Assembly: GCA_900551005.1 (NCBI GenBank)
Contig: URUL01000001.1
Location: 246 to 64,245 of the forward strand
DNA: 64,000 nucleotides
Source of the DNA: an uncultured Ruminococcus sp.
GTDB lineage: Bacteria; Bacillota; Clostridia; Oscillospirales; CAG-272
Direction of reading: 5' to 3'
Shown: piece after piece, positions 1-64,000 of the stretch
Position numbering within the stretch: the stretch's first letter is position 1
Layout of the letters: each line of letters begins with the position of its first letter
The notes under the pieces: generated by a model
The model's database searches: none
The model's input: the letters and a program-made list of their open reading frames with translations, nothing else
Told to the model about the DNA's origin: nothing
Translations under genes and position numbers: made by a program

Positions 1-233
1 TAGAATGTGGTTCTCGCCCACTTCTTGGTGTCGGGACGGTATCTGCCGTCGTAATCGTTTTCGTTAACGGTATTCGCCAAGACCCAACCCACACGGTCAA
101 TTCCGAATTCCTGACAAGCTGTTTTGATGATCTCATCCGGAAGGATGTTTCCGCTATACTGTTCGGACACCATCTTGTCGATGGCGTCCCTGCAACGGAT
201 ATTTTCCTTGTGAGAATCACGCCAGAGGTTCAT
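1..233 (-). CDS. DUF3849-like conjugative-element protein, N-terminal part (partial, runs off the window)
   Basis: My own translation from the ATG at 233-231 gives MNLWRDSHKENIRCRDAIDKMVSEQYSGNILPDEIIKTACQEFGIDRVGWVLANTVNENDYDGRYRPDTKKWA..., open to position 1. This resembles the LWRxSxKEN...VLANT pattern I associate with DUF3849 proteins of Firmicute ICEs. It is absent from the ORF track because it is truncated. Confidence 0.6.
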   Translation of the reverse strand, partial: MNLWRDSHKENIRCRDAIDKMVSEQYSGNILPDEIIKTACQEFGIDRVGWVLANTVNENDYDGRYRPDTKKWARTTF

Positions 234-286
234 TTCATTACAGCGTTTCGCTTCGGATAGCGAGTATCTGTATACGTGTCCGGGCA

Positions 287-565
287 TTACGCATGCTCCT
301 TGGCACTGATCTTGATGGAGAGATAACGGTGTAGAGCCTTCTGCTCGGTTTCTGTGAGGCTGTTGACAACATCAAGGATCGAGCCTTCGTTCTCGTCGGG
401 ATGTTTACAGCCATCGCATATCTTTTCCTTACGAAGAATGACCGTGTTTTCATCCTTCATTTCGTAGGAGACAAGGCTGTTGTATCCGATGCGCATTTTC
501 ATGCGGATTTCGAAAGGAACGGTGGTTCTTCCTCTTTTGCCGATGAGCTTGAATATCTTTTCCAT
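287..565 (-). CDS. AbrB/SpoVT-like DNA-binding protein
   Basis: ORF 287..646 trimmed to the internal ATG at 565. The N-terminus MEKIFKLIGKRGRTTVPFEIRMKMRIGYNSLVSYEMKDENTVILRK fits the swapped-hairpin AbrB/MazE/SpoVT pattern (G..t.P.eiR..l.i..gd.l.......i.l.k). Confidence 0.6.
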   Translation of the reverse strand: MEKIFKLIGKRGRTTVPFEIRMKMRIGYNSLVSYEMKDENTVILRKEKICDGCKHPDENEGSILDVVNSLTETEQKALHRYLSIKISAKEHA

Positions 566-579
566 GCGCGTTACCCCCG

Positions 580-834
580 TCAGTCGAGTACGCACTCGCC
601 GCAATGCGGACAGAAATACTCGCAGTAATCGCAATTTCCATCGCAATCATCTTCGTCATCATCGCTGAGGTCGTCTTCGGTATCCTCAAATTCATCATCT
701 GCTTCATCATCAGCAAATACGAGCGTGATGCGGTTGCCGGACACGGATGCTATGATGGGGGTGTCATCCGTGAGTTCGAGAGCATCCACAAGCTCCTCGG
801 GGAGGGTAAAACTTACTTTACATTTGATTTCCAT
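580..834 (-). CDS. Small AbrB-like, poly-acidic, Cys-rich protein of unknown function
   Basis: 84-aa ORF. The N-terminus VSFTLPEELVDALELTDDTPIIASVSGNRITLVF is AbrB-like. It is followed by an Asp/Glu-rich tract and a C-terminal CDGNCDYCEYFCPHCGEC cluster. It overlaps the dam stop by 22 nt. Confidence 0.6.
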   Translation of the reverse strand: MEIKCKVSFTLPEELVDALELTDDTPIIASVSGNRITLVFADDEADDEFEDTEDDLSDDDEDDCDGNCDYCEYFCPHCGECVLD

Positions 835-1685
835 ATAATTCTGTGCTCCTTTAATATTTTTTCTGATTCTTCGAGATCGTCAAAGAGAGTCAGTTGTCTT
901 GCGAGGACTCCTTCCTCGTAGGTGTCATAATTTGAAATGAGTAATTCCGGATACTGCTTCCCGGCATCATACCGTTGGGCAATATTCGAAAGTCTTGTGG
1001 TGGATTCGATCATGATCCCTTCTCTTGAATACAGCTCCCGGATCTCCGGGCAGTCATTGTATGAGAGAAGGAATTTGCCTTTGATCTTCATCAACGCATT
1101 GCAGAGCCGTTCATGGTCGGCTCGCCCGAAGCCTACATCCTCGTAATAGTCCTCGGTTTCATAGTACGGAGGATCGAGATAGAAGATGGTATTCGGGCGG
1201 TCGTACTGTGCAATGAGCTTTTCAAAGTCCTTGTTTTCGATCACCACGTTTTGCAAGCGTCGGGACGCTTCGGTTATCAAGGGAAAGTTACGCCACATAT
1301 TGTGCGGTTGCGCTCCAAAGGAGTCAAGCCCTGATGCGTAGCTTTGCCGGATGATCTGATAAAAGTAGGCGGCACGTTTGATGTCGGGGATGGCGGTCTT
1401 GCTTTTCAGTACCTCTCGGATATGCTCGAAATCTGTTCGTGAATTGAGCGAATACCGGAGTTCCTCGCAGAGTTCCTCGGGGTGATCTCTTACGCACCTG
1501 TAGAGGTTTGCAAGGTTCGGATTGAAGTCGTTATACACCTCAAATTTTCCGGGTGTCTTATGAAAGAGCACCCACCCGCCACCGCCGAACACCTCAACGT
1601 ATCTGTCACAGGAGTGGCAAAGCCTTGTCACGATCGCATCCCGCAAGGCTTTTTTGCCGCCTACCCACGACATAAAACTGTTCAT
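813..1685 (-). CDS. dam: DNA adenine (N6) methyltransferase, Dam/D12 class, orphan
   Basis: Motifs: SWVGGKK at the N-terminus, EVFGGGGWV (AdoMet-binding FxGxG) and FYLDPPYY (DPPY catalytic). Start set at the ATG at 1685, preceded by AAAGGAAA. The ORF-track start at 1754 adds 23 non-homologous residues. Confidence 0.85.
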   Translation of the reverse strand: MNSFMSWVGGKKALRDAIVTRLCHSCDRYVEVFGGGGWVLFHKTPGKFEVYNDFNPNLANLYRCVRDHPEELCEELRYSLNSRTDFEHIREVLKSKTAIPDIKRAAYFYQIIRQSYASGLDSFGAQPHNMWRNFPLITEASRRLQNVVIENKDFEKLIAQYDRPNTIFYLDPPYYETEDYYEDVGFGRADHERLCNALMKIKGKFLLSYNDCPEIRELYSREGIMIESTTRLSNIAQRYDAGKQYPELLISNYDTYEEGVLARQLTLFDDLEESEKILKEHRIIWKSNVK

Positions 1686-1840
1686 TGTTTCCTTTCTGAA
1701 GCCGAGTACAAAAGAAAAGACCGTTTTGCCTTTCCTTCTGCAAAACGACCTCATAATTTGTTTTTATTTTTTGTTGATCTGAAAGCGGCACATCGTGAAT
1801 ACGCCCACGATGCCACCAACTAACAGACCGATGAAGAAGG

Positions 1841-2686
1841 TCAGCATAGCGTCATACCTTCCTCGTTGTGGTAGGCTGACTCCATGGCATCATCGCCAAG
1901 GCTTTGCACATAACCGTTGTAGTCATCCCAGGAATTACAGCGATGGATACCCCAAGCACGAATGCCGGCTTTTGCTTCTTCAAGTGAGCTCGTATCCTCG
2001 CCGTGAAGTCTGTCGAGTTCCAGCCACACCTTGCCGTTATTCTCGTCATAACAAAGGACAGCCGGATGACCGAGAGAAGCATCGCACTGAAAGGACGGCG
2101 ATACATGAACCCCCTCACAGTATTCGTAGTAGTTGCCGAGAAGGGATAGCACATAACCTGAAGCGGAGTTGATGTCAAATGACAGTTCAATCCCAATAAT
2201 ATCCGCGGCAAGCTCCTGCGCTACGGCAGTTCCTTCCTGTGGGGAATTGTCATCAATTAACTCTCCGGCGATAAAGGAGATCTCACCCACATTGTAACCG
2301 AGGTCTTCATCGGCATAACGAAGCTCAAATTCTACATCGGGGTATTTTTCGGACAGCTTGAAAAGGACACGAAACGGAGAACCGTTTGCCGTGAGGAATG
2401 TTATCGTACCGGTGTCACCGGAATAGGTGGGGGTTTCAAAGCCATAGGCGTTCCATTTGGTGTTCCAGTTTTTCATGCGCCAGTCGTACCAGTTGTTGTC
2501 CTTGTAGCGTTTCATTTCTTCGAGCCCGAGGTCTCCCATATATAGACCTTCGGGTTCGGGAATCAGTTTCCGGAAGTCGATTGAACCGAGTCCGGCTTCG
2601 TCGCTCTGAATATCCTTCAGAATCTCATGGAAACGGTCTTCCGTACAATGGTGAAAGTGCAATTCATTGGTTACATGGTTCGGCAT
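1841..2686 (-). CDS. Api92-like/DUF1281-like protein (conjugative-element associated)
   Basis: 281-aa ORF starting MPNHVTNELHF, similar to the MPNWCxN start I recall for DUF1281. It also has a W-rich NWYDWRMKNWNTKWN segment. Its first 23 nt overlap the dcm stop. The family assignment is from memory only. Confidence 0.5.
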   Translation of the reverse strand: MPNHVTNELHFHHCTEDRFHEILKDIQSDEAGLGSIDFRKLIPEPEGLYMGDLGLEEMKRYKDNNWYDWRMKNWNTKWNAYGFETPTYSGDTGTITFLTANGSPFRVLFKLSEKYPDVEFELRYADEDLGYNVGEISFIAGELIDDNSPQEGTAVAQELAADIIGIELSFDINSASGYVLSLLGNYYEYCEGVHVSPSFQCDASLGHPAVLCYDENNGKVWLELDRLHGEDTSSLEEAKAGIRAWGIHRCNSWDDYNGYVQSLGDDAMESAYHNEEGMTLC

Positions 2687-3956
2687 GATTATCTTCCTCC
2701 GTCGCTTTCCTTTCGTGAATTCGTTTGATCACTGCCCCGAGAGCCGTAATGACCGGAACGCTGACCGCATTACCTGCCATCTTATAGAGCCTTGCATCGG
2801 ATATTCCTGCTGATTGGGCTTTCAAAAACTGCTCGTCGGTAAATCCCTGCAAACGCCAGCACTCAATGGGCATGAGCTTGCGGATGCGGTCCTGCTCGGC
2901 AATCCCGTGTAGGTCTTGGGTTGTGAGTGTAAACATCGGTTCTTCCGGGTCTTTCATCCTTCTGCCTTGCTGACGAACGGTTTCCCGCTCAGGATTCAGA
3001 AAAGCGCACGGGCCATCTCCCGCCTTTTCCAAGACTCCGGAATGCTCACCCCGGCGGTTGCCGATCCCCGAATCCTGTCTTGCCGTAATGCAACGGGCAA
3101 GCTCTGTGATCTTGGGTTCAGGATTCATATCGATACAATAGACTCCCTGTGTACTGCTCGTAGTCAGCGTGTGGGCGATCTGTTTGCCGACACGTCCTCG
3201 TCTTGAATTGAGATTGGGATATGCCAGGTCAATACTGTCACCGGGTTCGGCCATCTGAAAGCCGGACTTGGTGAAGGATTTGATGGGAAGTTGTCCAACC
3301 GAATACAAGCCGGTGTTCCCGGCAAAACCTCCGGCACTGCTTGTCAGTGTACAGCTCAGTCCTTCTTGTCCGTAGATTCTGTCACCTTGTCTGCCGCCGA
3401 TCTTTTGAATAATAGTTTTTGGATTTGAATCGGTGAAAGATAATATCTCTCCGGGGCATTCTTCTCCAAGACAGCAGACAAGAAACACTCTTTTTCGGGA
3501 TTGGGGAACACCGAAATCTGCGCTGTTAAGAACCTGCCATGCGACATCGTACCCCAGTTCCGAAAGCGTACCGAGGATGGTCGCAAACGTCCTGCCGCTG
3601 TCGTGAGATAGCAGTCCGGGAACGTTTTCAAGGAGCAGATACTTAGGTCTTTTAACTCTGGCAATCCGAGCGATCTCAAAGAAAAGCGTTCCTCGGGCAT
3701 CTTCAAAGCCCCCTCGCTTTCCAGCGATTGAAAAGCTCTGACAAGGGAATCCGCCGCAAATAAGGTCGATATCCGGCAATTCTTCGGGGACGATCTTTCT
3801 TGCGTCTTCAAAAAATAGTTCTCCTTTCGTGTCATAGATTGCTTCATAGGCTTTCCGTGCGTAAGGATCGATCTCGCAAAAACCTACGGGGACAAAAAAA
3901 TCGCCGAACTTGGAGAGTCCTGATCTGAACCCACCAATGCCGGCGAACATGTCCAA
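2664..3956 (-). CDS. dcm: DNA cytosine-5 methyltransferase, orphan
   Basis: Canonical m5C motifs in order: I MFAGIGGF, IV GGFPCQSFS, VI ENVPGL, VIII QSRKRVF, X GNAVSVPV. A long variable (target-recognition) region lies between VIII and X. Confidence 0.9.
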   Translation of the reverse strand: MDMFAGIGGFRSGLSKFGDFFVPVGFCEIDPYARKAYEAIYDTKGELFFEDARKIVPEELPDIDLICGGFPCQSFSIAGKRGGFEDARGTLFFEIARIARVKRPKYLLLENVPGLLSHDSGRTFATILGTLSELGYDVAWQVLNSADFGVPQSRKRVFLVCCLGEECPGEILSFTDSNPKTIIQKIGGRQGDRIYGQEGLSCTLTSSAGGFAGNTGLYSVGQLPIKSFTKSGFQMAEPGDSIDLAYPNLNSRRGRVGKQIAHTLTTSSTQGVYCIDMNPEPKITELARCITARQDSGIGNRRGEHSGVLEKAGDGPCAFLNPERETVRQQGRRMKDPEEPMFTLTTQDLHGIAEQDRIRKLMPIECWRLQGFTDEQFLKAQSAGISDARLYKMAGNAVSVPVITALGAVIKRIHERKATEEDNHAEPCNQ

Positions 3957-3976
3957 ATATTTGATTTGATTATTAT

Positions 3977-4744
3977 TCAGAGGCTCATACCTCCGTTCTG
4001 CTCAAACGACTGTCCAGTAGCGGAGGAGATGATATCCCAAATGTCTTCGGGACAATCTGCCATATCTACGTGGATATCGCTCTCACAATTTACTGTGTAC
4101 CAGTATCGGTACGGTACCAGATTCTGCATGAAGGCTTTTTGGTCTTCTGTTTCTTCCGTTACACCGTGATCGATTACGCCTGTCGGTGTCATAACGCACG
4201 TACCCCAATGTTCTCCGGAGGAGTCCAAGTCAAGGGTTACAAGCGCAGGATAGTAGTCGCCTGTCTGCAGGGATTCTACGATGGCAGGTACTTGGATGAA
4301 ACCGACGAGACCATCGACACTGTCTGTGTCATAAATCTCAACGAACTTGTCGTGAAGCTGCCCCAAAATCTCGGTGGTGTAGCTGTCATTCGCATTCTCG
4401 ATTTCCTCGGCGAAGCGGTCAAGGTCTACATCCGCAAAGATATCTCGGTGAACGGCCTCGTAATACTTGTCGTAATTCCGTGCGCACTTTTCTTCGAGAA
4501 GCTCGGCTTGCGTTAAGGCTCTGTAATGATCCTCTCCGTATGCCAAACCGAGGCTTCTGCCGTTATCGAACCTGCAGAAGACGGTAGCAATGTCATCGAT
4601 TCCCTCAACCGTGCCTTTGGTTCCGGGCGGAATCGGACGTGGATCATCTCCCATACTGATGAGTTTGATGCGAGTGCCTATGGGATAGCGTTCTCGCAAG
4701 CTCTTTGCGATGTTGCTCAATTGGCTGAAGGAATATTCCATCAC
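3977..4744 (-). CDS. DUF4314-like domain protein (conjugative-element associated)
   Basis: 255-aa ORF. The N-terminal IGTRIKLISMGDDPRPIPPGTKGTVEGIDDIATVFCRFDNGRSLGL matches my recollection of the DUF4314 SH3-like module. The stop overlaps the next start (ATGA-type junction at 4741-4744). Confidence 0.6.
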   Translation of the reverse strand: MMEYSFSQLSNIAKSLRERYPIGTRIKLISMGDDPRPIPPGTKGTVEGIDDIATVFCRFDNGRSLGLAYGEDHYRALTQAELLEEKCARNYDKYYEAVHRDIFADVDLDRFAEEIENANDSYTTEILGQLHDKFVEIYDTDSVDGLVGFIQVPAIVESLQTGDYYPALVTLDLDSSGEHWGTCVMTPTGVIDHGVTEETEDQKAFMQNLVPYRYWYTVNCESDIHVDMADCPEDIWDIISSATGQSFEQNGGMSL

Positions 4745-5154
4745 ATACCTCCCATTTCCATGCCGCTATCAAAGCGATAGCCTTGGTCGGCATACATGGA
4801 GATATAGTCCTCAACCGTATCGGAGATAAGTTTGTAGTCATAAGCGGTCGGATGATAGATATACCAGTCAACTTTTTGACCGTCTTCCCAAATATGGGGT
4901 TCACGGTCACCCTTCATGCCGATGATATCGGAAAATTTGAAGGTTTCGCTGTCAACCGTACCTTCGTGGCGGTTGATGATGGTGAGTCGCAAGGCATCAT
5001 ACTTTGCGTGGGTATTCGTGTAGACGAATTGTACCTTGGCTCTTAAATCTTCACCGATGGGAGCAATCATTGTCTTACCTGCGAAAACCGCATCCTCCGA
5101 AATACATTCAGAATCGTCAAAGAGCCTGTGAAGCTCTTTTTCAAAAAAAGTCAA
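4741..5154 (-). CDS. Hypothetical protein (ICE cargo)
   Basis: ORF 4741..5274 trimmed to the TTG at 5154, which follows AAAGGAG (reverse complement of 5161-5170) and avoids a ~100-nt overlap with the upstream gene. The C-terminus is ...SGMEMGGM. Confidence 0.6.
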   Translation of the reverse strand: MTFFEKELHRLFDDSECISEDAVFAGKTMIAPIGEDLRAKVQFVYTNTHAKYDALRLTIINRHEGTVDSETFKFSDIIGMKGDREPHIWEDGQKVDWYIYHPTAYDYKLISDTVEDYISMYADQGYRFDSGMEMGGM

Positions 5155-5176
5155 TAATATGATCTCCTTTCTTCTC

Positions 5177-5443
5177 TTAATACAAATAACGGTCTTCAAA
5201 GCCTTCGCTTTTTCGAAGTTCTGCCATGAGCTCATCTCTGAATCGCATATCTGTGCATTCGTCGATCTCACCATTTTCGAATTCCAAAAGCGTAGTGCCG
5301 TCTGCTTCTGCGATATAACCGCAGTGTTGTGTATGAATGAAGTCAGCCACTTCTTTCATACTGTGGAGTTGTATGCCCTCGTCATAGAGTCCGATATGAC
5401 CGAGGAGCATGTCGTAATACATTTCTGTCACGCTCACCCCCAA
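5177..5443 (-). CDS. Hypothetical small protein (ICE cargo)
   Basis: 88-aa ORF in the same operon-like array. Its start overlaps the stop of the upstream ORF by 10 nt. No recognisable motif. Confidence 0.5.
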   Translation of the reverse strand: MGVSVTEMYYDMLLGHIGLYDEGIQLHSMKEVADFIHTQHCGYIAEADGTTLLEFENGEIDECTDMRFRDELMAELRKSEGFEDRYLY

Positions 5444-5778
5444 TCCATCCCGAAAAGTTCATCGGGAGAATAACTGCAGGTGAAGTCAACAGATTCAATG
5501 TGGTCGCAGTGACCGGAGAGGAACTTCTCGTCCTTCTGCATTCGGAGCAGGAAGTATGCCACTTCCTCGATGGATGCCTTGAATGTTTCACCTTCGCCGT
5601 AAAGATAGGCTTCAGCGTGTACGGTGATCTCGGTGTCTTCCTCAATGCTGTCGATGAAATCTTCGAACTTGGTGTAGTAATCGAAGTCTTCGAGCTCTCT
5701 CGGAATACCGCTGACGAGGAACTCCGCTTCGTTGCCATCGGGAGTTGAAACACGAACGTGGGAGAATAGAAGAGCCAT
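5434..5778 (-). CDS. Hypothetical protein (ICE cargo)
   Basis: 114-aa acidic ORF. Its ATG shares one nucleotide with the stop of the upstream gene at 5778. No recognisable motif. Confidence 0.55.
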   Translation of the reverse strand: MALLFSHVRVSTPDGNEAEFLVSGIPRELEDFDYYTKFEDFIDSIEEDTEITVHAEAYLYGEGETFKASIEEVAYFLLRMQKDEKFLSGHCDHIESVDFTCSYSPDELFGMDWG

Positions 5779-6650
5779 TACATCCCACCCATCGTCATGC
5801 CGTCCGACATGAGGCGATCCTCGAACTCGTCTTGGTTATCGATGAAATAATTATCATCGGGACTCCAAAGGCTCACGTACATGAAAGCACCCCGGTGTCC
5901 ACCCTCGAAGTAGATCTCTCTCTGCTCGAATCCTTCGCCAAGGCCGTCCGAGTTCTGTCCGGAGATCCAACTCTTCAGATCCTGTTCCTCGTCCTCTGTG
6001 AGGGGGCCTGCGGTCTGTACGGTGATGCATCCGTAAAGCTCGCCGTTTCTACGCTCGAAGCCCCATTCGGCTGACCGTAGCTTTTCGGACACACCATTGT
6101 TTCCATCGAAGTATTCAGCCATGTTGTTTTCATCAATGCTGTTATACTCCGCCAAACGCTGACGGATGACATCCTCATGTCGAGCTGCGAAGGTTGCATC
6201 TTCCTCGTAGCCGTCCTCATCAACTTCGCCCCAACTATTTGTTCCGTGAACCTGAATGGTAAGGGGACAATAGTATTTGGTTGTAACCGATTGAGGATAG
6301 GCTTCGGAAAGCATTCTGTCGAGTTGCTCATAGGAGGCAAGTCCTTCGACCTTGACGGTGTTCTCAAACTCTCGTCTGTTCTGATAGGGGAGGCTGTGCA
6401 TCAGAGCGATCGTGTCATTGAACGTGTGAAAGCGGAAGCCTGTGGGGATTGCTTTGGCGATGGCATTTTCTACAACACCACGGCAGTCGAGCGTGAACGA
6501 GAGACCTTGGTCGGATTCTTCATTGTATTTGATGTCGTAAGCACTTGCGTGATTTTTACCCAAATACGAGAGAGCACCTGCCAACTGTTTTCGATCTACT
6601 GGAAGCTGAACATGGGCTGTGTAGTCGCCGTTTGAAATAATTGCATTCAT
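5778..6650 (-). CDS. Hypothetical protein (ICE cargo), first gene of the visible array
   Basis: 290-aa ORF with the RBS AGAAAGGA 8 nt upstream of the ATG at 6650. The C-terminus is ...SDGMTMGGM. No family assigned with confidence. Confidence 0.65.
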   Translation of the reverse strand: MNAIISNGDYTAHVQLPVDRKQLAGALSYLGKNHASAYDIKYNEESDQGLSFTLDCRGVVENAIAKAIPTGFRFHTFNDTIALMHSLPYQNRREFENTVKVEGLASYEQLDRMLSEAYPQSVTTKYYCPLTIQVHGTNSWGEVDEDGYEEDATFAARHEDVIRQRLAEYNSIDENNMAEYFDGNNGVSEKLRSAEWGFERRNGELYGCITVQTAGPLTEDEEQDLKSWISGQNSDGLGEGFEQREIYFEGGHRGAFMYVSLWSPDDNYFIDNQDEFEDRLMSDGMTMGGM

Positions 6651-6747
6651 CTGTTATCATCCTTTCTGCAAATAAAAAAGCCAAACGCTTGGCTGATAAG
6701 CATTTGGCTATGTATGCAGAAGGCTTTTCTTCAGCAGTTCAATATTT

Positions 6748-7007
6748 GGTTTTCGTGAGTTCAAACCCTTCCGATAGAACAATGGACTGTTTTTGAAAAT
6801 TGTGTTATTCAAGGTTTCGTGGGTTCGGATCCTTTCGTAGAAGGAGGGGACTGATTTTGTAGTGCATGATTTGTAAACAATTTGTGTCTAACGCAAAAAA
6901 CCGAAAGAATTTGAAACCCTGTCGCGGGTTCAAGTCCTTTCGGTCGCTTGTTTTTGATGATAGCTTAAGGAAAAACGGCTCAATCCATAGTTCGTTCCTT
7001 TCGGCTC
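6748..7007 (+). repeat. Degenerate ~30-nt direct repeats with a tRNA T-loop-like core (GTTCRRAYCCTTYCG)
   Basis: R1 at 6748-6779 is GGTTTTCGTGAGTTCAAACCCTTCCGATAGAA. R2 at 6813-6842 is GGTTTCGTGGGTTCGGATCCTTTCGTAGAA. R3 at 6919-6947 is CTGTCGCGGGTTCAAGTCCTTTCGGTCGC. A partial copy lies at 6989-7007 (AGTTCGTTCCTTTCGGCTC). Aligned by eye. Confidence 0.6.
6900..6950. terminator. Long imperfect hairpin flanked by an A-run and a T-run (bidirectional terminator-like)
   Basis: The 5' arm ACCGAAAGAATTTGAAACCC (6900-6919) pairs with GGGTTCAAGTCCTTTCGGT (6926-6944), with one bulge and about two mismatches or wobbles. It is preceded by AAAAAA and followed by CGCTTGTTTTT. Confidence 0.5.
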
Positions 7008-7057
7008 AATGAAATACCGAAAATGGATCTATGAAACTTTGAAAAAAAGTAGGCGCG

Positions 7058-7090
7058 AAAAAACGGGAGAAATCTCTCGAAATCTCCCGT
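7058..7090 (-). terminator. Rho-independent terminator downstream of the tRNA genes
   Basis: The stem ACGGGAGA (7063-7070) pairs with TCTCCCGT (7083-7090). On the minus strand the hairpin is followed by TTTTTT (complement of the A-run at 7058-7063). Confidence 0.6.
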
Positions 7091-7133
7091 TTTCTCTTGT
7101 TTTCTCTTTCGGATCTTTTTTGACCGATAGACT

Positions 7134-7209
7134 TGGCAGGGGCAGTAAGAATCGAACTCACGACACGCGGTTTTGGAGACCGCTGCTCTACCTGCTGAGC
7201 TATACCCCT
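7134..7209 (-). tRNA. trnW: tRNA-Trp (anticodon CCA), CCA end encoded
   Basis: The reverse complement folds as a cloverleaf: AGGGGTA-TA-GCTC-AGCAGGTA-GAGC-A-GCGGT-CTCCAAA-ACCGC-GTGTC-GTGAG-TTCGATT-CTTAC-TGCCCCT-G-CCA. The anticodon loop CTCCAAA gives CCA. Confidence 0.9.
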
Positions 7210-7335
7210 ATACAAAAGCGAAACCAATTGGTTTCGCCATATCTGACGTGACAGTCAGACATAAGTCTGATCGCATCGTCAAAAACAATCGGCATTGCAC
7301 TGCACCTGATCGTAATCGATGTGCGGCATGCCTGC

Positions 7336-7412
7336 TGGTGGGCCTTTAGGGACTCGAACCCCAGACCAACCGGTTATGAGCCGGTTGCTCTAACCAACTG
7401 AGCTAAAGGCCC
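7336..7412 (-). tRNA. tRNA with CAT anticodon (elongator Met or lysidine-modified Ile2), CCA end encoded
   Basis: Reverse complement: GGGCCTT-TA-GCTC-AGTTGGTTA-GAGC-A-ACCGG-CTCATAA-CCGGT-TGGTC-TGGGG-TTCGAGT-CCCTA-AAGGCCC-A-CCA. It is not an initiator: there is no C1:A72 mismatch and no triple G-C in the anticodon stem. Its overall look resembles tRNA-Ile2(CAU), but Met and Ile2 cannot be separated by eye. Confidence 0.85.
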
Positions 7413-7534
7413 GTAATTGGCAACGGCTTTCTGAGACCGCTCTGCTATTTTACCATGGCTCGCCGCTTTTGTCAATAACTTTTATAAAATTTATAAAGTT
7501 TTTTTGCCATGATGCCAAAAAGGCGTTTGCCGCT

Positions 7535-8134
7535 TTATTTGATTTCGCGTCTGCCGTCTATGGCGCGCATGAGCGTGACCTCATCGGCATATTCTATGCT
7601 TGCACCTACGGGGACACCGTATGCCAAACGAGTCGTTTTGATTCCGAGAGGAGCGACGAGTTTGGAAATATACATCGCTGTTGTTTCCCCCTCGACATTC
7701 GGATTTGTCGCGAGGATCAATTCCTTTACATCGCCTTTGCCTATGCGCTCAAGCAACTCTTTTATGCGCAACTGATCAGGTCCTATTCCGTCCATCGGAG
7801 AGAGCGCGCCGCCGAGCACATGATACAACCCGTCATATTCCTTTACCTTTTCTATTGCCATGACGGTCTTGGCATCCTCGACAACACAGATGACGGATCT
7901 GTCGCGCCGTTCGTCCGAGCATATCGAGCATATGGGTGCATCGCAGAGATTGCCGCATATCTCGCAATTGTGTATATCATGCTTTGCCGAGAGCAGACAT
8001 TTTGCAAATTCATTGACATCAGCCTCGCTCATATCAAGAACAGAAAGCGCATATCGCACCGCGGTTTTATAGCCTACTCCCTTAAGCCTGCCGAATTGCT
8101 CTATCAACTTCTGCAAAGGCAAAATATAATCCAT
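7535..8134 (-). CDS. recR: Recombination protein RecR
   Basis: 199 aa. It has an HhH N-terminus (LKGVGYKTAVRYA), a C4 zinc finger (CEICGNLCDAPICSIC) and a Toprim segment (VICVVEDAKTVMAIE). Confidence 0.95.
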   Translation of the reverse strand: MDYILPLQKLIEQFGRLKGVGYKTAVRYALSVLDMSEADVNEFAKCLLSAKHDIHNCEICGNLCDAPICSICSDERRDRSVICVVEDAKTVMAIEKVKEYDGLYHVLGGALSPMDGIGPDQLRIKELLERIGKGDVKELILATNPNVEGETTAMYISKLVAPLGIKTTRLAYGVPVGASIEYADEVTLMRAIDGRREIK

Positions 8135-8167
8135 GATTTCCTCCGAAAGACCCTATGCGGGAATTTA

Positions 8168-8518
8168 TCAGAAAAGACCGGGCATGCCACCGAGCCCGCC
8201 GAATGCTCCCGTTACCTTTTCCATTTCAGAATTTGCGGTATCTTCCACGCGCTTGATAGCCTCATTCACGCCTGCCACCAGTATATCGGAAAGCGTTTCC
8301 ATGTCATCGGGATCGACTATCTCCGGGTCTATTTTTATGGAAAGTATCTCTTTCCTTCCGTTTATTTTTATCTGAACGACGCCGCCACCCGCGGAAATAT
8401 CATATTCGCGTGTTTCAAGCTCCGCCTGCAATGCAGCCATATCCTCCTGCATTTTCTGCGCCTGCTTGAGCATCTGATTCATAGACGGTCCGCCGCCCCC
8501 GGGTACTCTTGCTTTCAT
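8168..8518 (-). CDS. ybaB: Nucleoid-associated protein YbaB/EbfC
   Basis: 116 aa with MLKQAQKMQEDMAALQAELE...GGGVVQIKINGRKEILSIKIDPE, the typical YbaB pattern. It sits in the conserved dnaX-ybaB-recR order. Confidence 0.9.
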   Translation of the reverse strand: MKARVPGGGGPSMNQMLKQAQKMQEDMAALQAELETREYDISAGGGVVQIKINGRKEILSIKIDPEIVDPDDMETLSDILVAGVNEAIKRVEDTANSEMEKVTGAFGGLGGMPGLF

Positions 8519-10137
8519 ATCGATTCTTCCTTTCCGAATTCTTCAAATTTTTTTATCAGTTCTTCCATCGGCTCGCCGAGCATATCTTCCGCTTTTTCCT
8601 GCTCTACGCAAAGTATTTTTTCCACGTGATATGTTTTTCCCGTTACTTCCTGTATCACGGCGCCGATATCACTCTTGCGCTTATCATTCATCAAGCTGAT
8701 GCCGAACGGCTTATCAAAAACAATGTACAGATATCCGTCGCCTTCAAGAGCTGCGGACCCGCGTATAAACGAACCGAGAGCCATATCGACTGAGGCTATA
8801 CGCTTTACGACATCGCCCCAGCGGCGCAGGGGGACTTTGCCCGTAGCCGACGCGGGCGAAGGTGCAGAGATCTGCTCCGCTCCGTTTGCCTTGCTTGTCA
8901 TCCCGGCTGAGCTGTCTGCATCCGCTTTTGCCGCATGCGAGCCGTCTGAAACCGGCTTTTCGGCTGTCCGCACGGCGGCAGGCTCTGCTGCCTTGACAGG
9001 TGCTTCTCTTCTCTGCTGTATCCGAGCGACATTTTTTTGATCATGTGAAGCATCGCGTGCCTCCGCCATGACGGAATCGGGTTCGCATGCGCGTATCAGC
9101 GCCATCTCGGCATATATCTTTGCCGAGGCAGGTATTTTCTGCATATTGCTTTCCGCCTCTATAAACATATCCAGTATGCGGAATAGCGAAGCCGCATCAT
9201 AATATTCCGCATATCCGACAGCAGGCCTATCCTTGCCCGCCTTGCCGCGTGAACAGATATATACAAGCATATCGCGCAAAAAAGCGATAAGCTCGCGCCA
9301 GAAAACCGATATATCGCGCGATGAATTGTATATCTCATCGGTAATTTCGAGTGCCTTTGCCGCATCTCCCTCCGATATGGCAAGACATATCCTGCCGAGT
9401 AACTCGGATGAAGCCGCTCCAAGCATGGAGGAAGCGGATTCAAGCGTTATTTTGCCGCCCGTACCTGAGCAATATTCGAGCATATTCAAAGCATCGCGGA
9501 CAGCTCCCTGCGAAAGCCCGGCTATGAGCTTCAGCGCCTCGCCGTCTGCTTCTATTCCCTCGCCCGCGCAGACCTTTTCCATTCGCCTTACCATATCATC
9601 GGGCGAAACGCGGCGAAAATCAAACCGCTGGCATCTTGAGAGCACCGTCGCGGGAATTTTATGCAGTTCCGTAGTCGCCAGTATGAAAATAACATGCTCC
9701 GGCGGCTCCTCGAGCGTTTTCAGCAGTGCGTTGAAGGCGGAGATGGAGAGCATATGCACCTCGTCGATGATATAAACGCGATACTTCAGCTCCGCGGGCG
9801 TATATACCACGGCATCGCGGATATCTCGGATATCGTCTACGCCGTTGTTGCTCGCCGCATCCATTTCGATGACGTCGGTACAATTGCCGCTGTCGATACT
9901 GTGACAGGCGGCGCACTTGCCGCATGGGTCTCCATTCACCGGGGAAAGACAGTTTGCCGCCTTGGCTATGATCTTGGCACAGGTCGTCTTGCCTGTTCCG
10001 CGCGGCCCGCAGAAAAGATAAGCATGCGAAATCTTACCTGCCTGCACCTCGCTTTTCAGCACAGACGTTATGTGGTCCTGCCCGACGACATCCTCGAAAA
10101 CCGCGGGGCGCCATTTTCTGTAGAGCGCCTGATACAT
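8515..10137 (-). CDS. dnaX: DNA polymerase III subunits gamma/tau
   Basis: The homologous N-terminus MYQALYRKWRPAVFEDVVGQDH starts at the ATG at 10137, preceded by GGAGGGAAGG. It has Walker A GPRGTGKTT, a zinc module CLSPVNGDPCGKCAAC and the box IIDEVHMLS. The ORF-track start at 10269 would overlap the SRP RNA. Confidence 0.92.
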   Translation of the reverse strand: MYQALYRKWRPAVFEDVVGQDHITSVLKSEVQAGKISHAYLFCGPRGTGKTTCAKIIAKAANCLSPVNGDPCGKCAACHSIDSGNCTDVIEMDAASNNGVDDIRDIRDAVVYTPAELKYRVYIIDEVHMLSISAFNALLKTLEEPPEHVIFILATTELHKIPATVLSRCQRFDFRRVSPDDMVRRMEKVCAGEGIEADGEALKLIAGLSQGAVRDALNMLEYCSGTGGKITLESASSMLGAASSELLGRICLAISEGDAAKALEITDEIYNSSRDISVFWRELIAFLRDMLVYICSRGKAGKDRPAVGYAEYYDAASLFRILDMFIEAESNMQKIPASAKIYAEMALIRACEPDSVMAEARDASHDQKNVARIQQRREAPVKAAEPAAVRTAEKPVSDGSHAAKADADSSAGMTSKANGAEQISAPSPASATGKVPLRRWGDVVKRIASVDMALGSFIRGSAALEGDGYLYIVFDKPFGISLMNDKRKSDIGAVIQEVTGKTYHVEKILCVEQEKAEDMLGEPMEELIKKFEEFGKEESI

Positions 10138-10178
10138 GTTCCTTCCCTCCCGAATAAATGCAAAGCGAGATATAAAAA

Positions 10179-10454
10179 CAGACCATACACCGAAAACTCG
10201 AAATGAACTTCCATGCGCTTTCCGCAGTCTCCGCTCGGAGCAGGCAACCCCACGGCACACCGGTGGCACTGCTTAATGCTGCTTGATTCCTCACCTGACA
10301 TGATTCACAGCTACCGATTGCGCGGGACCCACCCGTCATCGCGAAGATTATGCGGTGCAGACCACACAAATCCACCCCTCATAATCGGAAACCATCCCTG
10401 CTGTAGCGGATTGCAGGTACAGGGCACCGCTAATTCCCCGACCGGTATGGTCTG
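10179..10454 (-). ncRNA. ffs: Signal recognition particle RNA, large (Bacillus/Clostridium-type, with Alu domain)
   Basis: The minus strand reads ...GGGGAATTAGCGGTGCCCTGTACCTGCAATCCGCTACAGCAGGG (Alu domain) ... GGGTCCCGCGCAATCGGTAGCTGTGAATCATGTCAGGTGAGGAATCAAGCAGCATTAAGCAGTGCCACCGGTGTGCCGTGGGGTTGCCTGCTCCGAGCGGAG. This matches the conserved helix 8 GTCAGGTnnGGAAnnAAGCAGC pattern. The 5' CAGACCATACCGG pairs with the 3' CGGTGTATGGTCTG, followed by TTTTT. The position upstream of dnaX is canonical. The ends are accurate to about +/-5 nt. Confidence 0.9.
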
Positions 10455-10475
10455 ATTTTATATCTCGCTTTGTTT

Positions 10476-10504
10476 ATTATAGCAGAAAAGATCGCCTTTT
10501 GCAA
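10476..10504 (-). promoter_or_regulatory. Sigma-70-type promoter for the SRP RNA
   Basis: On the minus strand, TTGCAA (10504-10499), a 17-nt spacer, then TATAAT (10481-10476), ~20 nt upstream of the inferred RNA 5' end. Confidence 0.5.
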
Positions 10505-10567
10505 TACCAAATTCAAACTTATGAAAATTTTTTTGACATATACACATAAATTTAAGAAAAAAAGTTG

Positions 10568-10596
10568 TTGACAACAGCTGATTGCCGTATTATAAT
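10568..10596 (+). promoter_or_regulatory. Sigma-70-type promoter for the ileS leader
   Basis: TTGACA (10568-10573), a 17-nt spacer, then TATAAT (10591-10596). Confidence 0.6.
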
Positions 10597-10603
10597 ATAT
10601 AAT

Positions 10604-10858
10604 GTTATATACCTGCAAATACGCTGATGGAGAGAGTAGCATCCGCGGGAAAGCACAAAGCGAGCCGAAGACGGTGAGAGTTCGGTTGCAAGTAGCCCTA
10701 TGTGAAGATCACTCCGGAGTATCGCGGCAGAAAGGAGCTTTTCCGATTAAGCCTGCGACGGCATCCCACCGTAATACGGGAAGCATATGCCTTTGTATGC
10801 GAACGGGTGGTTAAGCGACGCCTATGGCGCCGTCCCGATTGCGGACGGTGCCTTTTTT
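10604..10858 (+). promoter_or_regulatory. T-box riboswitch leader with an Ile (AUC) specifier, ending in an intrinsic terminator
   Basis: Stem I elements: TGATGGAGAGAGTA (K-turn/AGAGA region) and a GGTGAGAG distal motif. The specifier-loop context is GTGAAG-ATC-A (ATC at 10708-10710). The T-box-like sequence is AACGGGTGGTTAAGCG (10802-10817). The terminator is GGCGCCGTCC...GGACGGTGCC followed by TTTTTT (10826-10858). It lies directly upstream of ileS. Confidence 0.75.
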
Positions 10859-10904
10859 GATTTTGCGATAAAAAAAGAAAAATATATTCGGGAGGAAAAA
10901 TTTC

Positions 10905-13900
10905 ATGTACGAAAAAGTGCCCGCGAATCTGAATTTCGTGGAGAGAGAAAAAAAGATCGAGCAGTTCTGGCGCGATAATAAGATATTCGAAAAGAGTATC
11001 GAGGCGCGCGAGGGCTGTCCGGATTATACATTCTATGACGGACCCCCTACGGCAAACGGAAAGCCGCATATAGGGCACGTTCTCACGCGCGTCATCAAGG
11101 ATATGATTCCCCGCTATCAGACCATGAAGGGGAAAAAGGTTCTGCGCAAGGCAGGCTGGGATACGCACGGACTGCCGGTTGAGCTTGAGGTGGAAAAGTT
11201 GCTCGGGCTCGACGGCAAGGACCAGATAGAAAAATACGGCATAGAGCCCTTCATCAAGAAATGCCGCGAGAGCGTATGGAAATACAAAGGTATGTGGGAG
11301 GATTTCTCCGGCAAAGTGGGCTTCTGGGCCGATATGGAGCATCCCTACATCACCTATACGGATGAATATATCGAATCCGAATGGTGGGCACTTCGTCAGA
11401 TCTGGGACAAAGGTCTGCTCTATAAGGGCTTTAAGATCGTCCCCTATTGTCCCCGCTGCGGTACGCCCCTTTCCAGCGCCGAGGTGGCACAGGGCTAAAA
11501 GGACGTAAAGGCACGCTCCGCCGTCGTCCGTTTCAAGGTCGTCGGAGAGGATGCCTATTTCCTCGCATGGACGACAACGCCGTGGACACTTCCGTCAAAC
11601 GTTGCGCTCTGCGTAAATCCGAATGAGACATACGCCAAGGTAAAGGCGGCAGACGGCTGCACATATTACATGGCAAAAGCTCTGCTTGACACGGTTCTCG
11701 GCAAGCTCGGCCAAGAAGGCTCTCCCGCCTATGAGATTCTCGCGGAATACAGCGGCAGGGAGCTTGAATACAGGGAATACGAACCGCTCTTTGACTTTGC
11801 ACTCGATATCATAGCAAAGCAGGGCAAAAAGGCATACTTCGTCACATGCGACACTTATGTAACTCTCACCGACGGTACCGGTATCGTTCATATCGCTCCC
11901 GCCTTCGGTGAAGATGACGCGAGAGTCGGTAAAGAATATGATCTTCCCTTCGTTCAGCTTGTGGACGGCAAGGGAGAGATGACGAAGGAGACCTCCTATG
12001 CGGGCTTATTCGTCAAGAAAGCCGACCCGCTCGTTCTCAAAGATCTCGAAAAGAAGGGGCTGCTCTTTGACGCGCCGAAGTTTGAGCACAGCTATCCGCA
12101 CTGCTGGAGATGCGATACTCCGCTTATCTACTATGCGAGAGAATCATGGTATATCCGTGAAAGCGCCGTCAAGGAGGATCTGCTCCGCAATAACGCCACG
12201 ATCAACTGGATACCCGAATCCATAGGCACGGGCAGATTCGGAAACTGGCTGGAAAACATTCAGGACTGGGCTATCTCGCGTAACCGCTACTGGGGCGCAC
12301 CACTCAATATATGGGAATGCGATTGCGGTCACCGTCACTGCGTCGGCAGCCGTGAAGAGCTATATGAGATGAGCGGTGACGAACGCGCAAAGACAGTTGA
12401 GCTGCACCGCCCGTATATCGACGGAATAACGATCAAATGTCCGAAATGCGGCAAGCCGATGAAGCGCGTACCCGAGGTTCTCGACTGCTGGTTTGACTCG
12501 GGAGCGATGCCCTTCGCGCAGTATCACTATCCTTTTGAAAACAAGGAGCTCTTCCTGAGCCACTTCCCCGCTCAGTTCATTTCCGAAGCGGTGGACCAAA
12601 CCCGCGGCTGGTTCCATTCTCTTCTCGCCGTTTCGACGCTCGTTTTCAATAAAGCGCCTTATGAAAACGTCATCGTTCTCGGACATGTTCAGGATGAAAA
12701 CGGTCAGAAGATGTCAAAATCCAAGGGCAATGCAGTGGATCCCTTCGATGCGCTTGCAAAGCACGGTGCCGATGCCATACGCTGGTATTTCTATTCCAAC
12801 AGCGCTCCGTGGCTCCCGAATAAATTCCATGACGCGGCTGTTACCGAGGGTCAGCGCAAATTCATGGGCACGCTTTGGAATACCTATGCTTTCTTTGTCC
12901 TCTATGCAAATATCGACGATTTCGATGCGACGAAGTATACGCTTGATTATGACAAGCTTTCCGTCATGGACAAATGGGTGCTCTCAAAGCTGAATTCGCT
13001 CATACAAGAAGTTGACGGCGACCTCGAAAATTACCGCATAACGGAAACGGCGCGCGCCCTCTCGGATTTTGCGGATCAGCTCTCGAATTGGTACGTCCGC
13101 CGCTCGCGTGAGCGCTTCTGGGTAAGCGATATGACCGAGGACAAAATAAACGCCTATATGACGCTTTACACGGTCCTCGTAACATTCTGCAAGCTCGCCG
13201 CTCCGATGATTCCGTTCATGACGGAGGATATATATCAGAATCTCGTCCGCAGTATAGACAAGACCGCGCCCGAGAGCATCCATCTCTGCGATTTTCCCGT
13301 GGCAAATGAAGCATATATCGACTCCGAGCTGGAAGAGAGAATGGATGAGGTACTCGACATCGTCGTTCTCGGCAGAGCATGCAGAAACAGCGCCTCCATC
13401 AAAAACCGCCAGCCGATAGGTGCCATGTATGTCAAGGCGGAAAAGGAGCTTCCCGAATATTTCGTCTGCGTGATCGCAGATGAGCTCAATGTCAAGAAGG
13501 TCGAATTTGTTTCCGACGCGGCCTCCTTCACAAGCTATTCGTTCAAGCCCCAGCTTCGCACGGTAGGTCCGAGATACGGCAAATATCTCGGCAAAATCAG
13601 AACAATGCTCGCGGAGATAGACGGAAATGCCGCCATGAATGAGCTTAAACAAACGGGCAAGCTGAAGCTTGATCTCGGAGATACGACTGCCGAGCTGTCC
13701 GAAGACGACCTGCTTATAGAATCCGCTCAGATACCGGGCTTTGAGGCTCTCTCGGATAACAATGTTACCGTCGCTCTCGATACGAATCTCACGCCGGAGC
13801 TGATAGAAGAAGGCTTTGTACGCGAGATAGTAAGCAAGATCCAGACCATGCGCAAAGATTCCGGTTTTGAGGTAATGGATAATATCAATATCTATTGCTC

Positions 13901-14063
13901 CGGCAATGAGAAGATAGCCGGAATCATCGAGCGCAATGCGGACTTCATAAAGAGCGAGACGCTTGCAAAGGATATCGTATTCGGAAGCGAAACACATTTT
14001 TCAAAGAACTGGAATATCAACGGCGAAGATGTGATCCTCGGCGTTGAAAAAATAAATAAATAG
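10905..14063 (+). pseudogene. ileS: Isoleucine--tRNA ligase (type 2), single reading frame interrupted by an in-frame TAA at 11496-11498
   Basis: ORFs 10905..11498 and 11670..14063 are in the same frame, and the intervening 11499-11669 is open and homologous (KDVKARSAVVRFKVVGEDAYFLAWTTTPWTLPSNVALCVNPNETYAKV). It has the HIGH motif (PHIGH) and KMSKS (GQKMSKSKGN). The stop replaces the residue in the conserved ...EVAQG-Y-KDV... context. As written the gene is broken, but a sequencing error is possible. Confidence 0.9.
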
Positions 14064-14089
14064 ATAAATAACTTCAGGAGTGAAAGATC

Positions 14090-14626
14090 ATGGGAAAGAA
14101 CAAATCTACTTTTTGGGCAGACTTCAAAAAGTTCATCACACGCGGCAATGTACTCGATATGGCTGTCGGCGTTGTAGTCGGCGGTGCTTTCGGCAAGATA
14201 ACGACAGGTCTTGTAAATTACATTATCAATCCTTTCGTCGGTCTTTTTCTGAAAAGCGGCAGTCTTGACGGCGTCAAGACCGTCATCACACCGGCGGTAG
14301 TAAACGCAGAGGGTGTTGTCACGACGCCTGAGGTTGCCATTCTCTGGGGTGCATGGTTTCAGACGATAATTGATTTTCTGATCATCGCGCTCTGCATCTT
14401 TACCGTGCTTCGCGTCATCATGAGAGTCAAAAATACGCTCAATGAAAAAGAGATAAAAGCCGCCGAAGAGAAAGCCGCAAAGGAAAAGGCAGACGCCGAA
14501 GCGGCGAAAGCGGCGGCAGAAGCTGCAGCGGCGCAGAAGGAAGCCGAAGAGCAGAAGCTGAAAGCCGATGTCGCACGTCAGGCGGAGCTTCTCGAAAGAC
14601 TTTGTGAAATAATGGAAAAGAAGTAA
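14090..14626 (+). CDS. mscL: Large-conductance mechanosensitive channel MscL with a long Ala/Glu/Lys-rich C-terminal extension
   Basis: The N-terminus FKKFITRGNVLDMAVGVVVGGAFGKITTGLVNYIINP is the MscL signature. A second TM segment follows, then a ~60-aa AEEKAAKEKADAEAAKAAAEAAAAQKEAEEQKLK tail. Confidence 0.9.
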   Translation: MGKNKSTFWADFKKFITRGNVLDMAVGVVVGGAFGKITTGLVNYIINPFVGLFLKSGSLDGVKTVITPAVVNAEGVVTTPEVAILWGAWFQTIIDFLIIALCIFTVLRVIMRVKNTLNEKEIKAAEEKAAKEKADAEAAKAAAEAAAAQKEAEEQKLKADVARQAELLERLCEIMEKK

Positions 14627-14656
14627 ATATTTCCTGAAAAAACAGGCATTCGAAAA

Positions 14657-14682
14657 AGCGTCTTTGCAAAAAGGCGCTTTTT
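14657..14682 (+). terminator. Rho-independent terminator after mscL
   Basis: AGCGTCTTT-GCAA-AAAGGCGCT hairpin followed by TTTTT. Confidence 0.6.
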
Positions 14683-14818
14683 ATCTGCTTTTTAGCCAAA
14701 AACAGCCGTTGAAATTTGTCATATATACTATTGATTTTACGACTGATATAATGTATAATTAGATAAAATATTGTCATAAAGAGCAATATTTTTGCGAAAA
14801 GAAAAGGGGGAAATCTTT

Positions 14819-16429
14819 ATGAAAAAAGCACTGTCTCTCTTCCTTGCGGCAGCGATGCTGGTACTTGTACTGCTTCTTGCCGCATGCGGAGGACAACCGG
14901 AAACAACGACAACAATAACAACAAGCACAAATTCTACAGAAACCACCTCTTCCTTCGACGGCACGACTGCCTCTAAGGAAGATACAGGCACATCCGGCGG
15001 CACAACAGCGACCTCAACGTCAGCTTCCGGAACAACTGCATCCGGCGGCTCTGCAGAGCTGACCGGTAAGGAAAAGCATCCCGACTTCATGGATGTAAAC
15101 TTCGGAGGAAAGACCTTCAACTTTGTTACGCAAAAAGGCTGGAGCGGCGGCTGGGACACATATGAGATATGCGCGGAAGCCACCGGACAAGACGATCTTA
15201 TCACGGAAGCCGTAATAAGCAGAAATTCCGTAGTTGAAGACCTCTACAACTGCAAGATAAGCGAAACCAAAAGCGATGACCCTCTGAACCTTGTGAACAA
15301 CGATATTGCTCTCGGTACCAATAATTACGATTTTGTCATGAGACTCGTTTATATTGTCCCTTCCTCATGCATGAATATCGCAAATCTTGATATAGATCTC
15401 AGCCACAGCTGGTGGAATCAGGATTATATCGATGCCTTCAGCTTCGATTACAACGGCAAAAAGGTACTTCACTCGATTTCGGGCAAATTCAATCTCATTA
15501 TGTACGATTCAATAAACACGCTCTTCGTGGATATGGACGTATATGACCGCGCCATTGCTTCCGGCAAGACAAATATCGACCTTTATCAGACCGTCAAGGA
15601 CGGAAAATGGACAGTTGAAAAAATGCTTGAGCTCATGGATGCGGCGAAAGTCGATGTAAACGGCGACTCTCAGCTGAATTTTGATGACGGCGATATCTTC
15701 GGATTCCTTGCACATAAAAATTCCCACTCCGAATCTGCATTCTTCTATTCAACGGGAATCAAGACCGTTATGAAGGATGACAACAACCAGTATGTCAGCA
15801 TCAATGCTTCCAATACCGACATGGCTTATGTAAGCAAGGTTATAGATGAAGCAGCCAAAGTATATCAAAGCCCTGGTTTCGGCTCTATAGGTGAGCTCAA
15901 CAGCGTAAAGGCACTGGCAAACGGTCAGTCGCTCTTCAGCGCGCAGTGGATGATAAGACTTCATTCCAACCACGAATTTGTAAACTACGGCATAGATTTC
16001 AGCGAAAAGCGCATCTCTGTCGTTCCCTATCCGAAATTTGATGAGAATCAGGAGGATTATCATTCCTACATCTTCAGCCGCGGCTATGGACTTCAGGTTT
16101 CCAAGGCTATCACCGACCATGCGGCGGCAGCTCAGTTCCTCGAGGTATTCGGTTATCACTCCGAAAAGCTTCTCTACCCCGAATATATCAAGTGCATCAA
16201 GACCCAGTGCCTCTGCGATGAAGGCGCGGGCGAAATGCTTGAGATTGTTCTCCAATCCGCCTTTGTTGATTACGGTCACTACAATCCAGATGTCGGCATA
16301 ATGGGACGCATAAGCAGCATGATTTCAAGCGGCAAAAACAATATCTCCAAGGCTATCTCCTCCGCAAGTCAGGCGGCAGATGGTGTTCTTGCCACATATA
16401 TGCAGGATTCCTACGATAGGATGAACTGA
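14819..16429 (+). CDS. Lipoprotein, extracellular solute-binding-protein-like (paralog 1 of 3)
   Basis: Signal peptide plus lipobox MKKALSLFLAAAMLVLVLLLAAC-GG, a Thr/Ser-rich linker, then a ~430-aa domain. Its pattern (FGGKTFNF..W..YEI.AEATG.D.ITEA...RNSVVE.LYNCKI ... DLYQTVKDGKWT) resembles the large family-1-type ABC substrate-binding lipoproteins of Clostridia. Start set at the ATG at 14819 after GGGGGA. Confidence 0.85.
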   Translation: MKKALSLFLAAAMLVLVLLLAACGGQPETTTTITTSTNSTETTSSFDGTTASKEDTGTSGGTTATSTSASGTTASGGSAELTGKEKHPDFMDVNFGGKTFNFVTQKGWSGGWDTYEICAEATGQDDLITEAVISRNSVVEDLYNCKISETKSDDPLNLVNNDIALGTNNYDFVMRLVYIVPSSCMNIANLDIDLSHSWWNQDYIDAFSFDYNGKKVLHSISGKFNLIMYDSINTLFVDMDVYDRAIASGKTNIDLYQTVKDGKWTVEKMLELMDAAKVDVNGDSQLNFDDGDIFGFLAHKNSHSESAFFYSTGIKTVMKDDNNQYVSINASNTDMAYVSKVIDEAAKVYQSPGFGSIGELNSVKALANGQSLFSAQWMIRLHSNHEFVNYGIDFSEKRISVVPYPKFDENQEDYHSYIFSRGYGLQVSKAITDHAAAAQFLEVFGYHSEKLLYPEYIKCIKTQCLCDEGAGEMLEIVLQSAFVDYGHYNPDVGIMGRISSMISSGKNNISKAISSASQAADGVLATYMQDSYDRMN

Positions 16430-16518
16430 TTTTTTCTAATCACGCCCCCACAAACATCCGAAAATATTTTGATTTTTTCAAAGTATTTAAATATATATTA
16501 TAAAAGGGAGAAACCACT

Positions 16519-18129
16519 ATGAAAAAAGCGCTGTCTCTCTTCCTTGCGGTAGCGATGCTGGTACTTGTACTGCTTCTTGCCGCATGCGGAGGACAACCGG
16601 AAACAACGACAACAATAACAACAAGCACAAATTCTACAGAAACCACCTCTTCCTTCGACGGCACGACTGCCTCTAAGGAAGATACAGGCACATCCGGCGG
16701 CACAACAGCGACCTCAACGTCAGCTTCCGGAACAACTGCATCCGGCGGCTCTGCAGAGCTGACCGGTAAGGAAAAGCATCCCGACTTCATGGATGTAAAC
16801 TTCGGAGGAAAGACCTTCAACTTTGCCGTCTCCAAAGGTTGGAGCGGCGGCTGGGACTGCTATGAGATCTATGCCGAAGCCACAGGCAATGATAACCTGA
16901 TAACAGAAGCGATCGTAAACCGAAATTCTGTTGTCGAGAGCCTTTACAATTGCAAGATAAGAGATACAAAGACGGACAATCCCGCCGGTCTTATCAGCAA
17001 CGATATTGCTCTCGGTACCAATAACTACGATTTTCTCATGCAGCTTTGGTACAACGTATTGGATGGCATGATGAATATAGCAAACCTCGATATAGATACT
17101 TCCCACAGCTGGTGGAATCAGGACTATATAGAGGCGATGAGCTTCAACTATAACGGTACCAAGATGATCCATTCCCTCTCCGGCAAATTCAACCTCATCA
17201 TGTACGATTCGATCGTATCGCTCTTCGTCGATATGGACTTATATGACCGTTTGGTAGCCGCAGGCAAAACGAATATCGACCTTTATCAGACCGTCAAGGA
17301 CGGCAAATGGACGATCGATACCATGATCACGCTCATGGAACTCGCCACGACCGATACAAACGGCGACCAGCAGATCACCTTCGAGGGCGGAGACATTTTC
17401 GGCTATGCCGCTCATCCGAACATACTGGCACAGTATGGCTTCATTTACGGTGCAGGTATTAAAACCGTCACGAAAGACGAAAGCGGTGCCTATATATGCA
17501 TGAGCCCTGCGACTACCGATGTAACTTTCATCAGCAATGTCATCGATAAAGCTGCGTCCATATATAAGAGCTCCGGCTACAGCAACATAGGCGAGCTGAA
17601 CAGCGTAAAGGCCATAGCAAACGGTCAGTCGCTCTTCAATGTTCAGTGGATGATAAGACTCCATTCGACAGAGGAACTGATAAACTATGGCGTGGACTTC
17701 GGAGAAAAGCGTATCTCCGTTCTGCCCTTCCCGAAATACGAGGAGTCGCAGGAAGACTATGGCACCTTCATCTCGAACAGAGGCTACGGTCTGCGCGTAT
17801 CCAAATCCATAAAGGATCCGAAGGCTATTTCCCAGTTCCTCGAGGTATTCGGCTATCATTCCGAGATGCTTCTCTACCCCGAATATATCAAGTGCATTAA
17901 GACGCAGTGCCTCTGCGATGAAGGCGCGGGCGAGATGCTCGAGATCGTTTTGGATTCCGTCTGCTGTGACTTCGGCATATGGAATGCAAGCACGGGAATC
18001 ATCAACCGAATGGGCGAAATGGTAGTAAGCGGCAAAAACAATTTCTCGAAAGCCCTCGCTTCCGTATCAAAATCAGGTCAGAATATTCTCGATGAAACAA
18101 TGAAGAATACATACGAGAAAATGAACTGA
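16519..18129 (+). CDS. Lipoprotein, extracellular solute-binding-protein-like (paralog 2 of 3)
   Basis: Same architecture as paralog 1. The first ~307 nt are nearly identical to paralog 1 and the remainder is diverged. Confidence 0.85.
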   Translation: MKKALSLFLAVAMLVLVLLLAACGGQPETTTTITTSTNSTETTSSFDGTTASKEDTGTSGGTTATSTSASGTTASGGSAELTGKEKHPDFMDVNFGGKTFNFAVSKGWSGGWDCYEIYAEATGNDNLITEAIVNRNSVVESLYNCKIRDTKTDNPAGLISNDIALGTNNYDFLMQLWYNVLDGMMNIANLDIDTSHSWWNQDYIEAMSFNYNGTKMIHSLSGKFNLIMYDSIVSLFVDMDLYDRLVAAGKTNIDLYQTVKDGKWTIDTMITLMELATTDTNGDQQITFEGGDIFGYAAHPNILAQYGFIYGAGIKTVTKDESGAYICMSPATTDVTFISNVIDKAASIYKSSGYSNIGELNSVKAIANGQSLFNVQWMIRLHSTEELINYGVDFGEKRISVLPFPKYEESQEDYGTFISNRGYGLRVSKSIKDPKAISQFLEVFGYHSEMLLYPEYIKCIKTQCLCDEGAGEMLEIVLDSVCCDFGIWNASTGIINRMGEMVVSGKNNFSKALASVSKSGQNILDETMKNTYEKMN

Positions 18130-18233
18130 CGACGGTCAAAAACGAATTTTTCTCTTCACACCCCCACCCAAAAATCGGAATTATTTTGATCTTTCAAAAT
18201 ATTCAAATATTGCATATGTGAAAGGAAAAAAAC

Positions 18234-19859
18234 ATGAAAAAAGTATTGTCTTTTCTCCTCGCGGTAACGATGCTGGCAGTAACTCTGCTGCTTGCCGCCT
18301 GCGGAGGAGAAAATAAACCCGAAATCACCACGACAACCAGTTCAAAAACCACAGAAGCCACATCATCTGCGACAACGGAAAAGCAGGATGTGACAACGAC
18401 CGACTCCGGCAGTACGACTGCCTCGACACAAGCGACCGATACTTCCGAGACGAGCATCACAAGCAGCTCTTCTCAGACAACCGTCCTTACAGGCAAGGAA
18501 AAGCACCCCGACTTCATGGATGTAAACTTCGGCGGAAAGACATTTAACTTTGTCGTTTCCAAGGGTTGGAGCGGCGGTTGGGATTGCTATGAGATCTATG
18601 CCGAAGCCACAGGCAACGACGATATCATCACAGAGGCGATCATCAACCGAAACTCTGTTGTGGAAAGCCTCTATAACTGCAAGATCAGACATACACAAGC
18701 AGAATATCCCCATCAGCTTGTTGCCAATGATGTTGCACTCGGAACGTCTACCTACGATTTTCATATGCAGCTTTTCTATACCTCTTCAGCCAACGGCATT
18801 AATATAGCAAGCCTTGATATAGACCTTTCGCACAGCTGGTGGAATCAGGAATATATCAATGCGTTCGGTTATACATATAATGGCACGAAGATTCTACCTT
18901 CCATCTCGGGTAAATTTAACCTCATCATGTATGACTCCATCGCGACTATGTTTGCCGATATGGATGTTTACGATCGTGCGGTAGCCTCCGGCAAAACAAA
19001 TATCGACCTCTATCAGACCGTCAAGGACGGCAAATGGACGATCGATACCATGATCGCTCTGATGGAAGCGGCAAAAGTCGATGTAAACGGCGACCAGCAA
19101 CTCAAATTTGAAGACGGAGATATCTTCGGCTTCCTTTCGAACGCAAATGTACTCCCTCAGTACGGCTTCATTTATGGTTCCGGGCTCAAATCCGTCATCA
19201 AAAATGAAAACGACGCTTTCGAAAGCCTGAATACGACCAATACGGACATTTCTTATGTAAGCAGTGTTATCGATAAGGCAGCAACGGTATTCAAGAGCTC
19301 TGCTTACGGTCAGATAGGTGAGCTGAACAGCGTAAAGGCTGTGGCAAACGGTCAGGCGCTCTTTAATGTTCAATGGATCATCAGATTACATTCAAAAGAA
19401 GAGCTCATCAATTACGGTATCGACTTCAGCGAAAAGCGTCTCTCCGTTATCCCCTTCCCGAAATACAGTGAGGATCAGGAAGAATACGGTACCTTTATCT
19501 GCAACCGCGGCTACGGACTCATTGTTCCCAAGACGATAACCGATGCCAAGGCTATTTCTCAGTTCCTCGAGGTATTCGGATATCATTCCGAAATGCTCCT
19601 CTATCCCGAATATATCAAGTGCATCAAGACACAGTGCCTCTGCGATGAGGAAGCAGGCGAGATGCTCGAGATAGTGCTCAAATCCGCACGCTGTGACTAC
19701 GGTGTCTGGAATTTAAATACAGGTCTCGCCGGCAGAATGGGTGAAATGATAGCAAGCGGAAAGAACAACTTCTCCAAAGCTGTCGCTTCCGCATCCAAGA
19801 CTTGCCAGCAGGTTCTTGATTCGGTAATGAAGGATATTTACGATCGATCTGTCAACTGA
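18234..19859 (+). CDS. Lipoprotein, extracellular solute-binding-protein-like (paralog 3 of 3)
   Basis: Lipobox LLLAAC-GG, a different Thr/Ser linker, and a mature domain closest to paralog 2. Confidence 0.85.
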   Translation: MKKVLSFLLAVTMLAVTLLLAACGGENKPEITTTTSSKTTEATSSATTEKQDVTTTDSGSTTASTQATDTSETSITSSSSQTTVLTGKEKHPDFMDVNFGGKTFNFVVSKGWSGGWDCYEIYAEATGNDDIITEAIINRNSVVESLYNCKIRHTQAEYPHQLVANDVALGTSTYDFHMQLFYTSSANGINIASLDIDLSHSWWNQEYINAFGYTYNGTKILPSISGKFNLIMYDSIATMFADMDVYDRAVASGKTNIDLYQTVKDGKWTIDTMIALMEAAKVDVNGDQQLKFEDGDIFGFLSNANVLPQYGFIYGSGLKSVIKNENDAFESLNTTNTDISYVSSVIDKAATVFKSSAYGQIGELNSVKAVANGQALFNVQWIIRLHSKEELINYGIDFSEKRLSVIPFPKYSEDQEEYGTFICNRGYGLIVPKTITDAKAISQFLEVFGYHSEMLLYPEYIKCIKTQCLCDEEAGEMLEIVLKSARCDYGVWNLNTGLAGRMGEMIASGKNNFSKAVASASKTCQQVLDSVMKDIYDRSVN

Positions 19860-19985
19860 AAACAAACCGATCAAATCGGACTTTTAGTGAAAAAGGAGCA
19901 TCCGTCAAGGGATGCTCCTCTCATTTCTTCGGATAGTTTTGCCGTAGTGAAATAAGCAAAAAGTTTCGGCATATCGCTTGCAATC

Positions 19986-20016
19986 AAAAAGGTCTGCGCT
20001 GTGCGCAGACCTTTTT
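19986..20016. terminator. Bidirectional rho-independent terminator between the lipoprotein array and the GH3 gene
   Basis: Perfect 14-bp hairpin AAAAAGGTCTGCGC-TGT-GCGCAGACCTTTTT, with A/T runs on both sides. Confidence 0.75.
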
Positions 20017-20064
20017 GCCATACCATTTATCGGACTTGCTTTCCTGAAATTTCACGGAACGGGA

Positions 20065-23061
20065 TCATCGGATATTTCTTCCCGCGGTTTTTTTGATGAA
20101 GTCCAGTATGCGGCAGGCGGACTCCTCCACGCGCTCGCGAGAAAGCTCACCGCACCTTATCGCTTCGGCAACTGCGGGCGCATTTCCCGATGCCATTTTG
20201 AGGTCATGCCCTGCCGCAAGCTCATTCACATGAACGGAATTATTTTCCCAGTCTGTGACAAGCACGCCGGAAAAACCGAATTCATCACGCATTATATTTT
20301 TGCAGATAACGCTGTCCTCGGGCACCTTTTTGCCGTTGATAAAATTATATGATGTCATGATAGCGTACGGCGACGATTCTTTTATCGCTATCTCAAAGCC
20401 GCGCATATATATTTCGCGCAGAGCTCTTGCCGAAATGAAGCTGTCCGACTGGAGACGGCGGTATTCCGTACTGTTTGCGGCAAAATGCTTTATCGTAGCG
20501 CCTACGCCGCAGCTCTGCACTCCGCGAACAACGGCAGATGCGATTTTTCCCGTTACAAGCGGATCCTCCGAGTAATATTCAAAGCTTCTTCCGCAGAGCG
20601 GATTGCGATGAATATTCATGCCGGGAGCAAGCCACATATCGATATGATAGAGCAGACATTCCGCGCCGACAGATCTGCCGAACTCTTCCGCAAGAGCCAT
20701 ATTCCATGTGCATGCAAGCATTGTCCCCGAAGGATAGACAGTGGTATTTCTCTGGAGCCGCAAGCCCACGGGACCGTCAGACCAATATGTCTCGGGAATG
20801 CCGTATTTCTCGCTGTAAGCTATCTGTCCTCTTTCGTTTCCGCAGGTGAGTGACGCAAGCTCGTCATCGCTCATTGAGCGCACTACATCATCTGCCGTTA
20901 TTTCTCCGCGAACATAGCGCGAAAACATGCCGTCGCCATATCCTTCCGGTATACGGCGCATATATTCCTTTTCCTCGGTTTTTTCACCGCCGACGCTCTC
21001 ATGAGTGCGGCACGCCGCTTCTGTTTCGCAAGACAGGCTCGGCTTCACCTCAAAATATGCTATCTCGGGAGAAGTGCATGTGACGGAAACTATTTTCAGA
21101 TAGCATTCTCCGCGTGGAAGCGCAAGGCGAAAAGGCTTTGAAGTCTTATAGATGATATCGCCTTCCTTTTCCGCCGTCTTCTCCAATATGACATTTCCAA
21201 GCTCACGGCGCACATTTGAAACAAGCACAGAGAAGCAGTCCGAGAGTGCCATATCATCATACGGATTATAATACCGGAGAGAAAAATCATAGATTCCCGC
21301 CTTGTCAACATCGAGCCGGTATGTAGCATATCTTCCCGGCGTGTGCATGCGTGCGAGCGAGAAGCCATGCGCTATCTCCGCATTATCGGAAAAGGGACGA
21401 GAAACAACATAGAGTGCACATTCGCAGAATCTTCCTCCCTCTATAAGCGACTTGTCTCCGCTTATGACAACAGGTGAATCATCCTTTTGGAAAACGAGCA
21501 CGGCAAAGCGGTCATCGCGCTTGGTCCGGACGCAAAGAAGCACCTTTCCTGCCGAGAAAACGGCTTCTCCGCCGAATATTTCGGCTCTTCCCGCGCGTAT
21601 CTCAAATTCATCAAATGAAAGGGGCACGCCATTTGCATCCTCGAGTGATATCTTATACGTTCCCTGCACCGATATATTGAAAAGCTTTTCCGCAGTTCCG
21701 CCTGAAAATGACATTTCTGCTCTTGTCTCTCCGACAGGTGCGACGAATACGCCATCCGATGGGTCTGCCTCCATATGCTCGAGTGCCTCATATCTGCCGC
21801 CGAGACAGAGCCTTTCATCAAGACGCGTGCCCATGTGCGTGCATTTTTTCACCACGCAAAGCGCGGTCTGCTCATATGTTCCGCAGAAGCGCAGACTCCC
21901 CATGTCATTTCCATAGTAAACTCCGTATTCTCCTGCTTCCAGTACCCATGAATCCGACTCGCCCGTCTTGCCGCTGTCATCAAAGCTTGCCATATCCGAA
22001 ATATCAAAACGCAGTCTGAGAATTTCGCTTTCACCCGCTTCGAGCAGGCGGGTCTTAGCAAAGGCGCGAAGCTCATATTTCGGCTTTTCGAGGGCGCCCG
22101 CAGGAGAAGAGGAATAGAGCATCACCGTCTCTTTGCCTGCTCTTTTGCCAACATTGCTGACCTTTACCTCAGCGCATATCGCGCCGCTCTCTGCCGCAAA
22201 TGAGACGCGCTCCATAGAAAATTCCGTATATGAAAGACCAAAGCCGAAATGATAGAGCACGCTCTCCCGTGCTTTATCAAAGCTCTCAAAATACCTGTAG
22301 CCTACGAAAATATCTTCTTTATACTTTTGTATAATACCGCCGCGTGATCCGAAGTCCTCTGCCGACGGGCATTTTTCATACGGTGTTATCGCCGTATCCG
22401 TCAGCTTGCCCGAAGGAGAGACCGCACCCGTCAGCACGCGTGCAAGCGCCCGTCCGCCCTCCATACCCGGCATGGAGAGAAGCAGGAGAGCCTTCACATA
22501 AGGTCGGCGTGAAAATGACATATCCATCAGATTGCCTGAATTTATAACCACTATCACATCGTCAAAATGTCTGCCGAGAGCAGATAGCATCTCCTCCTCG
22601 CCGTCTGATAGCAGATAATCTCCGACAGTCGGAAAGGCATCATCGTTTTCACCCGCCGTTCTTCCTATGATAAAGACGGCTTTCTTTGCCCCGCGCGATA
22701 CGCTCGCGGCGATATCCTCTTCCGAAAGAGGCATTTCTTCGTTTATATGAGATCCGCTTCCCCATACGTCAAAATTACGGATGGGATTTTCCGCCGTCCA
22801 AGCGCGGTATTTCTCTGCAAGCACCTCATCGCATGAAATACCCGCTTCCTCCATGCTGTCAAGTATCTCTGCGCAATACTCGCATGTGCAGAAGGCAGAG
22901 CCCGTCCCGCATTTTATGAGGTTGCACTGCGTTCTGCCGAAAACGGCGACCTTCTCCTCTCCGAGCGGAAGCACGCCCTCGTTTTTCAGCAATACCATTC
23001 CCTCTTCGGCTATCTTTTGTGCCAGTGCATAGCGCTCGTTTTTATCGTTATAGTTATCCAT
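20065..23061 (-). CDS. Glycoside hydrolase family 3 (beta-glucosidase/xylosidase-like) with reversed domain order
   Basis: 998 aa. The N-terminal ~250 aa match the GH3 C-terminal (alpha/beta sandwich) domain (VLLKNEGVLPL...PSGKLT). A Fn3-like segment follows (HFGFGLSYTEF...), then an unassigned ~300-aa region. The GH3 catalytic TIM-barrel domain is at the C-terminus (WSDGPVGLR...KHFAANSTE...GFSGVLVTDW, with the nucleophile Asp in TDW). Confidence 0.85.
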   Translation of the reverse strand: MDNYNDKNERYALAQKIAEEGMVLLKNEGVLPLGEEKVAVFGRTQCNLIKCGTGSAFCTCEYCAEILDSMEEAGISCDEVLAEKYRAWTAENPIRNFDVWGSGSHINEEMPLSEEDIAASVSRGAKKAVFIIGRTAGENDDAFPTVGDYLLSDGEEEMLSALGRHFDDVIVVINSGNLMDMSFSRRPYVKALLLLSMPGMEGGRALARVLTGAVSPSGKLTDTAITPYEKCPSAEDFGSRGGIIQKYKEDIFVGYRYFESFDKARESVLYHFGFGLSYTEFSMERVSFAAESGAICAEVKVSNVGKRAGKETVMLYSSSPAGALEKPKYELRAFAKTRLLEAGESEILRLRFDISDMASFDDSGKTGESDSWVLEAGEYGVYYGNDMGSLRFCGTYEQTALCVVKKCTHMGTRLDERLCLGGRYEALEHMEADPSDGVFVAPVGETRAEMSFSGGTAEKLFNISVQGTYKISLEDANGVPLSFDEFEIRAGRAEIFGGEAVFSAGKVLLCVRTKRDDRFAVLVFQKDDSPVVISGDKSLIEGGRFCECALYVVSRPFSDNAEIAHGFSLARMHTPGRYATYRLDVDKAGIYDFSLRYYNPYDDMALSDCFSVLVSNVRRELGNVILEKTAEKEGDIIYKTSKPFRLALPRGECYLKIVSVTCTSPEIAYFEVKPSLSCETEAACRTHESVGGEKTEEKEYMRRIPEGYGDGMFSRYVRGEITADDVVRSMSDDELASLTCGNERGQIAYSEKYGIPETYWSDGPVGLRLQRNTTVYPSGTMLACTWNMALAEEFGRSVGAECLLYHIDMWLAPGMNIHRNPLCGRSFEYYSEDPLVTGKIASAVVRGVQSCGVGATIKHFAANSTEYRRLQSDSFISARALREIYMRGFEIAIKESSPYAIMTSYNFINGKKVPEDSVICKNIMRDEFGFSGVLVTDWENNSVHVNELAAGHDLKMASGNAPAVAEAIRCGELSRERVEESACRILDFIKKTAGRNIR

Positions 23062-23073
23062 GATTTTCTCCCT

Positions 23074-24849
23074 TTACAGCTTTTTAACACTCAGCTTCGG
23101 CGTAACATATGCCGTATAATTGGAATAGTATACGACCTTGCCCGGCTTTGCCCCGCTTGGCTTTTTAAGATTTTTTACAAGTGTATAATCAACTGCCGCA
23201 TTCTGCGTATCGGATATGCTCGAGTAATATGCGGCAAGCTCCGCCGCCTCGGTAAAATCGCGTGCGTCCGGCGCTTCGCCCTGCTCACAAAGCATGATCA
23301 CATGCGCACCCGCGCTGTTTTTGACATGAAACCACCAATCGTGCTTTCTCGCCAGCTTCATGCTGACAAAATCGTTCTGAATATTGTTCCTGCCGCAGAT
23401 AAGCTCACGTCCGCCGGAGGTAATAAATCTTGCCGGCTTCGGCACATGCTTGTCTGCCGACTTCTGATTTCCCTTTTCTGACGACTGATGCAGATATCCG
23501 CCGAGAATGAGTTCTCTCCTTATCTCGTCTATATCCGCCTCGCTCTCGCACAGGGCAACGGCGCCCTCGACGCTTGCGAGATATTCCAGATCAGTCTCTG
23601 CTATCTTTATCTGCTCGGCGAGTATCTCCTTCGCCGTCTTAAGCTTTGTATATTTTTTGTAGTAACGTGCGGCATTCTGAGAAGGTGTGAGCTTTTCATC
23701 CAACGGGATGCGAACAGTCTCTATCTTATCGCCGTCACAGCTGTAATAGTCGGGCACATCAGCATATTTGGCTTTCTGCTTTAACATATAGGCAGAGGCG
23801 GTTATCAGGTCGCCGAAACGCTTGTATTTGTCCATCTCATCGCAGTCCGCGAGTTCTTTTTTCAGTATATTCAGCTTCTTTGCAAGCTTTGCGCGGTTGC
23901 CCGATACAGCCGTATGTATGTCATGCGTTTTCTGTCTCAGAATAGCCGCCGTATCCTTGCTTTCAAAATAAAAATCCAGCATGGATGAAAAGCTTGAGAA
24001 GCATCTCTTTTTCGCGTTCTCGCCGTATTGCACAATATCCGTAAAGGAAAAATCAAACGGTTCACCGCTCTCTCTCATGACCACCGTGGGTACAGCACCG
24101 TCGCTCCCGGATGTGCCCGATGCCGCACCGATGGCCGCAGAGAAGGCTGTCCACAGCTTTTCACACTCGACATCACAGCAGAGCTTTCCGAGCGCGCCCG
24201 CACGGAAAGCAACCTCTCTTGCCGCTATCGGCGCAAAGCCCGCATATGCCGAGAGAATAAATTCGTCACAGGGTTTTTCACCCGAGGCACGCATGCGCGA
24301 GACAAAGCCGTCGTACGTTTCCTCTATCGGCATAGCTTTCCCCTGGGAGGGCGGAAGCTCATATTCCGCTCCCGATACGAGAGGACGCTTTCCCTCCGTG
24401 ATATCGCCCGAGCGGAGAATGCCGAGTATCTTCTTTTTGCCGTCTATATCTCCCGCATAGATGATATTGCTGTATTTTCCCATGATCTCAATGATAAGGT
24501 ATCTCTTGCAGACAAAGCCGAGCTCGTCATGGGAATCGAGCGCGATCTCCACCGCCCTCTCAAAGCCGAGCGTGTATATGCCCGCTATGGTAGCACCCGA
24601 GATATGCCGGCGGAGCTGCTGACAAAAGGACGGCGGTGTCTTGGGATTTTCGCGCACCGTCTCCGTTATGCCCACACGGGCAGCACCGGGCGTGGCGCAG
24701 AGCAGCAGTCGGCGCGTCTCCCCTCCTCTGCGACAGAGGATCACCACGGTGTAGCGCGAGGGCTGATATATTTTTTCTATTTTTGAGCCGGAAAGCGCCG
24801 CATCAAGCTCATGCGAAACGCAAACGGCAGTAAAGGTATCAAAAGACAT
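23074..24849 (-). CDS. rqcH: Ribosome quality-control protein RqcH (NFACT/FbpA family)
   Basis: 591 aa. It has an NFACT-N N-terminus (FDTFTAVCVSHELDAALSGSKIEKIYQP), a central coiled coil, and a C-terminal NFACT-R/DUF814 domain (ICGRNNIQNDFVSMKLARKHDWWFHVKNSAGAHVI). Confidence 0.85.
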   Translation of the reverse strand: MSFDTFTAVCVSHELDAALSGSKIEKIYQPSRYTVVILCRRGGETRRLLLCATPGAARVGITETVRENPKTPPSFCQQLRRHISGATIAGIYTLGFERAVEIALDSHDELGFVCKRYLIIEIMGKYSNIIYAGDIDGKKKILGILRSGDITEGKRPLVSGAEYELPPSQGKAMPIEETYDGFVSRMRASGEKPCDEFILSAYAGFAPIAAREVAFRAGALGKLCCDVECEKLWTAFSAAIGAASGTSGSDGAVPTVVMRESGEPFDFSFTDIVQYGENAKKRCFSSFSSMLDFYFESKDTAAILRQKTHDIHTAVSGNRAKLAKKLNILKKELADCDEMDKYKRFGDLITASAYMLKQKAKYADVPDYYSCDGDKIETVRIPLDEKLTPSQNAARYYKKYTKLKTAKEILAEQIKIAETDLEYLASVEGAVALCESEADIDEIRRELILGGYLHQSSEKGNQKSADKHVPKPARFITSGGRELICGRNNIQNDFVSMKLARKHDWWFHVKNSAGAHVIMLCEQGEAPDARDFTEAAELAAYYSSISDTQNAAVDYTLVKNLKKPSGAKPGKVVYYSNYTAYVTPKLSVKKL

Positions 24850-24924
24850 TTTTCTCCTTTATCGAAAAAAACGCGGGCAGACAAAGGACACTATTTCCCA
24901 TGCCTTCCCGCTTTTTTCTTACTT

Positions 24925-26073
24925 TTATTTCATGGATTTTACGTTTATCTTATCATATATCTTCTGATCATAAGCGTAGCAGACCATATTCTGCGCATAT
25001 GCGTTGACGACCGCTCTGTACTCGCTGTACTGCGGCGTATACTGCGAAGAACTCGAGGCATACAGGCGGAAGATCGCCTCACCGACAGTCGATTCGCCGT
25101 ATACAAAGTCTTCATCAAAGCCGAGTCTCTTGATGATGCAGAAGTAACCGAACTCCTCATCGTAATCGCCCGTGAGGATTTCGCTCACATCGCCTATCTC
25201 CATTCCGTTCACTGTCATGGAGACGAAGCTTGTAACGGAAGAAGCATCGGTATTTCCCGCGCCGAGGATGGCAGAGCCCGAATCAAAATAGATCTCGCTG
25301 TCCGAAATGCCGCTGTCATATTTCTTGATAACGTCATTTATCGAAGCACCTGCATCAAGCTCCGCTTTTGCCGCATTGATCTTTTCCTGTGCTTCCTTTT
25401 CGGAGGAAGCATCGCCCTTTGTAAAGAGCACGAGCACCTGCTTTATATGGAAATAATTCTTTTCCGCATGCTGCACCGCATCGGGTGCTATATGCTTCTT
25501 CACTCTCGAGGAGAGCAGAGTGCGCAGATAGGAAAACTTCACGTGAGCTTCCGTTGTGCCGAGGCGCTCGAAAAGCTTCTGATACATATCGTCGGTATAG
25601 CTGCCTATATCCTCTATATCATCTGTTTTTCCGTTTTGCTCGAGATACTTTATCAGATTTGCCTTGTATTCGTTCTCGAAAGAATCATAATCCTCCTGCG
25701 TCAGACCGACACCGTATTTCTCGGCTATGGCATAGAGCGCATAATATTCAATGAGATCGTCCTCTGTTTTTTCTTTTATTGCTTTTGTCTGTTCGTCTAC
25801 CGTGGTGAAAAGAAGCTTATGGTTCTCATCCTCGAGGATTCCGTCTCCGAGAAGAGATTTATAATACATGAAAATGCCGTAATACTCATCGAACGGAACA
25901 AGATATTCCTGCTTGCCGTCGCCTATATCAAGCACGAGGCGGAGTGCATAGTCAACATTGATCCGTCTGCCCATCCAGTTATAGAGACCGGGCTTTTTCT
26001 CACACGCGGTAAAAGCACCGAGTGAGAGGATAAGCGCAAATAAGACGCAAAGTATTTTTGTAAATCTTTTCAT
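24925..26073 (-). CDS. PrsA/SurA-like peptidyl-prolyl isomerase lipoprotein (putative foldase)
   Basis: Lipobox LSLGAFTAC-EKK. It has a parvulin-like segment HIKQVLVLF...INDVIKKYDSG...GYFCIIKRL. Confidence 0.6.
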   Translation of the reverse strand: MKRFTKILCVLFALILSLGAFTACEKKPGLYNWMGRRINVDYALRLVLDIGDGKQEYLVPFDEYYGIFMYYKSLLGDGILEDENHKLLFTTVDEQTKAIKEKTEDDLIEYYALYAIAEKYGVGLTQEDYDSFENEYKANLIKYLEQNGKTDDIEDIGSYTDDMYQKLFERLGTTEAHVKFSYLRTLLSSRVKKHIAPDAVQHAEKNYFHIKQVLVLFTKGDASSEKEAQEKINAAKAELDAGASINDVIKKYDSGISDSEIYFDSGSAILGAGNTDASSVTSFVSMTVNGMEIGDVSEILTGDYDEEFGYFCIIKRLGFDEDFVYGESTVGEAIFRLYASSSSQYTPQYSEYRAVVNAYAQNMVCYAYDQKIYDKINVKSMK

Positions 26074-26189
26074 TTTGAACTCCGTTTGCTTATTTATTAT
26101 TTAAACCGACTGTAAAAATAGTGTCCGAAGAATTGATTATGTTTATATTATCACAAATCGCCGTAAATTTCAACTTATATTTTGAATTT

Positions 26190-27263
26190 TTACATATTAT
26201 CGGCAAAAATATCGCGAAGTATTTCATCCCGGCATGATTCAACAGCAGAAAAATCGATATTTTCTCCGTATATCGCCTCAAGCGCCGCATGCGCACGATA
26301 AACGCCCGCGAGATTTTCCTCTGCCGCCTGCATCAGGCAGTCATAGCATCTTCCCGAAAATTTCAGCTTGCGACGCATGGCGGAAAGCTTTCCTTTGTCC
26401 GCAAATCTGAGAACATTTATATTCTTCTCGCTGAGCTTCAGCTTTTCCTCATCGCGGCATATGCAGAAAAGCGTATCCGCTTCCTTTATGTATACTGCCT
26501 CGAGCCTGTCATGGCGAAGCGGAGAGGGGCATTTTATGAGAGCGATGCCCAGACTCTCACAAAGCTCGCAGAAGGTCGTGAGAAAATATCCTCCGAGCCC
26601 GTACTTATCGGAAACGGTATATACCGTCCCCGCCGCTTTTTCCAGTGTTTGCAGATGGACCGCGCCGGACGTGCCGATGGCATCGACATATCGCTCCTCT
26701 GTTCTTCCCGCCTTTCCCGAGGGAAGCTTCATCGCGCGGAGCAGACGGCGTTGTGCTCCTGCCGCTTTCTCAGCGCAGTAAGCCGCCCGCGCGCTTTCCT
26801 CCATCTCGCGGTGCACCTTGCCCGCCGCCGAGAGAAAACGGTATGCCGTGCGGTAAAGCTCGGCATTTTCCGTAGCGAGAGCGATGATCTCATCACGGCG
26901 GCTGCGGAGCGCACAAACGTCAAAAGCGCCGTACAGACTGACTATGACCTCACTTGCTCACGGGTATTTCGGGTCTGTCATATGCGGTGCCGTCCCGTCT
27001 ATCACGGCACACGAAAGCTCCGGTATCACCACACCGTCAAGAGATGCGGTATCCGAAGAGCAATAATAAAGCTCGGCGGAATATCCCCTTCCCTTCGCAT
27101 ACGAGGCTATCTGCTTCATAAGAGTCGATTTTCCGGTACCCGGTCCCCCTTTTATGATGAATATTTTTTCGAGCGAGAGTGGAGAGAAAACGCTTTCGAA
27201 TATGCTGTAAAAACCGTTTTCCGTATTTGCCGCCGCAAAAAATTCAAGTGCTTCGGACTTCAT
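26190..27263 (-). pseudogene. Uncharacterised P-loop NTPase, single frame interrupted by an in-frame TGA at 26958-26960
   Basis: ORFs 26958..27263 and 26190..26816 are in the same frame. The segment between them is open (ASEVIVSLYGAFDVCALRSRRDEIIALATENAELYRTAYRFLSAAGKVHRE). It has Walker A GGPGTGKST. The context of the stop is ...HMTDPKYP-*-ASEVIV. Confidence 0.75.
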
Positions 27264-27420
27264 GCATGCCGCCTTTCCGCCGCTTTTCTCTTCATCTTTT
27301 GCGAAGAAAAATCGGCTTTATGGTTTCTTCCCATCTTATTTTCAATGGCATTGTATGCCGATCCTTTTGCAAATGACAAAGATTTTTTCAAATAAACAAA
27401 ATAAATTTTGAAAAATCATA

Positions 27421-27449
27421 TTGACAGACGCCGATAACTTGTGTATAAT
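27421..27449 (+). promoter_or_regulatory. Sigma-70-type promoter (extended -10) for rpsU
   Basis: TTGACA (27421-27426), a 17-nt spacer ending in TG, then TATAAT (27444-27449). Confidence 0.6.
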
Positions 27450-27508
27450 GATAAACGAGAATTTTTGTTCTGAACGCTTTGTTTTATTTGCGGGGGGAGG
27501 GATTAAGA

Positions 27509-27688
27509 ATGGCTGAGATAAGAGTTAAAGAAAACGAATCGCTTGACAGCGCTCTTCGCAGATTTAAAAGACAGTGCGCTCGTTCTGGCGTTATTGCCGA
27601 AGTAAAGAAGAGAGAGCACTACGAAAAGCCGAGTGTAAAACGCAAGAAAAAATCTGAAGCAGCAAGAAAGCGTAAGTTTAAAAGCTGA
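27509..27688 (+). CDS. rpsU: 30S ribosomal protein S21
   Basis: [56 protein letters not shown] is the canonical S21 sequence. The ATG at 27509 follows GGGGGGAGGG. Confidence 0.95.
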
Positions 27689-27702
27689 GAGCTGATTGCA
27701 GC

Positions 27703-27741
27703 ACGCCCCGCGAGGCTTATAGCTTTCGCAGGGCGTTTTTC
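27703..27741 (+). terminator. Rho-independent terminator after rpsU
   Basis: ACGCCCCGCGA...TCGCAGGGCGT hairpin with one mismatch, followed by TTTTT. Confidence 0.7.
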
Positions 27742-27763
27742 ATTATCAAAATGTAAAATACGG

Positions 27764-28291
27764 GTGTTTATGCGCGAACTGAAAGAATATATAGAAATAG
27801 GAAAGATCATCAATACCCGCGGGATTCGCGGAGAACTGAAAATAGAGCCTTGGAGCGACAGCCCCGAGGCACTTCGTGCTGTCAGGCGCTTTTATTTCGA
27901 GGATGGAAAAAGCATCGCCATCGTAAGCAGTCGTGTGCTCGGCGGCCGTTTTCTGCTTGCCACTCTCGAAGGGGTATCTACTCCCGAAGCGGCTGAAAAG
28001 CTCAAGGGCAAAGTAATTTCCGCGCGCCGCGATGAGATAAAAAAATCCGCGGACGCCGTTTTCATCTGCGATATGATAGGACTGCCCGTCATAGACTGCG
28101 ATGACGGCACGGTCTACGGCACACTGCGCGAGGTTTCAGAGGGCGTGGCACAGAAGATCTATGTCGTAAAAACAGAAACAGGCGATGTTCTCATTCCCGA
28201 CGTTCCCGAATTTATAAAGAAGATAGATACGGAAAAAGGTATCTTCATCAAGCCCATCTCGGGATTTTTCGATGAAGGGGAGGAAGTATGA
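27764..28291 (+). CDS. rimM: 16S rRNA processing protein RimM
   Basis: IEIGKIINTRGIRGELKIEPWSDSPE (PRC-barrel family N-terminus). It lies directly upstream of and overlapping trmD. The start could be the GTG at 27764 or the ATG at 27770. Confidence 0.9.
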   Translation: MFMRELKEYIEIGKIINTRGIRGELKIEPWSDSPEALRAVRRFYFEDGKSIAIVSSRVLGGRFLLATLEGVSTPEAAEKLKGKVISARRDEIKKSADAVFICDMIGLPVIDCDDGTVYGTLREVSEGVAQKIYVVKTETGDVLIPDVPEFIKKIDTEKGIFIKPISGFFDEGEEV

Positions 28292-28986
28292 TGCGATTTG
28301 ATATCATGACGCTCTTTCCCGAGCTTATAGAGACCGTACTCTCCGAGAGCATTATAGGCAGAGCGCAGAAGGCGGGCATACTCGAGGTGCATGCGCATAA
28401 TATCCGCGATTATTCAAAGGATAAGCACCGCCGCGTAGACGATACGCCCTATGGCGGCGGCAAGGGCATGCTCATGAGCCCCGTGCCGATATACGATTGC
28501 TTCACGGCGATCACGGCGCCCGAGGTAAATAAGGGCGAAAAGCGCCGCGTAATATACATGTCGCCGCAGGGCAAGGTACTCACGCAGGCAAAGGCGGCAG
28601 AGCTCGCGGAAAGCTATGATAATATCGTCATTCTCTGCGGACATTACGAGGGTGTCGACCAGCGGATAATCGACGAGATAATCGATGAGGAAATTTCCAT
28701 CGGTGACTATGTTCTGACAGGCGGAGAGCTTCCCGCCTGCATCCTTGTTGATTGTGTCGGCAGACTTGTCCCCGGAGTTCTCTCCGATGCGGAATGCTAT
28801 GAAAAAGAGAGCTTTTCGGATGGGCTTCTCGAATATCCGCAGTATACGCGCCCGTATGATTTCCGCGGCAGGCTTGTTCCCGACGAGTTGATAAGCGGCC
28901 ATCATGCCAATATCGAAAAATGGCGAAACGAGAAGGCGCTGGAAAAGACCCGCAGAGTCCGTCCCGATCTGCTTGGGGAAAAATAA
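28288..28986 (+). CDS. trmD: tRNA (guanine37-N1)-methyltransferase TrmD
   Basis: MRFDIMTLFPELIE...RDYSKDKHRRVDDTPYGGGKGMLM...LCGHYEGVDQR...GDYVLTGGELPA, the canonical TrmD blocks. Confidence 0.95.
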   Translation: MMRFDIMTLFPELIETVLSESIIGRAQKAGILEVHAHNIRDYSKDKHRRVDDTPYGGGKGMLMSPVPIYDCFTAITAPEVNKGEKRRVIYMSPQGKVLTQAKAAELAESYDNIVILCGHYEGVDQRIIDEIIDEEISIGDYVLTGGELPACILVDCVGRLVPGVLSDAECYEKESFSDGLLEYPQYTRPYDFRGRLVPDELISGHHANIEKWRNEKALEKTRRVRPDLLGEK

Positions 28987-29088
28987 AGGCGGCATCTGCC
29001 TTTTTCCTGTTTTATAAATATGTATAAAACGCAAAAGAGACGGCAATAATCAAGCGATGAATACCTTTTTTTGAAGGAGGCGAAAAAT

Positions 29089-30654
29089 TTGACAAGGACT
29101 TCCGAGAGAAGCGCCGCAAAAACCGTCGGACTCATGATGGCGGTAACGGCAGCATCCAAACTGCTCGGCATGATTCGTCAGATGCTTTTCGGCTCCGTTT
29201 TTGCCGAGAGTATGCAGGCTTCGGCATTTCTTGCCGCCTCCTCCGTTTCTCTCTCTCTCTTTGATATTCTTTTCGCCTCTGCCATAACCGGATGCTTTAT
29301 TCCGATATTCGGAGAAGCCAAGCGGGAGAGCACGGTGCGGGCAGAGAAATTTGCTTCTGCCTTTATCTGTGCGGTCTCACTTGCCATCGTCTGCGTCTCG
29401 GCGCTCGGCATCGTTTTCTCACGGCAGACCATCGCACTGCTCTCTCCTGCGCTGGATGGAGACACTGCTCTCCTTGCCGCAAAGCTCCTGCGCATCATGC
29501 TTCCCTCCGCTCTTTTTGCGGGGCTGGCATATATCTGCGCGGGAATCCTGCAGTCATACGGACTCTTCATCCTGCCGGCGGCGGCTTCCTCCGTTTCAAA
29601 TCTGCTGCTCATCATATGTCTTGCCTTTGTCAGTCACGATGCCGGCGAAAGAAGCATTATTATCCTCTCCGCAGTATATACTTTTTCGTGGGCGGTGCAG
29701 GCGGCAACGCTTGCTATTCCCGCAGTGGCAAAGAAAATACTCCGCTTCCGAAGGCCCGATATGAAGAATGCCGACATGCGTGCGGCGCTGAAAAAAGCAC
29801 CTGCGATCACGGCAGGCTCATGGATACTGCCCTTCAGTCTGCTCGCCGCAACTTTTTTTGCGCCTTTTATTTCCGATGCGGCGATAAGTGCCTATAACTA
29901 TGCGTATAATATCTTCATCATCGTCTCGGGCATACTGACATACGGCGTGTGCAACTATATTTTTCCGAAGCTCTCGGATTTGAACGGAGCGGAAAGCGAA
30001 AATGCCTTCTGCCGACTTATCAGAAGCGGTATCAAGAGCGCCCTTCTCCTCGTTCTGCCGTTTTCGGCGGGGAGTGTCGTACTTGCCCGCAGAATCGTGG
30101 AGCTCATCTATCTGCGCGGAAACTTTTCCTCTGAACTTGCGGCAAACTGCGCATCGCTCTTTGCGGTATTCGCTTTTGCGATGCCCCTCTTCGCGCTGTA
30201 TGAAACGCTGATACGCGCCTTCTATTCCAAAGGGATCGTGCGTCTTCCGGCACTTACCGCGATAGCCTCCGTCGCCGCCTGCATAGCGGCAAACCTTGTA
30301 TTTTCGAAAATAACCGGAAACAATATCGTATCGCTCGCCCTTTCATTTCTCGCGGCACAGCTCGCCGCGGTCTTGATCCTGCTCTTCGGCGGCGCGATAA
30401 AACGGGGCTTTTTTACGCGGCATACGGTGCTTGATCTGGTCAAGGCGACTTTTTCCGCACTGATAAGCGGTACTCTCATGTACTTTCTGAACGCTTTTGC
30501 CGACAAAATCCGGATAAAAAACATATTTTTGAAAAATTTCTTTGCCTGTGCTCTTGTTTTTTTGGCAGGAAGTGTGGTATATTTAATATGTATATATCTT
30601 TTCGGTCTGCTGAAGCCGAAAAGTAAAGGAAATCCCGACGGGAAGGAGGAGTAA
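29089..30654 (+). CDS. murJ: Lipid II flippase MurJ (MviN family)
   Basis: Polytopic membrane protein with the MurJ N-terminus (SAAKTVGLMMAVTAASKLLGMIRQMLFGSVF). Start placed at the TTG at 29089, 8 nt after GAAGGAGG. The ORF-track start at 29071 lies inside the RBS. Confidence 0.85.
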   Translation: MTRTSERSAAKTVGLMMAVTAASKLLGMIRQMLFGSVFAESMQASAFLAASSVSLSLFDILFASAITGCFIPIFGEAKRESTVRAEKFASAFICAVSLAIVCVSALGIVFSRQTIALLSPALDGDTALLAAKLLRIMLPSALFAGLAYICAGILQSYGLFILPAAASSVSNLLLIICLAFVSHDAGERSIIILSAVYTFSWAVQAATLAIPAVAKKILRFRRPDMKNADMRAALKKAPAITAGSWILPFSLLAATFFAPFISDAAISAYNYAYNIFIIVSGILTYGVCNYIFPKLSDLNGAESENAFCRLIRSGIKSALLLVLPFSAGSVVLARRIVELIYLRGNFSSELAANCASLFAVFAFAMPLFALYETLIRAFYSKGIVRLPALTAIASVAACIAANLVFSKITGNNIVSLALSFLAAQLAAVLILLFGGAIKRGFFTRHTVLDLVKATFSALISGTLMYFLNAFADKIRIKNIFLKNFFACALVFLAGSVVYLICIYLFGLLKPKSKGNPDGKEE

Positions 30655-30656
30655 GG

Positions 30657-32567
30657 ATGGCACAACAGGTCAAAAAGAAAAAGGCTGTGCACATAAAGGA
30701 CAGCTTTATCGTGACGTACGCCATGCGATTTGCCTCTTTTCTCTATAGTAAGATTCTGAAAAGCTTCTTTGCTTTTCTGATGACGTCTTATGATGCCTTC
30801 GAGGAAGCCGCAAAAAATTCTTTTGCCGCCTTCGTATACGGGAAGATCGTACAGAAAATTTCCTTACGCCGAGCAAAGCTGAGCGCGGCAAGAGAAATAG
30901 AGAAAAGCGTGCTTCTCGGTTTTTTTTCCAAACTCCGCAATATGTTCCTCTGTTCACCGGTATCCGTATTCGGCGTATTTTCGGTCTCCTTCGGACTTTA
31001 CAGCTCCATTATATATATAATGAAGATATTTGCCTTCAGATATGAACGAAATTTCGCAGACCCTGCGACAAGTGCGGTATTTCTTCTGCTGTCCGTTTGC
31101 TTCTTCTCCTCCAAGCTTTCCGTATCGGAAGCATTTGCCAACAGCAAATTCTTCTCCTTTGTGATACACGATTTTCTCGGTATCCGCAGGACGGATGCGC
31201 GCGCCGAAACCAAAGAGGGGCGCGGTGCGACGAACATCATGTTCATGTTCGGCATGGTGCTGGGACTGCTTACGATAGTCATCCGTCCGCTCCATATCAT
31301 TGCCGCGGCAGCTCTGCTCGCTTTCGCGATATTTGTCATGGCTCATCCCGGGGCAGGTGTGCTTCTCGTATTTTTATTGCTTCCCTTCATGAAGACCATG
31401 GTGCTCGCCGCCAACGTGATACTGATAGCCATATCGTTTTTCGTGAAGCTGATACGCGGCAAGCGCGTGATAAAGTTCTCACCGGCTGATATACCCGTAT
31501 TTATGATAGCGATCTTCTGCATTCTCGGCGGGATAAACTCTGTGGACAGAGCCTCAAGCATCAAGAAAATGCTTTTATACATTTGTTTTATTTCGATGTA
31601 TTTGATCGTAAGAAACCTTATCCGCTCGTCGAAAATGTTCTCACGTGCCATCGCATGCTGTATCGTTTCGCTCGGTATCGTATCCCTTCTCGGCATCGTT
31701 GAATATTTCATCGGAACACCGACGCTCGGCTGGCTCGATACGGGCACATTTGATTATATTCGCGGACGTGCCGTATCCACCTTTGAAAATCCGAACGTCC
31801 TCGGCGAATTTCTGATCTTGACCATACCCCTGGCATTTGCATTCGCGCTCGAAAAGCAGAATGATGAGATCAGCCCGCGCAAGCGCTTTGCTTCGTGCAT
31901 AGCGACGGTACTCGGCTGTGCCTGCCTGATTCTGACGTGGTCACGAGGTGCATGGCTCGGCTTTGCCGTATCGCTTCTCGCCTTTGCCCTGATTGCAAGC
32001 AAAAAGGTTTTTGCGGCGTTGCTCATCGCTTCTCCGCTTGCTTCCCTGCTTGTTTTCGCACGCAACACCGCTATATTTGACAGGCTCACGAACTTCACCG
32101 ATTCATCCACCTCATACAGGCTGAATATATGGAAAGGCTCACTCAGGCTGATACGCGACAATCTTATCTCCGGCATCGGAATCGGTGAGCAGGCATTCTC
32201 CTCGGTCTATCCCGCATATGCCGTCGGCGGTGCGGAAGTTGCCTATCACAGCCACAGTCTCTATCTCCAGCTTACGGCGGAAATGGGCATCTTCGCCTTG
32301 ATATTCTTCGTCATATTCGTGTTCTTCCTCGCATCGCGCTGCTTCTCCTATCTGCAAAACTGTGCGAGCATCAGAGAAAAGCTGGTATGTATAGCACTTT
32401 TCACGGGAATTTTCGCCTTTCTTTTCCAAGGGCTGACGGATTTCGTCTTCTATAACTACAGAGTATTCCTCTATTTCTGGATGATGGTCGGGCTCGCAGT
32501 TTCCTATACGGATTTTTCCTCCGAAAAGAAAAAGGAAGATTTGGAACATTATTTTTCCGAAATATAA
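30657..32567 (+). CDS. O-antigen ligase/polymerase-like (Wzy_C domain) integral membrane protein
   Basis: 636 aa with more than 10 predicted TM segments and the typical TWSRGAWLGF loop motif of the O-antigen ligase family. Confidence 0.75.
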   Translation: MAQQVKKKKAVHIKDSFIVTYAMRFASFLYSKILKSFFAFLMTSYDAFEEAAKNSFAAFVYGKIVQKISLRRAKLSAAREIEKSVLLGFFSKLRNMFLCSPVSVFGVFSVSFGLYSSIIYIMKIFAFRYERNFADPATSAVFLLLSVCFFSSKLSVSEAFANSKFFSFVIHDFLGIRRTDARAETKEGRGATNIMFMFGMVLGLLTIVIRPLHIIAAAALLAFAIFVMAHPGAGVLLVFLLLPFMKTMVLAANVILIAISFFVKLIRGKRVIKFSPADIPVFMIAIFCILGGINSVDRASSIKKMLLYICFISMYLIVRNLIRSSKMFSRAIACCIVSLGIVSLLGIVEYFIGTPTLGWLDTGTFDYIRGRAVSTFENPNVLGEFLILTIPLAFAFALEKQNDEISPRKRFASCIATVLGCACLILTWSRGAWLGFAVSLLAFALIASKKVFAALLIASPLASLLVFARNTAIFDRLTNFTDSSTSYRLNIWKGSLRLIRDNLISGIGIGEQAFSSVYPAYAVGGAEVAYHSHSLYLQLTAEMGIFALIFFVIFVFFLASRCFSYLQNCASIREKLVCIALFTGIFAFLFQGLTDFVFYNYRVFLYFWMMVGLAVSYTDFSSEKKKEDLEHYFSEI

Positions 32568-32606
32568 ATCGGACTGCAATATATTCTGAAAGGACAAGGT
32601 TCAATA

Positions 32607-33110
32607 ATGGACAATAAAAAAGAAAAAGCTCGTTTTGGCTTTGTAGATGCGGTGATCATCATACTCATACTTTCCGTGGCGGCGGCAATAACGTATCTCA
32701 TCCTGCTGCAAAACGGCAATATAAAAACCGCAAATGAGCCGAAAACCGTGGAATACTCCGTCAAGATATCCTCCGTGAAGGAGGAGCATCTTGATGCCCT
32801 CTCCCTCGGAAGCGAGGTATTCAATCCCTCGACGGGAACATACCTCGGCTATATCTCGAATATACAATCGGAGCAAGCAAGATATTTCAAAAATACACCT
32901 GATGAAAACGGGAATATCCCCGTATACACTTACAGTGATATCTATGACGTTTACATTACGGTGATATGCGACGACGCTCAGATTGATGAAACCGGCTTCT
33001 GCAATATAGGAAGCACGAGAATACTCGTGGGCTCGCAGATCTATTTTTCTTCGGGATATCTGAACCGCGTAGGATACTGTACGCGCTTTGAGATAAAGAA
33101 CAACGGTTAA
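32607..33110 (+). CDS. N-terminally anchored membrane protein, DUF4330-like (paralog A)
   Basis: 167 aa. The KARFGFVDAVIIILILSVAAAITYLIL anchor is followed by a beta-rich domain. The DUF4330 assignment is from memory of the (R/K)F..(I/V)D.(I/V)I.L pattern. Confidence 0.7.
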   Translation: MDNKKEKARFGFVDAVIIILILSVAAAITYLILLQNGNIKTANEPKTVEYSVKISSVKEEHLDALSLGSEVFNPSTGTYLGYISNIQSEQARYFKNTPDENGNIPVYTYSDIYDVYITVICDDAQIDETGFCNIGSTRILVGSQIYFSSGYLNRVGYCTRFEIKNNG

Positions 33111-33129
33111 AGGAGAGGAGGAACGCAAC

Positions 33130-33624
33130 GTGAATGATCGCAAAACCAAGGTAAGATTCAACGTCTTTGATGTGATCATATGTCTTGCCGCCATAGCATG
33201 TATCGCTGCCGTCATACTCAAGGTCACCTACTTTGATAAGCGTGCGGAAGCAAGCGAACAGATAACGGTGAATTTCACCGTATATGACATCATGGATAAT
33301 ACGGCAAAAAGCGCAAGCAAGGGAAATGTATACCTCGCATCAGATGACACTCTCATAGGCGAGATTCTCTCCGCCGAGGTGGAACCCAATAAAATATACG
33401 TGGAGAACGAGGGAATGGCAACCGAAGCGGACAATCCCCTTGGCAAGAAGAATCTGCGCGGAAAGATAAAATTCACCGGCGTTTCTTCGGAAACCGGATT
33501 TTTCGTCGACGGCAAAACGAAAATTTCCGTCGGCTCTACCCTCTCGGTCTATATACTGAATCCGATGACAGGTGACGGCGCGGCTGTGGAGATCACCATC
33601 GACTCCATAGAAGCAAACGCCTGA
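33130..33624 (+). CDS. N-terminally anchored membrane protein, DUF4330-like (paralog B)
   Basis: 164 aa. GTG start after AGGAGAGGAGG. It has a KVRFNVFDVIICLAAIACIAAVIL anchor and the same architecture as the preceding gene. Confidence 0.7.
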   Translation: MNDRKTKVRFNVFDVIICLAAIACIAAVILKVTYFDKRAEASEQITVNFTVYDIMDNTAKSASKGNVYLASDDTLIGEILSAEVEPNKIYVENEGMATEADNPLGKKNLRGKIKFTGVSSETGFFVDGKTKISVGSTLSVYILNPMTGDGAAVEITIDSIEANA

Positions 33625-33681
33625 TACAGAAACAAAATTGCAAATTTTATTATTTTCGACAAGAAAATTTGCTCAAAACTA

Positions 33682-33710
33682 TTGATTTTATGCAAAAAAT
33701 TTGATATAAT
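33682..33710 (+). promoter_or_regulatory. Sigma-70-type promoter for ptsH
   Basis: TTGATT (33682-33687), a 17-nt spacer, then TATAAT (33705-33710). Confidence 0.5.
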
Positions 33711-33775
33711 ATCAGATAATCCAAGGAATTGATTCCATATTTTCTCATATTCCCTATAAAACACAGGAGCAGCAC

Positions 33776-34033
33776 ATGATATCAAGAGAAGTAGTCGTAA
33801 AAAGTAGCGTGGGTCTTCATGCAAGACCTGCAATGTTTTTCATTCAGAAAGCAAATTCGTATAAAAGCTCTATATGGATCCAGGACGGAGACAAGCGTTC
33901 CAGCGCCAAAAGTCTTTTGGGTGTGCTCGCCATGGCTATTTCCGGAGACGCCACGATAACTCTTATCGCCGACGGTCCCGATGAAGCAGAAGCGCTCGAC
34001 GGTCTGGAGGAGATACTCCGCACGACCGAGTGA
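33776..34033 (+). CDS. ptsH: Phosphocarrier protein HPr
   Basis: 85 aa with the active-site His in VGLHARPA and the regulatory Ser in SAKSLLGVL. Confidence 0.9.
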   Translation: MISREVVVKSSVGLHARPAMFFIQKANSYKSSIWIQDGDKRSSAKSLLGVLAMAISGDATITLIADGPDEAEALDGLEEILRTTE

Positions 34034-34227
34034 GCCGAAGCGACAATGCAATAAATGAGGCGGTAGAAGGCTCGCAAGGGACCATCTGCCGTTTTTTTAT
34101 CGATAGTTCACCTATATAAAAGAAAGCATTTTTCCGAAAGGAGGAATATACCACGGTACGCGCCGAATATGCAAAAAGACTGCGGGAAAAAGCCGGAAAT
34201 CTGCCGCTTTGTCCCGGCGTATATATC

Positions 34228-35997
34228 ATGAAAAATTCCTCCGGCAAGGTCATATACGTCGGCAAGAGCCGTGCGCTCAAAAACAGAGTCTCGCAATATT
34301 TTCATGAAAATGACTTCAAAAACAGCAAGACAGATGCGATGACTTACCATGTCTACGACTTCGACTATATCATCTGTGAAACGGAAATAGAAGCACTCAC
34401 GCTGGAAAACAGCCTGATAAAGCTCTATCGCCCGAGATATAATATTCTCCTGAAAGATGACAAATCCTATCCGTATCTGGTGGCGACGCTCGGGGAAGAA
34501 TATCCGCGGCTCATCATGTCGCGCAAGCGCGAAGCGGGCAAGAACAGATATTACGGTCCGTATTCGGGCGCGGGGACGGTTTATTCCGTCATTTCGGCGC
34601 TCGGAAAGACCTTCGGACTTCCCTCCTGTGAGAAGCATTTTCCGCGTGATAAGGGCAAGGTCAAGCATTGTCTCTATCGTCGCATGGGATGTATCGCCCC
34701 GTGCGATGAAAATATAACGGCTGAAGAATACCGTGCCCGCTTTCTCGAGGCGATATCCTTCCTCGACGGCAAGGAGGACGATATCATCTCCGCCCTTACC
34801 GAAAAAATGAACTACGCCGCGGAGAACCTGATGTTTGAGGCAGCGGCGGGCTATCGCGACAGAATAAACGCAGTAAAACGCCTGAGCGAAAAACAGCGTG
34901 TCATCTGCTCTCCCGATATCGACCGCGACATCATCGGCTGGTATGCCGGCGAGGATATATGCTCCATATGCGTTTTCTATGTGCGCTCGGGAAAGCTGAT
35001 AGATTCGCAGAGCTTTCTCTTCTCCGGAGGAGAAATATTCGACGATGCCGCGATATGCTCTTTTATCTATGAGCTGTATAATACGCGCGACTATATCCCG
35101 CGCGAGATAACGCTTGCCGATGAAATTTCGGAGGAGGAGCGGCAGACAGCCGAGGAATGGCTCCGCAAAAGATCAGGCTCGGCAGTCAGGCTGAGAATCT
35201 CCCGCCGCGGAGAGCTTCATAAATTCTGCCTGACAGTGAAGCAGAATGCGCAGACGCGCGCCAACGAATACAGAAGAAGCAGTGAACAGACAGAAAAATC
35301 GCTCGCACGCCTTGCCTCTCTCTGCGCGCTCGAGGTCCTGCCCGAGCGGATAGAGGCTTTTGACATATCAAACTACGGAAACGAAAACATCACCGCGGGC
35401 ATGGTCGTTTTTGAAAATGCCAAGCCGAAGAAAAGCGACTACAGGCTCTATAAAATACGGTCTACCGAGGGGCAGGACGACTACGGCGCCATGCGGGAAG
35501 CGGTCTCGCGCAGGCTGGCGCACATTTCGGATGAAGGCGCAAAAGTGCCCGATCTCATTCTGCTCGACGGCGGTAAAAATCACGTTTTGGTGATACAGGC
35601 ACTCATGCATGAGCTCGGTATAAAAATTCCCGTGCTCGGCATGGTAAAGGACGACCATCACAAGACGCGTGCACTCGTCAGCGAATATGGCGAGGTCTCC
35701 ATTGCCGCCGAACAGGCGGTTTTCATGCTGATCTATAAGATTCAGGAGGAGGTCCACCGCTTCACCGTCTCAAGCATGACAAGAGCAAAGCGAAAAAAAG
35801 AAACGACCTCTCTTCTCGAGAAGATAGACGGCATCGGTTCGGCGAAGGCGAAGGCACTGCTCACGCACTTCGGAGGACTCGCGGGCGTAAAGAAAGCAAG
35901 TGCCGACGATCTCGCTTCCGTCAAGGGTATAACCCCCGTATTAGCGGAAAGGATCATCGGATATTTCGAAAAAAGCAACGAAAGGAAAAACAAATGA
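34228..35997 (+). CDS. uvrC: Excinuclease ABC subunit C (coordinates from the first ATG; the homologous frame extends upstream to 34120)
   Basis: It has GIY-YIG (..PGVYIM..GKVIYVGKS..LKNRVSQYF), a UVR domain, the RNase H-like endonuclease domain and a C-terminal (HhH)2 (IDGIGSAKAKALLTHFG). The GVY part of GIY-YIG lies upstream of the first ATG, in frame, with no ATG, GTG or TTG available (see findings). Confidence 0.88.
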   Translation: MKNSSGKVIYVGKSRALKNRVSQYFHENDFKNSKTDAMTYHVYDFDYIICETEIEALTLENSLIKLYRPRYNILLKDDKSYPYLVATLGEEYPRLIMSRKREAGKNRYYGPYSGAGTVYSVISALGKTFGLPSCEKHFPRDKGKVKHCLYRRMGCIAPCDENITAEEYRARFLEAISFLDGKEDDIISALTEKMNYAAENLMFEAAAGYRDRINAVKRLSEKQRVICSPDIDRDIIGWYAGEDICSICVFYVRSGKLIDSQSFLFSGGEIFDDAAICSFIYELYNTRDYIPREITLADEISEEERQTAEEWLRKRSGSAVRLRISRRGELHKFCLTVKQNAQTRANEYRRSSEQTEKSLARLASLCALEVLPERIEAFDISNYGNENITAGMVVFENAKPKKSDYRLYKIRSTEGQDDYGAMREAVSRRLAHISDEGAKVPDLILLDGGKNHVLVIQALMHELGIKIPVLGMVKDDHHKTRALVSEYGEVSIAAEQAVFMLIYKIQEEVHRFTVSSMTRAKRKKETTSLLEKIDGIGSAKAKALLTHFGGLAGVKKASADDLASVKGITPVLAERIIGYFEKSNERKNK

Positions 35998-36566
35998 GGA
36001 TCATCACAGGAAGTGCCAGAGGCATAAATCTGAAAACACTCGAGGGCGACGATACGAGACCGACCCCCGAAAGAGTCAAGGAAGCTGTATTCAGCTCGAT
36101 ACAGTTTGACATAGCAGGAAAAACGATGCTCGACCTTTTTGCGGGGTCCGGTCAGATGGGGCTGGAAGCGCTGAGCCGAGGTGCCGAAAAGGTCACCTTT
36201 GTGGATGCCTCCCGCGATGCCGTAAATATCGTAACGGAAAATGCCAAGAAAGCAAAGCTCTATCAGCATTCCAACGTGCTGTGCATGGACTGGAGATCCT
36301 ATATAACGGCGGCAGGCGGAAGAAGCCGCTATGACTATATCTATCTCGATCCGCCCTATGCTCTGCGCCTGCTCCCCGAGGTGTTGATCTCCCTTTATGA
36401 TTCGGACATGATCGCAGATGACGGCACCGTTATTTGCGAGGATGAAAGACCTCTCGAGGTCGAGGAAAATGTCATGCTCTCTGCACGATACGAAACGATA
36501 AAGAGCGTCAAATACGGCAGAGTCCATATCACATATCTTAAGCCCAAGACAGGAGAAGAAGAATGA
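35994..36566 (+). CDS. rsmD: 16S rRNA (guanine966-N2)-methyltransferase RsmD
   Basis: MRIITGSARGINLKTLEGDDTRPTPERVKEAVFS...LDLFAGSGQMGLEALSRGA...YLDPPY. Confidence 0.9.
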   Translation: MRIITGSARGINLKTLEGDDTRPTPERVKEAVFSSIQFDIAGKTMLDLFAGSGQMGLEALSRGAEKVTFVDASRDAVNIVTENAKKAKLYQHSNVLCMDWRSYITAAGGRSRYDYIYLDPPYALRLLPEVLISLYDSDMIADDGTVICEDERPLEVEENVMLSARYETIKSVKYGRVHITYLKPKTGEEE

Positions 36567-37045
36567 AAAAAACAGCTTTGACGGCAGGGACCTTTGACCC
36601 GATCACGACAGGTCATACCGACATCATAAAAAGAGCGTCGGATATCTTCGATGAGGTCATCGTCGCGGTCTATACAAATCCGACGAAAAAAACGGCTCTT
36701 GACGAGGAAACGCGCTTTCGCGCTGTCAGCGCTGCGGTGAAAAATATTCCGAATGTCCGCGTCGTAAAAGGCGAGGGGCTTATTGCGGAGTTTGCGCGCA
36801 AATGCGGCGCATGCGCCATCGTAAAAGGCGTGCGCGGCATCTCGGACTATGCCTATGAGGAAGATATGGCTCGGGCAAACAGGGAGGTTTCGGGCATAGA
36901 TACATTTCTTCTTATCGCATCACCCGAAGTCCTTCATGTCAGCTCAACCCTTGTCCGTGAGCTTGCGCGATGCGGCAAGCAATATGACAAGTATATTCCC
37001 GAAGGTGCAAAAAGCATAATAAATGAAAGTCTCGGCAAAAAATAA
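36563..37045 (+). CDS. coaD: Phosphopantetheine adenylyltransferase
   Basis: GTFDPITTGHTDIIKRAS (T/HxGH nucleotidyltransferase motif) and ...VSSTLVRE. Confidence 0.93.
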   Translation: MKKTALTAGTFDPITTGHTDIIKRASDIFDEVIVAVYTNPTKKTALDEETRFRAVSAAVKNIPNVRVVKGEGLIAEFARKCGACAIVKGVRGISDYAYEEDMARANREVSGIDTFLLIASPEVLHVSSTLVRELARCGKQYDKYIPEGAKSIINESLGKK

Positions 37046-37154
37046 AAAACAGAAAAGGGAGATGCTACGCAAGGAAGGTAGCCTCTTCCTTGATTTTTAG
37101 AGGCATTTGCGATATAATGCGTGTAACAACCCGGAATTTGGAGAGGTATGCAAA

Positions 37155-37507
37155 ATGATTATCGAAGGATACGTAACAGATGAACAGGCGATGATCCGAG
37201 AGATTCGGGAAAAACTCGGCGTTACCCCGAAGATCCTTCGTCCGCTATGGCTTGATCAAGCGTTTTTTACAGAGGACGTGGATAGCCTGCGTTATCATGA
37301 GCTTTGCATTTATTTTTGATGGATGTTTGCGAAACAGATTTTTTAGCAAAAGGCAGCGTGTTTATCTTAAAAGAAGGGCAGCATACGCATGAATCTGAAT
37401 GGCCGGAGTTTGGCAGACGGAAAGACGAATACTTCTCTCCACTGTTTTTGAAAAAGGATATTTTCAATCTTCCTGATGAATTTACCATCCGAACTGAAAT
37501 TGAATAG
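37155..37507 (+). pseudogene. Remnant of a NUDIX-like hydrolase (N-terminally truncated, frameshifted)
   Basis: MIIEGYVTDEQAMIREIREKLGV resembles a degenerate Nudix box (E-x7-RE..G) without the preceding ~35 aa. The reading frame breaks in a T-run at ~37311-37316 (..HELCIYF* continues in the +1 frame as LMDVCETDF...). The family call is weak. Confidence 0.35.
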
Positions 37508-37691
37508 CGTAGGTGGAAGATGTTCAAAAGAGGACCCCTTTCTCTTTTTGTCCTTTTCGGACAGGCGAAAAGCACCTCAAATGAAGGCTTCTTTTCATAT
37601 AAAGTGACAATCACATAATTTTTCGACAAAATGAACAGGAAAAAAGACAAAACTTTTTCCCTGTTTTTTTTATTTTTTTGATGAAAAGCTA

Positions 37692-37720
37692 TTGTAATTT
37701 TTGAAAAGTTCGGATATAAT
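37692..37720 (+). promoter_or_regulatory. Candidate P_mra promoter
   Basis: TTGTAA (37692-37697), a 17-nt spacer, then TATAAT (37715-37720), immediately upstream of the repeat operator. Confidence 0.45.
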
Positions 37721-37727
37721 ATAATAA

Positions 37728-37786
37728 AAGTGGTGTAAGGTGGAGTGAAGTGGTGAATTTTCCACAGAGTTTTCCACTTTTCCACA
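37728..37786 (+). promoter_or_regulatory. mraZ operator region: three direct GTGG repeats at 10-bp spacing followed by three TTTTCCAC(A/T) boxes
   Basis: GTGG occurs at 37730, 37740 and 37750 (AAGTGGTG / AGGTGGAG / AAGTGGTG). This is followed by TTTTCCACA (37758-37766), TTTTCCACT (37770-37778) and TTTTCCACA (37778-37786). It lies ~50-110 nt upstream of the mraZ start. Confidence 0.6.
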
Positions 37787-37838
37787 GGCGAGTGTTTTTT
37801 CACAGGCACAAAATAAAACAAGAAGGAGGCGTTTTTTC

Positions 37839-38258
37839 GTGTTTCTGGGTGAGTATGCACATACCGTCGATGCCAAGGGCAGGATCTTCATCCCCGCAAA
37901 GTACCGTGAAGAGCTCGGTACAAAATTTGTTATAACAAAAGGAACGGATAAATGCCTTTCCGTTTATCCTATGGAATACTGGAATTCCTATGTAGCCAAA
38001 ATAGAAGCGCTTCCTACGGCTCAGGCGGCGAAAATACGCAGATTCGTTTTCGCTCAGGCTTGTGATGTGGAGCAGGACTCTCAGGGGCGTGCGCTTCTCT
38101 CTCAGAGCCTGCGCGATTATGCGGGAATAAGCGACAGTGCCGTTGTCATAGGACTGGGCTCCTATCTCGAAATATGGTCTGCCGAAAACTGGAGCGCGGC
38201 TTCCACGGGCGAAGATGCCAAGGAAGTTGAAGAGCTCATGATAGAGCTGGGCTTCTGA
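37839..38258 (+). CDS. mraZ: Transcriptional regulator MraZ
   Basis: MFLGEYAHTVDAKGRIFIPAKYREEL, and a second SpoVT/AbrB-like repeat with DSQGRALLSQSLRDYA. GTG start after AGAAGGAGG. Confidence 0.95.
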   Translation: MFLGEYAHTVDAKGRIFIPAKYREELGTKFVITKGTDKCLSVYPMEYWNSYVAKIEALPTAQAAKIRRFVFAQACDVEQDSQGRALLSQSLRDYAGISDSAVVIGLGSYLEIWSAENWSAASTGEDAKEVEELMIELGF

Positions 38259-38259
38259 T

Positions 38260-39213
38260 ATGGATGAGATAAAATTTTCGCATTACTCCGTTATGCTCGG
38301 AGAATGCATAGATATACTGGGTATCAAGCCGTGCGGCACATATGTTGACTGTACGCTCGGCGGCGGCGGTCATTCGCTCGAGATAGCGAAAAGACTGACA
38401 GGCGGCAGGCTCATCTGCATCGATACCGATGAATGTGCCATCGATTCGGCAAAGAAACGTCTTTCCGATTACAGCGACAGGATAACATATGTTCACGGGA
38501 ACTTTTCCGATGTATCGCAGATATTGCAAGAGCTTTCCGTTGATGCCATAGACGGCGCGATCATAGACCTCGGCGTATCGTCATACCAGCTCGATACCCC
38601 CGAGCGCGGCTTCTCGTATAATACGGATGCGCCGCTCGACATGCGCATGAATGCCGAGGGACCTCCCGAAAATGCAAAAAGCGCCTATACTGTTGTCAAT
38701 ACATACAGCGAAAGTGAATTGCGGCGCATTCTCTTCGAATACGGAGAAGAAAATTTCGCCCCGAAAATAGCCTCCGCCATCGTCAAGGCACGAGAGAATG
38801 CTCCCGTAAAAACGACACTCGAGCTTGTCGAAATCATCAAAAGCGTCATGCCGAAAAAGGCGCTTGCCGTCGGTCATCATCCGGCAAAAAGAACCTTTCA
38901 GGCAATAAGAATAGAGGTAAATAACGAGCTTGCTATCATAGAGCCGACACTTCGTGCTCTGATATACGCCATGAAAAGCGGCGGTGTGCTTGCCGTATTG
39001 ACCTTCCATTCGCTTGAAGACAGGATAGTGAAAAAAACCTTTGCGGAGCTGGCACAGGGCTGTACCTGCCCGCCGTCCTTCCCTGTCTGCATATGCAATA
39101 ATAAACCGAAAATAGAGATACTCACAAAGAAACCCCTGCTTCCCTCGGAAGAGGAGCTGGCAGAAAACAACCGCTCTCACAGCGCCAAGCTGCGCGCAGC
39201 AAGAAAAATATAA
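38260..39213 (+). CDS. rsmH: 16S rRNA (cytosine1402-N4)-methyltransferase RsmH
   Basis: HYSVMLGECID...YVDCTLGGGGHS...DLGVSSYQLD...RGFSY...HSLEDRIVK. Confidence 0.95.
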   Translation: MDEIKFSHYSVMLGECIDILGIKPCGTYVDCTLGGGGHSLEIAKRLTGGRLICIDTDECAIDSAKKRLSDYSDRITYVHGNFSDVSQILQELSVDAIDGAIIDLGVSSYQLDTPERGFSYNTDAPLDMRMNAEGPPENAKSAYTVVNTYSESELRRILFEYGEENFAPKIASAIVKARENAPVKTTLELVEIIKSVMPKKALAVGHHPAKRTFQAIRIEVNNELAIIEPTLRALIYAMKSGGVLAVLTFHSLEDRIVKKTFAELAQGCTCPPSFPVCICNNKPKIEILTKKPLLPSEEELAENNRSHSAKLRAARKI

Positions 39214-39243
39214 AAAAGCAAGTCTTTTTGGAAAGGAACAGTC

Positions 39244-39729
39244 ATGGAGAAGAAGAAAAACAAGTCCGGCAACATCGGCAGCTTCTTAAGAAAATATACG
39301 ACGGACGTATCGAGCGGCGGCGTGAAATACAGCACCGTCAAGACCGGTGAAAAGAAGAAATTTCCCATATATACGGCGGCATGTGCCATTCTGATTACGG
39401 CTATGCTCATGTTTATCGTTTTCTCTTTCGTTCAGGTGGCACAGCTTCGCTCGGATATAAATCGCATCAATTCCGATATCTCCGAAATGGAAAAAGAGAT
39501 AAGCTCACGCGAGCGCGATATCGATGCGAAATATAAGGATGTCGATTTTGAAGCCCGTGCCAGAGAGCTTGGCATGACAGACAGCAAATATCTGCAGTAT
39601 CTTCCGCGTGATACCGAAAATACGGTAAATATGGTCATATACGGAAATAAGGAAAGCGAAAAATCATCAGGCTCACTTCTCTCCGCTATAGGTCGCGGTT
39701 TTTCGAAGCTGATAGAATTTATGAATTAA
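39244..39729 (+). CDS. ftsL: FtsL-like cell-division protein (bitopic, coiled coil)
   Basis: 161 aa with a single TM (FPIYTAACAILITAMLMFIVFSFV) followed by a coiled coil (QLRSDINRINSDISEMEKEISSRERDID). The call rests on position between rsmH and the PBP. Sequence conservation in this family is low. Confidence 0.6.
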   Translation: MEKKKNKSGNIGSFLRKYTTDVSSGGVKYSTVKTGEKKKFPIYTAACAILITAMLMFIVFSFVQVAQLRSDINRINSDISEMEKEISSRERDIDAKYKDVDFEARARELGMTDSKYLQYLPRDTENTVNMVIYGNKESEKSSGSLLSAIGRGFSKLIEFMN

Positions 39730-39846
39730 ACGGAATAAATTTCCTCGGCGCAAATATAAATATTATAAGTACACAGCTTTGAGTGAGTGGGGAGAATATA
39801 AAATATGCTCTTTGCTCACTTTGTTTTAGAAGGATGGAGGGCGAAA

Positions 39847-42081
39847 ATGAGCGGAAAATTCAGCGAGAAGCCGGATTCCCTTATGGGGCGTACAAGCAGA
39901 AGCATGCGGGTGCGTTCTCTCTCGGTGATTTGCGCCGCCACATTTATCGCGGCCGTGCTTATCGGCAGATTGATCTATCTTCAGATCGTGCAAAACGACC
40001 ATTATAAAAGACTGGTCATAGAACAGATGATATACGAGGTCTCAACAGGCTCGGCACGCGGTAATATCTATGACAGAAATCATGTTACCCTCGCAACGAA
40101 TTATACGACAGAACGCGTTTTCATCTCGCCATACGATATGAAAAGCGATGAGCAGCGTGAGCTTGTGGCAAAAGGACTATCCGAAATACTCGGCGTGGAT
40201 TACGATTCGATCATCGAAAAGACGAAGAAGGTCAACAGAAAAGACGAAACGATAAAAAAGAATGTCGAGAAAGAGGACGCGGATAAGGTACGACAGTTTA
40301 TTCTCGATAACGACCTCTCAAGCTGTGTTCATCTTGTGGAAACATCATCACGCATCTATCCCTACAGCACGCTTGCTTCCCATGTCATAGGATTCTGCGG
40401 TGTGGACGGCGGTCTATACGGGCTGGAATATCAATATGATAAGCTGCTCACCGGCATCAGCGGAAAAATCGTTTCGGCACAGAACGGCAAGGGCGGTGAA
40501 ATGCCCTATCAATACGAACAGTACATAGATGCCAAAAACGGCGCAAACCTCGTGACGACAATAGACTATAAGATACAGAGCTATCTGGAAAAGTATCTTG
40601 AGCAGGCGGTAATAGAATCAGGTGCGAAATCACGTGCCTGCGGTATCGTCATGGACCCGCAGACCGGTGAGATATATGCCATGGCAACCTATCCCTATTT
40701 TGATCTCAATTCGCCGTACACGCCTGTCGAATATTATAAAAGCGAGCTTACAGCTGCAGAACAGACCTACGGCAAGGACAGTGAAAAATATCAAAGTGCC
40801 GTTTCAAACGTGCTTCTCAAAACATGGAACAACAAAGCCATCACCGAAACATACGAGCCCGGCTCCACCTCAAAGGTTTTTACGACGTCGATGGCACTTG
40901 AGGAGGGTAAAGCTACCCTCTCCGATAAATTCTACTGCCCGGGCTACTATAATGTAGCGGGTTGGTCACGTCCCATCAAATGTCATAAGACGACCGGTCA
41001 CGGCTCGCTTGATTTTGCGGGCGCGCTCCAGCAATCGTGCAACCCCGCTATGATGATGCTCGCAGAGCGAATAGGCGCTGATGCTTTCATAAATTACTTC
41101 TGCAATTTCGGATTGAATGAGAAAACGGGCATAGACCTCCCGGGCGAAGCGTCGTCCATCTATAAGGAAAGCCTGACCGGTGTAGACCTCGCGGTATATT
41201 CCTTCGGTCAGAGATATAATGTAACCGCCATTCAGCAGATAACGGCAGTTGCCGCCGTGGCAAACGGCGGTACGCTCGTAACCCCGCACTTGGTAAAAGA
41301 AATTACGGATAACGACGGAAATGTGCTCACTTCCTTCGGGACAATGGAAAAGCGGCAGGTGATAAGCGCATCCACCTCCGCTACCATCAGCCAGATACTC
41401 GCAGATGGCGTTTCCGGAAACGGCGGCGCGCGCAATGCTTACGTCGCAGGCTACAAGGTAGCGGCGAAAACCGGTACCTCCGAAAAAGGAACGAGCGGCG
41501 GGCGAATAGCCTCCACCGTTGCATATGCTCCCGCGGATGACCCGCAGGTGATCTGCATAATTATCGTAGATGAGCCGACGATAGGCTCCATTTACGGCAG
41601 CACCGTTGCCGCGCCGTATGTTTCCAAAGTACTCTCCGAGGTGCTTCCCTATCTCGGGATAGAGCCGGAATATAAAGACGGCGAAATGATTACTCTCGAA
41701 AACCTGCGCGGTTCTTCGCTTGACGCGGCGAAATCGAGGCTCAGCACGCTCGGTCTCTCCTATGAAGTCGTCGGAAGCGGAACAAGCGTCGTAAATCAGG
41801 TTCCCGTATCAGGCAGTACAATGTCCAAAAAGAACGGAAAAGTGATACTCTATACCGAAAGCACGTCTGAAAAGCTCACCGCCGTAGTTCCGAAGGTCAT
41901 CGGTCTCTCGGCGCAGGCGGCAAACGAACTTCTGACGGATGCAGGATTCAATGTAAAAATAGAAGGCGCGACAGGCAGTACGGGTGCTACGGTCGTATCT
42001 CAGTCGCTTCCGGTCGGCACCGTTACCGAAAAGGGCACTGTAATAACAATAGACATGCGTCATATGGACGGAACAGACTGA
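39847..42081 (+). CDS. Class B penicillin-binding protein (FtsI/PBP2B/SpoVD type) with two PASTA domains
   Basis: A TM anchor, a dimerisation domain, a transpeptidase domain with STSK (PGSTSKVFT), SCN (QQSCNP) and KTGT (AAKTGTSE), then two C-terminal PASTA repeats. Start at the ATG at 39847 after GGATGGAGGG. Confidence 0.9.
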   Translation: MSGKFSEKPDSLMGRTSRSMRVRSLSVICAATFIAAVLIGRLIYLQIVQNDHYKRLVIEQMIYEVSTGSARGNIYDRNHVTLATNYTTERVFISPYDMKSDEQRELVAKGLSEILGVDYDSIIEKTKKVNRKDETIKKNVEKEDADKVRQFILDNDLSSCVHLVETSSRIYPYSTLASHVIGFCGVDGGLYGLEYQYDKLLTGISGKIVSAQNGKGGEMPYQYEQYIDAKNGANLVTTIDYKIQSYLEKYLEQAVIESGAKSRACGIVMDPQTGEIYAMATYPYFDLNSPYTPVEYYKSELTAAEQTYGKDSEKYQSAVSNVLLKTWNNKAITETYEPGSTSKVFTTSMALEEGKATLSDKFYCPGYYNVAGWSRPIKCHKTTGHGSLDFAGALQQSCNPAMMMLAERIGADAFINYFCNFGLNEKTGIDLPGEASSIYKESLTGVDLAVYSFGQRYNVTAIQQITAVAAVANGGTLVTPHLVKEITDNDGNVLTSFGTMEKRQVISASTSATISQILADGVSGNGGARNAYVAGYKVAAKTGTSEKGTSGGRIASTVAYAPADDPQVICIIIVDEPTIGSIYGSTVAAPYVSKVLSEVLPYLGIEPEYKDGEMITLENLRGSSLDAAKSRLSTLGLSYEVVGSGTSVVNQVPVSGSTMSKKNGKVILYTESTSEKLTAVVPKVIGLSAQAANELLTDAGFNVKIEGATGSTGATVVSQSLPVGTVTEKGTVITIDMRHMDGTD

Positions 42082-42137
42082 GAAAAAAGGCGTAAAACGC
42101 GGACGTTGAAAATATAAATATTTTTGACGGAGGCGTT

Positions 42138-43586
42138 ATGATGAAGCTCTCAGATATCATTTTAAAAAGCGAGACGCTCTATATGAGCGGCGATACGGAT
42201 AATACAGAAATATGCGGCATAGCCTCAAATATTGAATCGGCGCATGCGGGAGAGGTTCTTTTTCTCCACAGTATGTCGCCCGAAATATACGCGAAGGCAA
42301 AGCAAAAGGGCATATGTGCCATCGTCACGGGCTACGGCGAATATGTCGGCGAGGAGATTCCCACCGTTTGGGTGGAGAATGTACGCGCCTCTCTTGCACT
42401 GGCGCACCTGCGCCTGAGAGGCAATCCGCAAAGGCACATGCGCTTTATCGGAATAACGGGAACAAACGGCAAATCCACGGTTTGTCTCATGACGGCGCAT
42501 ATCCTTCGTAAAGCGGGCTTCCGCGTCGGCATCATCGGCACGCTCTTCTGCGACTGTGGCAAGGGACGCTTGCCAAGCGATTATACCACCCCGCCGCCTG
42601 AAATTCTCGCAAGCGAGCTTTCCGAAATGTACGAAAACGGGATAGATACCGTAGTCATGGAGGTCTCATCTCATTCGCTTGCGCAGGAGCGCATATACGG
42701 AATCGATTTTGATATCGGCGTATTCACCAATCTCACGCATGATCATCTCGATTTTCACGGCAACATCGGCGAATACGCACGCGCCAAAGAAAAGCTTTTC
42801 GAGCGAAGCCGCATCAGCATCATCAATATGGACGATAAGGCGGCATACCGCATGGCTTGGGCGGCAAAGGGCGACGTTTTCTACTATTCGAAAAAACACA
42901 CGGCTGAATTTTACTTTTGTGATGAAAAAATTTCCGGCGGCGGCTCGAGCTTTGATCTCGGTATTTCGCTCGGCAGTATCTCACATACTATACGTGTGGG
43001 CATTCTGCCGCTCGGAAGATTCAATATTTACAATGCGACGGCGGCACTCTCGTGTGCCTATCTCGCAGGTGCCCCGGCCAAATTGCTCGGGGATGCGCTA
43101 TCGGATTTTCCTCCCGTTACGGGCAGGATGGAGCGCATATATGCAGGCGATTTTGACGTTATTATCGACTATGCACATACCCCCGACGCCCTCGGAAAAG
43201 CGATAGAAACGCTTCGCGAAATATACCACGGCAAAATAATAACGCTTTTCGGTTGCGGCGGCGACAGGGATAAGACGAAGCGTCCGGAGATGGGCTATGA
43301 GGCGACACGCCTCTCGGATCTTGTGATCGTCACCTCCGACAATCCGAGAACGGAAGAGCCTGCCGAAATCATCCGCGATATATGCACGGGTATAAAAAGA
43401 GAAAACTACATAACGGAAGTAAACCGCGAAAAAGCGATAGCGCTTGCCGTTTCTGCGGCAAAAAAAGGCGATGTCATCCTCCTCGCAGGCAAGGGCCATG
43501 AGGATTATGTGATAGACAAAGACGGAAAACACGATTTTTGTGAAAGAGAAACAGTATTTAAAAAAATAAAGGAAAAGGATAGATAA
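42138..43586 (+). CDS. murE: UDP-N-acetylmuramoyl-L-alanyl-D-glutamate--2,6-diaminopimelate (or L-Lys) ligase MurE
   Basis: Mur ligase P-loop GITGTNGKST, central and C-terminal domains (DYAHTPDAL, GCGGDRDKTKRP). The DNPR motif (TSDNPRTEEP) suggests meso-DAP specificity. Confidence 0.9.
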   Translation: MMKLSDIILKSETLYMSGDTDNTEICGIASNIESAHAGEVLFLHSMSPEIYAKAKQKGICAIVTGYGEYVGEEIPTVWVENVRASLALAHLRLRGNPQRHMRFIGITGTNGKSTVCLMTAHILRKAGFRVGIIGTLFCDCGKGRLPSDYTTPPPEILASELSEMYENGIDTVVMEVSSHSLAQERIYGIDFDIGVFTNLTHDHLDFHGNIGEYARAKEKLFERSRISIINMDDKAAYRMAWAAKGDVFYYSKKHTAEFYFCDEKISGGGSSFDLGISLGSISHTIRVGILPLGRFNIYNATAALSCAYLAGAPAKLLGDALSDFPPVTGRMERIYAGDFDVIIDYAHTPDALGKAIETLREIYHGKIITLFGCGGDRDKTKRPEMGYEATRLSDLVIVTSDNPRTEEPAEIIRDICTGIKRENYITEVNREKAIALAVSAAKKGDVILLAGKGHEDYVIDKDGKHDFCERETVFKKIKEKDR

Positions 43587-43588
43587 AA

Positions 43589-44983
43589 ATGTATCTTGGT
43601 TTATGTGATAACGGAATAAGCATTACCGATGTGGCGCACGTTGTCGAGGGAACGCTGTACTCAAAGAGTCCCGAGGACATCGCTTTCGGTGTTTCCATAG
43701 ATTCGCGCACCATTCAGGAGGGGGATATTTTCTTCGCCATAAAAGGTGAGAATTTTGACGGGCATGATTTCATTCCTGCCGCTGTAAAGGGCGGAGCATG
43801 CTGTGTTGTCACGGAAAAAAAGCCCTGCGAGGATATTCCGTACGTTCTCGTAGAGGATACCACCCGTGCTCTCGGGCTTCTCGCAAGAGAATACCGCCGC
43901 AGATTCAGCACGATAACCGTTGCCGTCACGGGAAGCGTCGGCAAAACGGCAACAAAGGAATTTATCTATTCCGTTCTCGATAAGAAATATAAAACGAACA
44001 AGACAGACGGAAATTTCAATAATGAGATAGGTCTGCCTCTCACCCTTTTTAAGCTGAATATCACATACAAGGCGATGGTAGTGGAAATGGGCATGAGCCA
44101 GCCTGGCGAGATAGAAAAGCTCTCCGCCATAGCCGAGCCGGATATTGCCGTGATCACCAATATCGGTTCATCGCATATCGAAAATCTCGGCTCGCGCGAA
44201 GCCATCCGCGATGCCAAATTAGAGATCATCAAGGGCATGAAGGACGATGGTATTCTCATTCTCAACGGTGACGAGCCCCTGCTCCGCAATATCAATACGG
44301 GCAAAATATGCAAAAAATACATCGGCATAGAAAACCCTCTCTGCCACTATAATGCCGTCAATATCCGCAAAACAGCAAAAGGATATATTTTCGATCTGGA
44401 TGTGCGAAGCGGCGATTATATAGTCAAGGATATAGAAACGGCTGTCCGCGGCAGACACAATATATATAATGCGATGAGCGCTGTTGTCTGCGGCATGCTT
44501 CTGGGTATCCCGGAGAGCAAGATAAAAGAGGGCGTACTCGGCTATAAGCCCGTCGCTCTTCGTTCTCAGGTGGAAACACATGACGACTTCACATTCATTC
44601 TCGATTGCTACAATGCTTCCCCCGAATCCATGGAGGCGGCTGTCGAGGTTCTCGACGATGTGGCAAGCGAAAGCGGCGGCAGACGCGTCGCCGTACTTGG
44701 CGAAATGCTCGAGCTCGGCTCATATTCACATGAACTGCACGAACGCGTCGGGAAAGCCTATGCGAAAGGCGCTGACCTGCTCATAACTCTCGGAGAAAAT
44801 GCAAAATATATCGGTAAGGGCGCAAAGGAAAACGGCATGAACGGAGAAAAGATAGCCGAGCTTGGTTATGATTCCCCTGCTCAGGCGGCAAAGGAGATAC
44901 GCAAGCTCCTGCAAAAAGGAGATACCGTTCTCTTCAAGGCAAGCCGTCGCGTTGCGCTCGAAAATGTCGCGCATCTCATATAA
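43589..44983 (+). CDS. murF: UDP-N-acetylmuramoyl-tripeptide--D-alanyl-D-alanine ligase MurF
   Basis: DSRTIQEGDIFFAIKGENFDGHDF, P-loop VTGSVGKTATKE, NNEIGLPLT, and canonical position. Confidence 0.92.
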   Translation: MYLGLCDNGISITDVAHVVEGTLYSKSPEDIAFGVSIDSRTIQEGDIFFAIKGENFDGHDFIPAAVKGGACCVVTEKKPCEDIPYVLVEDTTRALGLLAREYRRRFSTITVAVTGSVGKTATKEFIYSVLDKKYKTNKTDGNFNNEIGLPLTLFKLNITYKAMVVEMGMSQPGEIEKLSAIAEPDIAVITNIGSSHIENLGSREAIRDAKLEIIKGMKDDGILILNGDEPLLRNINTGKICKKYIGIENPLCHYNAVNIRKTAKGYIFDLDVRSGDYIVKDIETAVRGRHNIYNAMSAVVCGMLLGIPESKIKEGVLGYKPVALRSQVETHDDFTFILDCYNASPESMEAAVEVLDDVASESGGRRVAVLGEMLELGSYSHELHERVGKAYAKGADLLITLGENAKYIGKGAKENGMNGEKIAELGYDSPAQAAKEIRKLLQKGDTVLFKASRRVALENVAHLI

Positions 44984-45033
44984 AATACGTTTGTATAAAA
45001 CAATAAAAAGCCGCATCGGCACGGAGAAACCAT

Positions 45034-46011
45034 ATGTATCTTTATTTTGTTCTTTCATTAGCGATATGCCTTGTCGCATCGGCGATCCTCGGCAGATTTC
45101 TGATACCGGTGCTTAAGAGCAAAAAGCTCGGGCAGAAGATTCTCGAGATAGGTCCGCGCTGGCATGCCGCAAAGGAAGGCACGCCTACCATGGGCGGTAT
45201 CTTCTTTATTCTTCCCTGTGTTGCCGTATGCGTCGTAGCGGCTCTCATTGCATCTGACAGGCTGTCAGCCCCTATGCTGATATCACTTGGCATGGCAATC
45301 GCTTTCGGACTCGTCGGAGTCACGGATGATCTGACCAAATTTGCAAAAAAGCAAAATGAAGGGCTGACTCCCATGCAGAAAATGCTGCTGCAATTCATCG
45401 TTGCCGCGGCATATCTCTTTGCCATGACAAAGGCGGGCGCCATAGATACAAGCATCAGCCTCATAATAATAAACAAAGAAATCGAGCTCGGATTTTTTTA
45501 TTATGTCTTTTCGATACTCTTTATCGTCGGCATGGTAAACAGTGTCAATCTTACAGACGGAATCGACGGGCTTTGTGCAACCGTATCGGCGGCTGTCTGT
45601 GCCGTTTTCGCGGTCATCGCTTTCTGCGCGGGCGATCTCGGCTCAGCTGTTTTCAGCGGTGCTGTTATCGGCGGACTGATCGGCTTTCTTATCTTCAATA
45701 TTTATCCCGCCAAGGTCTTCATGGGAGATACAGGCTCTCTCTTTCTCGGCGGAGCGGTCACCGGGCTCGCCTATATGAGCGGATATGAGCTTGTCATCAT
45801 GCTTGTCGGACTCGTCTATGTATGCGAGATCATATCCGTGGTTCTTCAAGTCTCCTATTTCAAGCTGACTCACGGAAAGCGCCTTTTCAAAATGGCGCCG
45901 ATACATCATCATTTTGAGAGGCTCGGCTTCTCGGAAAATAAAATAGCCCTCTCCGCTCTTATCATCACGGCGGCAGCGGGCACAGCGGCATTTTTCCTTA
46001 TAAAATACTGA
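45034..46011 (+). CDS. mraY: Phospho-N-acetylmuramoyl-pentapeptide transferase MraY
   Basis: HAAKEGTPTMGG, NSVNLTDGIDGL, MGDTGSLFLGG, APIHHHFE. Confidence 0.95.
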   Translation: MYLYFVLSLAICLVASAILGRFLIPVLKSKKLGQKILEIGPRWHAAKEGTPTMGGIFFILPCVAVCVVAALIASDRLSAPMLISLGMAIAFGLVGVTDDLTKFAKKQNEGLTPMQKMLLQFIVAAAYLFAMTKAGAIDTSISLIIINKEIELGFFYYVFSILFIVGMVNSVNLTDGIDGLCATVSAAVCAVFAVIAFCAGDLGSAVFSGAVIGGLIGFLIFNIYPAKVFMGDTGSLFLGGAVTGLAYMSGYELVIMLVGLVYVCEIISVVLQVSYFKLTHGKRLFKMAPIHHHFERLGFSENKIALSALIITAAAGTAAFFLIKY

Positions 46012-46044
46012 TTTACGGCGCAAAATATATAGGGAGGTAACGGC

Positions 46045-47226
46045 ATGACGGCAGAAAAAAAGCAAAAAGCAAAAAGCGGAATTTTCGGCTTTTTCAAAAT
46101 GCCCGAGAGCGAGCAGGTTACCATCTACCGTGCCAAGCACGGAATCGATATTCCGTTCCTTATCATCGTCATGCTTCTGCTCTGCTTTGGTTCTGTCATG
46201 ATTTTCTCCGCAAGCTATGTCTTTGCGGAAACAAAATACGGCGACAGCTTTTTTTTCATAAAAAAGCAGATCGTATGGATGACCGCCGGCATTATCGTCA
46301 TGCTGGTAGCATCCTGCGTCGATTATACCCTCATCAAAAAAGCCACGCTTCCCATCTTCGGCGTGAGCTATCTTCTGCTCCTCGCCGTCCCCTTCGTCGG
46401 CGAAAACTGGAGCGGTGCCACAAGATGGATAAAAATAGGTCCCATCGTCATTCAGCCGACGGAAATCATGAAGTTTGCGCTCGCTCTGCTTCTCGCCTAT
46501 TACATATCCATTGTTTCGACAAAGATAAAAACCTTTAAATACGGCATTCTTTTCCCCGCGCGCATCGTATGCGTCGTCTGCGGAACAACGGTTCTCGAGC
46601 GTCATATGTCGGGAACGATCATCATATTCCTCATCGGTGCCGTGATGATATTCGTTTCGGGCGCAAGCATAAAGTGGCTTGCCGCCATCGCAGGCACGGG
46701 TGCCGCCGCGGCGCTCTCGCTGATACTTTTTACCGATTACGCCAAATCGCGTATAGACGCATGGCTTCATCCCGAGGATTTTCGACTCGGCGGCGGCTGG
46801 CAGCCCTATCAGAGCCTTCTTGCCATCGGGAGCGGCGGACTCTTCGGCGTAGGACTCGGAAACAGCTACCAGAAGCATCTCTGGCTTCCGGAGCCGCAAA
46901 ACGATTTCATCTTCTCGATAGTCTGTGAGGAGCTCGGGCTCGTGGGTGCTATTGCCGTAATAGCGCTTTTCGTCGCGCTTATCTGGCGCGGATTCGTCAT
47001 AGCTATGAATGCACCGGATACATTTTCCTCCCTGCTCGTAATAGGATTGGTATGTAAGGTGGGGATACAGCTGCTGCTCAATATCGCCGTTGTCACCGTC
47101 AGCATACCGACAACGGGCATAGCGCTTCCGTTTTTCAGTTATGGCGGCAGTGCACTGATCATGCAGCTCGGTGAAATGGGCATTATTCTCTCCATATCAA
47201 AATACTCATCTCAGAAACCACTCTGA
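46045..47226 (+). CDS. ftsW: SEDS-family peptidoglycan glycosyltransferase FtsW/SpoVE
   Basis: 10-TM SEDS protein with GATRWIKIGPIVIQPTEIMKF, LPEPQNDFIFS and TGIALPFFSYGGSA. Confidence 0.9.
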   Translation: MTAEKKQKAKSGIFGFFKMPESEQVTIYRAKHGIDIPFLIIVMLLLCFGSVMIFSASYVFAETKYGDSFFFIKKQIVWMTAGIIVMLVASCVDYTLIKKATLPIFGVSYLLLLAVPFVGENWSGATRWIKIGPIVIQPTEIMKFALALLLAYYISIVSTKIKTFKYGILFPARIVCVVCGTTVLERHMSGTIIIFLIGAVMIFVSGASIKWLAAIAGTGAAAALSLILFTDYAKSRIDAWLHPEDFRLGGGWQPYQSLLAIGSGGLFGVGLGNSYQKHLWLPEPQNDFIFSIVCEELGLVGAIAVIALFVALIWRGFVIAMNAPDTFSSLLVIGLVCKVGIQLLLNIAVVTVSIPTTGIALPFFSYGGSALIMQLGEMGIILSISKYSSQKPL

Positions 47227-47242
47227 TCATAAGGAGGCAAAA

Positions 47243-48382
47243 ATGAAGGTTCTTCTCTCCGGTGGAGGCACGGCAGGCCATGTAAATCCCGCTCTCGCCA
47301 TAGCCGATCTGATAAAGGCGCACGACAAGCGTGCCGAGATAGCTTTTGTAGGAACAAAAAAAGGGATAGAAAACCGCCTTTGCGAAAAGGCGGGCTATCC
47401 TATTTATCATATAGAAGTAAAAGGGCTGAAAAGAAGCCTCTCTCTCTCAAATATAAAGACGGCATACTACTATTTCACCGCGCCGAAAAAGGCAAAGAAG
47501 CTGCTCCTCGAATATAAGCCGGATATCGTCATAGGAACGGGCGGCTTTGTATGCTGGCCGCTTCTCTCGGCGGCGACAAAGCTCGGCATACCGACGGCTC
47601 TCCATGAGTCAAATGCTATTCCCGGCAAGGCTGTAAAGATGCTCGCCGACAAGGTGGACAGGATATATGTGAATTTCGCCTCTACCATGGAATATTTCGC
47701 GGATAAAAGCAAGGTCCTTTTCGTCGGCAATCCCATGATGCAGAAGAGCACGGCGAAAATTCCCGAAAATATACGCGAAATACTGAATATCCCCGAGGGT
47801 ACGGAAAAAATCCTGCTCTCCTTCGGAGGCAGTCTCGGCGCCGCCCGCCTCAACAGCGAAATCATCGCGCTGATGAAGAATTTTTCCTCCGTTCATCCGG
47901 AGGTCTTTCATATTCACGCCACGGGCAGCAGTTCTCATGAGGAAACGGTTGCCGCCTTTCGTGCCGCAGGACTGGAGGACTGTCGGAATCTCCGCCTGAC
48001 GGAATATATATACGATATGCCCTACTGGGAAAGGCTTTCCGATGCCGTCATCTGCCGTGCAGGCGCTATGACTGTTTCCGAGATGGCACTTCAGAAGAAG
48101 GCTTGCATCCTCATCCCGTCGCCGAATGTGGCAAACAACCATCAGTACGAAAATGCAAAGCGTCTCGCCGATGCAAACGCCGCGATCATGATAGAAGAAA
48201 AGCATCTCTGTACCGATATGCTCGAAAAATGCGTTTGCGATATTCTCTACGACCGTGAAAAAGCCTCGGCAATGCGCGAAAATATCGCCGCATTTGCAAA
48301 AACGGATGCAAACGAGCTTATTTGGCGTGATATAAAAATACTTCTCAGCCGTGATATCATGAAGCTCCTTGAGAGTAAATGA
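47243..48382 (+). CDS. murG: UDP-N-acetylglucosamine--N-acetylmuramyl-(pentapeptide) pyrophosphoryl-undecaprenol GlcNAc transferase MurG
   Basis: MKVLLSGGGTAGHVNPALAIAD at the ATG at 47243 (after AAGGAGG), and the C-terminal RAGAMTVSE...PSPNVANNHQ..NA. The ORF-track start at 47171 overlaps ftsW and adds non-homologous residues. Confidence 0.93.
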   Translation: MKVLLSGGGTAGHVNPALAIADLIKAHDKRAEIAFVGTKKGIENRLCEKAGYPIYHIEVKGLKRSLSLSNIKTAYYYFTAPKKAKKLLLEYKPDIVIGTGGFVCWPLLSAATKLGIPTALHESNAIPGKAVKMLADKVDRIYVNFASTMEYFADKSKVLFVGNPMMQKSTAKIPENIREILNIPEGTEKILLSFGGSLGAARLNSEIIALMKNFSSVHPEVFHIHATGSSSHEETVAAFRAAGLEDCRNLRLTEYIYDMPYWERLSDAVICRAGAMTVSEMALQKKACILIPSPNVANNHQYENAKRLADANAAIMIEEKHLCTDMLEKCVCDILYDREKASAMRENIAAFAKTDANELIWRDIKILLSRDIMKLLESK

Positions 48383-48414
48383 TCTTTATATTTCACAGAG
48401 TTCAGGAGTAAAAA

Positions 48415-49203
48415 ATGACAAATACAAATAAAACGCCGGAGATGACACGCCTGCGCAAAACTCACCGCCTGCTCCGGCTTATCTTCATAGCGACGGTGAT
48501 CATCTTCACGGTGTGGTTTTTCGGCTTCTGCCGCATAAGAGAAATAGATGTGAGCGGTCTCTCTTACTGCCAGAGCGAAAAAATAATTGAGGACAGCGGC
48601 ATAAAGCTCGGCTCACATACATATGCCGTAAATAAGGACAAGATCGCTGAGAAGATCAAGCAGAATAATATTTACGTGCGTTCCGTCACGATACGCCGTT
48701 CCCTTCCGAAAAAGCTTCATATCATCATAGAGGAATATGCGCCCGCATTCTCAGTTGAAATGGAAGGCATGTTTTTCATTCTCTCGGACAAGCTGACACT
48801 GCTCGAGGTCACAGACAATATCGACAGTTCCTTTTATGCGAATACCGCGAAACTATCCCTGTCGGGCGTCAAAGGCTTTGAGCTCGGCAAAGCCATCATA
48901 TTTGAAGAGGAAGACAGCTACGATTTCTGTCTCGACATCATAGGTCATATACTCGCGTCTCCGATAGGCGAAAAGCTGAGCGAAATCGATCTGCGCGAAA
49001 AATTTGATATTCATATTCTGTATATTAATATTTATACAATTGTATTACCCTCATGGCGCACCATCGATTCTGATTTATCCTTATGTATAAAGTTGATAAA
49101 CAAGCTGGAAAATGACAGCTATTACGCCGGTGTAACGGGAAACATACGCGTGATTTCGGACGACAAAGTATCATTTCAGCCGACAGGAAAACTCGGAGAA
49201 TAA
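48415..49203 (+). CDS. ftsQ: Cell-division protein FtsQ/DivIB (POTRA domain)
   Basis: A TM anchor (LIFIATVIIFTVWFFGF) followed by a POTRA-like RIREIDVSGLSYCQSEKIIEDSGIKLGSH...VRSVTIRRSLPKKLHIIIEE. Confidence 0.8.
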   Translation: MTNTNKTPEMTRLRKTHRLLRLIFIATVIIFTVWFFGFCRIREIDVSGLSYCQSEKIIEDSGIKLGSHTYAVNKDKIAEKIKQNNIYVRSVTIRRSLPKKLHIIIEEYAPAFSVEMEGMFFILSDKLTLLEVTDNIDSSFYANTAKLSLSGVKGFELGKAIIFEEEDSYDFCLDIIGHILASPIGEKLSEIDLREKFDIHILYINIYTIVLPSWRTIDSDLSLCIKLINKLENDSYYAGVTGNIRVISDDKVSFQPTGKLGE

Positions 49204-49306
49204 TATTTTTTGCCGAAAATTTTCTCAGATTTTTTGATTTTTTTCAAAATTCGTGAAATTTTCGGTAATTTTTTTAATTTTTTATCAAGTTTTTTTAAAA
49301 AACATC

Positions 49307-49335
49307 TTGAAAATAATCAAAAAACATATTACAAT
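49307..49335 (+). promoter_or_regulatory. Candidate promoter for ftsZ
   Basis: TTGAAA (49307-49312), a 17-nt spacer, then TACAAT (49330-49335), in a T-rich 174-nt ftsQ-ftsZ spacer. Confidence 0.45.
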
Positions 49336-49377
49336 AGAATCGTATATCTCTGATTAAAATCTAAGGAGGATTATAAA

Positions 49378-50541
49378 ATGGGTTTTGAATTCAATTCGGA
49401 TTACGAAAGCGGCGTAAATATAAAAGTCATCGGCGTCGGCGGCGGTGGCGGTAACGCCGTAAACCGCATGATAGAATCAAATATACAAGGTGTTGAATTT
49501 ATCACGGTAAACTGCGATAAGCAGGTTCTTCTCAAATCAAGCGCTCCCACAAAAATAGCGATCGGTGAGAAGATCACAAAGGGCCACGGTGCAGGTGCCA
49601 ACCCCGCAGTAGGCGAGCAGGCAGCTCAGGAGAGCCTTGAAGAGATCGCCGATGTCATCCGCGGTGCCGATATGGTATTTATCACAGTCGGCATGGGTGG
49701 CGGCACAGGTACCGGTGCGGCTCCCGTTGTTGCCAAGGTGGCAAAGGAGATGGGCATACTCACGATCGGTATCGTTACAAAGCCGTTTGCTTTTGAGGGC
49801 AGAAAGCGCATGATCCAGGCTGAGGCGGGTATCGTTCAGCTCCGCGACTATGTAGACTCTCTCGTTATCATTCCCAATGAGAGACTCAAGCAGATCTCCG
49901 AAAACAGGATCACTCTCGTAAACGCATTCCAGTATGCAGATGATGTTCTCCGTCACGGCGTACAGAGCGTTTCCGACCTTATCAATATTCCCGGACTTGT
50001 AAACCTTGACTTCGCGGATGTATCTTCCGTCATGCGTGATGCAGGCTATGCTCATATGGGCGTAGGCGAAGGCACGGGCAGAGACAAGGCAGAAGTTGCA
50101 GCCAAGGCGGCTATGTCCAGCCCTCTTCTCGAGACGACCATCTCCGGTGCTACCGGTATTCTGATCAATATCACATCAGGCCCCGATATCAGCCTTGAGG
50201 AAATCGAGACAGCTTCCTCCATGATTGCAAATGAGGCTCATCCCGATGCAAATATCATTTGGGGTACCGCACTTGACAACGAGCTTGAGGACACAATGAA
50301 GATCACGGTTATCGCTACAGGATTCAAGGCAGAGGACGGCAAGACCATGACTCCCGGAAAGGCAGCTGCTTCCGGAAAGGCCGCCGGCGACACGGCAAAG
50401 AAATCACCTTTTGCAACACAGACGGCAGCTCCCAAGAAGGAAGAAGCTCCCAAAAAGGTTGCAACAGATGAAGAAGCCACGATCATTTCCGACAGTGATT
50501 TTGATGATATCATGGCTATTCTTCGCAAGAACAGAGGCTGA
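49378..50541 (+). CDS. ftsZ: Cell-division GTPase FtsZ
   Basis: [17 protein letters not shown], the tubulin signature [20 protein letters not shown], and a C-terminal conserved peptide [11 protein letters not shown]. Confidence 0.97.
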
Positions 50542-50752
50542 TTTTACATAGTAAAGATATGACATGTGCGGCGGTAGCCTTTGCTTCCGCCGCAATTTTT
50601 ATGCTTTCCGATGTCCGCATATCCGGAAATATTTATGCGAAAACTGCAATATTATAAAAGCCGCACCGTTTTTCAAAAATTTTTCTGCGAAAAACGCAGT
50701 TTTTTCTATATATAATCTATATATAAAAAGATCAGAAAGGAGTATTTTGAGA

Positions 50753-51301
50753 ATGAGCATTTCCTCGTTTCTTTCATCCAAACTTGAAATGGATATCAGA
50801 AAGCTTGCCGCCGGAGATATAAATGCATTACATGATATATATGAGCAAACAAAAGATTCCGTTTTCATTTTTTCTCTGCGCAAGCTCAGAAACCGCTCGA
50901 GCGCAGAGGATGCCATGCAGGAGACTTATCTGCGCATAGCAAAATGCGCACCTGCATACCGTCCGGGAACGAACGCCCGCGCATGGATATTCGGAATCTG
51001 CAGAAATATATGCCGCGACATGCTGAAAGTTCCTCTTTGCAGTGATATAGATGAGCTTGAAGCAGAGCCGGGAGAAGCGGATTTCTCCGATATGCTGATT
51101 GAGAACGAAGATATAAAGCGCGCATTTTCAAGATTGGAAAAAGATGAATTTGAAATAGTCATGCTGCATATATACAGCGACATGAAGCTGACCGATATAT
51201 CGGAATTTATCGGCATGAAGTATAACAGCGTGCGTTCAAAATACAGATATGCCACAAAGAAGCTGAAAGCCGAACTCGGCAAATCATATATGAGGAGGTG
51301 A
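50753..51301 (+). CDS. ECF-type RNA polymerase sigma factor
   Basis: Region 2 (AEDAMQETYLRIAKCAPAY...ARAWIFGICRNICRD) and region 4 (EFEIVMLHIYSDMKLTDISEFIGMKYNSVRSKYRYATKKLK). The ATG at 50753 follows AGAAAGGAG. The ORF-track start at 50564 adds 63 implausible residues. Confidence 0.85.
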   Translation: MSISSFLSSKLEMDIRKLAAGDINALHDIYEQTKDSVFIFSLRKLRNRSSAEDAMQETYLRIAKCAPAYRPGTNARAWIFGICRNICRDMLKVPLCSDIDELEAEPGEADFSDMLIENEDIKRAFSRLEKDEFEIVMLHIYSDMKLTDISEFIGMKYNSVRSKYRYATKKLKAELGKSYMRR

Positions 51302-52491
51302 AGAATATGAATAAATTTGAGAAATTTCTGAAAAGTGCCATTGATAAGAAGGCTCCTGAAAATTGGGGGAAAATAGAAGCCGCCGCAAAAGAAAACATGC
51401 CTCGGCAGGAAAGGAAAAAGAAAAATTTCAAATTTGTATATTCTCCCGCTTCACTCGTGATATGTGCCGTCATCGTCGTAGCCGCGATAGCGCTCGTGCC
51501 GCAGATAGACAGGATCTTCCATCCCGTATCGGTATCGACAACAACGGCATCTGTCACGGTCAACTCTTCTTCTGACTTGAGCGGCGATACAGAAAGTATA
51601 TCGTCCGTCTCCGATCCGATAAGCACGACCGCGACGACGACGGCGACAACGACGATGACGACGACGGCGGCAACGACGATGACGACGACGGCGGCAACGA
51701 CGATGACGACGACGGCGGCAACGAAATCAAGCACCCCTGCCATGACCAACATCGAAACTACATCTGATATAGAAACCGCAGTTACTTCAACAAAGGCGCC
51801 AGAATACATCTATGAGATACGCTATTCCGACTTTGAAAATGTATACGGAAGCTATACCGTTAAATACAAATTCTATACGAACGATTCTGTAAAAGGAAAA
51901 ATGGAAATAGTCGGCATCACCGTCAATTCCGGCTCGGAATTCTTGCTCGAATGTGCTTTTATTCTCGAGGGTGAGAGCGTCAGCCTGCCCGCGGAAATCT
52001 TCATCGAAAACAAAACCGGCGCGCCTCTGAAAAAACTCATTTTCGCCGAGGGAATAAAATCGGTTTTCGCCGAGGTAAGCGATGGCGCGGAAAGTATATA
52101 TATCCCCGCCTCGCTTGAAAATATCAATCCCTCGCATAAGTCGTCGGGAACATCTGTATTCTTTGCCGACAATCTCACGCGCATCGATGTGAGCGGCGAA
52201 AGCAACACCTACGCAAGTGAAAACGGCGTGCTCTTCTCAAAAGATAAACTCTCGCTTATCCGTTTCCCTGCCGCCCATGCGGAAAAGAACTATAGGATAC
52301 CCACAGGCACGGAAGATGTGGCAACATATGCTTTCCTCGGCGCCGATCTTGAATCCCTCACCGTACCCGAGAGCGTCTCCTATTTGTATCTCGAAAATCT
52401 GCGTATAAACAAGCTCTGTCTCCCTGCGACATATGTAAAAATCAGCTGGGGAGAAAATTCGGACGTGGAAGAGATCATAGCGGAAGAATAA
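51298..52491 (+). CDS. Membrane-anchored anti-sigma-like protein with a Thr-rich repeat linker and an extracellular BspA-type leucine-rich-repeat domain
   Basis: It overlaps the sigma-factor stop (GTGA). It has a short cytoplasmic N-terminus, one TM (LVICAVIVVAAIALV), a Thr/Ala/Met repeat linker and a C-terminal LRR_5-like pattern (IYIPASLENI...FADNLTRIDVSGESNTYASENGVLFSKDKLSLIRFP...IPTGTEDVATYAFLGADLESLTVPESVSYL). Confidence 0.75.
   Translation: MKNMNKFEKFLKSAIDKKAPENWGKIEAAAKENMPRQERKKKNFKFVYSPASLVICAVIVVAAIALVPQIDRIFHPVSVSTTTASVTVNSSSDLSGDTESISSVSDPISTTATTTATTTMTTTAATTMTTTAATTMTTTAATKSSTPAMTNIETTSDIETAVTSTKAPEYIYEIRYSDFENVYGSYTVKYKFYTNDSVKGKMEIVGITVNSGSEFLLECAFILEGESVSLPAEIFIENKTGAPLKKLIFAEGIKSVFAEVSDGAESIYIPASLENINPSHKSSGTSVFFADNLTRIDVSGESNTYASENGVLFSKDKLSLIRFPAAHAEKNYRIPTGTEDVATYAFLGADLESLTVPESVSYLYLENLRINKLCLPATYVKISWGENSDVEEIIAEE
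51649..51720 (+). repeat. Perfect 3 x 24-nt tandem repeat inside the anti-sigma-like gene
   Basis: ACGACGATGACGACGACGGCGGCA occurs at 51649-51672, 51673-51696 and 51697-51720, encoding (TTMTTTAA)x3. It is flanked by degenerate copies. Confidence 0.95.
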
Positions 52492-52827
52492 ACAATACCT
52501 ATTTGATATTATAATTCAATATATTTGTAAGCAATTACTGTTTATTCTGCCAATTTCCAAATATAGAAATTTATGATATGATTATTAAAAAGTTGATTAT
52601 TGAGGGATATTCATGGAAAAAAGCAAAAACAGATCCTTCGATATCTTAGATCTGACGACAAGACTCCGCACATTGACAAAATAAGAACAAAATCCCCAAC
52701 CCGTATGTTGCATTTTTGATTTCCGAATGAATAAATCCCGACAAAAACAGCATAAAGTATACCGTTGACAAATAATATATTTTAAGCATAATTATTATAT
52801 TAACATTCAATTTGTAAGGGATATCTT

Positions 52828-53328
52828 ATGGAAAATAAGAAAACTGTTTCAAAATCTCTTTTTGCTATCGTCGTGGTCGCGCTTGCTATTCTGCTCGTAG
52901 CATCGGTTTGTTTTTGTGTATATTCCCACAGGCAGTATCAGGACGCTCAGCGATGCATCGAATCATATCAGAAAAAGGCTTTAAGGAACATTTTTTTGCA
53001 TATGTCTGACCCTTCCCAGCTTTCCGACGAAGCTAAAGATTCATACTGCTTTGAGAAGCGAAGAGACCTCGATATAGTCATGGATTTGTATTCATGGGAT
53101 ATTCAGTCTGATTTTACCACATTCACAAATCCCGATTTATATGGTGTAATCTCCCCGCTCGTAATTATTTTTAATTCCGATGCACGGCAGCAGATGGATG
53201 CGGAGACAGTGAATATGCTCCGTGAATACGGCGAACATATTCTGAAGCCGAGTGGCGTCTCAAACCCGCTTTCGTTTGAGCTTAGCGACCTATATGCAAG
53301 ACTTCAGGAGTTAAGGAAAGTACAATAA
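52828..53328 (+). CDS. Hypothetical N-terminally anchored protein
   Basis: 166-aa ORF with one TM (LFAIVVVALAILLVASVCFCVY), in an AT-rich gene-poor islet. No recognisable motif. Confidence 0.6.
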   Translation: MENKKTVSKSLFAIVVVALAILLVASVCFCVYSHRQYQDAQRCIESYQKKALRNIFLHMSDPSQLSDEAKDSYCFEKRRDLDIVMDLYSWDIQSDFTTFTNPDLYGVISPLVIIFNSDARQQMDAETVNMLREYGEHILKPSGVSNPLSFELSDLYARLQELRKVQ

Positions 53329-53398
53329 AACAGCAAATATAAAAAACCGAAAAGGACTGCCGCAGCAGCCCTTTTCGACTTTTTATACAGGCGTATAA

Positions 53399-54382
53399 CT
53401 ATCTCTCTCCCCTTGCCAGCTTCTGGCTTCTGATATCCTTTCCCGAGAAAAGTATCAGTTCAAATTCTCCGAAGATGCGCGAGGTTATGCGGTCGGCATA
53501 GCGTGAGAAAAGCTCTTCCTTTTTGATATTTGTGCTGATTATCATGCTCTTCTCGCCTATCAGGCGGGCATTGAGCAGATTATAGAGCGTAGCCACGGTG
53601 AACTGATTGGAAACCTCTGTGCCGAGGTCGTCTATTATCAAAAGCTCGCAGTCAAAGTAGCGTGCTGTTCTCGATTCTCCGTCCTGCGCCTGATATCCTC
53701 TGCCAAACCGCTCGTATTCAAAATCATTGAATATATTGCTCGCCGTCTCATAAACGACATCATAGCCGCGGTCGATCACCGTCTTTGCTATGGCGCTGGA
53801 AAGATGAGTCTTGCCTAAACCTGTAGTCCCCATGAAAAGCAGATTGCGCGTCTTTTCATCGCCGAAGCTCACGGCAAAATTCTTTGCCGTAGCAAGCGCG
53901 TGCTCCATATTTTTCCGTTCTGCCCCGCTGTAGTAGCTCAGGTCAAAATTTTCAAAGCTCTGCTTCGAGATAAGATTGCCTATGCCCGAGCTTTCATATC
54001 CGGCAAGAACGAGCGCACGTCTCATGCATTTGCACATGACTCCGTTTATCATGCCCGTATCCATGCACTCCGGGCAATCATAGTGAACATCGCTGTAGTC
54101 CTCCGGCACACCCTTTGACAGAAGAATGTCACGGCGAGCGCAAAGAAGCTCTTCATTATCCTTATTCAGTGCATTGATGCGTTCCGCCAGCGTTGCGGGA
54201 TCGCCTTTTGCCGCCTGCATTAACTTCAGCCCGGTCATCGCGAGTTCATTATCGATGCTTGCTATCTCGGGAAAACGCGCATGGAGCACCTTTTTTCTGC
54301 GCTCCGCATCCTCCTTGGCACGCAGATTTTTTGTCATATACTCCTCGGAAATCCGCTTGAAATTCGCTTTATTGTAGCTCAT
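53399..54382 (-). CDS. dnaI: DnaI/DnaC-like helicase loader (IstB-type AAA+ ATPase)
   Basis: It has an N-terminal Cys-rich module (DCPECMDTGMINGVMCKCM), Walker A GTTGLGKTHL and Walker B LLIIDDLG. It is paired with the DnaD-domain gene upstream. Confidence 0.8.
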   Translation of the reverse strand: MSYNKANFKRISEEYMTKNLRAKEDAERRKKVLHARFPEIASIDNELAMTGLKLMQAAKGDPATLAERINALNKDNEELLCARRDILLSKGVPEDYSDVHYDCPECMDTGMINGVMCKCMRRALVLAGYESSGIGNLISKQSFENFDLSYYSGAERKNMEHALATAKNFAVSFGDEKTRNLLFMGTTGLGKTHLSSAIAKTVIDRGYDVVYETASNIFNDFEYERFGRGYQAQDGESRTARYFDCELLIIDDLGTEVSNQFTVATLYNLLNARLIGEKSMIISTNIKKEELFSRYADRITSRIFGEFELILFSGKDIRSQKLARGER

Positions 54383-54385
54383 GTC

Positions 54386-55360
54386 TTACTTTCCTCCTGC
54401 ACCGCGCGAAGCGGCAAGATTGAAAAATTCGTCCAAATCAAAACCTGCGCCGCTCCCGGCTGCGGGCTTTTTCTTATCGGTCTTTTCATATTCGGCGACA
54501 GCCTCGGGGGTACTCAGGCCCGCCGCATGCCAATCCGTTAGAAGCTTATTTTCATAAGAAAATGACGGGCGCGTGACCTTCGGGCTTTTCATCATCTTTT
54601 CATAGCCGTATTCTATCAGCTCAAATGACATGCCCATCTTTACCCAGTTTTCCAGACATTCCTTCTCGGTCTTTATGAGAGCGCGCTCGCCTATCCCGAA
54701 AAGGGTTCGGATCTTATATTCCAAAGAGCGCTTCTCGTCCTCCCGCTTGATATATTCCTCCAGTGACGCAACGGTATTTATGCCCTTGTCATAGAGCCCT
54801 ATCGCTGTCTGCTCTATATATCGAAGAGAGCCTTTGCCTATCTTCACGCAATATGAGATGAGAAGCAGAATGTATTCGTTATCAAGACGCAGATGATCGG
54901 AGAGATAAACGATGATCTTTGTTTCGGACGGTGTCAGACTTCCCTTTCCGAGGAGTGTCTGCGCCATCTCCGCCGTCTCCCTCAGTCTGCCGTTTTCGGC
55001 AAATATGCGTTCAACATCATTTCCGGTATAGGCCTGCGCAGACGGCTCATCGGGCTGTTCGCTCTTTTTGCTTTTACGCACCTGACGGTTGCGGGTAGTT
55101 GCTACAGTTTTCGTCTCATCATCACCTATTTCGATAATGCCCGTACCGCGCCAAAAGGAGATAGCAGCCTCCACATCGCCCTCGGGAATGCCCAGCGTAT
55201 CCGAAATCTCCTCGGACGAGCCGCAGACACCGCTCGCGGCGGCAATGAGGACACGAAGCTCGTCGCCCGATGCTTTTTCGATATGATTTGCCGTTTCTCC
55301 CGGCAGATTTATGACAGAACTGCCGAATAAAAGCTTGAGTTTCAAGTTCGTTCCCTCCAT
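54386..55360 (-). CDS. DnaD/DnaB-domain replication initiation and membrane attachment protein
   Basis: 324 aa. The C-terminal half matches the DnaB_2/DnaD repeat (LSPSETKIIVYLSDHLRLDNEYILLLISYC...SLRYIEQTAIGLYDKGI ... ENWVKMGMSFELIEYGYEKM...SFSYENKLLTDWHAAGL). Confidence 0.75.
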   Translation of the reverse strand: MEGTNLKLKLLFGSSVINLPGETANHIEKASGDELRVLIAAASGVCGSSEEISDTLGIPEGDVEAAISFWRGTGIIEIGDDETKTVATTRNRQVRKSKKSEQPDEPSAQAYTGNDVERIFAENGRLRETAEMAQTLLGKGSLTPSETKIIVYLSDHLRLDNEYILLLISYCVKIGKGSLRYIEQTAIGLYDKGINTVASLEEYIKREDEKRSLEYKIRTLFGIGERALIKTEKECLENWVKMGMSFELIEYGYEKMMKSPKVTRPSFSYENKLLTDWHAAGLSTPEAVAEYEKTDKKKPAAGSGAGFDLDEFFNLAASRGAGGK

Positions 55361-55458
55361 GATACGCTTTGTTTATTAGAATAAAATTAAAATTCTGAAA
55401 TGGCGAATAAAAATTCCCGTGTCCGGAGAAAATAATGAGTTAAAGATCGGAAAATGAG

Positions 55459-55611
55459 TTTTCCACAGGGCTTTTCAGGAAAAAATCCCCGCACTTCTCC
55501 ACACAGTCCACAGGTTTTTCCACAGCATTTCGGAAAAAAATGGCTACAGAAGCTGATTTTGCCGTTTTTCGCCTAAACTTATTAACAGAACAATCCACAG
55601 ACTGTGGAAAA
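55459..55611. promoter_or_regulatory. DnaA-box-like cluster upstream of the dnaD-like gene
   Basis: The boxes are TTTTCCACA at 55459-55467, TTCTCCACA at 55495-55503, CAGTCCACA at 55504-55512 (weak), TTTTCCACA at 55516-55524, CAATCCACA at 55591-55599 and an inverted TGTGGAAAA at 55603-55611. The last two form the palindrome TCCACAGACTGTGGA. The consensus DnaA box is TTATCCACA. An AT-rich tract follows at ~55621-55740. Confidence 0.6.
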
Positions 55612-55768
55612 CTTTTTCGCGTTAAAAAAGCTGTTTTTTGGAATTTTATACTTCTGTATTAAATAAAAATCAGCACAAATCGGTATATAAAAATTCTATA
55701 TTTTGCCGATTTTTATTTTTATTTTCAAAAACTATTGACAAATTCGGAAGTCTCGCACCCTTATCGGT

Positions 55769-56776
55769 TCATATGGTAAAAAATGCGCTTGCATTGAGCG
55801 AAGTATCGGCGAAATTCCCGGCAATAGCTTCAAAATATCCCGCGGCCGCGATCATCGCCGCATTGTCTCCGCAGTATTTTATCTCGGGATAATGGAAAGC
55901 GATCTTTCGTTTCTCGCAAAGGTTTGAGAGCGCTGTACGCAAATGAGAGTTGGCAGCCACGCCACCGGCAAGAGCAAGAGTCTTAAGCTCAGGATGGCGC
56001 TCCAGCGCCGCATCGAGCTTGACGACGGCAGAGTTTACCGCCGCCGTAACGAAGCTCGCCGCCACATCCTCACGGCATATTTTCTCGCCTTTCTGAGATG
56101 CGGAATTGAGATGATTCAGCACGGCGGTCTTGATACCGGAGAAGGAAAAATCGAGCGTTTCATCATGGATCGCGGCGCTCGGCAGCTTCAGCGTGGGCTT
56201 TCCCTCATAGGCGAGCTTATCGATAGCCGCACCGCCGGGATAAGGCATGCCGAGTACACGCGCCACCTTGTCGAAGCATTCGCCCATGGCATCGTCGCGG
56301 GTGCCGCCGATCTCTTCTATATGATTATAGTCATGCACGATCGCTATCGAGGTATGACCGCCCGAAGCCACAAAGGCAAGATATGGCGGCTTCAGCGCAG
56401 GTGGACAAAGATAATTTGCCGCGATATGCCCTTTTATATGATTTACGGCAACGAGCGGCTTGTCATTTGCATAAGCAAGCGATTTTGCAAAATTCACGCC
56501 AACAAGAAGCGCCCCTATGAGTCCCGGGCTTGCCGTAACGGCAATCACATCTATATCACGAATCGAAGCTCCCGCCGCTTCAAGAGCATCATATGTTATT
56601 TTTGATACGGCTTCGCAATGCGCACGGCTCGCGATCTCGGGTACAACGCCTCCGAAGCGCGCATGCACCTCTATCTGCGAAGCCACGATATTGGAAAGGA
56701 TATCAAATCCGTCGCCACACGAGAGGACAGCAACAGCCGTCTCGTCGCATGAGCTTTCTATTCCGAGTATTTTCAC
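55769..56776 (-). CDS. tsaD: tRNA N6-adenosine threonylcarbamoyltransferase TsaD
   Basis: (V)KILGIESSCDETAVAV..., HCEAV, GGHT, and the C-terminal CGDNAAMIA. Start set at the GTG at 56776 after AAAGGA. The upstream ATG codons add residues not present in the family. Confidence 0.92.
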   Translation of the reverse strand: MKILGIESSCDETAVAVLSCGDGFDILSNIVASQIEVHARFGGVVPEIASRAHCEAVSKITYDALEAAGASIRDIDVIAVTASPGLIGALLVGVNFAKSLAYANDKPLVAVNHIKGHIAANYLCPPALKPPYLAFVASGGHTSIAIVHDYNHIEEIGGTRDDAMGECFDKVARVLGMPYPGGAAIDKLAYEGKPTLKLPSAAIHDETLDFSFSGIKTAVLNHLNSASQKGEKICREDVAASFVTAAVNSAVVKLDAALERHPELKTLALAGGVAANSHLRTALSNLCEKRKIAFHYPEIKYCGDNAAMIAAAGYFEAIAGNFADTSLNASAFFTI

Positions 56777-56834
56777 AAAAATGTCCTTTCTGAAAGGATT
56801 TTCAGTTTTATACGAAAGTATAAATTTGCCTTTT

Positions 56835-57293
56835 TCACTTTTCCGCAGAGAGATCCGTCGCATAGATCTCCGCATCCTCGCGCGGGAATTTATAGAAATC
56901 TCGCCGCGCGCCTATCTTAAGAAATCCGTGCTTTTCATACAGCTTTTTCGCCGCCGCATTTGATGCACGAACCTCGAGAGTGACGCTTCTTATCCCATTT
57001 TTCCCGGCCAGGCCGAGAAGCGCGGTAAGAAGCATACTGCCGATCTTTTCGCGGCGGTATGCCTCATCCACAGCTATATTGCAAATATCCATTTCGTCAA
57101 GCACGAAAAATGCGTCGGCATATCCCACGCATTTTTCACCGTCAAAGGCGCAGAGGATAATGAAATCCTCACGCGATGCGGCATCGAGTACGGCGTATTT
57201 GCTCCATGCATTTGTACCGAAGCACTGAGCCTCTATCTCGGCAATGCGCTCGGCAAGCTCCGCAGAAAATGGGCGGATATCAATTTTTCTCAC
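56835..57293 (-). CDS. rimI: Ribosomal-protein-alanine N-acetyltransferase RimI (GNAT)
   Basis: 152 aa with the GNAT motif A ([17 protein letters not shown]) and ...[20 protein letters not shown]. It is adjacent to tsaD. Confidence 0.85.
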
Positions 57294-57708
57294 TTAAAAG
57301 CAACTCCGTTATTCCCGCTTTTATGGCATCGTAGCATTGCTCCATCGTCCCCTCACTCATGAAAAGCGGCATATTTATCTCTCCGAGAGAGGTGACCTTG
57401 CAGACAAACTCGGGATACTCTTCCCTGATCGCTCTCGCATAATCCTCACGCATAGCTATTACGATATCAGCTTCCTCCATGAGAGGGCGCGTAAGCCGAC
57501 GCGAACGTTGAAGCCTGTGCAGATTGCCGGCAAGTCTGCTGGCGAGAATGCGAATGGCATACGGCTCCATAGTCACTCCCGGATAGGCGGTCAGTCCAGC
57601 CGAGGAAGCATCAAATCTGTCCCCCGCCAAGTCCTTCAGTATGTACTCCGCCATAGCGGAGCGGCAGGTATTTGCCACGCAGACAAAGAGAACCTTTTTT
57701 CTGCTCAT
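57280..57708 (-). CDS. Low-molecular-weight protein-tyrosine/arginine phosphatase family protein
   Basis: CX5R(S/T) P-loop: [16 protein letters not shown]. Confidence 0.85.
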
Positions 57709-58559
57709 TCTTCTTCAATATCCTTCACGCGGCAGGGCGTAGCCTCAACTGCATCCGCCACGGGAGCTATGGCATCTCCCTCAAAGAGCTCTATTGCGCC
57801 CTTATCGCAAAGATTTGCGAGTGCAGGGTCGATCGGCATTTTCGCAAGCACGGGTATGCCGTATTCGGCAGCAGCCTCATCGACGCGACTCTCTCCGAAA
57901 ATGTGAAGCTCCTTTCCGCAGTCGGGACATTTCACATAGCTCATATTCTCGACAATGCCGATTATCGGTATATTCATAAGCTGTGCCATGCGAACAGCCT
58001 TACCTACGATCATAGTTACCAGCTCCTGCGGACTCGTCACAATGATGATACCGTCAAGCGGAAGCGACTGAAATACCGTAAGCGGAACATCCCCCGTGCC
58101 GGGAGGGCAGTCCACTACCATATAGTCAAGATCTCCCCAGACCGTCTCCGTCCAGAACTGCTTTACTGTTCCGGCGATGACGGGACCTCTCCAAACGACG
58201 GGAGCGGAAGCATCTTCAAGAAGCAGATTCAGACTGATAACCTCAATGCCCGTTTTGGTGGTCATAGGCATAATTCCGCCGAGAGGTGCCGCCTCGCAGT
58301 TACCCTTCAGACCGAACGCCTTGGGAATGGAGGGACCGGTGATATCCGCATCGAGGATACCTACCGAGAGTTCTCTGCGACGCAGCTCCGTCGCGAGCAG
58401 ACTGCTTATCATCGATTTGCCTACGCCGCCCTTGCCGGAAACGACGCCGATAAGCTTTCCTACGCGGCTGTATTGATTGAGCGCTTCAAACTGCGGCTTT
58501 CTCGAGCCGCAGGAAGCGGAGCATGTTGAACAATCATGTGTACATTCTGACATTTTCAT
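57705..58559 (-). CDS. mrp: Mrp/NBP35/ApbC-family Fe-S cluster carrier ATPase
   Basis: Deviant Walker [12 protein letters not shown], an N-terminal Cys-rich [12 protein letters not shown], the motif DCPPGTGD, and the conserved CxxC (VKCPDCG). Confidence 0.88.
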
Positions 58560-58592
58560 TTTCCTCTTTTCTATTTGGGTTTATTTATCAAA

Positions 58593-60053
58593 TCAAAGTA
58601 TGGTGAAGCCGAAGAAGTCCTTCGTATTATTATAGCATATATCGCAGACCATCTGCGCCAGCCTCTCTATATCCAGAGGATATTCGCCGCGCTCGACGTA
58701 ACCGCCGATGACCGAGCAAAGTATTCTTCTGAAATATTCATGTCGCGTATAGGAAAGGAAGCTGCGCGAATCCGTCAGCATACCGATAAACTTGCCGAAG
58801 GCAGAAAGATTTGCGAGATTTTCCATCTGCGCACGCATTCCGGCAATATTGTCATTGAACCACCATGCGCTTCCGTGCTGCATTTTCGGCATGCACCAGT
58901 CAAAGCCTTCGGATTCCTCGCTCGTATAATTGAAGGTTCCTGCAAGCGTAGCGAGCGCCGCATTGTCCGTCGGATTGAGCGAATAGAGCACGGTCTTGGG
59001 CAGCGCTCCCTCGGTATTGAGCGCGTCGAGCATGGCGGCAAGGTCCGCAATGCAGTTCTTACCATGGATCATATCGTATCCCATGTCGGCGCCGAGTGCT
59101 TTTGTCATGACGCTGTTTGCACGGCGCAGAGTACCGAAATGAATCTGCATTACCCAGCCGTTTTTGACATATTCCTTGCCGAAGAAGCGGATGAGCGCAC
59201 TCTTATAGATAGTTGCCATCTCTTCCCCGACGCTCTCGCCCGCAAGTGCGCGTTTGAGCACGACATCGGCTATGGCAACAGCCTGTCCCGCCGTCTTGGT
59301 GCTGTCGAAGGCAACGTAATTATCAAATCCGTGGTCTGCCGTGCGACAGCCGAGCGCCTTAAAGAGTGCCATTCTCTTGGAGAGAACATCACAGAGCGAT
59401 ACAAAATCCTTTATCTCATCTCCCGCAACCTCGGAAAGGTGCTTTATATAATCTGCGAAATCCGGCGCCGTAATATTCATGCATTTATCAGGGCGGAATG
59501 CGGGGAGCACCTGCGTTTCGAAGCTCGTATCACTGCGCAGTGCTATATGATATTCGAGATTATCCGCAGGGTCGTCAGTCGTGCAGAGCAATTTTACATT
59601 TGATTTTTTTATGATACCTCGTGTGCTCAGAGCAGGATCGCTTTCCAGCTTATCACAGGTAAGGCGCCATACCTCATCGCAGGTGTCCGGTGAGAGCACG
59701 CCGTCATAGCCGAAATAACGCTGAAGCTCGAGATGAGTCCAGTGATAGAGCGGATTGCCGATAAGATTCGGCAGGGCGCTCGCATAGGCGCGAAACTTAT
59801 CATAGTCGGAGGCATCGCCCGTGATAAGACGCTCGGCAATACCGCAGGCGCGCATCGCCCTCCATTTATAGTGGTCGCCGTAAAGCCAAAGCTGAGTAAT
59901 ATTTTCATATCTCTTATCCTCAGCGATCTCCTTCGGACTGACATGGCAATGATAATCGATGATCGGCATCTGCGAAGCATAGTTATGATAGAGCAGCTGT
60001 GCTATGTCTGAATCAAGCAGGAAATTTTCATCCATAAATTCTTTCATTTTCAT
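58593..60053 (-). CDS. uxaC: Glucuronate isomerase
   Basis: FMDENFLLDSDIAQLLYHNYASQMPIIDYHCHVSPKEIAED...LWLYGDHYKWRAMRACG is the canonical UxaC N-terminus. Full length is 486 aa. Confidence 0.93.
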   Translation of the reverse strand: MKMKEFMDENFLLDSDIAQLLYHNYASQMPIIDYHCHVSPKEIAEDKRYENITQLWLYGDHYKWRAMRACGIAERLITGDASDYDKFRAYASALPNLIGNPLYHWTHLELQRYFGYDGVLSPDTCDEVWRLTCDKLESDPALSTRGIIKKSNVKLLCTTDDPADNLEYHIALRSDTSFETQVLPAFRPDKCMNITAPDFADYIKHLSEVAGDEIKDFVSLCDVLSKRMALFKALGCRTADHGFDNYVAFDSTKTAGQAVAIADVVLKRALAGESVGEEMATIYKSALIRFFGKEYVKNGWVMQIHFGTLRRANSVMTKALGADMGYDMIHGKNCIADLAAMLDALNTEGALPKTVLYSLNPTDNAALATLAGTFNYTSEESEGFDWCMPKMQHGSAWWFNDNIAGMRAQMENLANLSAFGKFIGMLTDSRSFLSYTRHEYFRRILCSVIGGYVERGEYPLDIERLAQMVCDICYNNTKDFFGFTIL

Positions 60054-60755
60054 TCTCCTTTATTCTTAAAATAGAAAAATCAGAGCTTTTTATTAAATTA
60101 TACACTATACTTCATTTAATTGCAAGATTTTCTCATATAATTTAATTTAATAAATTTGTTTTTATTTTCCGCAAAAAGCTCCGCTTAAGAGCGTTGACAT
60201 AAGAAAACAGGCAAAAGTTCAGTAAAATCAACGCTTTTAGGGCAGTGGGCAAACAGGTCAGCTCAAAAACCGAATAGCCAAGCGACAAAATGGATGCTGC
60301 CGCAAGGCGGGATCCATTTTCGCATCCCCCGGCGCCGCAGATCTAAAAAGAAGGCTGCGGCGTTTTTTTCGCCCAAATCAAAAAAAGAGGCACAACCGGA
60401 ATGTACTTTACGAACGGTAAAAGCCGCGCATTTGAAATGCTCATGCAGGGCAAGCCCGGATGTGACCGGTACGGGAACGGTTGCACCCCGTTTTCAATGA
60501 TCTCTTGCTCGCAGGAGCAGACCGCGCGGCACTGCGGCAAATACGCTTACATATACAGTTTTGTATCAGGCAAGAGCGCCGTTTTTCTTTCGCCGCGTCT
60601 GAGTCCTCTGCCAAAAGGAGGATATCCCATGCAGTCAGATAGGCATTTTCATATCGTTCTTTAGAAAAGGATTATTTTCTAAATTATTGACAAAACGCAG
60701 TTTGTGTGATATCTTTAGAAATATGAAAGCAATTTCATTCGGAGGATAATTCAAA

Positions 60756-61718
60756 ATGAATGATATCTTAAAAAAAGTAGGGCTTTTCGGCATAGTTCCC
60801 GTAGTTAAAATAGAAAATGCCGATGATGCCGAGCCTCTGGCAAAGGCGCTGATCGCAGGCGGACTTCCTCTCGCGGAAATCACCTTCCGTACAGACGCGG
60901 CGGCAGAATCCATCGCCCGCATAACAAAGGCTTATCCCGATATGCTCGTGGGCGCAGGCACTGTCCTCACGCCCGAGCAGGCAGACAGCGCGGTACAGGC
61001 AGGCGCAAAATTCATCGTCAGCCCCGGCTTCAATCCGAGAATTGTCAAGCATTGCATTGCAAACGGATATCCCGTAGTCCCCGGCTGTTCTACCTGCGGA
61101 GAAATGGAGCAGGCTATGGAGCTCGGTCTTGACGTTGTCAAGTTCTTCCCTGCTGAAGCATCGGGCGGCCTTGCCGTGCTCAAGGCTGTTTCCGCTCCCT
61201 AAGGCAAGCTGAAATTCATGCCCACCGGCGGCATTGAAGCCACAAATATACTCTCGTATCTGAAGTTCCCGAAAATACTCGCATGCGGCGGCAGCTTCAT
61301 GGTAAAGGACGCGCTGATAAAGGCGGGCAGATTTGACGAGATAGAGCGCCTTACACGCGAAGCGGTAGCTCTCATGCACGGTTTCTCCGTGAAGCACATC
61401 GGCATAAATTCCGCAAACGAAGAGACTGCGAGAAAGACGGCAGATATCCTCTGCAAGCTCTTCATGGTCGCTCCGAACGAGGGCAGAAGCTCAATATTCG
61501 CAGGAGCCGAATTTGAGGTAATGAAAACCATGTTCCGCGGCACAAACGGCCATATCGCTATAGCCTGCAACTTCCCCGGCAGAGCGCGCGCCTATCTCGA
61601 GAGCCTCGGTGTCGAATTTGACGAGTCAACGGCGAAGTATGACGACAAGGGCAACCTCACCGTCGTATACTTCAAGAATGAGATAGCGGGCTTTGCTTTC
61701 CATCTTGTCACCAAATAA
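60756..61718 (+). pseudogene. eda: KDPG/KHG aldolase (Eda) fused to a C-terminal VOC/glyoxalase-like domain; frame interrupted by an in-frame TAA at 61200-61202
   Basis: ORFs 60756..61202 and 61218..61718 share one frame. The junction reads ...LKAVSAP-*-GKLKFMPTGGI. Eda blocks: IVPVVKIENADDAEPLAKALIAGGLPLAEITFRT, VGAGTVL, FIVSPG, KFFPAE, PTGG. The last ~113 aa (HIGINSANEE...GHIAIACNFPGRARAYLESLGV...) look like a VOC-fold domain. Confidence 0.8.
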
Positions 61719-61811
61719 TACAGCTGTATATGTTGTGAAATATAATTTTATACAAATGAATTATTGAATATATCGGCGGTTAGCAAAAACTAACCGCCCT
61801 TTTTTTGACTT

Positions 61812-61912
61812 TATATCCCGGATATAGCGATTTTTCTTGAAATTTTATCTATTTTTTTTGTAAAATCTATAGATTTTTCGATATATGTAGTGTATAATAT
61901 ATCCGGATATAT
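61812..61912. promoter_or_regulatory. Two palindromic ATATCC(C)GGATAT operator-like sites flanking or overlapping the putative promoter of the nuoE/nuoF-like operon
   Basis: TATATCC-C-GGATATA lies at 61812-61826 and the perfect 16-mer ATATATCCGGATATAT at 61897-61912. The latter overlaps TGTATAAT (extended -10-like, 61891-61898). Confidence 0.45.
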
Positions 61913-62046
61913 AGTGTGTAATATATCAGCGCGCAAGCAAGCGGTCATGCGTCCGCAGAAGAGGCTCGGCTATGCGAAAGCCGAGAGTATCCTCACATCT
62001 TCGGAGCATGTCCGCAAATATAATTTTCAGGAGGACTGTCAAAAAC

Positions 62047-62544
62047 ATGAAAAAGAAACTGACTACGGTAGAATTTACCGGAACAGCCGAGCAGGAAGCT
62101 GCTCTGCGCTCTCTCATCGAAGAGTATAAAAGCGTTCAGGGCAATCTCATGCCGGTTCTTCAGGGCGCTCAGGAAATCTACGGTTATCTTCCGATAGAGG
62201 TCCAGAAAATCATCGCCGAGGGTCTCGGAGTATCTCTTTCCGAGGTTTACGGCGTAGTTTCCTTCTATTCTCAGTTCGCTCTCAACCCCAAGGGCAAGGT
62301 TGCCATCGGCGTATGTCTCGGCACAGCCTGCTATGTTAAGGGCTCGGGCGCTATCTGCGATAAGGTTGCCGAGCTCACAGGCATCAAGCCCGGCGATATT
62401 TCAAAGAGCGGCATTTATTCCTTTGAGGCTACACGTTGCATAGGCGCGTGCGGTCTTGCTCCCGTCATGACGGTAAACGGCGACGTTTACGGCAGAATCA
62501 CCGCGAAGGATGTAGCAGACATTCTCGCAAAATACGAAGCGTAA
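62047..62544 (+). CDS. nuoE: NuoE/HydC/HndA-type [2Fe-2S] thioredoxin-like subunit of an NAD(P)H-dependent hydrogenase/bifurcating complex
   Basis: LMPVLQGAQEIYGYLP...VSFYSQF...GVCLGTACYVKG...ATRCIGACGLAPVMTVNG, with the four Cys of the 24-kDa-subunit cluster. The ATG at 62047 follows CAGGAGG. Confidence 0.88.
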   Translation: MKKKLTTVEFTGTAEQEAALRSLIEEYKSVQGNLMPVLQGAQEIYGYLPIEVQKIIAEGLGVSLSEVYGVVSFYSQFALNPKGKVAIGVCLGTACYVKGSGAICDKVAELTGIKPGDISKSGIYSFEATRCIGACGLAPVMTVNGDVYGRITAKDVADILAKYEA

Positions 62545-62632
62545 TCAAAGCAAGTAACAAACGCGAAAATATCGTTTTCCGCAGCGGACTGAAAACGCAG
62601 GCGGACAATAAGAAAGAAAGGAAACACGGCAA

Positions 62633-64000
62633 ATGATAACAATAGAACAACTTAACGCCATAAAAAACGAAATGGCGCCCAAGATTGCCATGAGACGCGG
62701 TCACGGTCATTTCGTTGACACCGGCGACGGCATTCGCAAAACCGTACTTATCTGCGGCGGTACAGGCTGTACTTCCTCATCATCGATGAAGGTACGTGAC
62801 GCGCTCATAGCAGAACTCGAGGCAAACAATATTGCAGACGAAATAAAAGTAGTCACCACCGGTTGCTTCGGTCTTTGCGCTCTCGGTCCGATCATGATCG
62901 TTTATCCCGAAGGCACATTCTACAGCATGGTCACTCCGAATGAAATACCCGAGATAGTATCCGAGCATCTCGTAAAAGGAAACGTCGTAAAGAAATATCT
63001 CTACAAAGAGACTGTCAAGGGCGATGAGATCCTCGCTCTCGACCAGACTCCCTTCTATGGCAAGCAGAAGCGCGTAGCGCTCCGCAACTGCGGCGTTATC
63101 GATCCCGAATGCATCAAGGAATACATAGGCTGCGACGGTTACAGCGCACTCGCAAAAGTACTCACGGAGATGACACCCGACGATGTCATAAAGACCGTTT
63201 CCGATTCCGGTCTGCGCGGCAGAGGCGGCGGCGGCTTCCCCACAGGCACAAAGTGGAAATTCGCATGCGCAAACCGCGGCGAAGTAAAGAAGTACGTTGT
63301 ATGCAATGCGGATGAGGGCGACCCCGGTGCCTTCATGGACCGTTCCGTTCTCGAGGGTGACCCTCATGCGGTTCTCGAAGCAATGGCGATCGCAGGCTAT
63401 GCCATAGGCGCTGACGAAGGATATATTTATGTCCGTGCGGAATATCCTATCGCCGTTCACCGTCTCCAGGTTGCCATAAAGCAGGCAAGAGAGCTGGGCG
63501 TTCTCGGCGAGAACATATTCGGCACAGGCTTCAATTTCGATATCACTCTCCGTCTCGGTGCAGGCGCATTCGTTTGCGGCGAGGAAACGGCACTGCTCAC
63601 ATCGATCGAGGGCAACCGCGGCGAGCCGCGTCCCCGTCCTCCATTCCCTGCAGTCAAGGGTCTTTTCGGCAAACCTACTATAATAAATAATGTTGAAACA
63701 TACGCTAATATCTGCCAGATCATACTCAACGGCGCAGAATGGTTTGCATCCATGGGTACGGAAAAATCCAAGGGTACAAAGGTCTTTGCTCTCGGCGGCA
63801 AGATCACAAATACAGGTCTTGTCGAGATCCCCATGGGCACCACGCTTCGCGAGCTCATCTATGAGATCGGCGGCGGCATCCCGGGCGGCAAAGCTTTCAA
63901 AGCTGTACAGACCGGCGGTCCTTCCGGCGGCTGTCTGCCAGCCAGCATGTTAGACACCAAGATCGACATTGGTTCCCTGATCAAAGCGGGCACCATGATG
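62633..64000 (+). CDS. nuoF: NuoF/HydB/HndC-type flavoprotein subunit (FMN, NAD(P)H, Fe-S), partial: runs off the window end
   Basis: My own translation from the ATG at 62633 is open to 64000. It has an N-terminal thioredoxin-like 2Fe-2S module (VLICGGTGCTSS...TGCFGLCALGP), then GLRGRGGGGFPTG.KW, VVCNADEGDPGAFMDR and GAGAFVCGEETALL.SIEG. It is not listed in the ORF track because no stop is reached. Confidence 0.9.
   Translation, partial: MITIEQLNAIKNEMAPKIAMRRGHGHFVDTGDGIRKTVLICGGTGCTSSSSMKVRDALIAELEANNIADEIKVVTTGCFGLCALGPIMIVYPEGTFYSMVTPNEIPEIVSEHLVKGNVVKKYLYKETVKGDEILALDQTPFYGKQKRVALRNCGVIDPECIKEYIGCDGYSALAKVLTEMTPDDVIKTVSDSGLRGRGGGGFPTGTKWKFACANRGEVKKYVVCNADEGDPGAFMDRSVLEGDPHAVLEAMAIAGYAIGADEGYIYVRAEYPIAVHRLQVAIKQARELGVLGENIFGTGFNFDITLRLGAGAFVCGEETALLTSIEGNRGEPRPRPPFPAVKGLFGKPTIINNVETYANICQIILNGAEWFASMGTEKSKGTKVFALGGKITNTGLVEIPMGTTLRELIYEIGGGIPGGKAFKAVQTGGPSGGCLPASMLDTKIDIGSLIKAGTMM

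Follow-up and report, generated by a model that had tools for sequence, protein, structure and literature searches.

A Gly-Met motif at the extreme C-terminus of unrelated proteins from Bacillota conjugative and mobilizable elements looks like an address tag

Many unrelated proteins from one group of Bacillota integrative conjugative and mobilizable elements, found mainly in Oscillospiraceae and related Clostridia, end in a common tail that, judged from sequence, looks like an undescribed address tag. It is a short linear motif in which an acidic linker of ~10–20 residues, predicted to be disordered, leads to [Q/E/D]-G-M-x-M-G-G-[M/I/L] and zero to three final residues at the very end of the protein. 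We found no description of it in Pfam, NCBIfam or the literature searched.

The window (the whole 64,000-nt stretch of DNA that was analysed) carries all of its tail-related genes on the minus strand (Table 1). A preliminary description had recognized five related tails here. The five quoted C-termini are letter-for-letter correct in the window sequence, but the number is an overcount: two tails are strict (g1 and g4) and two are plausible degenerate versions (g5 and g7). The fifth, GMDWG of the 114-aa protein, was rejected as a tail; it is the end of a conserved domain, SPDEL[FY]G[MIV]..., and relatives end in ELFGIDWG or ELYGVELEL. The g5 ending approximates QMGGM[ST]L[GE], a variant seen in other DUF4314 proteins, with M replaced by N. 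Relatives of g7 end in EEGGMTMC, DEEGMTMC or ESGDMSLC, so that its tail is at best a degenerate member. A further constraint on the last codons of g7 comes from a small ORF of 27 aa downstream, whose start overlaps them; this neighbour lies outside the tail class. Its open frame is retained in loci L124–L126, and relatives at 56–67% identity have an ATG or GTG at the same position followed by a similar hydrophobic sequence.

Table 1 Tail-related features of the window.
Feature	Position	Strand	Description
g1, 290-aa protein	5778..6650	−	ORF; function not assigned by sequence; ends ...SDGMTMGGM
g1 strict tail, G-M-T-M-G-G-M	5781..5801	−	GGC ATG ACG ATG GGT GGG ATG
114-aa protein	5434..5778	−	Ends ...ELFGMDWG; not in tail class
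g4, 137-aa protein	4741..5154	−	ORF; TTG start; ends ...DSGMEMGGM
g4 strict tail, G-M-E-M-G-G-M	4744..4764	−	GGC ATG GAA ATG GGA GGT ATG
g5, 254-aa DUF4314 protein	3977..4741	−	Pfam PF14192, E = 1.8e-27; ends ...EQNGGMSL
g5 degenerate tail, N-G-G-M-S-L	3980..3997	−	AAC GGA GGT ATG AGC CTC
g7, 281-aa protein with DUF1281_C domain (Api92-like, ferredoxin-like)	1841..2686	−	Pfam PF18406, E = 7.9e-14; ends ...NEEGMTLC
g7 possible degenerate tail, E-E-G-M-T-L-C	1844..1864	−	Overlaps the small ORF's ATG at its last codons
Unannotated 27-aa hydrophobic ORF (MLTFFIGLLVGGIVGVFTMCRFQINKK)	1764..1847	−	ATG within the last codons of g7

The first gene of the array, g1, encodes two alpha/beta domains. Neither g1 nor g4 matched Pfam or NCBIfam; other carriers do have matches, but these stop short of the tail, so that no model of either database covers it. 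The AlphaFold2 model of g1 had a pLDDT of 92.4, falling to ~64 in the last block, and a fold search against the PDB returned no neighbour at E ≤ 1e-3. A homologue search with g1 yielded 1,099 representative homologues.

The tail is non-randomly placed in the window and persists in distant relatives. "GM in the last 8 residues" applies to 5 of 10 element proteins versus 3 of the window's 189 remaining ORFs of ≥80 aa (Fisher p = 5e-6). Apart from the C-termini of g1 and g4, MGG[MIL] occurs just once, at an internal position in the chromosomal 57 kb. Among close homologues of g1, ~105 of 120 keep the strict tail, and [MFILV]GG[MIL] is kept in 25 of 42 full-length representatives of the family, most of them at 26–45% identity. 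Across 149 g1 representatives, each drawn from a different 50%-identity cluster, this pattern falls ≤4 residues from the C-terminus 51 times and internally 5 times (42,718 residues). The g4 family keeps MGG[MI] in 15 of 21 diverse members, with a preceding linker that varies in length and sequence; relatives at 44–51% identity show GMEMGGMNL, GMKMGGM or NMGGMTM after a variable-length linker. The tail of both families is still present at ~30–45% identity while the linker changes, so the check proposed earlier, for a tail kept among varying residues, had a positive outcome in distant homologues.

We then scanned 185,579 species genomes for GMxMGGM followed by a stop codon or by TGG, with counts referring to the matches listed. 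Among these, Bacillota had at least 80 matches in at least 76 loci, with 80 followed by stop versus 0 by TGG; the 43 other loci among the matches listed were divided into 25 stop versus 18 TGG (Fisher p = 3e-10 against the Bacillota split). The carriers among the matches listed belong to at least 15 families that are unrelated outside the tail. The window proteins have different Pfam families or none, and the tail-bearing families stay separate in an all-against-all BLAST with the tail removed, in agreement with the original impression of dissimilar bodies. Identified carriers include a MobL/MobP3 relaxase with Sel1 repeats, ArdA, LPD28, LPD28+Imm51, DUF4314, DUF3849, ankyrin and ribbon-helix-helix proteins. 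The same loci contain ~47 further terminal MGG[MIL] tails, not selected by the search pattern, versus 1 internal occurrence. Most non-enzyme genes of the arrays carry the tail or a Met-rich variant, and Dcm, Dam and machinery proteins in the arrays examined are without it. Element arrays bear 3–6 MGG[MIL] tails per 8 kb. For the enrichment of the tail in elements over the chromosome, proposed earlier as a second check, the analysis shows a strong C-terminal enrichment within element loci; on the chromosomal side, the 57-kb part of the window, the sole chromosomal control, has none.

In the tail set, whose statistics reflect in part the search pattern that selected it, the core lies ≤4 residues from the C-terminus and is all but absent from protein interiors. 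The preceding 20 residues have a mean net charge of −3.9 and are negative in 93% of tails, versus +0.5 and 34% in control ORFs. E, D and Q predominate at positions −12 to −4 from the core, ahead of an M-G-G-M tip. The tail has low confidence in both AlphaFold2 models and is read as disordered. Such a predicted disordered, acidic linker with a short tip is an anatomy typical of a docking motif.

The reading we favour, quite possible though not yet probable, is that the tail acts as a recruitment or translocation tag for the conjugation coupling machinery. Relaxases are canonical coupling-protein substrates, and the same tail on MobL/MobP3 relaxases, which sit in mobilizable elements bearing an integrase and an excisionase, argues for a link to conjugation, as do the tailed ribbon-helix-helix protein and ArdA/LPD-type proteins. 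We infer that the carriers would all be recognized in the donor cell by one partner, the likeliest being the type IV coupling protein or an adaptor attached to it. Through the tag, the relaxase–DNA complex would reach the transfer channel together with relaxosome accessory proteins and with anti-restriction or 'polyvalent-domain' proteins, and the tagged proteins would pass with the DNA into the recipient. A mobilizable element's relaxase would bear the same tag to exploit the machinery of a helper element. The preliminary description had suggested a shared C-terminal recognition signal, with type IV secretion or a coupling protein, a protease and a chaperone as possible readers; its tail count was too generous, but conservation favours a shared tag, and the relaxase carriers lend the conjugation part circumstantial support.

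Genomic surroundings also favour the link to conjugation. No transfer apparatus was found in the ±10 kb examined around tail-bearing relaxases. Distant homologues of the g1 C-terminal domain on contigs of jumbo-phage size are without the tail. Tail-bearing 'viral' contigs carry sortase, surface-protein, CAP and methylase genes, with no phage hallmark gene among the six neighbouring proteins scanned. Counting against a coupling-machinery tag, what was seen downstream of the window's element was limited to a Tad-like locus and a P-loop_TraG/AAA_10 ATPase, and the tail region is acidic, unlike the known type IV secretion signals described below. Orphan methyltransferases of the same arrays are without the tail, a relaxase of another type (PF03432) adjoining the array in L124/L125 also lacks it, and some members of carrier families have lost it.

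A second family, the Tn1549-like elements, is without the GMxMGGM tail. In these elements, a basic ...[LQ]E[LV] ending is common to the relaxase, PcfB, the YodL polyvalent protein and an inserted MobQ relaxase, and a distinct ending of this kind is what system-specific tags would look like. It is conceivable, though we hold it with more doubt than confidence, that Gram-positive conjugative elements use system-specific C-terminal tags (acidic with GMxMGGM here; basic with [LQ]-E-[LV] in Tn1549-like elements). Such tags would make the set of proteins that pass through the mating channel readable from sequence alone, and mobilizable elements would copy the helper's tag onto their own relaxase.

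Docking on some other common partner, with no role in export, strikes us as rather unlikely. That partner could be a host chaperone or protease, with the tail as a degron limiting the lifetime of establishment proteins, or an element scaffold joining separate 'polyvalent' domains. Hub-binding tails, for example the SSB C-terminal tip and the EEVD of Hsp70/Hsp90, consist of an acidic disordered linker and a short hydrophobic tip; the present tail follows this general design, and all positional and conservation evidence fits such a partner equally well. A superficial resemblance to the (GGM)n tail of GroEL (PMC12571646) and the occurrence of the same domains fused in polyvalent proteins (PMC5512222) also favour another partner. 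However, it leaves unexplained both the tail on relaxases of mobilizable elements and its absence from the distant homologues on jumbo-phage-size contigs. For the Sel1 repeats of the relaxase, the one candidate receptor examined, the model predicted no docking of the tail in cis (pLDDT 24–36), and to our knowledge the tail resembles no known degron.

The tail could instead be a by-product of translational coupling, a functionless peptide in which ATG-GGA-GGN-ATG-stop supplies the next, overlapping gene with a Shine-Dalgarno sequence and a spacer. Both strict tails of the window do overlap the next start: the g1 stop TAA overlaps the ATG of the following gene (TAATG), with GGTGGG just upstream, and in g4 (TGATG overlap) a GGAGG at 4748–4752 lies 6 nt upstream of the next ATG (4741–4739) and is thus also that gene's Shine-Dalgarno sequence. 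In ~60% of tails elsewhere, GGAGG stands 6–8 nt before an overlapping or abutting start codon. For 103 unique tails, we scored a downstream ORF as near when its start lay within 12 nt; GGAGG-coded tails had a near ORF in 62 cases and none in 7, compared with 12 and 22 for tails coded otherwise (p = 2e-8). Where the next gene is close, the two Gly codons are written GGA-GGN and double as its Shine-Dalgarno sequence, a secondary use of the same bases. This doubling had been overlooked in the preliminary description.

The peptide nevertheless outlives this use. The 22 tails with neither GGAGG nor a near downstream ORF retain it with the Gly codons GGC GGG, GGC GGT or GGC GGA; they include relaxases (GGC GGG, then TGACCTCC...), a 157-aa ribbon-helix-helix protein and a 381-aa family, and three relaxase subfamilies among them show synonymous Gly codon variation. 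Selection thus acts on the peptide itself, since relaxases and other carriers retain it in GGC-GGG codons when no gene lies downstream. A ribosome-binding site also fails to explain the upstream G-M-x-M and the acidic linker, and variants such as MGGMTLE-stop precede no start codon. In g5, the GGAGG is ~40 nt from the dcm start and so offers no usable ribosome-binding site there. As sole cause, a coupling by-product is largely refuted, and we regard it as very unlikely.

Still less credible, and highly improbable in our estimate, is a processing or ligation site, where a peptidase would cleave behind Gly-Gly, as in ubiquitin-like precursors or double-glycine leaders, and leave it free for attachment to another molecule. 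All tails have only 1–4 residues beyond Gly-Gly, and the C-termini of ubiquitin-like precursors resemble such a Gly-Gly plus a few residues. Unlike in those precursors, the next residue is conserved as M, I or L, and the bodies are diverse. Composition does let certain Met/Gly-rich repeat proteins from other phyla fit the pattern. As the origin of the tail, chance or compositional bias is nevertheless already refuted by the tail density of element arrays and by the lack of TGG among the Bacillota matches listed, with MGG[MIL] expected in the last few residues at only ~1e-4 per protein (an estimate from typical residue frequencies).

For a conjugation tag, the relevant known systems are the C-terminal signals of type IV secretion. 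These are compositional (positive or hydrophobic) and have no fixed heptapeptide (PMC11288057); examples are the Arg-rich tails of Agrobacterium VirB/D4 substrates, the E-block and hydrophobic C-terminus of Legionella Dot/Icm substrates, and the signals carried by proteins that F, pKM101 and RP4 transfer (PMC8406263, PMC11288057). The present tail is similar in its position at the extreme C-terminus, in a disordered region, and in being common to unrelated proteins of one transfer system; in both cases the substrates or carriers include proteins encoded beside anti-restriction genes, and relaxases are among the carriers. It differs in being a near-invariant heptapeptide, whereas the known signals are loose patterns of charge and hydrophobicity. 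VirB/D4-type and F-type signals have a positive cluster in the last 20–50 residues, in contrast to the net negative charge of the present tail. The acidic stretch and tip of the present tail resemble the Dot/Icm E-block, a Glu-rich stretch ~10–17 residues from the C-terminus with a hydrophobic or small tip, but this is a likeness only; the present system is not of type IVB. For Gram-positive elements, a 2025 review calls the experimental evidence on relaxosome recruitment by the coupling protein limited (PMC12857230).

Other known systems resemble the tail in part. Embedded Shine-Dalgarno elements are matched by the Shine-Dalgarno-like sequence before an overlapping start in both strict tails, but the present tail stays, with non-Shine-Dalgarno codons, where no gene follows. 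GroEL/Hsp60 likewise ends in a flexible segment of Gly and Met only, (GGM)n-M (PMC12571646); it has at least four tandem GGM units facing the chaperonin cavity, whereas the present tail is a single GGM preceded by GMxM and an acidic linker on mobile-element proteins. Ubiquitin-like and double-glycine C-termini also have Gly-Gly near the end, but the carriers are not beta-grasp proteins, and no E1-like, JAB or C39 peptidase gene was present among the annotated neighbours of the loci examined. Surface sorting signals (LPXTG, GlyGly-CTERM) need a transmembrane helix and a basic tail after the motif, whereas the present proteins end 0–3 residues after it; no N-terminal hydrophobic leader was evident in the carrier sequences inspected by eye. 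Finally, ArdA, LPD28, DUF4314, DUF3849 and the YodL neighbours are families predicted to be delivered with DNA as 'polyvalent protein' domains, here standing alone, by Iyer et al. 2017 (PMC5512222), a paper in which a term search found no mention of a C-terminal tail. The domains described there share a polypeptide chain, whereas the carriers here are separate proteins that share a tag.

The mobile-element gene array runs in one direction and fills positions 1–6650 of the window. It adjoins the genes for tRNA-Trp and tRNA-Met, after which the chromosomal genes recR, ybaB and dnaX follow. Between tRNA-Trp and the first array gene lie three direct repeats (consensus roughly TCGYGRGTTCRARYCCTTYCG) that, by eye, resemble T-arm or 3′-end fragments of a tRNA; because of this likeness they could be attachment-site remnants of successive integrations. 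An unannotated 27-aa hydrophobic ORF behind the DUF1281_C gene is kept open in relatives at 56–100% identity, with an ATG or GTG start, and for this reason probably encodes a real small membrane protein. The AbrB-like 92-aa protein matched no record in our search, and among annotated plasmids and phages the element matched only dcm-like fragments and one unannotated Subdoligranulum record.

Features of the element array and its flank, in window positions
Feature	Position	Strand	Remark
tRNA-Met	7336-7412		
tRNA-Trp	7134-7209		
Three ~21-nt direct repeats	6753, 6817, 6922		within 6640-7140
g1, 290-aa protein	5778-6650	-	first along the minus strand
g2, 114-aa protein	5434-5778	-	after g1
~83-aa ORF		-	between g2 and g4
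g4, 137-aa protein	4741-5154	-	TTG start
g5, DUF4314 protein	3977-4741	-	
Dcm methylase		-	between g5 and g7
g7, DUF1281_C protein	1841-2686	-	
27-aa hydrophobic ORF	1764-1847	-	MLTFFIGLLVGGIVGVFTMCRFQINKK; start codon within the final g7 codons
Dam methylase		-	after g7 in minus-strand order
Cys-rich 84-aa protein		-	after Dam methylase
AbrB/PrlF-like protein		-	after Cys-rich protein
DUF3849 protein	starts at 287	-	last array gene in the window; start only, C-terminus beyond the window

The preliminary description had grouped five array proteins by a Gly-Met-containing C-terminal tail. All five C-termini were quoted exactly, but they do not form a single class. g1 and g4 are members, ending in G-M-x-M-G-G-M. 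g5 is probably a weakened member, because its end, NGGMSL, matches QMGGM[ST]L[GE], a variant common on other DUF4314 proteins. g7 ends in EEGMTLC and its relatives in EEGGMTMC, DEEGMTMC or ESGDMSLC, making it a possible, degenerate member; its final codons overlap the conserved ATG or GTG of the 27-aa ORF. The g2 end, GMDWG, does not belong: it is where the conserved SPDEL[FY]G... domain finishes, and ELYGVELEL is the end seen in relatives. Within the window, GM occurs in the last eight residues of 5 of 10 element proteins versus 3 of 189 other ORFs (p = 5e-6), and the conservation found outside the window is stronger evidence than this count.

Close g1 homologues nearly all carry a terminal [GD]M[TAS]MGGM, which says little at identities of 75% or more. 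The comparison proposed in the preliminary description, of the tail with the residues before it, was more telling in distant g4 homologues (44–51% identity). These keep the tail (GMEMGGMNL, GMKMGGM, NMGGMTM or GMGGMSL), and neither the length nor the sequence of the segment joining the last conserved helix (...EDYISMYAD) to the tail is constant. When 1.84 billion cluster representatives were searched exhaustively with HMMER, g1 had 1099 matches. In the best 149 of these, [MFILV]GG[MIL] lies within four residues of the C-terminus 51 times, versus five internal occurrences in 42,718 residues. Among 42 full-length representatives, 25 retain the motif and ~10 more have degenerate Met-rich tails. 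The g1 C-terminal domain (GQNSDGLGEGFEQ ... YVSFWNSGDDYF) is itself widespread, the 1099 representative matches including tail-less small proteins on very large viral contigs.

Across 185,579 species, each represented by a single genome, we searched for GGN ATG NNN ATG GGN GGN ATG followed by TRR (a stop codon or TGG). At least 119 loci matched, at least 76 of them in Bacillota (mostly Oscillospiraceae, Flavonifractor, Intestinimonas, Acutalibacteraceae and unnamed Clostridia). Among the matches listed, a stop follows all of at least 80 Bacillota occurrences and TGG none, versus 25 stops and 18 TGG codons at the 43 non-Bacillota loci, which come from high-GC phyla (Fisher p = 3e-10); the latter split is as chance would give. 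Trimmed of their last ten residues, the proteins from Bacillota sort into 15 or more groups that share no detectable similarity. Carriers identified by Pfam and NCBIfam comprise MobL (NCBIfam MobP3) relaxases with Sel1 repeats, ending ...HEEEQNQGGMVMGGM, several ArdA architectures, LPD28 and LPD28+Imm51 proteins, DUF4314 proteins of 87 and 327 aa, DUF3849 proteins, an ankyrin-repeat protein and a ribbon-helix-helix protein ending ...DETEDESEGFGMSMGGM. Beyond the tails picked out by the search pattern, ~47 more C-termini with MGG[MIL] occur in the same 8-kb loci (for example MGGMTLE, MGGMSLG, MGGMQL, MGGISQ, MGGLS and QMGGMA), and only one internal MGG[MIL] was seen in the Bacillota loci. In gene maps of the arrays, the tail or a Met-rich variant (GMEMK, PVMSM, FDMQMT, GFTMGM) ends most non-enzyme genes; it is missing from the two methylases, Dcm and Dam, and from the proteins of the secretion machinery. 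Copies of the DUF3849 protein from elsewhere end in ...TEDGGLKLE or EEGGLTLS.

The 111 unique tails share a simple anatomy. The core is MGGM in 95, MGGI in 5, MGGL in 4 and IGGM in 3; nothing follows it in 82, and one to three residues follow in the others. G-M-x usually occupies the three positions ahead of the core, a preference that the search pattern itself in part selected for. Over the 20 residues preceding the core the mean net charge is -3.9 and the sign is negative in 93% of tails, versus +0.5 and 34% for control ORFs from the same loci (n = 1786). In AlphaFold2 models of g1 and of a relaxase the tail has low confidence, which we read as predicted disorder. The g1 model is otherwise very confident (pLDDT 92.4 overall) and shows two alpha/beta domains; g1 has no Pfam family, and Foldseek found no fold neighbour in the PDB at E <= 1e-3. 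Sel1 repeats as an in-cis receptor for the tail were not supported: residues 627–652 of the 652-aa relaxase have pLDDT 24–36 with no docking predicted. This is a weak test; the alignment behind the model has 120 sequences but is shallow.

On longer contigs, array copies continue with DUF3849, YodL/DUF3846 and SpoVG genes. Beyond SpoVG lies either a Tad-like locus (three DUF6133 genes, prepilin peptidase, RcpC, T2SSE ATPase and DUF4320) or a 506-aa protein with a 609-aa P-loop_TraG/AAA_10 ATPase. In longer copies of the window's element, the Tad-like locus lies ~3–10 kb past the position of the window's left end; another copy has the 506-aa and 609-aa proteins instead. For a Gram-positive conjugative element, a pilus locus of this sort is unusual. 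Contigs walked from the Dam gene led to one or other of these modules, and no typed coupling protein was met. In one predicted protein (P0431, 689 aa), a T2SSE-type secretion ATPase is joined to DUF4314 and the g1 C-terminal domain. Either this fusion is real and connects the cargo domains with the element's Tad-like ATPase, or it is an artefact of assembly or gene calling.

The tail-bearing MobL/MobP3 relaxase is encoded on a small element that also carries genes for a sigma factor, HTH proteins, an excisionase-like protein, an integrase and, as cargo, a complete type I restriction-modification system. Because the ±10 kb examined contain no transfer apparatus, this appears to be a mobilizable element that has to rely on the machinery of another. 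Relatives of the g1 C-terminal domain also occur on 51 IMG/VR contigs. About 13 closer ones sit in tail-bearing arrays like that of the window; among the six proteins scanned around two of them (sortase, CAP, Dcm, type I methylase, trypsin-like peptidase and one without a Pfam match) there was no phage hallmark, and these contigs look like conjugative elements called viral. About 30 distant relatives, many on contigs of 130–500 kb, are small proteins without the tail.

The best-supported reading, which we put forward tentatively, is that the tail acts as a tag for recruitment or translocation. What the sequences show is the motif, where it sits, which proteins carry it and that the peptide is selected; the partner and the transfer are inferred. 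In this element group the coupling machinery would read the tail and recruit or translocate its carriers, and relaxases of mobilizable elements with the same tail would use it to borrow another element's machinery. The main rival, which we consider rather unlikely, has the tail dock to a different shared partner, for instance a chaperone, a protease or a scaffold. Docking of this kind fits the tail anatomy equally well, but leaves unexplained both the relaxases of mobilizable elements and the absence of the tail from distant homologues on very large viral contigs. That an explanation beyond those listed here applies seems improbable.

We judge it very unlikely that the tail is a pure by-product of translational coupling, that is, a Shine–Dalgarno sequence read as protein. 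Both strict tails in the window do overlap the next start: g1 ends ...ATG GGT GGG ATG TAATG, and g4 ends ...ATG GGA GGT ATG TGATG, placing GGAGG 6 nt upstream of the g5 ATG. Among 103 unique tails, those with GGAGG codons have a downstream ORF starting within 12 nt in 62 cases and lack one in 7 (mostly truncated loci showing an obvious ATG), versus 12 with and 22 without for other codons (p = 2e-8). The 22 tails with neither feature nevertheless retain the peptide. They come from three relaxase subfamilies, the ribbon-helix-helix protein, a 381-aa family and others, and their Gly codons (GGC GGG, GGC GGT or GGC GGA) differ synonymously among members. Nor do the G-M-x-M part and the acidic linker bear on ribosome binding, and the GGAGG of g5 lies 40 nt from the dcm start, where it cannot act as a ribosome-binding site. 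The sequences therefore show that the peptide itself is under selection, with codon choice letting the same bases serve the next gene where one is present.

Programmed frameshifting into fusion proteins at gene junctions was rejected, as the junctions lack a slippery site and many tails are not followed by any gene. A conserved DNA cassette boundary or recombination site was likewise set aside: the Gly codons and x positions vary freely in DNA. Use of the Gly-Gly pair for processing or ligation is highly unlikely, and chance, practically negligible.

MGGM tails are absent from Tn1549 on pMG2200 and from a Vescimonas Tn1549-like element. Several proteins of these two elements terminate in basic residues and then [LQ]-E-[LV], sometimes with a further E: PcfB (...KERGLEL), the YodL polyvalent protein (...KSKGLEVE and ...RQALEME), a 314-aa protein (...KKNELEV and ...KDNDLEV), a Cys-rich protein (...PTHLEL), the Tn1549 relaxase (...KEWTQEL) and an inserted MobQ relaxase (...KHKQQDMEL). 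This ending, or a related form, is also seen on proteins P0373, P0386, P0396, P0404 and P0441, and long DUF3848-containing g1 relatives end in ...GRKKSGPEL or ...KRKSKDEEL (form ...RKKSxxEL). This may be a second, system-specific tail class, and is what system-specific tags would look like.

A heptapeptide common to relaxases and anti-defence proteins would make substrate recruitment and protein injection directly testable. If the recruitment reading holds, sequence would reveal the set of proteins transferred by thousands of uncultured gut elements, the dependence of mobilizable elements on particular helpers could be predicted, and the tail would offer a portable tag for protein delivery between Clostridia. 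Should the partner prove not to be the coupling protein, a motif so conserved in 15 or more families would still mark a shared, as yet unrecognised step in element biology. We know of no demonstration in gut Firmicutes that establishment proteins are injected with DNA.

In F-type plasmids of Gram-negative bacteria, establishment and anti-restriction proteins have been shown to be injected along with DNA (PMC8406263). For Gram-positive conjugation, a 2025 review calls the experimental evidence on relaxosome and substrate recruitment "limited" (PMC12857230). The preliminary description knew of no described signal of this form in Gram-positive conjugation, and we likewise found none in Pfam and NCBIfam models or the literature searched, although it may be published elsewhere; such a tail is described neither in the polyvalent-protein paper nor in the searched passages of the 2025 type IV secretion review. 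The type IV secretion signals known so far also lie at the C-terminus, but they are defined by composition, mostly a positive or hydrophobic one (PMC11288057). We class the tail as a putative C-terminal recognition motif of a transfer system. The (GGM)n tail of GroEL is a look-alike only; the nearest design is that of Legionella, an E-block followed by a hydrophobic tip.

Follow-up and report, generated by a model that had tools for sequence, protein, structure and literature searches.

An in-frame TAA in the ileS gene of an uncultured Ruminococcus sp. is one of 17 assembly-private transversions and is probably a sequencing or assembly error

The ileS locus and its leader

The window, which is the whole 64 000 nt stretch of DNA that was analysed, contains an ileS gene preceded by a T-box-like leader and interrupted by one in-frame stop codon. 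The features at this locus are as follows.

10183–10450, reverse strand: bacterial large SRP RNA (RF01854, 167 bits), between dnaX and the ileS promoter
10568–10596, forward strand: sigma-70-type promoter of the ileS leader, TTGACA-17-TATAAT, agreeing with the consensus at 12 of 12 positions
10615–10840, forward strand: T-box-like leader (RF00230, 67.5 bits, E = 1.4e-14, full model 1–219)
10826–10852, forward strand: terminator hairpin of the leader, then TTTTTT; 10-pair stem with 8 G-C pairs
10905–14063, forward strand: ileS reading frame, 1052 codons and a terminal TAA, with one interruption
11496–11498, forward strand: in-frame TAA at codon 198 of ileS; base 11498 is A, where every related assembly has T (TAT, Tyr)

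GGGAGG stands ahead of the ATG that opens the ileS frame at 10905, and the frame closes with the TAA at 14061–14063. The TAA at 11496–11498 is the only internal stop and the base that follows it is A (TAAA). With this codon in place, the window copy is not an uninterrupted ileS coding sequence. A single frame runs through the ORFs at 10905–11498 and 11670–14063 and the intervening 171 nt, and an earlier note on this DNA, which had described one continuous ileS frame across both ORFs, is borne out by translation, the product of 1052 aa having the same length as the closest orthologues. No ATG, GTG or TTG was found in frame between 11499 and 11669, and the earliest in-frame start after the stop is at 11670, 57 codons further on.

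The earlier note had also placed a T-box-like leader with a promoter and a terminator upstream of ileS, and the perfect promoter, the match to the full RF00230 model and the hairpin with its T-run all agree with this. As in the T-box leader RNAs of Firmicute aminoacyl-tRNA synthetase genes, the match extends over the whole model, the T-box sequence overlaps the terminator hairpin, and promoter and gene stand in the expected order around the leader. The window leader differs in that its covariance score falls below the Rfam gathering score of 93, so that it is not reported at the gathering threshold, and in that the putative AUC (Ile) specifier, located in GAAGAUCAC, was assigned by eye only. 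Further upstream, a GTG-started ORF at 8515–10269 overextends dnaX (called as 540 aa, 8515–10137) into the SRP RNA gene.

The enzyme and its relatives at codon 198

A protein search with the fused ileS frame returned thousands of full-length IleRS sequences. Members of the nearest cluster, 94% identical and also 1052 aa long, are named as the isoleucine--tRNA ligase of Candidatus Apopatosoma intestinale. Both class I signature motifs, HIGH (PHIGH) and KMSKS (GQKMSKSKGN), can be read in the window translation, and the DUF5915 C-terminal domain is present. The intact conspecific protein, which differs from the window frame at 5 aa, scored 976.8 bits against the ileS model TIGR00392, above the cutoff of 621.4. 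Among the partial matches of this protein, the strongest were to the MupA and MupB models (NF000257 and NF000258), at 1000.8 and 1021.7 bits against a cutoff of 1900. Judged by its sequence, the ileS product is a type 2-like IleRS and not a mupirocin-resistance determinant. This is in keeping with the earlier note, which had named it a type 2 enzyme: the TIGR00392 match, the partial matches to MupA and MupB and the DUF5915 domain all fit that class.

The nearest named relative, the Ca. Apopatosoma intestinale IleRS (CCZ20330.1), is likewise type 2 (eukaryote-like/MupA-like). It shares with the window frame the length of 1052 aa, 94% aa identity, the HIGH and KMSKS motifs and the domains tRNA-synt_1, Anticodon_1 and DUF5915, and the genes at its locus are in the same order (recR-ybaB-dnaX-(SRP RNA)-leader-ileS-mscL). 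The window copy differs in its TAA at Tyr198 and in four private missense changes, neither of which occurs in the conspecific copies. All relatives encode IleRS as a single chain of 1050–1052 aa. All 134 homologues compared have Tyr in column 198, and the TAA does stand at a conserved Tyr position, as had been proposed from the sequence of the window.

Conspecific contigs were recovered by exact-sequence look-up of the neighbouring MscL and RecR proteins. Their sources are pig-gut assemblies, the three assemblies S111–S113 with the label WUHA17 SAMN06233224, and an NCBI MAG, and the gene order recR-ybaB-dnaX-leader-ileS-mscL is common to all the contigs. The whole of ileS is covered by eight independent contigs (six pig-gut assemblies and scaffolds from S111 and S113; 99.2–99.95% nt identity), and all eight have TAT at codon 198 and encode an intact IleRS of 1052 aa. 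A ninth contig, from the NCBI MAG (GCA_016302335.1), also has TAT but ends before the ileS stop. Contigs of the congeneric Ca. Apopatosoma intestinale, with 87% nt identity, have TAT as well. The codon is thus one substitution away from TAY, as the earlier note had supposed, and since TAT is found in all conspecific contigs the T>A change at 11498 is private to the window record. Consistent with this, a count of the TAA form of the degenerate EVAQG_KDVK context in a metagenome contig collection gave 0 matches, and exact look-ups of both ileS fragments found no match in the protein and contig collection. When genome contigs were searched for related ileS loci, the best of the matches listed was 76% identical.

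Substitutions private to the window assembly

The window was compared over positions 6631–63850 (57 kb) with the near-identical scaffold S111_103 and with sibling contigs, further sequence of both being fetched by exact look-up of PBP, GH3, TsaD and RecR. Around ileS, S111 scaffold_103 is the nearest contig, with 6 differences over 12,537 ungapped bases. Five of these are in ileS (Y198*, E203A, V/A269G, T273S and E473D), and all five are nonsynonymous, are transversions and are private to the window. Over the full span there are 17 window-private substitutions. Every one is a transversion, 16 of the 17 fall at ancestral A:T pairs, and neither a transition nor an indel was found among the private changes. 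The only other difference from S111 over the same span is a transition at 16796, a position that is polymorphic among other contigs. All 17 private substitutions alter a protein, 3 as premature stops and 14 as missense changes, and none is synonymous or intergenic. Besides the TAA at codon 198, the private stops and the groups of private missense changes are:

11512, forward strand: A>C, E203A in ileS, at a residue that is Glu in 134 of 134 homologues
11710–11721, forward strand: two transversions 11 bp apart in ileS, T/C>G at 11710 (V/A269G) and A>T at 11721 (T273S)
12323, forward strand: A>T, E473D in ileS, at a residue that is Glu in 134 of 134 homologues
26958–26960, reverse strand: second premature stop, GGA>TGA (G102*), in the gene for a 357-aa PRK06851-like / nSTAND3 NTPase (26190–27263)
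57508–57590, reverse strand: three transversions within 83 bp (H67Q, D56A and N40T) in a low-molecular-weight phosphatase gene
61200–61202, forward strand: third premature stop, TAT>TAA (Y149*), in the eda gene for KHG/KDPG aldolase (60756–61718)

The NTPase gene is uninterrupted in scaffold S111_103. Y149* splits eda into ORFs of 148 aa and 166 aa, and a further private change in the same gene, D161E, lies at 61238, 36 bp past the stop. Single private missense changes were found in NFACT (E526A), rsmD, mraY, ftsW, ftsQ and a dnaC-like gene. In total, 3 of the 46 mapped genes (ileS, the PRK06851-like NTPase gene and eda) contain a private premature stop. On two points these results depart from the earlier note. 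It had regarded the TAA as the only defect in ileS, with no sign of secondary decay, whereas four private missense transversions besides the stop are present in the gene (E203A, V/A269G, T273S and E473D). It had also treated the stop as a feature of ileS, and the stop instead belongs to a set of 17 private transversions spread over the window, in which two unrelated genes are truncated too. The products of mutated genes were not found elsewhere by exact look-up: 5 of 5 unmutated genes that were tried were found in other assemblies, against 0 of 3 mutated products. The look-up of NFACT gave no match, which its private E526A change accounts for.

Natural variation at the same loci has a different character. 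Among polymorphisms present in at least two contigs, transitions outnumber transversions by 2:1 (87 to 44), and about half are synonymous (64 synonymous, 58 missense and 9 intergenic). Under this natural spectrum the probability of finding no transition among 17 changes is 9e-9. Uniform random substitution in silico was considered as a source and is unlikely, the probability of 0 transitions in 17 then being 0.001. The private sites are also clustered, with five adjacent gaps of less than 100 bp (14, 11, 34, 48 and 36 bp; permutation P = 1.5e-5), and ileS, which makes up 5.5% of the compared sequence, contains 5 of the 17 changes (P = 0.002). No sequence motif shared by the 17 sites, either methylation-like or of the GGC type, was seen. 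Random A:T transversions would be expected to change a protein in about 72.5% of cases, and the observed 17 of 17 has a probability of about 0.004, or about 0.01 when clustering is allowed for. The protein-changing share of 100% is accounted for by neither random error nor neutral mutation.

The sibling assembly S113, which represents the same strain and is more fragmented and of low coverage, has a private set of 11 changes. All are transversions, of which 1 is intergenic, 3 are synonymous and 7 are missense. Two of these (11658 and 11681) are in ileS, between the private sites of the window, and five others, at 54112–54174, lie no more than 75 bp from a contig end and surround the window-private site at 54164. 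Since bursts of private transversions recur at shared hot spots when one strain is assembled independently, a technical cause is indicated.

Three of the genes with single private missense changes, mraY, ftsW and ftsQ, belong to a complete dcw cluster at 37839–50541 on the forward strand (mraZ-rsmH-(161 aa)-PBP-murE-murF-mraY-ftsW-murG-ftsQ-ftsZ), which is syntenic with the conspecific contigs.

Origin of the internal stop

We consider the TAA to be a base-calling or assembly error in the window record, one of 17 of the same kind, with a probability of roughly 80%. On this reading a T>A miscall or consensus error would have occurred at 11498, and the organism's own ileS would have TAT (Tyr198) and be intact and T-box-controlled. 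The earlier note had put forward an assembly or base-calling error as the leading mundane explanation, and the finding that the changes are private, consist only of transversions and are clustered supports it. The cause would be read-level error at thin coverage, and the restriction to transversions could be explained by single-channel miscalls on a two-channel Illumina chemistry. In such chemistry A gives both signals, C gives red, T gives green and G gives none, and a miscall in one channel produces a transversion while a transition requires errors in two channels. The near-identical WUHA17 SAMN06233224 contigs probably come from the PRJNA361402 cohort, though that link is a guess, and PRJNA361402 was sequenced on a NextSeq 500 (PMC9867701). 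That the window's own source was sequenced on a two-channel platform is likewise our guess.

The changes in the window resemble the consensus or base-calling stop errors known from draft genomes and MAGs in several ways. They are private to one assembly and clustered at the scale of a read length, their spectrum is unnatural, they strike unrelated genes with essential ones among them, and comparable private changes occur close to a contig end in the low-coverage sibling S113. The load is also implausible for a living clone, as 3 of 46 genes carry stops and missense changes fall in mraY, ftsW, ftsQ and the dnaC-like gene. They differ from such errors in that the error in the window is deduced from sequence and in that the number of silent or intergenic changes, zero among 17, is further from random expectation. 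This last point counts against an error, since random error does not predict that all 17 changes should alter a protein. A further point against it is that the window is contiguous over at least 64 kb, which usually goes with decent coverage, and about 3 consensus errors per 10 kb would then be high for Illumina data.

The same excess of protein-changing substitutions would suit a real nonsense mutation private to this strain, with ileS a young pseudogene in a heavily mutated lineage and a second IleRS encoded elsewhere. Such a lineage could be a mutator biased towards transversions, a culture that had been mutagenised or had passed through a bottleneck, or a minor subpopulation that the assembler picked up, and A:T>C:G changes are the classical signature of a mutT mutator. 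The four private missense changes beside the ileS stop, two of them at invariant residues, look like relaxed constraint, and the concentration of 5 of the 17 private changes in ileS, which is 5.5% of the compared sequence (P = 0.002), tends the same way. We nevertheless think a real mutation in any of these forms unlikely. The private changes include no transition, synonymous change or indel, unlike natural divergence at the same loci, and spacings of 11–48 bp suit reads more than replication errors. Mutation followed by drift does not yield a spectrum of transversions alone in which no change is silent. S113, assembled independently, has private transversions too, partly in the same hot spots. 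The damage extends to cell-division and replication genes (mraY, ftsW, ftsQ and the dnaC-like gene) and truncates two other genes, which extrapolates to hundreds of damaging changes genome-wide. The ileS promoter, T-box, terminator and ribosome binding site are untouched. A second ileS is absent from the 46 mapped genes of the window.

Two readings in which the stop is real and the enzyme is still made were also weighed. Under programmed recoding, a full-length IleRS would result from read-through of the UAA or from its decoding as Tyr, through either a suppressor tRNA or an altered code. The ileS frame is perfectly continuous with its downstream part intact, and both private TAA stops, in ileS and eda, stand at Tyr codons. 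However, no conspecific and none of the 134 homologues has the stop, UAAA is a strong context for termination, the window tRNAs are Trp(cca) and Met(cat) only, and the third private stop, a TGA at a Gly codon, would be beyond rescue by a Tyr ochre suppressor. The code is standard, since 19 of the 46 mapped genes end in TAA. Read-through or stop reassignment was rejected because the stop is not conserved and TAA is in normal use as a terminator, and recoding is accordingly very improbable. The earlier note had not favoured programmed read-through either, and TAT in all conspecifics, the UAAA context and the use of TAA at the ends of 19 of 46 genes uphold that view. The presence of two long ORFs in one frame could alternatively reflect a natural split gene, in which residues 1–197 and the C-terminal part form two polypeptides that assemble, like known split synthetases. 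A product reinitiated at 11670 would lack 57 residues, the conserved WTTTPWTLP among them, and every relative encodes a single chain of 1050–1052 aa. A natural split synthetase was rejected on the grounds that a conserved segment would be lost and no relative shares the split, and we find it scarcely credible.

It would be a very long shot for all 3 stops and 14 missense changes to be real and fixed in a living, heavily mutated lineage that survives thanks either to a second IleRS or to suppression of UAA, as by an ochre suppressor tRNA that inserts Tyr. If all the stops were real, this would be a natural gut bacterium that tolerates nonsense mutations in essential genes. Three other sources of the private changes were considered and rejected. 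Adenine mutagenesis of the DGR type does not fit, as both A and T of the coding strand are changed and many unrelated housekeeping genes are affected. In a recombination tract, most changes would be expected to be synonymous transitions. Positive selection on IleRS, such as an inhibitor might impose, is at odds with a gene that has a stop and with a signature that is window-wide.

If the TAA is a sequencing or assembly error, little is at stake biologically, as the species would have an ordinary intact ileS under T-box control. The consequences would lie in annotation. Roughly 3 bases per 10 kb of the record appear to be wrong, which would give rise to false pseudogenes (ileS, eda and the NTPase gene) and to false amino-acid variants in cell-division genes. 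Singletons of this assembly should not be trusted for pseudogene counts, completeness estimates, dN/dS or variant calls. A spectrum made up of transversions only, together with clustering at read length, offers a simple test of artefact against decay when reads are not at hand.

Beyond both ends of the compared span the window departs from its close relatives. To the left of 6631 it diverges abruptly from S111_103, and the S113 contig ends exactly at 6631. The divergence over 3549–6630 is about 3–10% with a natural, transition-rich spectrum, and the matching region of S111 encodes DUF4314, a DNA methylase, DUF3846, SpoVG, three DUF6133 proteins and a prepilin peptidase. This segment lies beside tRNA-Trp (7134–7209) and tRNA-Met (7336–7412) genes and looks like a variable mobile element integrated next to them. 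At the right end, the identity with contigs of S111 and S113 drops sharply from 63854 (63854–64000); one indel and numerous mixed substitutions fall within 80 bp, which indicates a structural difference or a strain-variable junction.

Downstream of ileS, at 14819–19859 on the forward strand, are three tandem paralogues of 536, 536 and 541 aa that have a lipoprotein-type signal (LAAC) and no confident Pfam domain and are 84% and 77% identical to one another in nucleotide sequence. Copies 1 and 2 have polymorphisms that match at 14955/16655 and at 14999/16699, which is suggestive of gene conversion, or of cross-talk in assembly, between the two.

Follow-up and report, generated by a model that had tools for sequence, protein, structure and literature searches.

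Assembly-private stop codons in three genes and a conserved ACG as the probable start codon of uvrC in a contig from an uncultured Ruminococcus sp.

The in-frame stop codons found in ileS, a P-loop NTPase gene and an eda-like aldolase gene of the 64,000-nucleotide stretch of DNA analyzed here (the window; assembly GCA_900551005.1, contig URUL01000001.1, positions 246 to 64,245) are, judging from sequence comparison with conspecific contigs, most likely sequencing or assembly errors confined to this assembly. The ACG codon at the head of uvrC is probably a conserved non-AUG start. An earlier note on this DNA had grouped all four sites as point knock-outs of conserved genes; this grouping is wrong, and two different phenomena are involved. 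As a joint explanation, technical error at the three stops together with an unrelated, conserved initiation codon in uvrC is regarded as very probable. A technical origin is favored because the changes are private to the assembly, consist of transversions only, are unfiltered by selection, form clusters on the scale of a read, and carry a signature that recurs in other low-coverage assemblies.

Private substitutions in the window

The window was compared with conspecific pig-gut contigs that were 98.5-99.98% identical to it. In about 57 kb, 17 substitutions were private to the window, each of them private against 2-9 conspecific contigs. The affected genes and sites were as follows.

10905..14063, + strand: ileS (IleRS), frame open from ATG 10905, 1052 codons, interrupted at codon 198
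11496..11498, + strand: TAA instead of TAT at Tyr198 of the GYK motif, by a private T>A at 11498
11512..12323, + strand: four extra ileS transversions, private against nine contigs, namely 11512 A>C (E203A), 11710 Y>G (A/V269G), 11721 A>T (T273S) and 12323 A>T (E473D)
23273, - strand: NFACT-family gene, private T>G (E526A)
26190..27263, - strand: P-loop (STAND-like) NTPase gene, 357-codon frame, interrupted at codon 102
26958..26960, - strand: TGA instead of GGA at Gly102, by a private C>A (plus strand) at 26960
36331, + strand: rsmD-like methyltransferase gene, private T>A (F113Y)
45604: mraY, private T>G (F191V)
46562: ftsW, private T>G (L173R)
49025: ftsQ-like gene, private A>T (N204I)
54164: dnaC-like gene, private T>A (K73N)
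57508..57590, - strand: LMW phosphatase gene, three transversions within 83 nt (H67Q, D56A, N40T), private against six contigs
60756..61718, + strand: eda-like KDPG/KHG aldolase gene, 320 codons, interrupted at codon 149
61200..61202, + strand: TAA instead of TAT at Tyr149, by a private T>A at 61202
61238, + strand: second private T>A in eda (D161E), 36 nt downstream of 61202

In ileS the translation across the stop reads ...AEVAQG*KDV, a conserved motif. T was present at 11498 in 9/9 same-species contigs, and the stop is private to the window assembly. IleRS was intact at 1052 aa in conspecific contigs, with domains tRNA-synt_1, Anticodon_1 and DUF5915, and Tyr at the position of residue 198 is kept in the solved IleRS structures 1ILE and 8C8U. 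The truncated IleRS fragment had no exact match in the public protein collection, from which it follows that the window's own assembly is missing from that collection.

The NTPase translation reads ...KYP*ASEV at the stop. GGA was found at this site in 6/6 conspecific contigs, the TGA being private to the window, and L011, L012 and L014-L017 carry the gene unbroken, with 357 aa. Its Pfam matches, nSTAND3 and NPHP3_N, were both weak.

In eda the context of the stop is ...SAP*GKLKFMPTGG. Conspecific eda copies were recovered by way of the upstream 87-aa gene; a scan of metagenome_contigs for the eda site, with N at the variable base, returned 0 matches. The TAA and D161E were both private against six conspecific contigs, in which the stop site was TAT; L024 and L109-L113 have the gene unbroken, with 320 aa. 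Position 149 was Tyr in 119/120 homologs, and Glu was never seen at position 161. The Pfam match (PF01081) covered residues 12-199.

Outside ileS and eda, nine more private missense changes were distributed across seven other genes. Exact copies of the window proteins were absent from the record for the rsmD-like methyltransferase, because of the private F113Y, and for the LMW phosphatase, because of its cluster of three private changes. Among the 54 gene models of the window, internal stops were confined to ileS, the NTPase gene and eda. Other stop junctions that had been flagged mechanically (e.g., 5778, 23074 and 54386), and likewise a minus-strand frame across 32601-33833, were rejected as ordinary gene boundaries or non-coding frames because gene calls in conspecific contigs give separate or plus-strand genes there.

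The earlier note was correct in placing TAA at 11496, TGA at 26958 (minus strand) and TAA at 61200, and in deriving them from TAY and GGA codons, the relatives reading TAT, GGA and TAT, respectively. Its description of genes with one disabling difference in otherwise pristine frames does not hold for ileS, with four more private missense changes, or for eda, with one more. Scaffold_103 of sample S111 differed from the window across 6631-63328 by the 17 private substitutions and one transition, with 0 indels. The transition, the sole extra difference, is common to other strains.

All 17 private changes were transversions (T>A, 5; A>T, 4; T>G, 5-6; A>C, 1; C>A, 1), and 15-16 of them affected A:T pairs (A:T>T:A, 9; A:T>C:G, 6-7). 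By comparison, shared natural polymorphisms comprised 248 transitions vs 119 transversions, all natural variants stood at 501:220, and distinct strains gave transition:transversion counts of, for example, 26:3 and 27:3. The ratio of 0:17 departs from the natural spectrum with P = 5e-9 and from uniform substitution with P = 1e-3.

Every private change altered the protein (3 nonsense, 14 missense, 0 synonymous), and the changes fell on invariant residues such as ileS Tyr198 and eda Tyr149; among natural variants relative to the window, synonymous changes numbered 397 and missense changes 190, with no nonsense change. Random errors of the same spectrum would be expected to yield 2.3 synonymous and 2.3 intergenic changes vs 0 observed (P = 0.005), and at least three nonsense changes with P = 0.04. 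The non-synonymous excess (17/17) counts against a plain random-error reading. Five gaps between neighboring changes were no longer than 50 nt (11, 14, 34, 36 and 48 nt), vs 0.24 expected (P = 2e-6).

Other assemblies carried the same signature. In near-identical contigs the singletons were all transversions (L004, 4/4; L011, 3/3; L026, 4/4; L027, 2/2), as was the one singleton of the more divergent L006 (98.7%), so that in the pooled set 14/14 private variants were transversions. These 14 split into 11 missense changes, 2 that were synonymous and 1 that was intergenic, the mix expected of random errors. SPAdes coverage was 1.76 for L026 and 1.59 for L027, and three of the L026 singletons lay no more than 16 nt from the contig end. 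Some singletons of sample S113 (L004 and L011) lay near those of the window, 26972 adjoining 26960, and 11658 and 11681 falling within the ileS cluster.

Taken this way, the three stops would be 3 of 17 assembly-specific substitution errors and not biology, and the real organism would have intact ileS, NTPase and eda genes. Likely sources of such errors would be base miscalls or template damage retained at very low depth, or an equivalent corruption of the consensus. A literature search for BioSample SAMN06233224 found no paper.

The ACG codon of uvrC

34153..35997, + strand: uvrC, 614 codons counted from ACG, first ATG at 34228 (codon 26)
34137-34144, + strand: uvrC ribosome-binding site AAAGGAGG, followed by an 8-nt spacer and then ACG at 34153-34155

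As the earlier note had it, uvrC has ACG at 34153. No ATG, GTG or TTG was present in frame after the stop at 34117 and ahead of ATG 34228. The earlier note's reading of the ACG as a point knock-out fails on the occurrence of the same codon elsewhere. The ACG and its Shine-Dalgarno (SD) sequence were identical in 8/8 conspecific contigs, and ACG also occupies this site, with GGAGGG 7 nt upstream, in four sister species (83-90% identical in amino acids). In relatives at 49-64% identity the position of the ACG is taken by ATG or GTG, with a Val codon next. The related species fetched numbered 80 (76 when the ACG group is left aside), and in 73 of the 80 uvrC has a canonical start 10-22 codons ahead of the LPxxPGVY motif.

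The Pfam GIY-YIG match spans uvrC residues 21-97, beginning before the first Met (residue 26). By their pattern of substitution, the codons ahead of the first ATG evolve as coding sequence: over the 25 codons from ACG to ATG, the codon differences were synonymous in 8 cases and non-synonymous in 1 against L029, and in 6 and 3 cases, respectively, against L032. In L032 the upstream frame closes 7 codons before the ACG.

Other candidate starts were considered and rejected. CTG 34180 lacks an SD and is not kept in L032, which reads CTC there, the ATC directly before the ACG is present only in L029 and L031, an ATG in L030 overlaps the SD, and use of ATG 34228 would cost the protein its GIY strand. 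Against a start at the ACG, gene callers place the start of all uvrC homologs at the internal ATG.

Initiation would then take place at the ACG, a weak initiation codon that, standing behind a strong Shine-Dalgarno sequence, would hold UvrC levels low. In E. coli, ACG initiates at ~0.1-1% of the level of AUG and gives an N-terminal Met (bioRxiv 10.1101/063800). It appears reasonably likely that uvrC is natively ACG-initiated in an Acutalibacteraceae clade that takes in the window species together with four or more sister species, among them Ca. Apopatosoma intestinale, where the ACG would have replaced an ancestral ATG, would be kept by selection and would set a very low UvrC level.

Alternative explanations and consequences

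Alteration after assembly, by data corruption or by deliberate in-silico substitution and not by read errors, is given a small chance as the source of the 17 changes. It would accommodate the protein-changing excess over random (P = 0.005), the missing record of the truncated IleRS fragment, and a window otherwise the same as a public assembly. Random in-silico substitution, however, should give about one third transitions and no targeting of A:T pairs (P = 1e-3 and 2e-3), and public contigs carry transversion-only singletons at a similar rate, about 3e-4 per base.

The mutator burst raised in the earlier note would make the 17 changes real and very recent, arising in a sub-lineage whose mutator or error-prone repair phenotype favors transversions, and entering the MAG consensus unpurged. 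The specificity of the transversion spectrum, the lack of filtering by selection (all 17 changes being non-synonymous) and the private transversions also carried by the S113 contigs L004 and L011, from the same BioSample, would suit it. It is nonetheless a poor fit, and improbable. Replication errors are not expected to cluster as these changes do, with neighbors no more than 50 nt apart (P = 2e-6), and the codon-198 stop in the single-copy, essential ileS would kill. The signature is also present in unrelated ~1.6-1.8x assemblies and at contig ends, and A:T>T:A is mixed with A:T>C:G in place of one characteristic class. Mutation of mutT gives A:T>C:G and that of mutY gives G:C>T:A; we know of no single mutator yielding A:T>T:A together with A:T>C:G. 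Finally, uvrC is undamaged, its ACG is old and clade-conserved, and the argument from an affected uvrC to a mutator therefore fails. A diversity-generating retroelement (DGR) was discarded as a cause of hypermutation in ileS, both A and T being changed with no A>G.

True pseudogenes tolerated through second copies elsewhere in the genome are very improbable, and such redundancy is not required to account for the stops: the genes are intact at the same locus in all same-species contigs, frameshifts and deletions are absent, and the lesions belong to a wider spread of private transversions, with mraY, ftsW and other genes also affected. Readthrough of the stops, whether through a suppressor tRNA, code reassignment or a programmed mechanism, with the genes functional as written, draws on the replacement of a Tyr codon by TAA at 2/3 stops and is scarcely credible, given ordinary TAT and GGA at these sites in same-species contigs, normal window genes of expected length ending in TGA (29), TAA (22) and TAG (3), a scan of the window alone that gave only Trp-CCA and Met-CAT tRNAs, and the 14 private missense changes that accompany the stops. 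The earlier note's judgment that a reassigned code is unlikely is thereby upheld, and its suggestion of nonsense suppression is set aside on the same evidence. Its suggestion of base-calling or consensus error stands for the three stops, which are private, clustered and part of a transversion-only set, and falls for uvrC, where the ACG is conserved.

If technical error is accepted for the 17 changes, every 10 kb of a reference-type MAG contains some 3 substitution errors left uncorrected, which would appear as false pseudogenes in essential genes and as false private protein variants. Pseudogene counts, inference of mutators and proposals of recoding from such assemblies would mislead. A cheap test is available in the comparison of the transition/transversion ratio and synonymous fraction of assembly-private variants with those of the natural polymorphism of the species. 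The conserved uvrC ACG, if truly a start, would add a codon beyond the translation table 11 set to the native bacterial starts, and the GIY motif would be systematically trimmed off these UvrC proteins by gene callers.

Comparison with known systems

The private changes resemble errors of low-coverage short-read and MAG assemblies in being private singletons, in a transversion bias with many T>G changes, in clustering within a read length, and in a signature that recurs near contig ends and in more than one independent assembly of low coverage. They differ from the textbook Illumina miscall in that over half are A<->T; T>G and A>C are classic Illumina miscalls and A<->T is not (PMC8002175, PMC13218037). 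In the literature on artefacts, T>G and A>C were found documented, and no clear dye-based signature was found. In-frame TAA and TGA at conserved sense positions in the window recall genetic codes 4/25 or suppressor tRNAs; unlike in reassignment or suppression, relatives are without the stops and the same codons end normal genes.

Non-canonical bacterial starts include the AUU of infC and pcnB, and E. coli uvrC starts with GUG. Translation table 11 does not list ACG among its start codons, and no native bacterial ACG start is known to us. The uvrC of the window is like infC, pcnB and E. coli uvrC in having a near-cognate of AUG behind a strong SD at optimal spacing, in the conservation of that start across species, and in a product needed at low copy number. 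It is unlike them in that the codon is ACG, which is not in the table 11 set.

Conspecific contigs and the interrupted genes

Thirty-four same-species contigs, identical to the window at 98.5-99.98%, were gathered by exact-protein look-ups using neighbouring genes; their sources were gut metagenomes, those of pigs among them, and one NCBI MAG. Positions at which the window differed from every covering contig were listed as private on window coordinates, which served as the common frame, over the range 6631-63850. The earlier note had read four genes as each carrying one disabling point change in an otherwise pristine frame, and its coordinates for all four sequence features were correct when the sequence was re-read:

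10905-14063, ileS, frame opening at ATG 10905, with a sole break at TAA 11496-98 within ...AEVAQG*KDV
26958-60, minus strand, TGA in a P-loop NTPase gene of 357 codons
61200-02, TAA in an eda-like aldolase gene of 320 codons
34153, ACG in the frame of uvrC, 8 nt after AAAGGAGG

In a mechanical scan, and across 54 gene models, the window showed no internal stops besides those in ileS, the NTPase gene and eda. The conspecific contigs, with no exception seen, encode undamaged proteins: an IleRS of 1052 aa, an NTPase of 357 aa and an aldolase of 320 aa. At the three stop sites they carry T (9 contigs), C (6) and T (6), so that the codons read TAT, GGA and TAT. IleRS Tyr198 is part of a GYK motif conserved in solved structures, and of 120 aldolase homologs 119 have Tyr at position 149. 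Beyond its aldolase Pfam domain (residues 12-199), eda has a C-terminal extension of ~120 aa (codons 200-320, 61353-61718) with no Pfam match, and the length (320-321 aa) is kept in 120 homologs.

Private substitutions and their origin

Exactly 17 window-private positions were found between 6631 and 63850. Further private changes fall in both ileS and eda, so their frames are not otherwise pristine.

Private substitutions in the window and their protein effects, by gene
ileS: 11498 T>A, 11512 A>C, 11710 Y>G, 11721 A>T, 12323 A>T; Y198*, E203A, A/V269G, T273S, E473D
NFACT-family gene: 23273 T>G; E526A
P-loop NTPase gene: 26960 C>A; G102*
rsmD-like gene: 36331 T>A; F113Y
mraY: 45604 T>G; F191V
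ftsW: 46562 T>G; L173R
ftsQ-like gene: 49025 A>T; N204I
dnaC-like gene: 54164 T>A; K73N
LMW phosphatase gene: 57508 A>T, 57542 T>G, 57590 T>G; H67Q, D56A, N40T
eda: 61202 T>A, 61238 T>A; Y149*, D161E

Every one of the 17 is a transversion, 15-16 of them at A:T pairs, and every one alters the protein (3 nonsense, 14 missense). Shared polymorphisms in the same alignment comprised 248 transitions vs 119 transversions, and private variants of distinct strains gave transition to transversion counts of 26:3, 27:3 and 16:3; the probability of 17/17 transversions was 5e-9 if drawn from the natural spectrum and 1e-3 if substitution were uniform. Measured against the window, natural variation amounted to 721 variants (397 synonymous, 190 missense, 134 intergenic), none of them nonsense. 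Three or more nonsense changes among the 17 had P = 0.04 if changes of the private spectrum were placed at random. The private sites were also clustered, with gaps of 11, 14, 34, 36 and 48 nt, i.e. five gaps of ≤50 nt vs 0.24 expected (P = 2e-6). Over ~57 kb, scaffold_103 of sample S111 was identical to the window except at the 17 private positions and at one transition shared with other strains, and no indels were present in this alignment.

Transversion-only singletons recurred in other near-identical contigs, namely L004 (4/4) and L011 (3/3), both from sample S113, L026 (4/4) and L027 (2/2), and in the more divergent L006 (98.7% identity; 1/1). SPAdes coverage was 1.76 for L026 and 1.59 for L027, and three L026 singletons lie ≤16 nt from its contig end. 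Some of the S113 private transversions lie within 12-160 nt of those of the window in ileS and the NTPase gene (L011: 26972 beside 26960; L004: 11658 and 11681, both falling in the cluster in ileS), which suggests shared error-prone or low-coverage spots, and the rate of private change, ~3e-4 per base, is alike in the window and the S113 contigs.

The three stops and the rest of the private set are most likely technical error, not evolution, because they are private to one assembly, unfiltered by selection, grouped in read-length clusters, restricted to transversions and of a kind that recurs in low-coverage assemblies. Sequencing or consensus error had been the first of the explanations offered earlier, and for the three stops it is supported by their privacy, spectrum, clustering and recurrence. 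Illumina chemistry is on record as producing T>G and A>C miscalls (PMC8002175; PMC13218037); no platform or mechanism is named here because the A<->T half of the private spectrum matches no textbook miscall. Post-assembly alteration of the record has a small probability: given the spectrum, ~2.3 synonymous and ~2.3 intergenic private changes were expected and 0 were seen (P = 0.005). This absence may be chance; the 14 singletons of other contigs show the expected mix (11 missense, 2 synonymous, 1 intergenic). Whether through read error or post-assembly alteration, the stops would not be biological, and a lineage with a real stop at ileS codon 198 would not be viable.

A mutator burst, also proposed earlier, loses its main support because uvrC is undamaged. 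Recoding or nonsense suppression is very unlikely, since relatives have the sense codons TAT, GGA and TAT at the stop sites and normal genes terminate at TGA (29), TAA (22) and TAG (3), as the earlier note had itself argued against a reassigned code; the tRNAs within the window are Trp-CCA and Met-CAT only. The proposed four-gene knock-out pattern is most probably artefactual in three genes, and uvrC was misread. Part of the residual interest lies in what such stops teach about quality control of MAGs.

Other features of the window

Between 5189 and 6630 the window departs by ~10% (147 differences, with many transitions) from the S111 scaffold that it otherwise matches, upstream of 5186 it does not align to that scaffold, and L004 ends exactly at 6631. 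Positions 1-6630 look like a block that varies between strains, or like a point where the assembly joined co-existing strains. The last ~150 nt (63854-64000) are sharply diverged from four conspecific contigs that match up to 63853, and are another junction, strain-variable or chimeric.

Three tandem paralogous genes (14792-19859; 536-541 aa; DNA identity 77-84%) gave nothing convincing in Pfam, with a weak N-terminal 'New_glue' match, and the first of them is split into 378 + 159 aa in the NCBI MAG (L005). Two adjacent DUF4330 genes (32607-33624; 167 and 164 aa) have a gene for a Wzy_C-family membrane protein on one side and ptsH on the other; a long open minus-strand frame across the same interval was rejected as a gene. 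For dnaX (8515-10269) the longest ORF begins at a GTG and encodes 584 aa, vs 540 aa called in other conspecific contigs, probably a matter of start-site choice only.

The proposed ACG start of uvrC

In uvrC no in-frame ATG, GTG or TTG occurs from the stop at 34117 until ATG 34228, which sits within the ...PGVYIMKN motif. The ACG and its strong Shine-Dalgarno (SD) site are identical in 8/8 conspecific contigs, in all of which the gene calls begin at the internal ATG and yield a product of 589 aa. Scanning species-representative genomes gave 80 related uvrC loci. ACG occupies this position, with GGAGGG 7 nt upstream, in each of the four closest species (83-90% amino-acid identity; among them Ca. 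Apopatosoma intestinale UBA11495 and an Acutalibacteraceae MAG), and relatives at 49-64% identity have ATG there (GTG in two) followed by a Val codon. In 73/80 species the LPxxPGVY motif is preceded, at a distance of 10-22 codons, by a canonical start, the remainder being the ACG clade and a few with longer N-termini.

Against L029, the 25 codons from the ACG to the first ATG differ synonymously at 8 codons and non-synonymously at 1; against L032 the counts are 6 and 3 (both loci of sister species). The L032 frame extends no further than 7 codons upstream of the ACG, and no other near-cognate start codon is plausibly placed. The Pfam GIY-YIG match begins at residue 21, five residues ahead of the first Met, and therefore a start at ATG 34228 would delete the 'GIY' strand. 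Automatic calls cut off the GIY motif (window 34137-34228; ~2980-3080 in the four sister-species loci, L029-L032).

The supposed uvrC lesion is not damage, the ACG being conserved in the 8 conspecific contigs and the four sister species. On sequence grounds, the best reading is that this ACG would be a conserved initiation codon giving low UvrC expression, and it is here that the rest of the residual interest lies; in E. coli, ACG initiates at ~0.1-1% of AUG, with an N-terminal Met (bioRxiv 10.1101/063800).

Follow-up and report, generated by a model that had tools for sequence, protein, structure and literature searches.

The gap between tsaD and a predicted helicase-loader operon contains an ordered array of DnaA-box-like sequences at positions 55459–55611 of the window (the whole stretch of DNA that was analyzed, 64,000 nt). 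We consider this array to be a predicted DnaA-binding platform and the putative transcription-control region of the dnaD/dnaB-like plus dnaI-like operon, with a probability of roughly 60%. A regulatory role is supported by motif identity, enrichment, conserved layout, and gene context; from these features we infer that DnaA would occupy the boxes, that separate groups of boxes would be bridged, and that transcription of the operon would be affected. The genes and intergenic features of the region are as follows:

56835–57293, minus strand: rimI, a GNAT/RimI-type acetyltransferase gene that precedes tsaD
55769–56875, minus strand: tsaD, t6A synthase gene (Pfam TsaD, E=1.5e-89)
55346–55768: intergenic gap between tsaD and the dnaD-like gene, 423 nt
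55621–55740, no strand assigned: AT-rich tract just downstream of the tsaD stop, 20.8% GC, containing weak promoter-like matches
54386–55345, minus strand: DnaD/DnaB-like initiation or helicase co-loader gene (Pfam DnaB_2, E=4.3e-28, two stretches; TIGR01446)
53399–54382, minus strand: DnaC/DnaI-like AAA+ helicase loader gene (Pfam IstB_IS21 and Bac_DnaA ATPase; NF005304)

The minus-strand order is rimI, tsaD, the 423-nt gap, the DnaB_2 gene, and the DnaC/DnaI-like loader gene. Since all of these genes read from the minus strand, a transcript passes the tsaD stop, the AT-rich tract, the boxes, and the dnaD-like start in this order. The loader protein scores 308.9 bits against NCBIfam NF005304, which exceeds the family cut-off. 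The dnaD-like product is a 319-aa protein with two DnaB_2 stretches, from a family that also includes C. difficile CD3653 (PMC5204125); a PDB sequence search with this protein as query gave no match. Its gene probably starts at TTG 55345 and not at ATG 55360, the start of the longest ORF, because this ATG is ACG in close relatives while the arrangement GGAGG-N8-TTG, with the Shine–Dalgarno sequence GGAGG at 55358–55354 (minus strand) ahead of TTG 55345, is kept. With the start at 55345, the boxes sit 114–266 nt upstream of it. The first-pass annotation had placed six boxes within about 155 nt upstream of the dnaD-like gene; the boxes themselves span 153 nt. The tsaD ORF as listed encodes 368 aa, is about 33 aa longer at the N-terminus than its homologues, and overlaps the end of rimI; tblastn matches of this ORF in the relatives' loci begin at ORF residue 17–34. 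As the homologues measure 335–337 aa, the true tsaD start is probably a GTG near 56776 (VKILGIESS...).

Sequence scans of the gap returned the following boxes, which fall into three modules:

55459–55467, plus strand: box TTTTCCACA
55495–55503, plus strand: box TTCTCCACA
55504–55512: weaker box CAGTCCACA
55516–55524, plus strand: box TTTTCCACA
55530–55538, minus strand: seventh, very weak box-like 9-mer TTTTTCCGA, recognized only via comparison with relatives
55591–55599: weaker box CAATCCACA
55603–55611, minus strand: box TTTTCCACA
55591–55611: module A, convergent box pair, minus-strand reading TTTTCCACA-gtc-TGTGGATTG
55495–55524, minus strand: module B, three tandem boxes, minus-strand reading TGTGGAAAA-acc-TGTGGACTG-TGTGGAGAA
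55459–55467, minus strand: module C, single box TGTGGAAAA

All six 9-mers described in the first-pass annotation are present at 55459–55611, and the palindrome it saw in the last box pair is an inverted repeat with perfect 7-nt arms, TCCACAG-A-CTGTGGA (55594–55608). The first box lies 158 nt further on from the tsaD stop at 55769. Four boxes with at most one mismatch and two or three weaker ones are found within 153 nt; the perfect sequence TTATCCACA is absent among the window's own boxes, two of which carry two or three mismatches. The weak 9-mer at 55530–55538 converges on the first box of module B. In composition, the array corresponds to a non-oriC DnaA-box cluster, with several closely spaced, intergenic TTATNCACA/TTWTNCACA 9-mers at no more than one mismatch. 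The gap also holds two copies of a non-box motif, AAAAWCGGYAAAAT on the gene strand, at 55700–55713 (ATTTTGCCGATTTT, plus strand) and 55556–55569 (ATTTTGCCGTTTTT, plus strand), one located upstream of module A and the other within the spacer between modules A and B. The copy at plus-strand 55700–55713, inside the AT-rich tract (AAAATCGGCAAAAT on the minus strand), is kept in loci L001–L005 and L017.

The density of boxes is far above that of the surrounding DNA. Six TCCACA cores occur in the 153 nt at 55459–55611, compared with 22 on both strands of the whole 64 kb, and the Poisson probability of six TCCACA in a 160-nt stretch is 3.7e-11. The proposed non-random cluster of DnaA-type boxes ahead of the DnaB_2 and DnaC/DnaI-like genes is thus well founded (P about 4e-11), and the check for a similar box density elsewhere showed that it is not similar throughout the 64-kb window. 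The highest TCCACA count per 160 nt was 3 in 100 Markov-simulated 64-kb sequences, and none of 5000 simulated 423-nt sequences with the composition of the gap exceeded 3. Exact TTWTNCACA sequences number seven in the window, with three located in the gap and three at 37758–37804. Clusters of TT[AT]TCCACA with at most one mismatch gave the same picture, with two real ones in 64 kb, the gap array and a cluster at 37620–37804 upstream of mraZ. The second array has the following structure:

37692–37804, plus strand: second box array in the mraZ leader (sequence scans; MraZ identified by NCBIfam)
37692–37720, plus strand: near-consensus promoter TTGTAA-17-TATAAT
37730–37755, plus strand: three MraZ repeats, GTGGTG, GTGGAG, and GTGGTG
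37758–37804, plus strand: four direct boxes, TTTTCCACA, TTTTCCAC, TTTTCCACA, and TTTTTCACA
37839–38258, plus strand: mraZ (NCBIfam MraZ), whose Shine–Dalgarno sequence and start follow the boxes

The order of promoter, MraZ repeats, and DnaA-type boxes is kept in four loci (L032–L035) with an MraZ identity of 58–89%. Located downstream of the likely transcription start, the predicted boxes of the mraZ leader are in a position that is typical of a repressor or roadblock.

A position-frequency matrix was built from 64 CCAC-centered sites in 9 non-redundant gaps. Its information is restricted to TT[T>A]TCCAC[A>C], a motif of nine positions flanked by random sequence, and relatives carry the perfect TTATCCACA at a homologous box position. 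By length, asymmetry, and sequence, the predicted sites have the motif of the classical DnaA box TTWTNCACA. The box-reading residues of DnaA are conserved among E. coli, Bacillus, and Clostridia (PMC2533591; PMC7561715). It is very unlikely that the array instead represents sites of another protein, such as MraZ, ParB (parS), or an unknown regulator, or an RNA element. GTGG is also the core of MraZ-binding repeats, which consist of three GTGG[A/T]G motifs with 4-nt spacers (bioRxiv 10.1101/2022.02.09.479790), and such repeats abut the second array directly. The repeat pattern GTGGWG-N4-GTGGWG, however, is absent from the gap, where the boxes are spaced at 12 and 9 nt and conservation covers nine positions, the T/A-rich half among them. 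MraZ repeats do not fit the gap boxes; the pattern occurs in the window only at 37730–37755. No match to parS (16-bp palindrome TGTTNCACGTGNAACA) was found in the region at up to 3 mismatches. An RNA element could account for module A being hairpin-capable and flagged as terminator-like, and for the RNA fold z-score of the gap (−1.96), but 4 of 100 shuffles folded as well as the real gap, the hairpin arms show no covariation and always consist of box sequence, and relatives do not share the U-run downstream. An Rfam scan of 54800–56300 (E≤1) returned only noise. A known cis-regulatory RNA or small RNA was likewise rejected for the gap, with no Rfam match and with hairpin arms of invariant box sequence. 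In the spacer between modules A and B, a search for hairpins and terminators found weak stems that were inconsistent between lineages.

Relatives of the locus were gathered by a genome-collection scan, a protein search, contig look-ups, and a metagenome scan with a 12-sequence protein alignment. The genome-collection scan yielded the three closest relatives, with 83–87% protein identity: Candidatus Apopatosoma intestinale, an Acutalibacteraceae bin, and an “uncultured Ruminococcus” bin. The protein search produced a graded series of homologues with identities as low as 22%, and the contig look-ups and metagenome scan added further loci at 39–72% identity. Every locus with sufficient upstream DNA has the order tsaD, gap (203–427 nt), DnaB_2 gene, and IstB-like loader gene. 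Box layout and gene order persist across about 20 loci, with DnaD-like identities of 39–87%, while the gaps are otherwise unalignable. The shared layout consists of a convergent pair, a tandem triple 87–88 nt further on, and then one further box or pair; the number, orientation, and spacing of boxes are all kept, so that the cluster is indeed conserved at the tsaD–dnaD junctions of relatives, where its conservation had been raised as a question. In all loci compared, it lies directly upstream of the helicase-loader operon and is co-oriented with it. TCCACA occurs at 12.4 per kb in the relatives' gaps, as opposed to 0.26 per kb across the other 104 kb of these loci.

Each of the modules has its own conserved form. 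Module A is found as TTTTCCACA-N3-[TG]GTGGAwwn in 16 loci, and its columns are invariant in alignment A4. Module B occurs as [TG]GTGGAAAA-N3-TGTKGnnnn-TGTGGAKAA in 20 of the 24 tabulated sequences (the window and 23 loci), and seven loci (L006, L016, L017, L020, L022, L024, and L021) have the perfect consensus TGTGGATAA as its last box. Module C is a single box in relatives or, in several of them, a convergent pair TTTTCCACA-N7/8-TGTGGAAAA. The weak 9-mer of 55530–55538 is a proper TTTTTCACA in some relatives (L006, L007, L013, and L014), and its T-run is invariant in alignment A4. In a nine-lineage alignment, nearly all invariant columns are boxes, and the remainder consists of the T-run of the degenerate box and a few A's in the middle of the spacer. 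Measured start to start, modules A and B lie 87–88 nt apart in 16 of 17 sequences (the window and 15 of 16 loci) and 99 nt apart in L017. Correspondingly, the A–B spacer (55525–55590 in the window) measures 66–67 nt in nearly all lineages and 78 nt in L017. Its sequence is not conserved; only a mid-spacer A-tract and the T-run are kept in the equivalents of L004–L024. A constant length without sequence conservation suggests a phasing or looping constraint. For a predicted non-oriC DnaA-box cluster, the layout of the array is unusually well defined and conserved.

The DnaA-box cluster adjoins a tract of 20.8% GC and replication genes, which could indicate that the gap is a replication origin or unwinding element (part of the chromosomal oriC or a secondary origin) that would unwind at the AT-rich tract. 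We regard this reading as extremely improbable. The AT-rich tract at 55621–55740, as described in the first-pass annotation, is real (20.8% GC versus 48.6% for the window), but not exceptional: it is matched by three further places in the window. In relatives, the corresponding tract has 21–39% GC and would therefore not always melt readily; the deeper relatives have no such gap. In Bacillus and Clostridia, oriC flanks dnaA (PMC7561715), while the DnaA domain-IV signature DH[ST]T[VI] is absent from all six frames of the 64-kb window, which places the cluster outside oriC. Within the same 64 kb, neither dnaA/dnaN nor a GC-skew switch was found; GC skew is negative on either side of the cluster, and the flanking genes on both sides have the same direction. 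In a basal unwinding system, a DnaA box has three or more DnaA-trios no further than 16 bp away, and an AT-rich region for unwinding comes next (PMC8287927). The search here took the published pattern of a box, a spacer of up to 16 bp, and repeated NAN trios (PMC8287927) and required runs of four or more; those within 16 bp of boxes on both strands were sporadic, and none was conserved between lineages. The gap resembles the oriC basal unwinding system in that a short GC-rich stretch (GTGCGGGG) comes after the tandem boxes of module B and an AT-rich tract is nearby (PMC8287927, PMC6669920). It differs in that it contains no DnaA-trio repeats, is not next to dnaA/dnaN, and has its AT-rich tract on the far side, at a distance of over 100 nt from the tandem boxes. 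The suggestion of an origin-like element is therefore unsupported: dnaA, a skew switch, and conserved runs of DnaA-trios are all missing from the window.

As a transcription-control region, the array could function as follows. ATP-DnaA would probably fill the three modules cooperatively, that is, the convergent pair, the tandem triple 87–88 nt away, and the further box or pair, with the better boxes (TTTTCCACA, and TTATCCACA in relatives) anchoring their weaker neighbors. The modules may then be bridged into one nucleoprotein complex, as the fixed spacer of 66–67 nt suggests. Such a complex would modulate RNA polymerase entering the operon, either by read-through from tsaD or from a weak gene-proximal promoter. 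Read-through may feed the operon because there is no convincing terminator between the two and the ancestral state is a single operon. A scan for promoters and terminators gave two weak promoter matches, among them TTGAAA-17-CAAAAT at 55728–55700, and, as the sole “terminator”, the box palindrome. Closest to the gene lies a weak candidate:

55375–55380, minus strand: TCTAAT, putative −10 hexamer of a gene-proximal promoter

Seven of nine lineages have a hexamer of the form nCTAAT or CATAAT 24–36 nt ahead of the start codon, with no good −35 element, and sigma-70 scoring of 15 gaps revealed no promoter at a conserved position; the boxes may thus be situated upstream of a promoter, overlap with one, or form part of a leader. 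Repression at high levels of active DnaA would be the likelier direction of control, by analogy with B. subtilis dnaB, and activation would also be possible. The outcome would be a negative feedback between initiator activity and helicase-loader supply. The same factor might act on the leader of the mraZ/dcw operon, thereby tying cell division to replication status.

Given that several DnaA molecules (six or more) would bind, the array may also act as a DnaA sink, and regulatory and titration roles are not mutually exclusive. A further reading holds that the cluster mainly titrates or buffers DnaA, or organizes the origin-proximal chromosome, to time initiation with little or no effect on transcription, resembling the six clusters of B. 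subtilis or E. coli datA. It accords with the multiple boxes in a fixed layout and with their position immediately downstream of tsaD, which is that of the Bacillus gcp–ydiF cluster; the latter is conserved, lies between convergent 3′ ends without a known transcriptional role (PMC2533591), and has been proposed to titrate DnaA. Deletion of the clusters in B. subtilis is reported to lead to early initiation (PMC3245932), and sigma-70 scoring found no clear promoter among the gap boxes. Against these points, the helicase-loader operon invariably follows the cluster directly and in the same orientation, and the same motif array recurs at a plainly transcriptional position in the mraZ leader. We therefore judge titration as the main function to be unlikely, though it is the alternative that carries the most weight, and prefer control of the helicase-loader operon.

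This preferred function has precedents in B. subtilis. There, DnaA reportedly acts as a repressor of dnaB and yllB(ftsL), whose promoter regions it binds (Goranov et al, 2005, via PMC2533591 and PMC8203912). The same repression is reported in PMC2533591 and PMC4447404, together with stable DnaA binding downstream of gcp (= tsaD), a cluster position that the first-pass annotation had named correctly. In both organisms, box-type sites front a co-loader/loader operon (dnaB(-dnaI) in B. subtilis) and the mraZ/dcw operon (yllB/mraZ-ftsL), and the reported DnaA binding at yllB/ftsL parallels the boxes in the window's mraZ leader. The B. subtilis dnaB and yllB sites are reported to be weak, detected only by ChIP, and outside the eight stable clusters, whereas the array in the window is dense, ordered, and deeply conserved. 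Binding and repression are reported for B. subtilis, while the window offers predicted sites. The position of a dnaB-type site and the position downstream of gcp coincide in the window in one and the same gap. The B. subtilis dnaB-dnaI operon follows nrdR, and the window's operon follows tsaD.

The pair of a DnaB_2 protein and a loader is the presumed chromosomal helicase-loading module of Clostridia, as represented by C. difficile CD3653–CD3654 (PMC5204125). The window encodes the same pair, a DnaD-like protein with two DnaB_2 stretches and an AAA+ loader; in C. difficile, by contrast, the neighborhood includes the replicative helicase gene, and no DnaA-box cluster is reported there in the cited literature (PMC5204125).

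Most of the experimental mapping of the network formed by DnaA as a transcription factor and its box clusters has so far come from Bacillus, E. coli, and Caulobacter. The predicted sites described here extend this box-cluster network to an uncultured gut Clostridia lineage. Two operons that are DnaA targets in B. subtilis (dnaB-like/dnaI-like and mraZ/dcw), as well as the cluster position downstream of tsaD, recur in the window, which would imply that initiator activity, the supply of helicase loader, and cell division were linked long ago or have become linked more than once. With its convergent pairs, tandem triple, and 66–67-nt spacer, the strict layout may provide a compact natural template for cooperative DnaA assembly outside the origin. 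Current understanding is not overturned by these results. The predicted element is of a known kind, a DnaA-box cluster outside oriC or a promoter region under DnaA control.

The age of the cluster can be approached from the most distant homologues (30–33% identity; L029–L031), which have the same gene order as a tight operon and contain no gap or boxes at the junction:

L029, 1490–4401: rimI-tsaD-DnaB_2-IstB with a 9-nt junction
L030, 708–4608: rex-type gene between tsaD and the DnaB_2 gene
L031, 711–4427: rex-type gene between tsaD and the DnaB_2 gene

In the last two loci, the gene separating tsaD from the replication genes is that of a Rex-type redox-sensing regulator. Since these deeper relatives keep the gene order without gap or boxes, the box-bearing gap is, on this comparison, younger than the tsaD/dnaB-like/dnaI-like synteny and would mark one subclade. 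They also manage without the cluster, which therefore is not essential to the operon.

The gcp–ydiF cluster of B. subtilis contains 8 boxes in about 50 bp, 4 of them perfect, between convergent 3′ ends and without a promoter (PMC2533591 Table 2). Both it and the gap array contain multiple boxes, are located immediately 3′ of tsaD/gcp, and are kept among relatives (PMC2533591, PMC4447404, PMC3245932), and the combination of strong and weak boxes in the gap fits the cooperative, ATP-DnaA-preferring binding reported for gcp–ydiF. The gap array differs in that it precedes a co-directional operon, is spread over three modules in 153 nt, and contains no perfect box. Of the features expected of a gcp–ydiF orthologue, the position immediately downstream of the tsaD/gcp 3′ end is present, whereas a convergent, non-promoter position and dense packing are not seen in the gap array; boxes were also absent from the junctions of the intermediate lineages examined (L029–L031). 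Common descent of the two clusters is unsupported because lineages with the synteny but no gap lack boxes, and we lean against homology between the gap array and the Bacillus gcp cluster. It is conceivable, if improbable, that the tsaD-side cluster began as the DnaA-responsive region of a rimI-tsaD-dnaB-dnaI supra-operon and that Bacilli retained it, once dnaB-dnaI had left, purely as a complex for sensing or titrating DnaA; in this scenario, the 87–88-nt geometry would reflect a looped ATP-DnaA complex that gates loader expression and buffers the initiator.

Beyond the far end of the replication operon, plus-strand genes meet this minus-strand operon at about 53.35 kb. Just before this point lies a plus-strand ORF of 397 aa (51298–52491), which has no Pfam match; it appears to have a membrane segment at the N-terminus and contains a long repeat rich in Thr and Ala (TTATTTATTTMTTTAATTMTTTAAT...).
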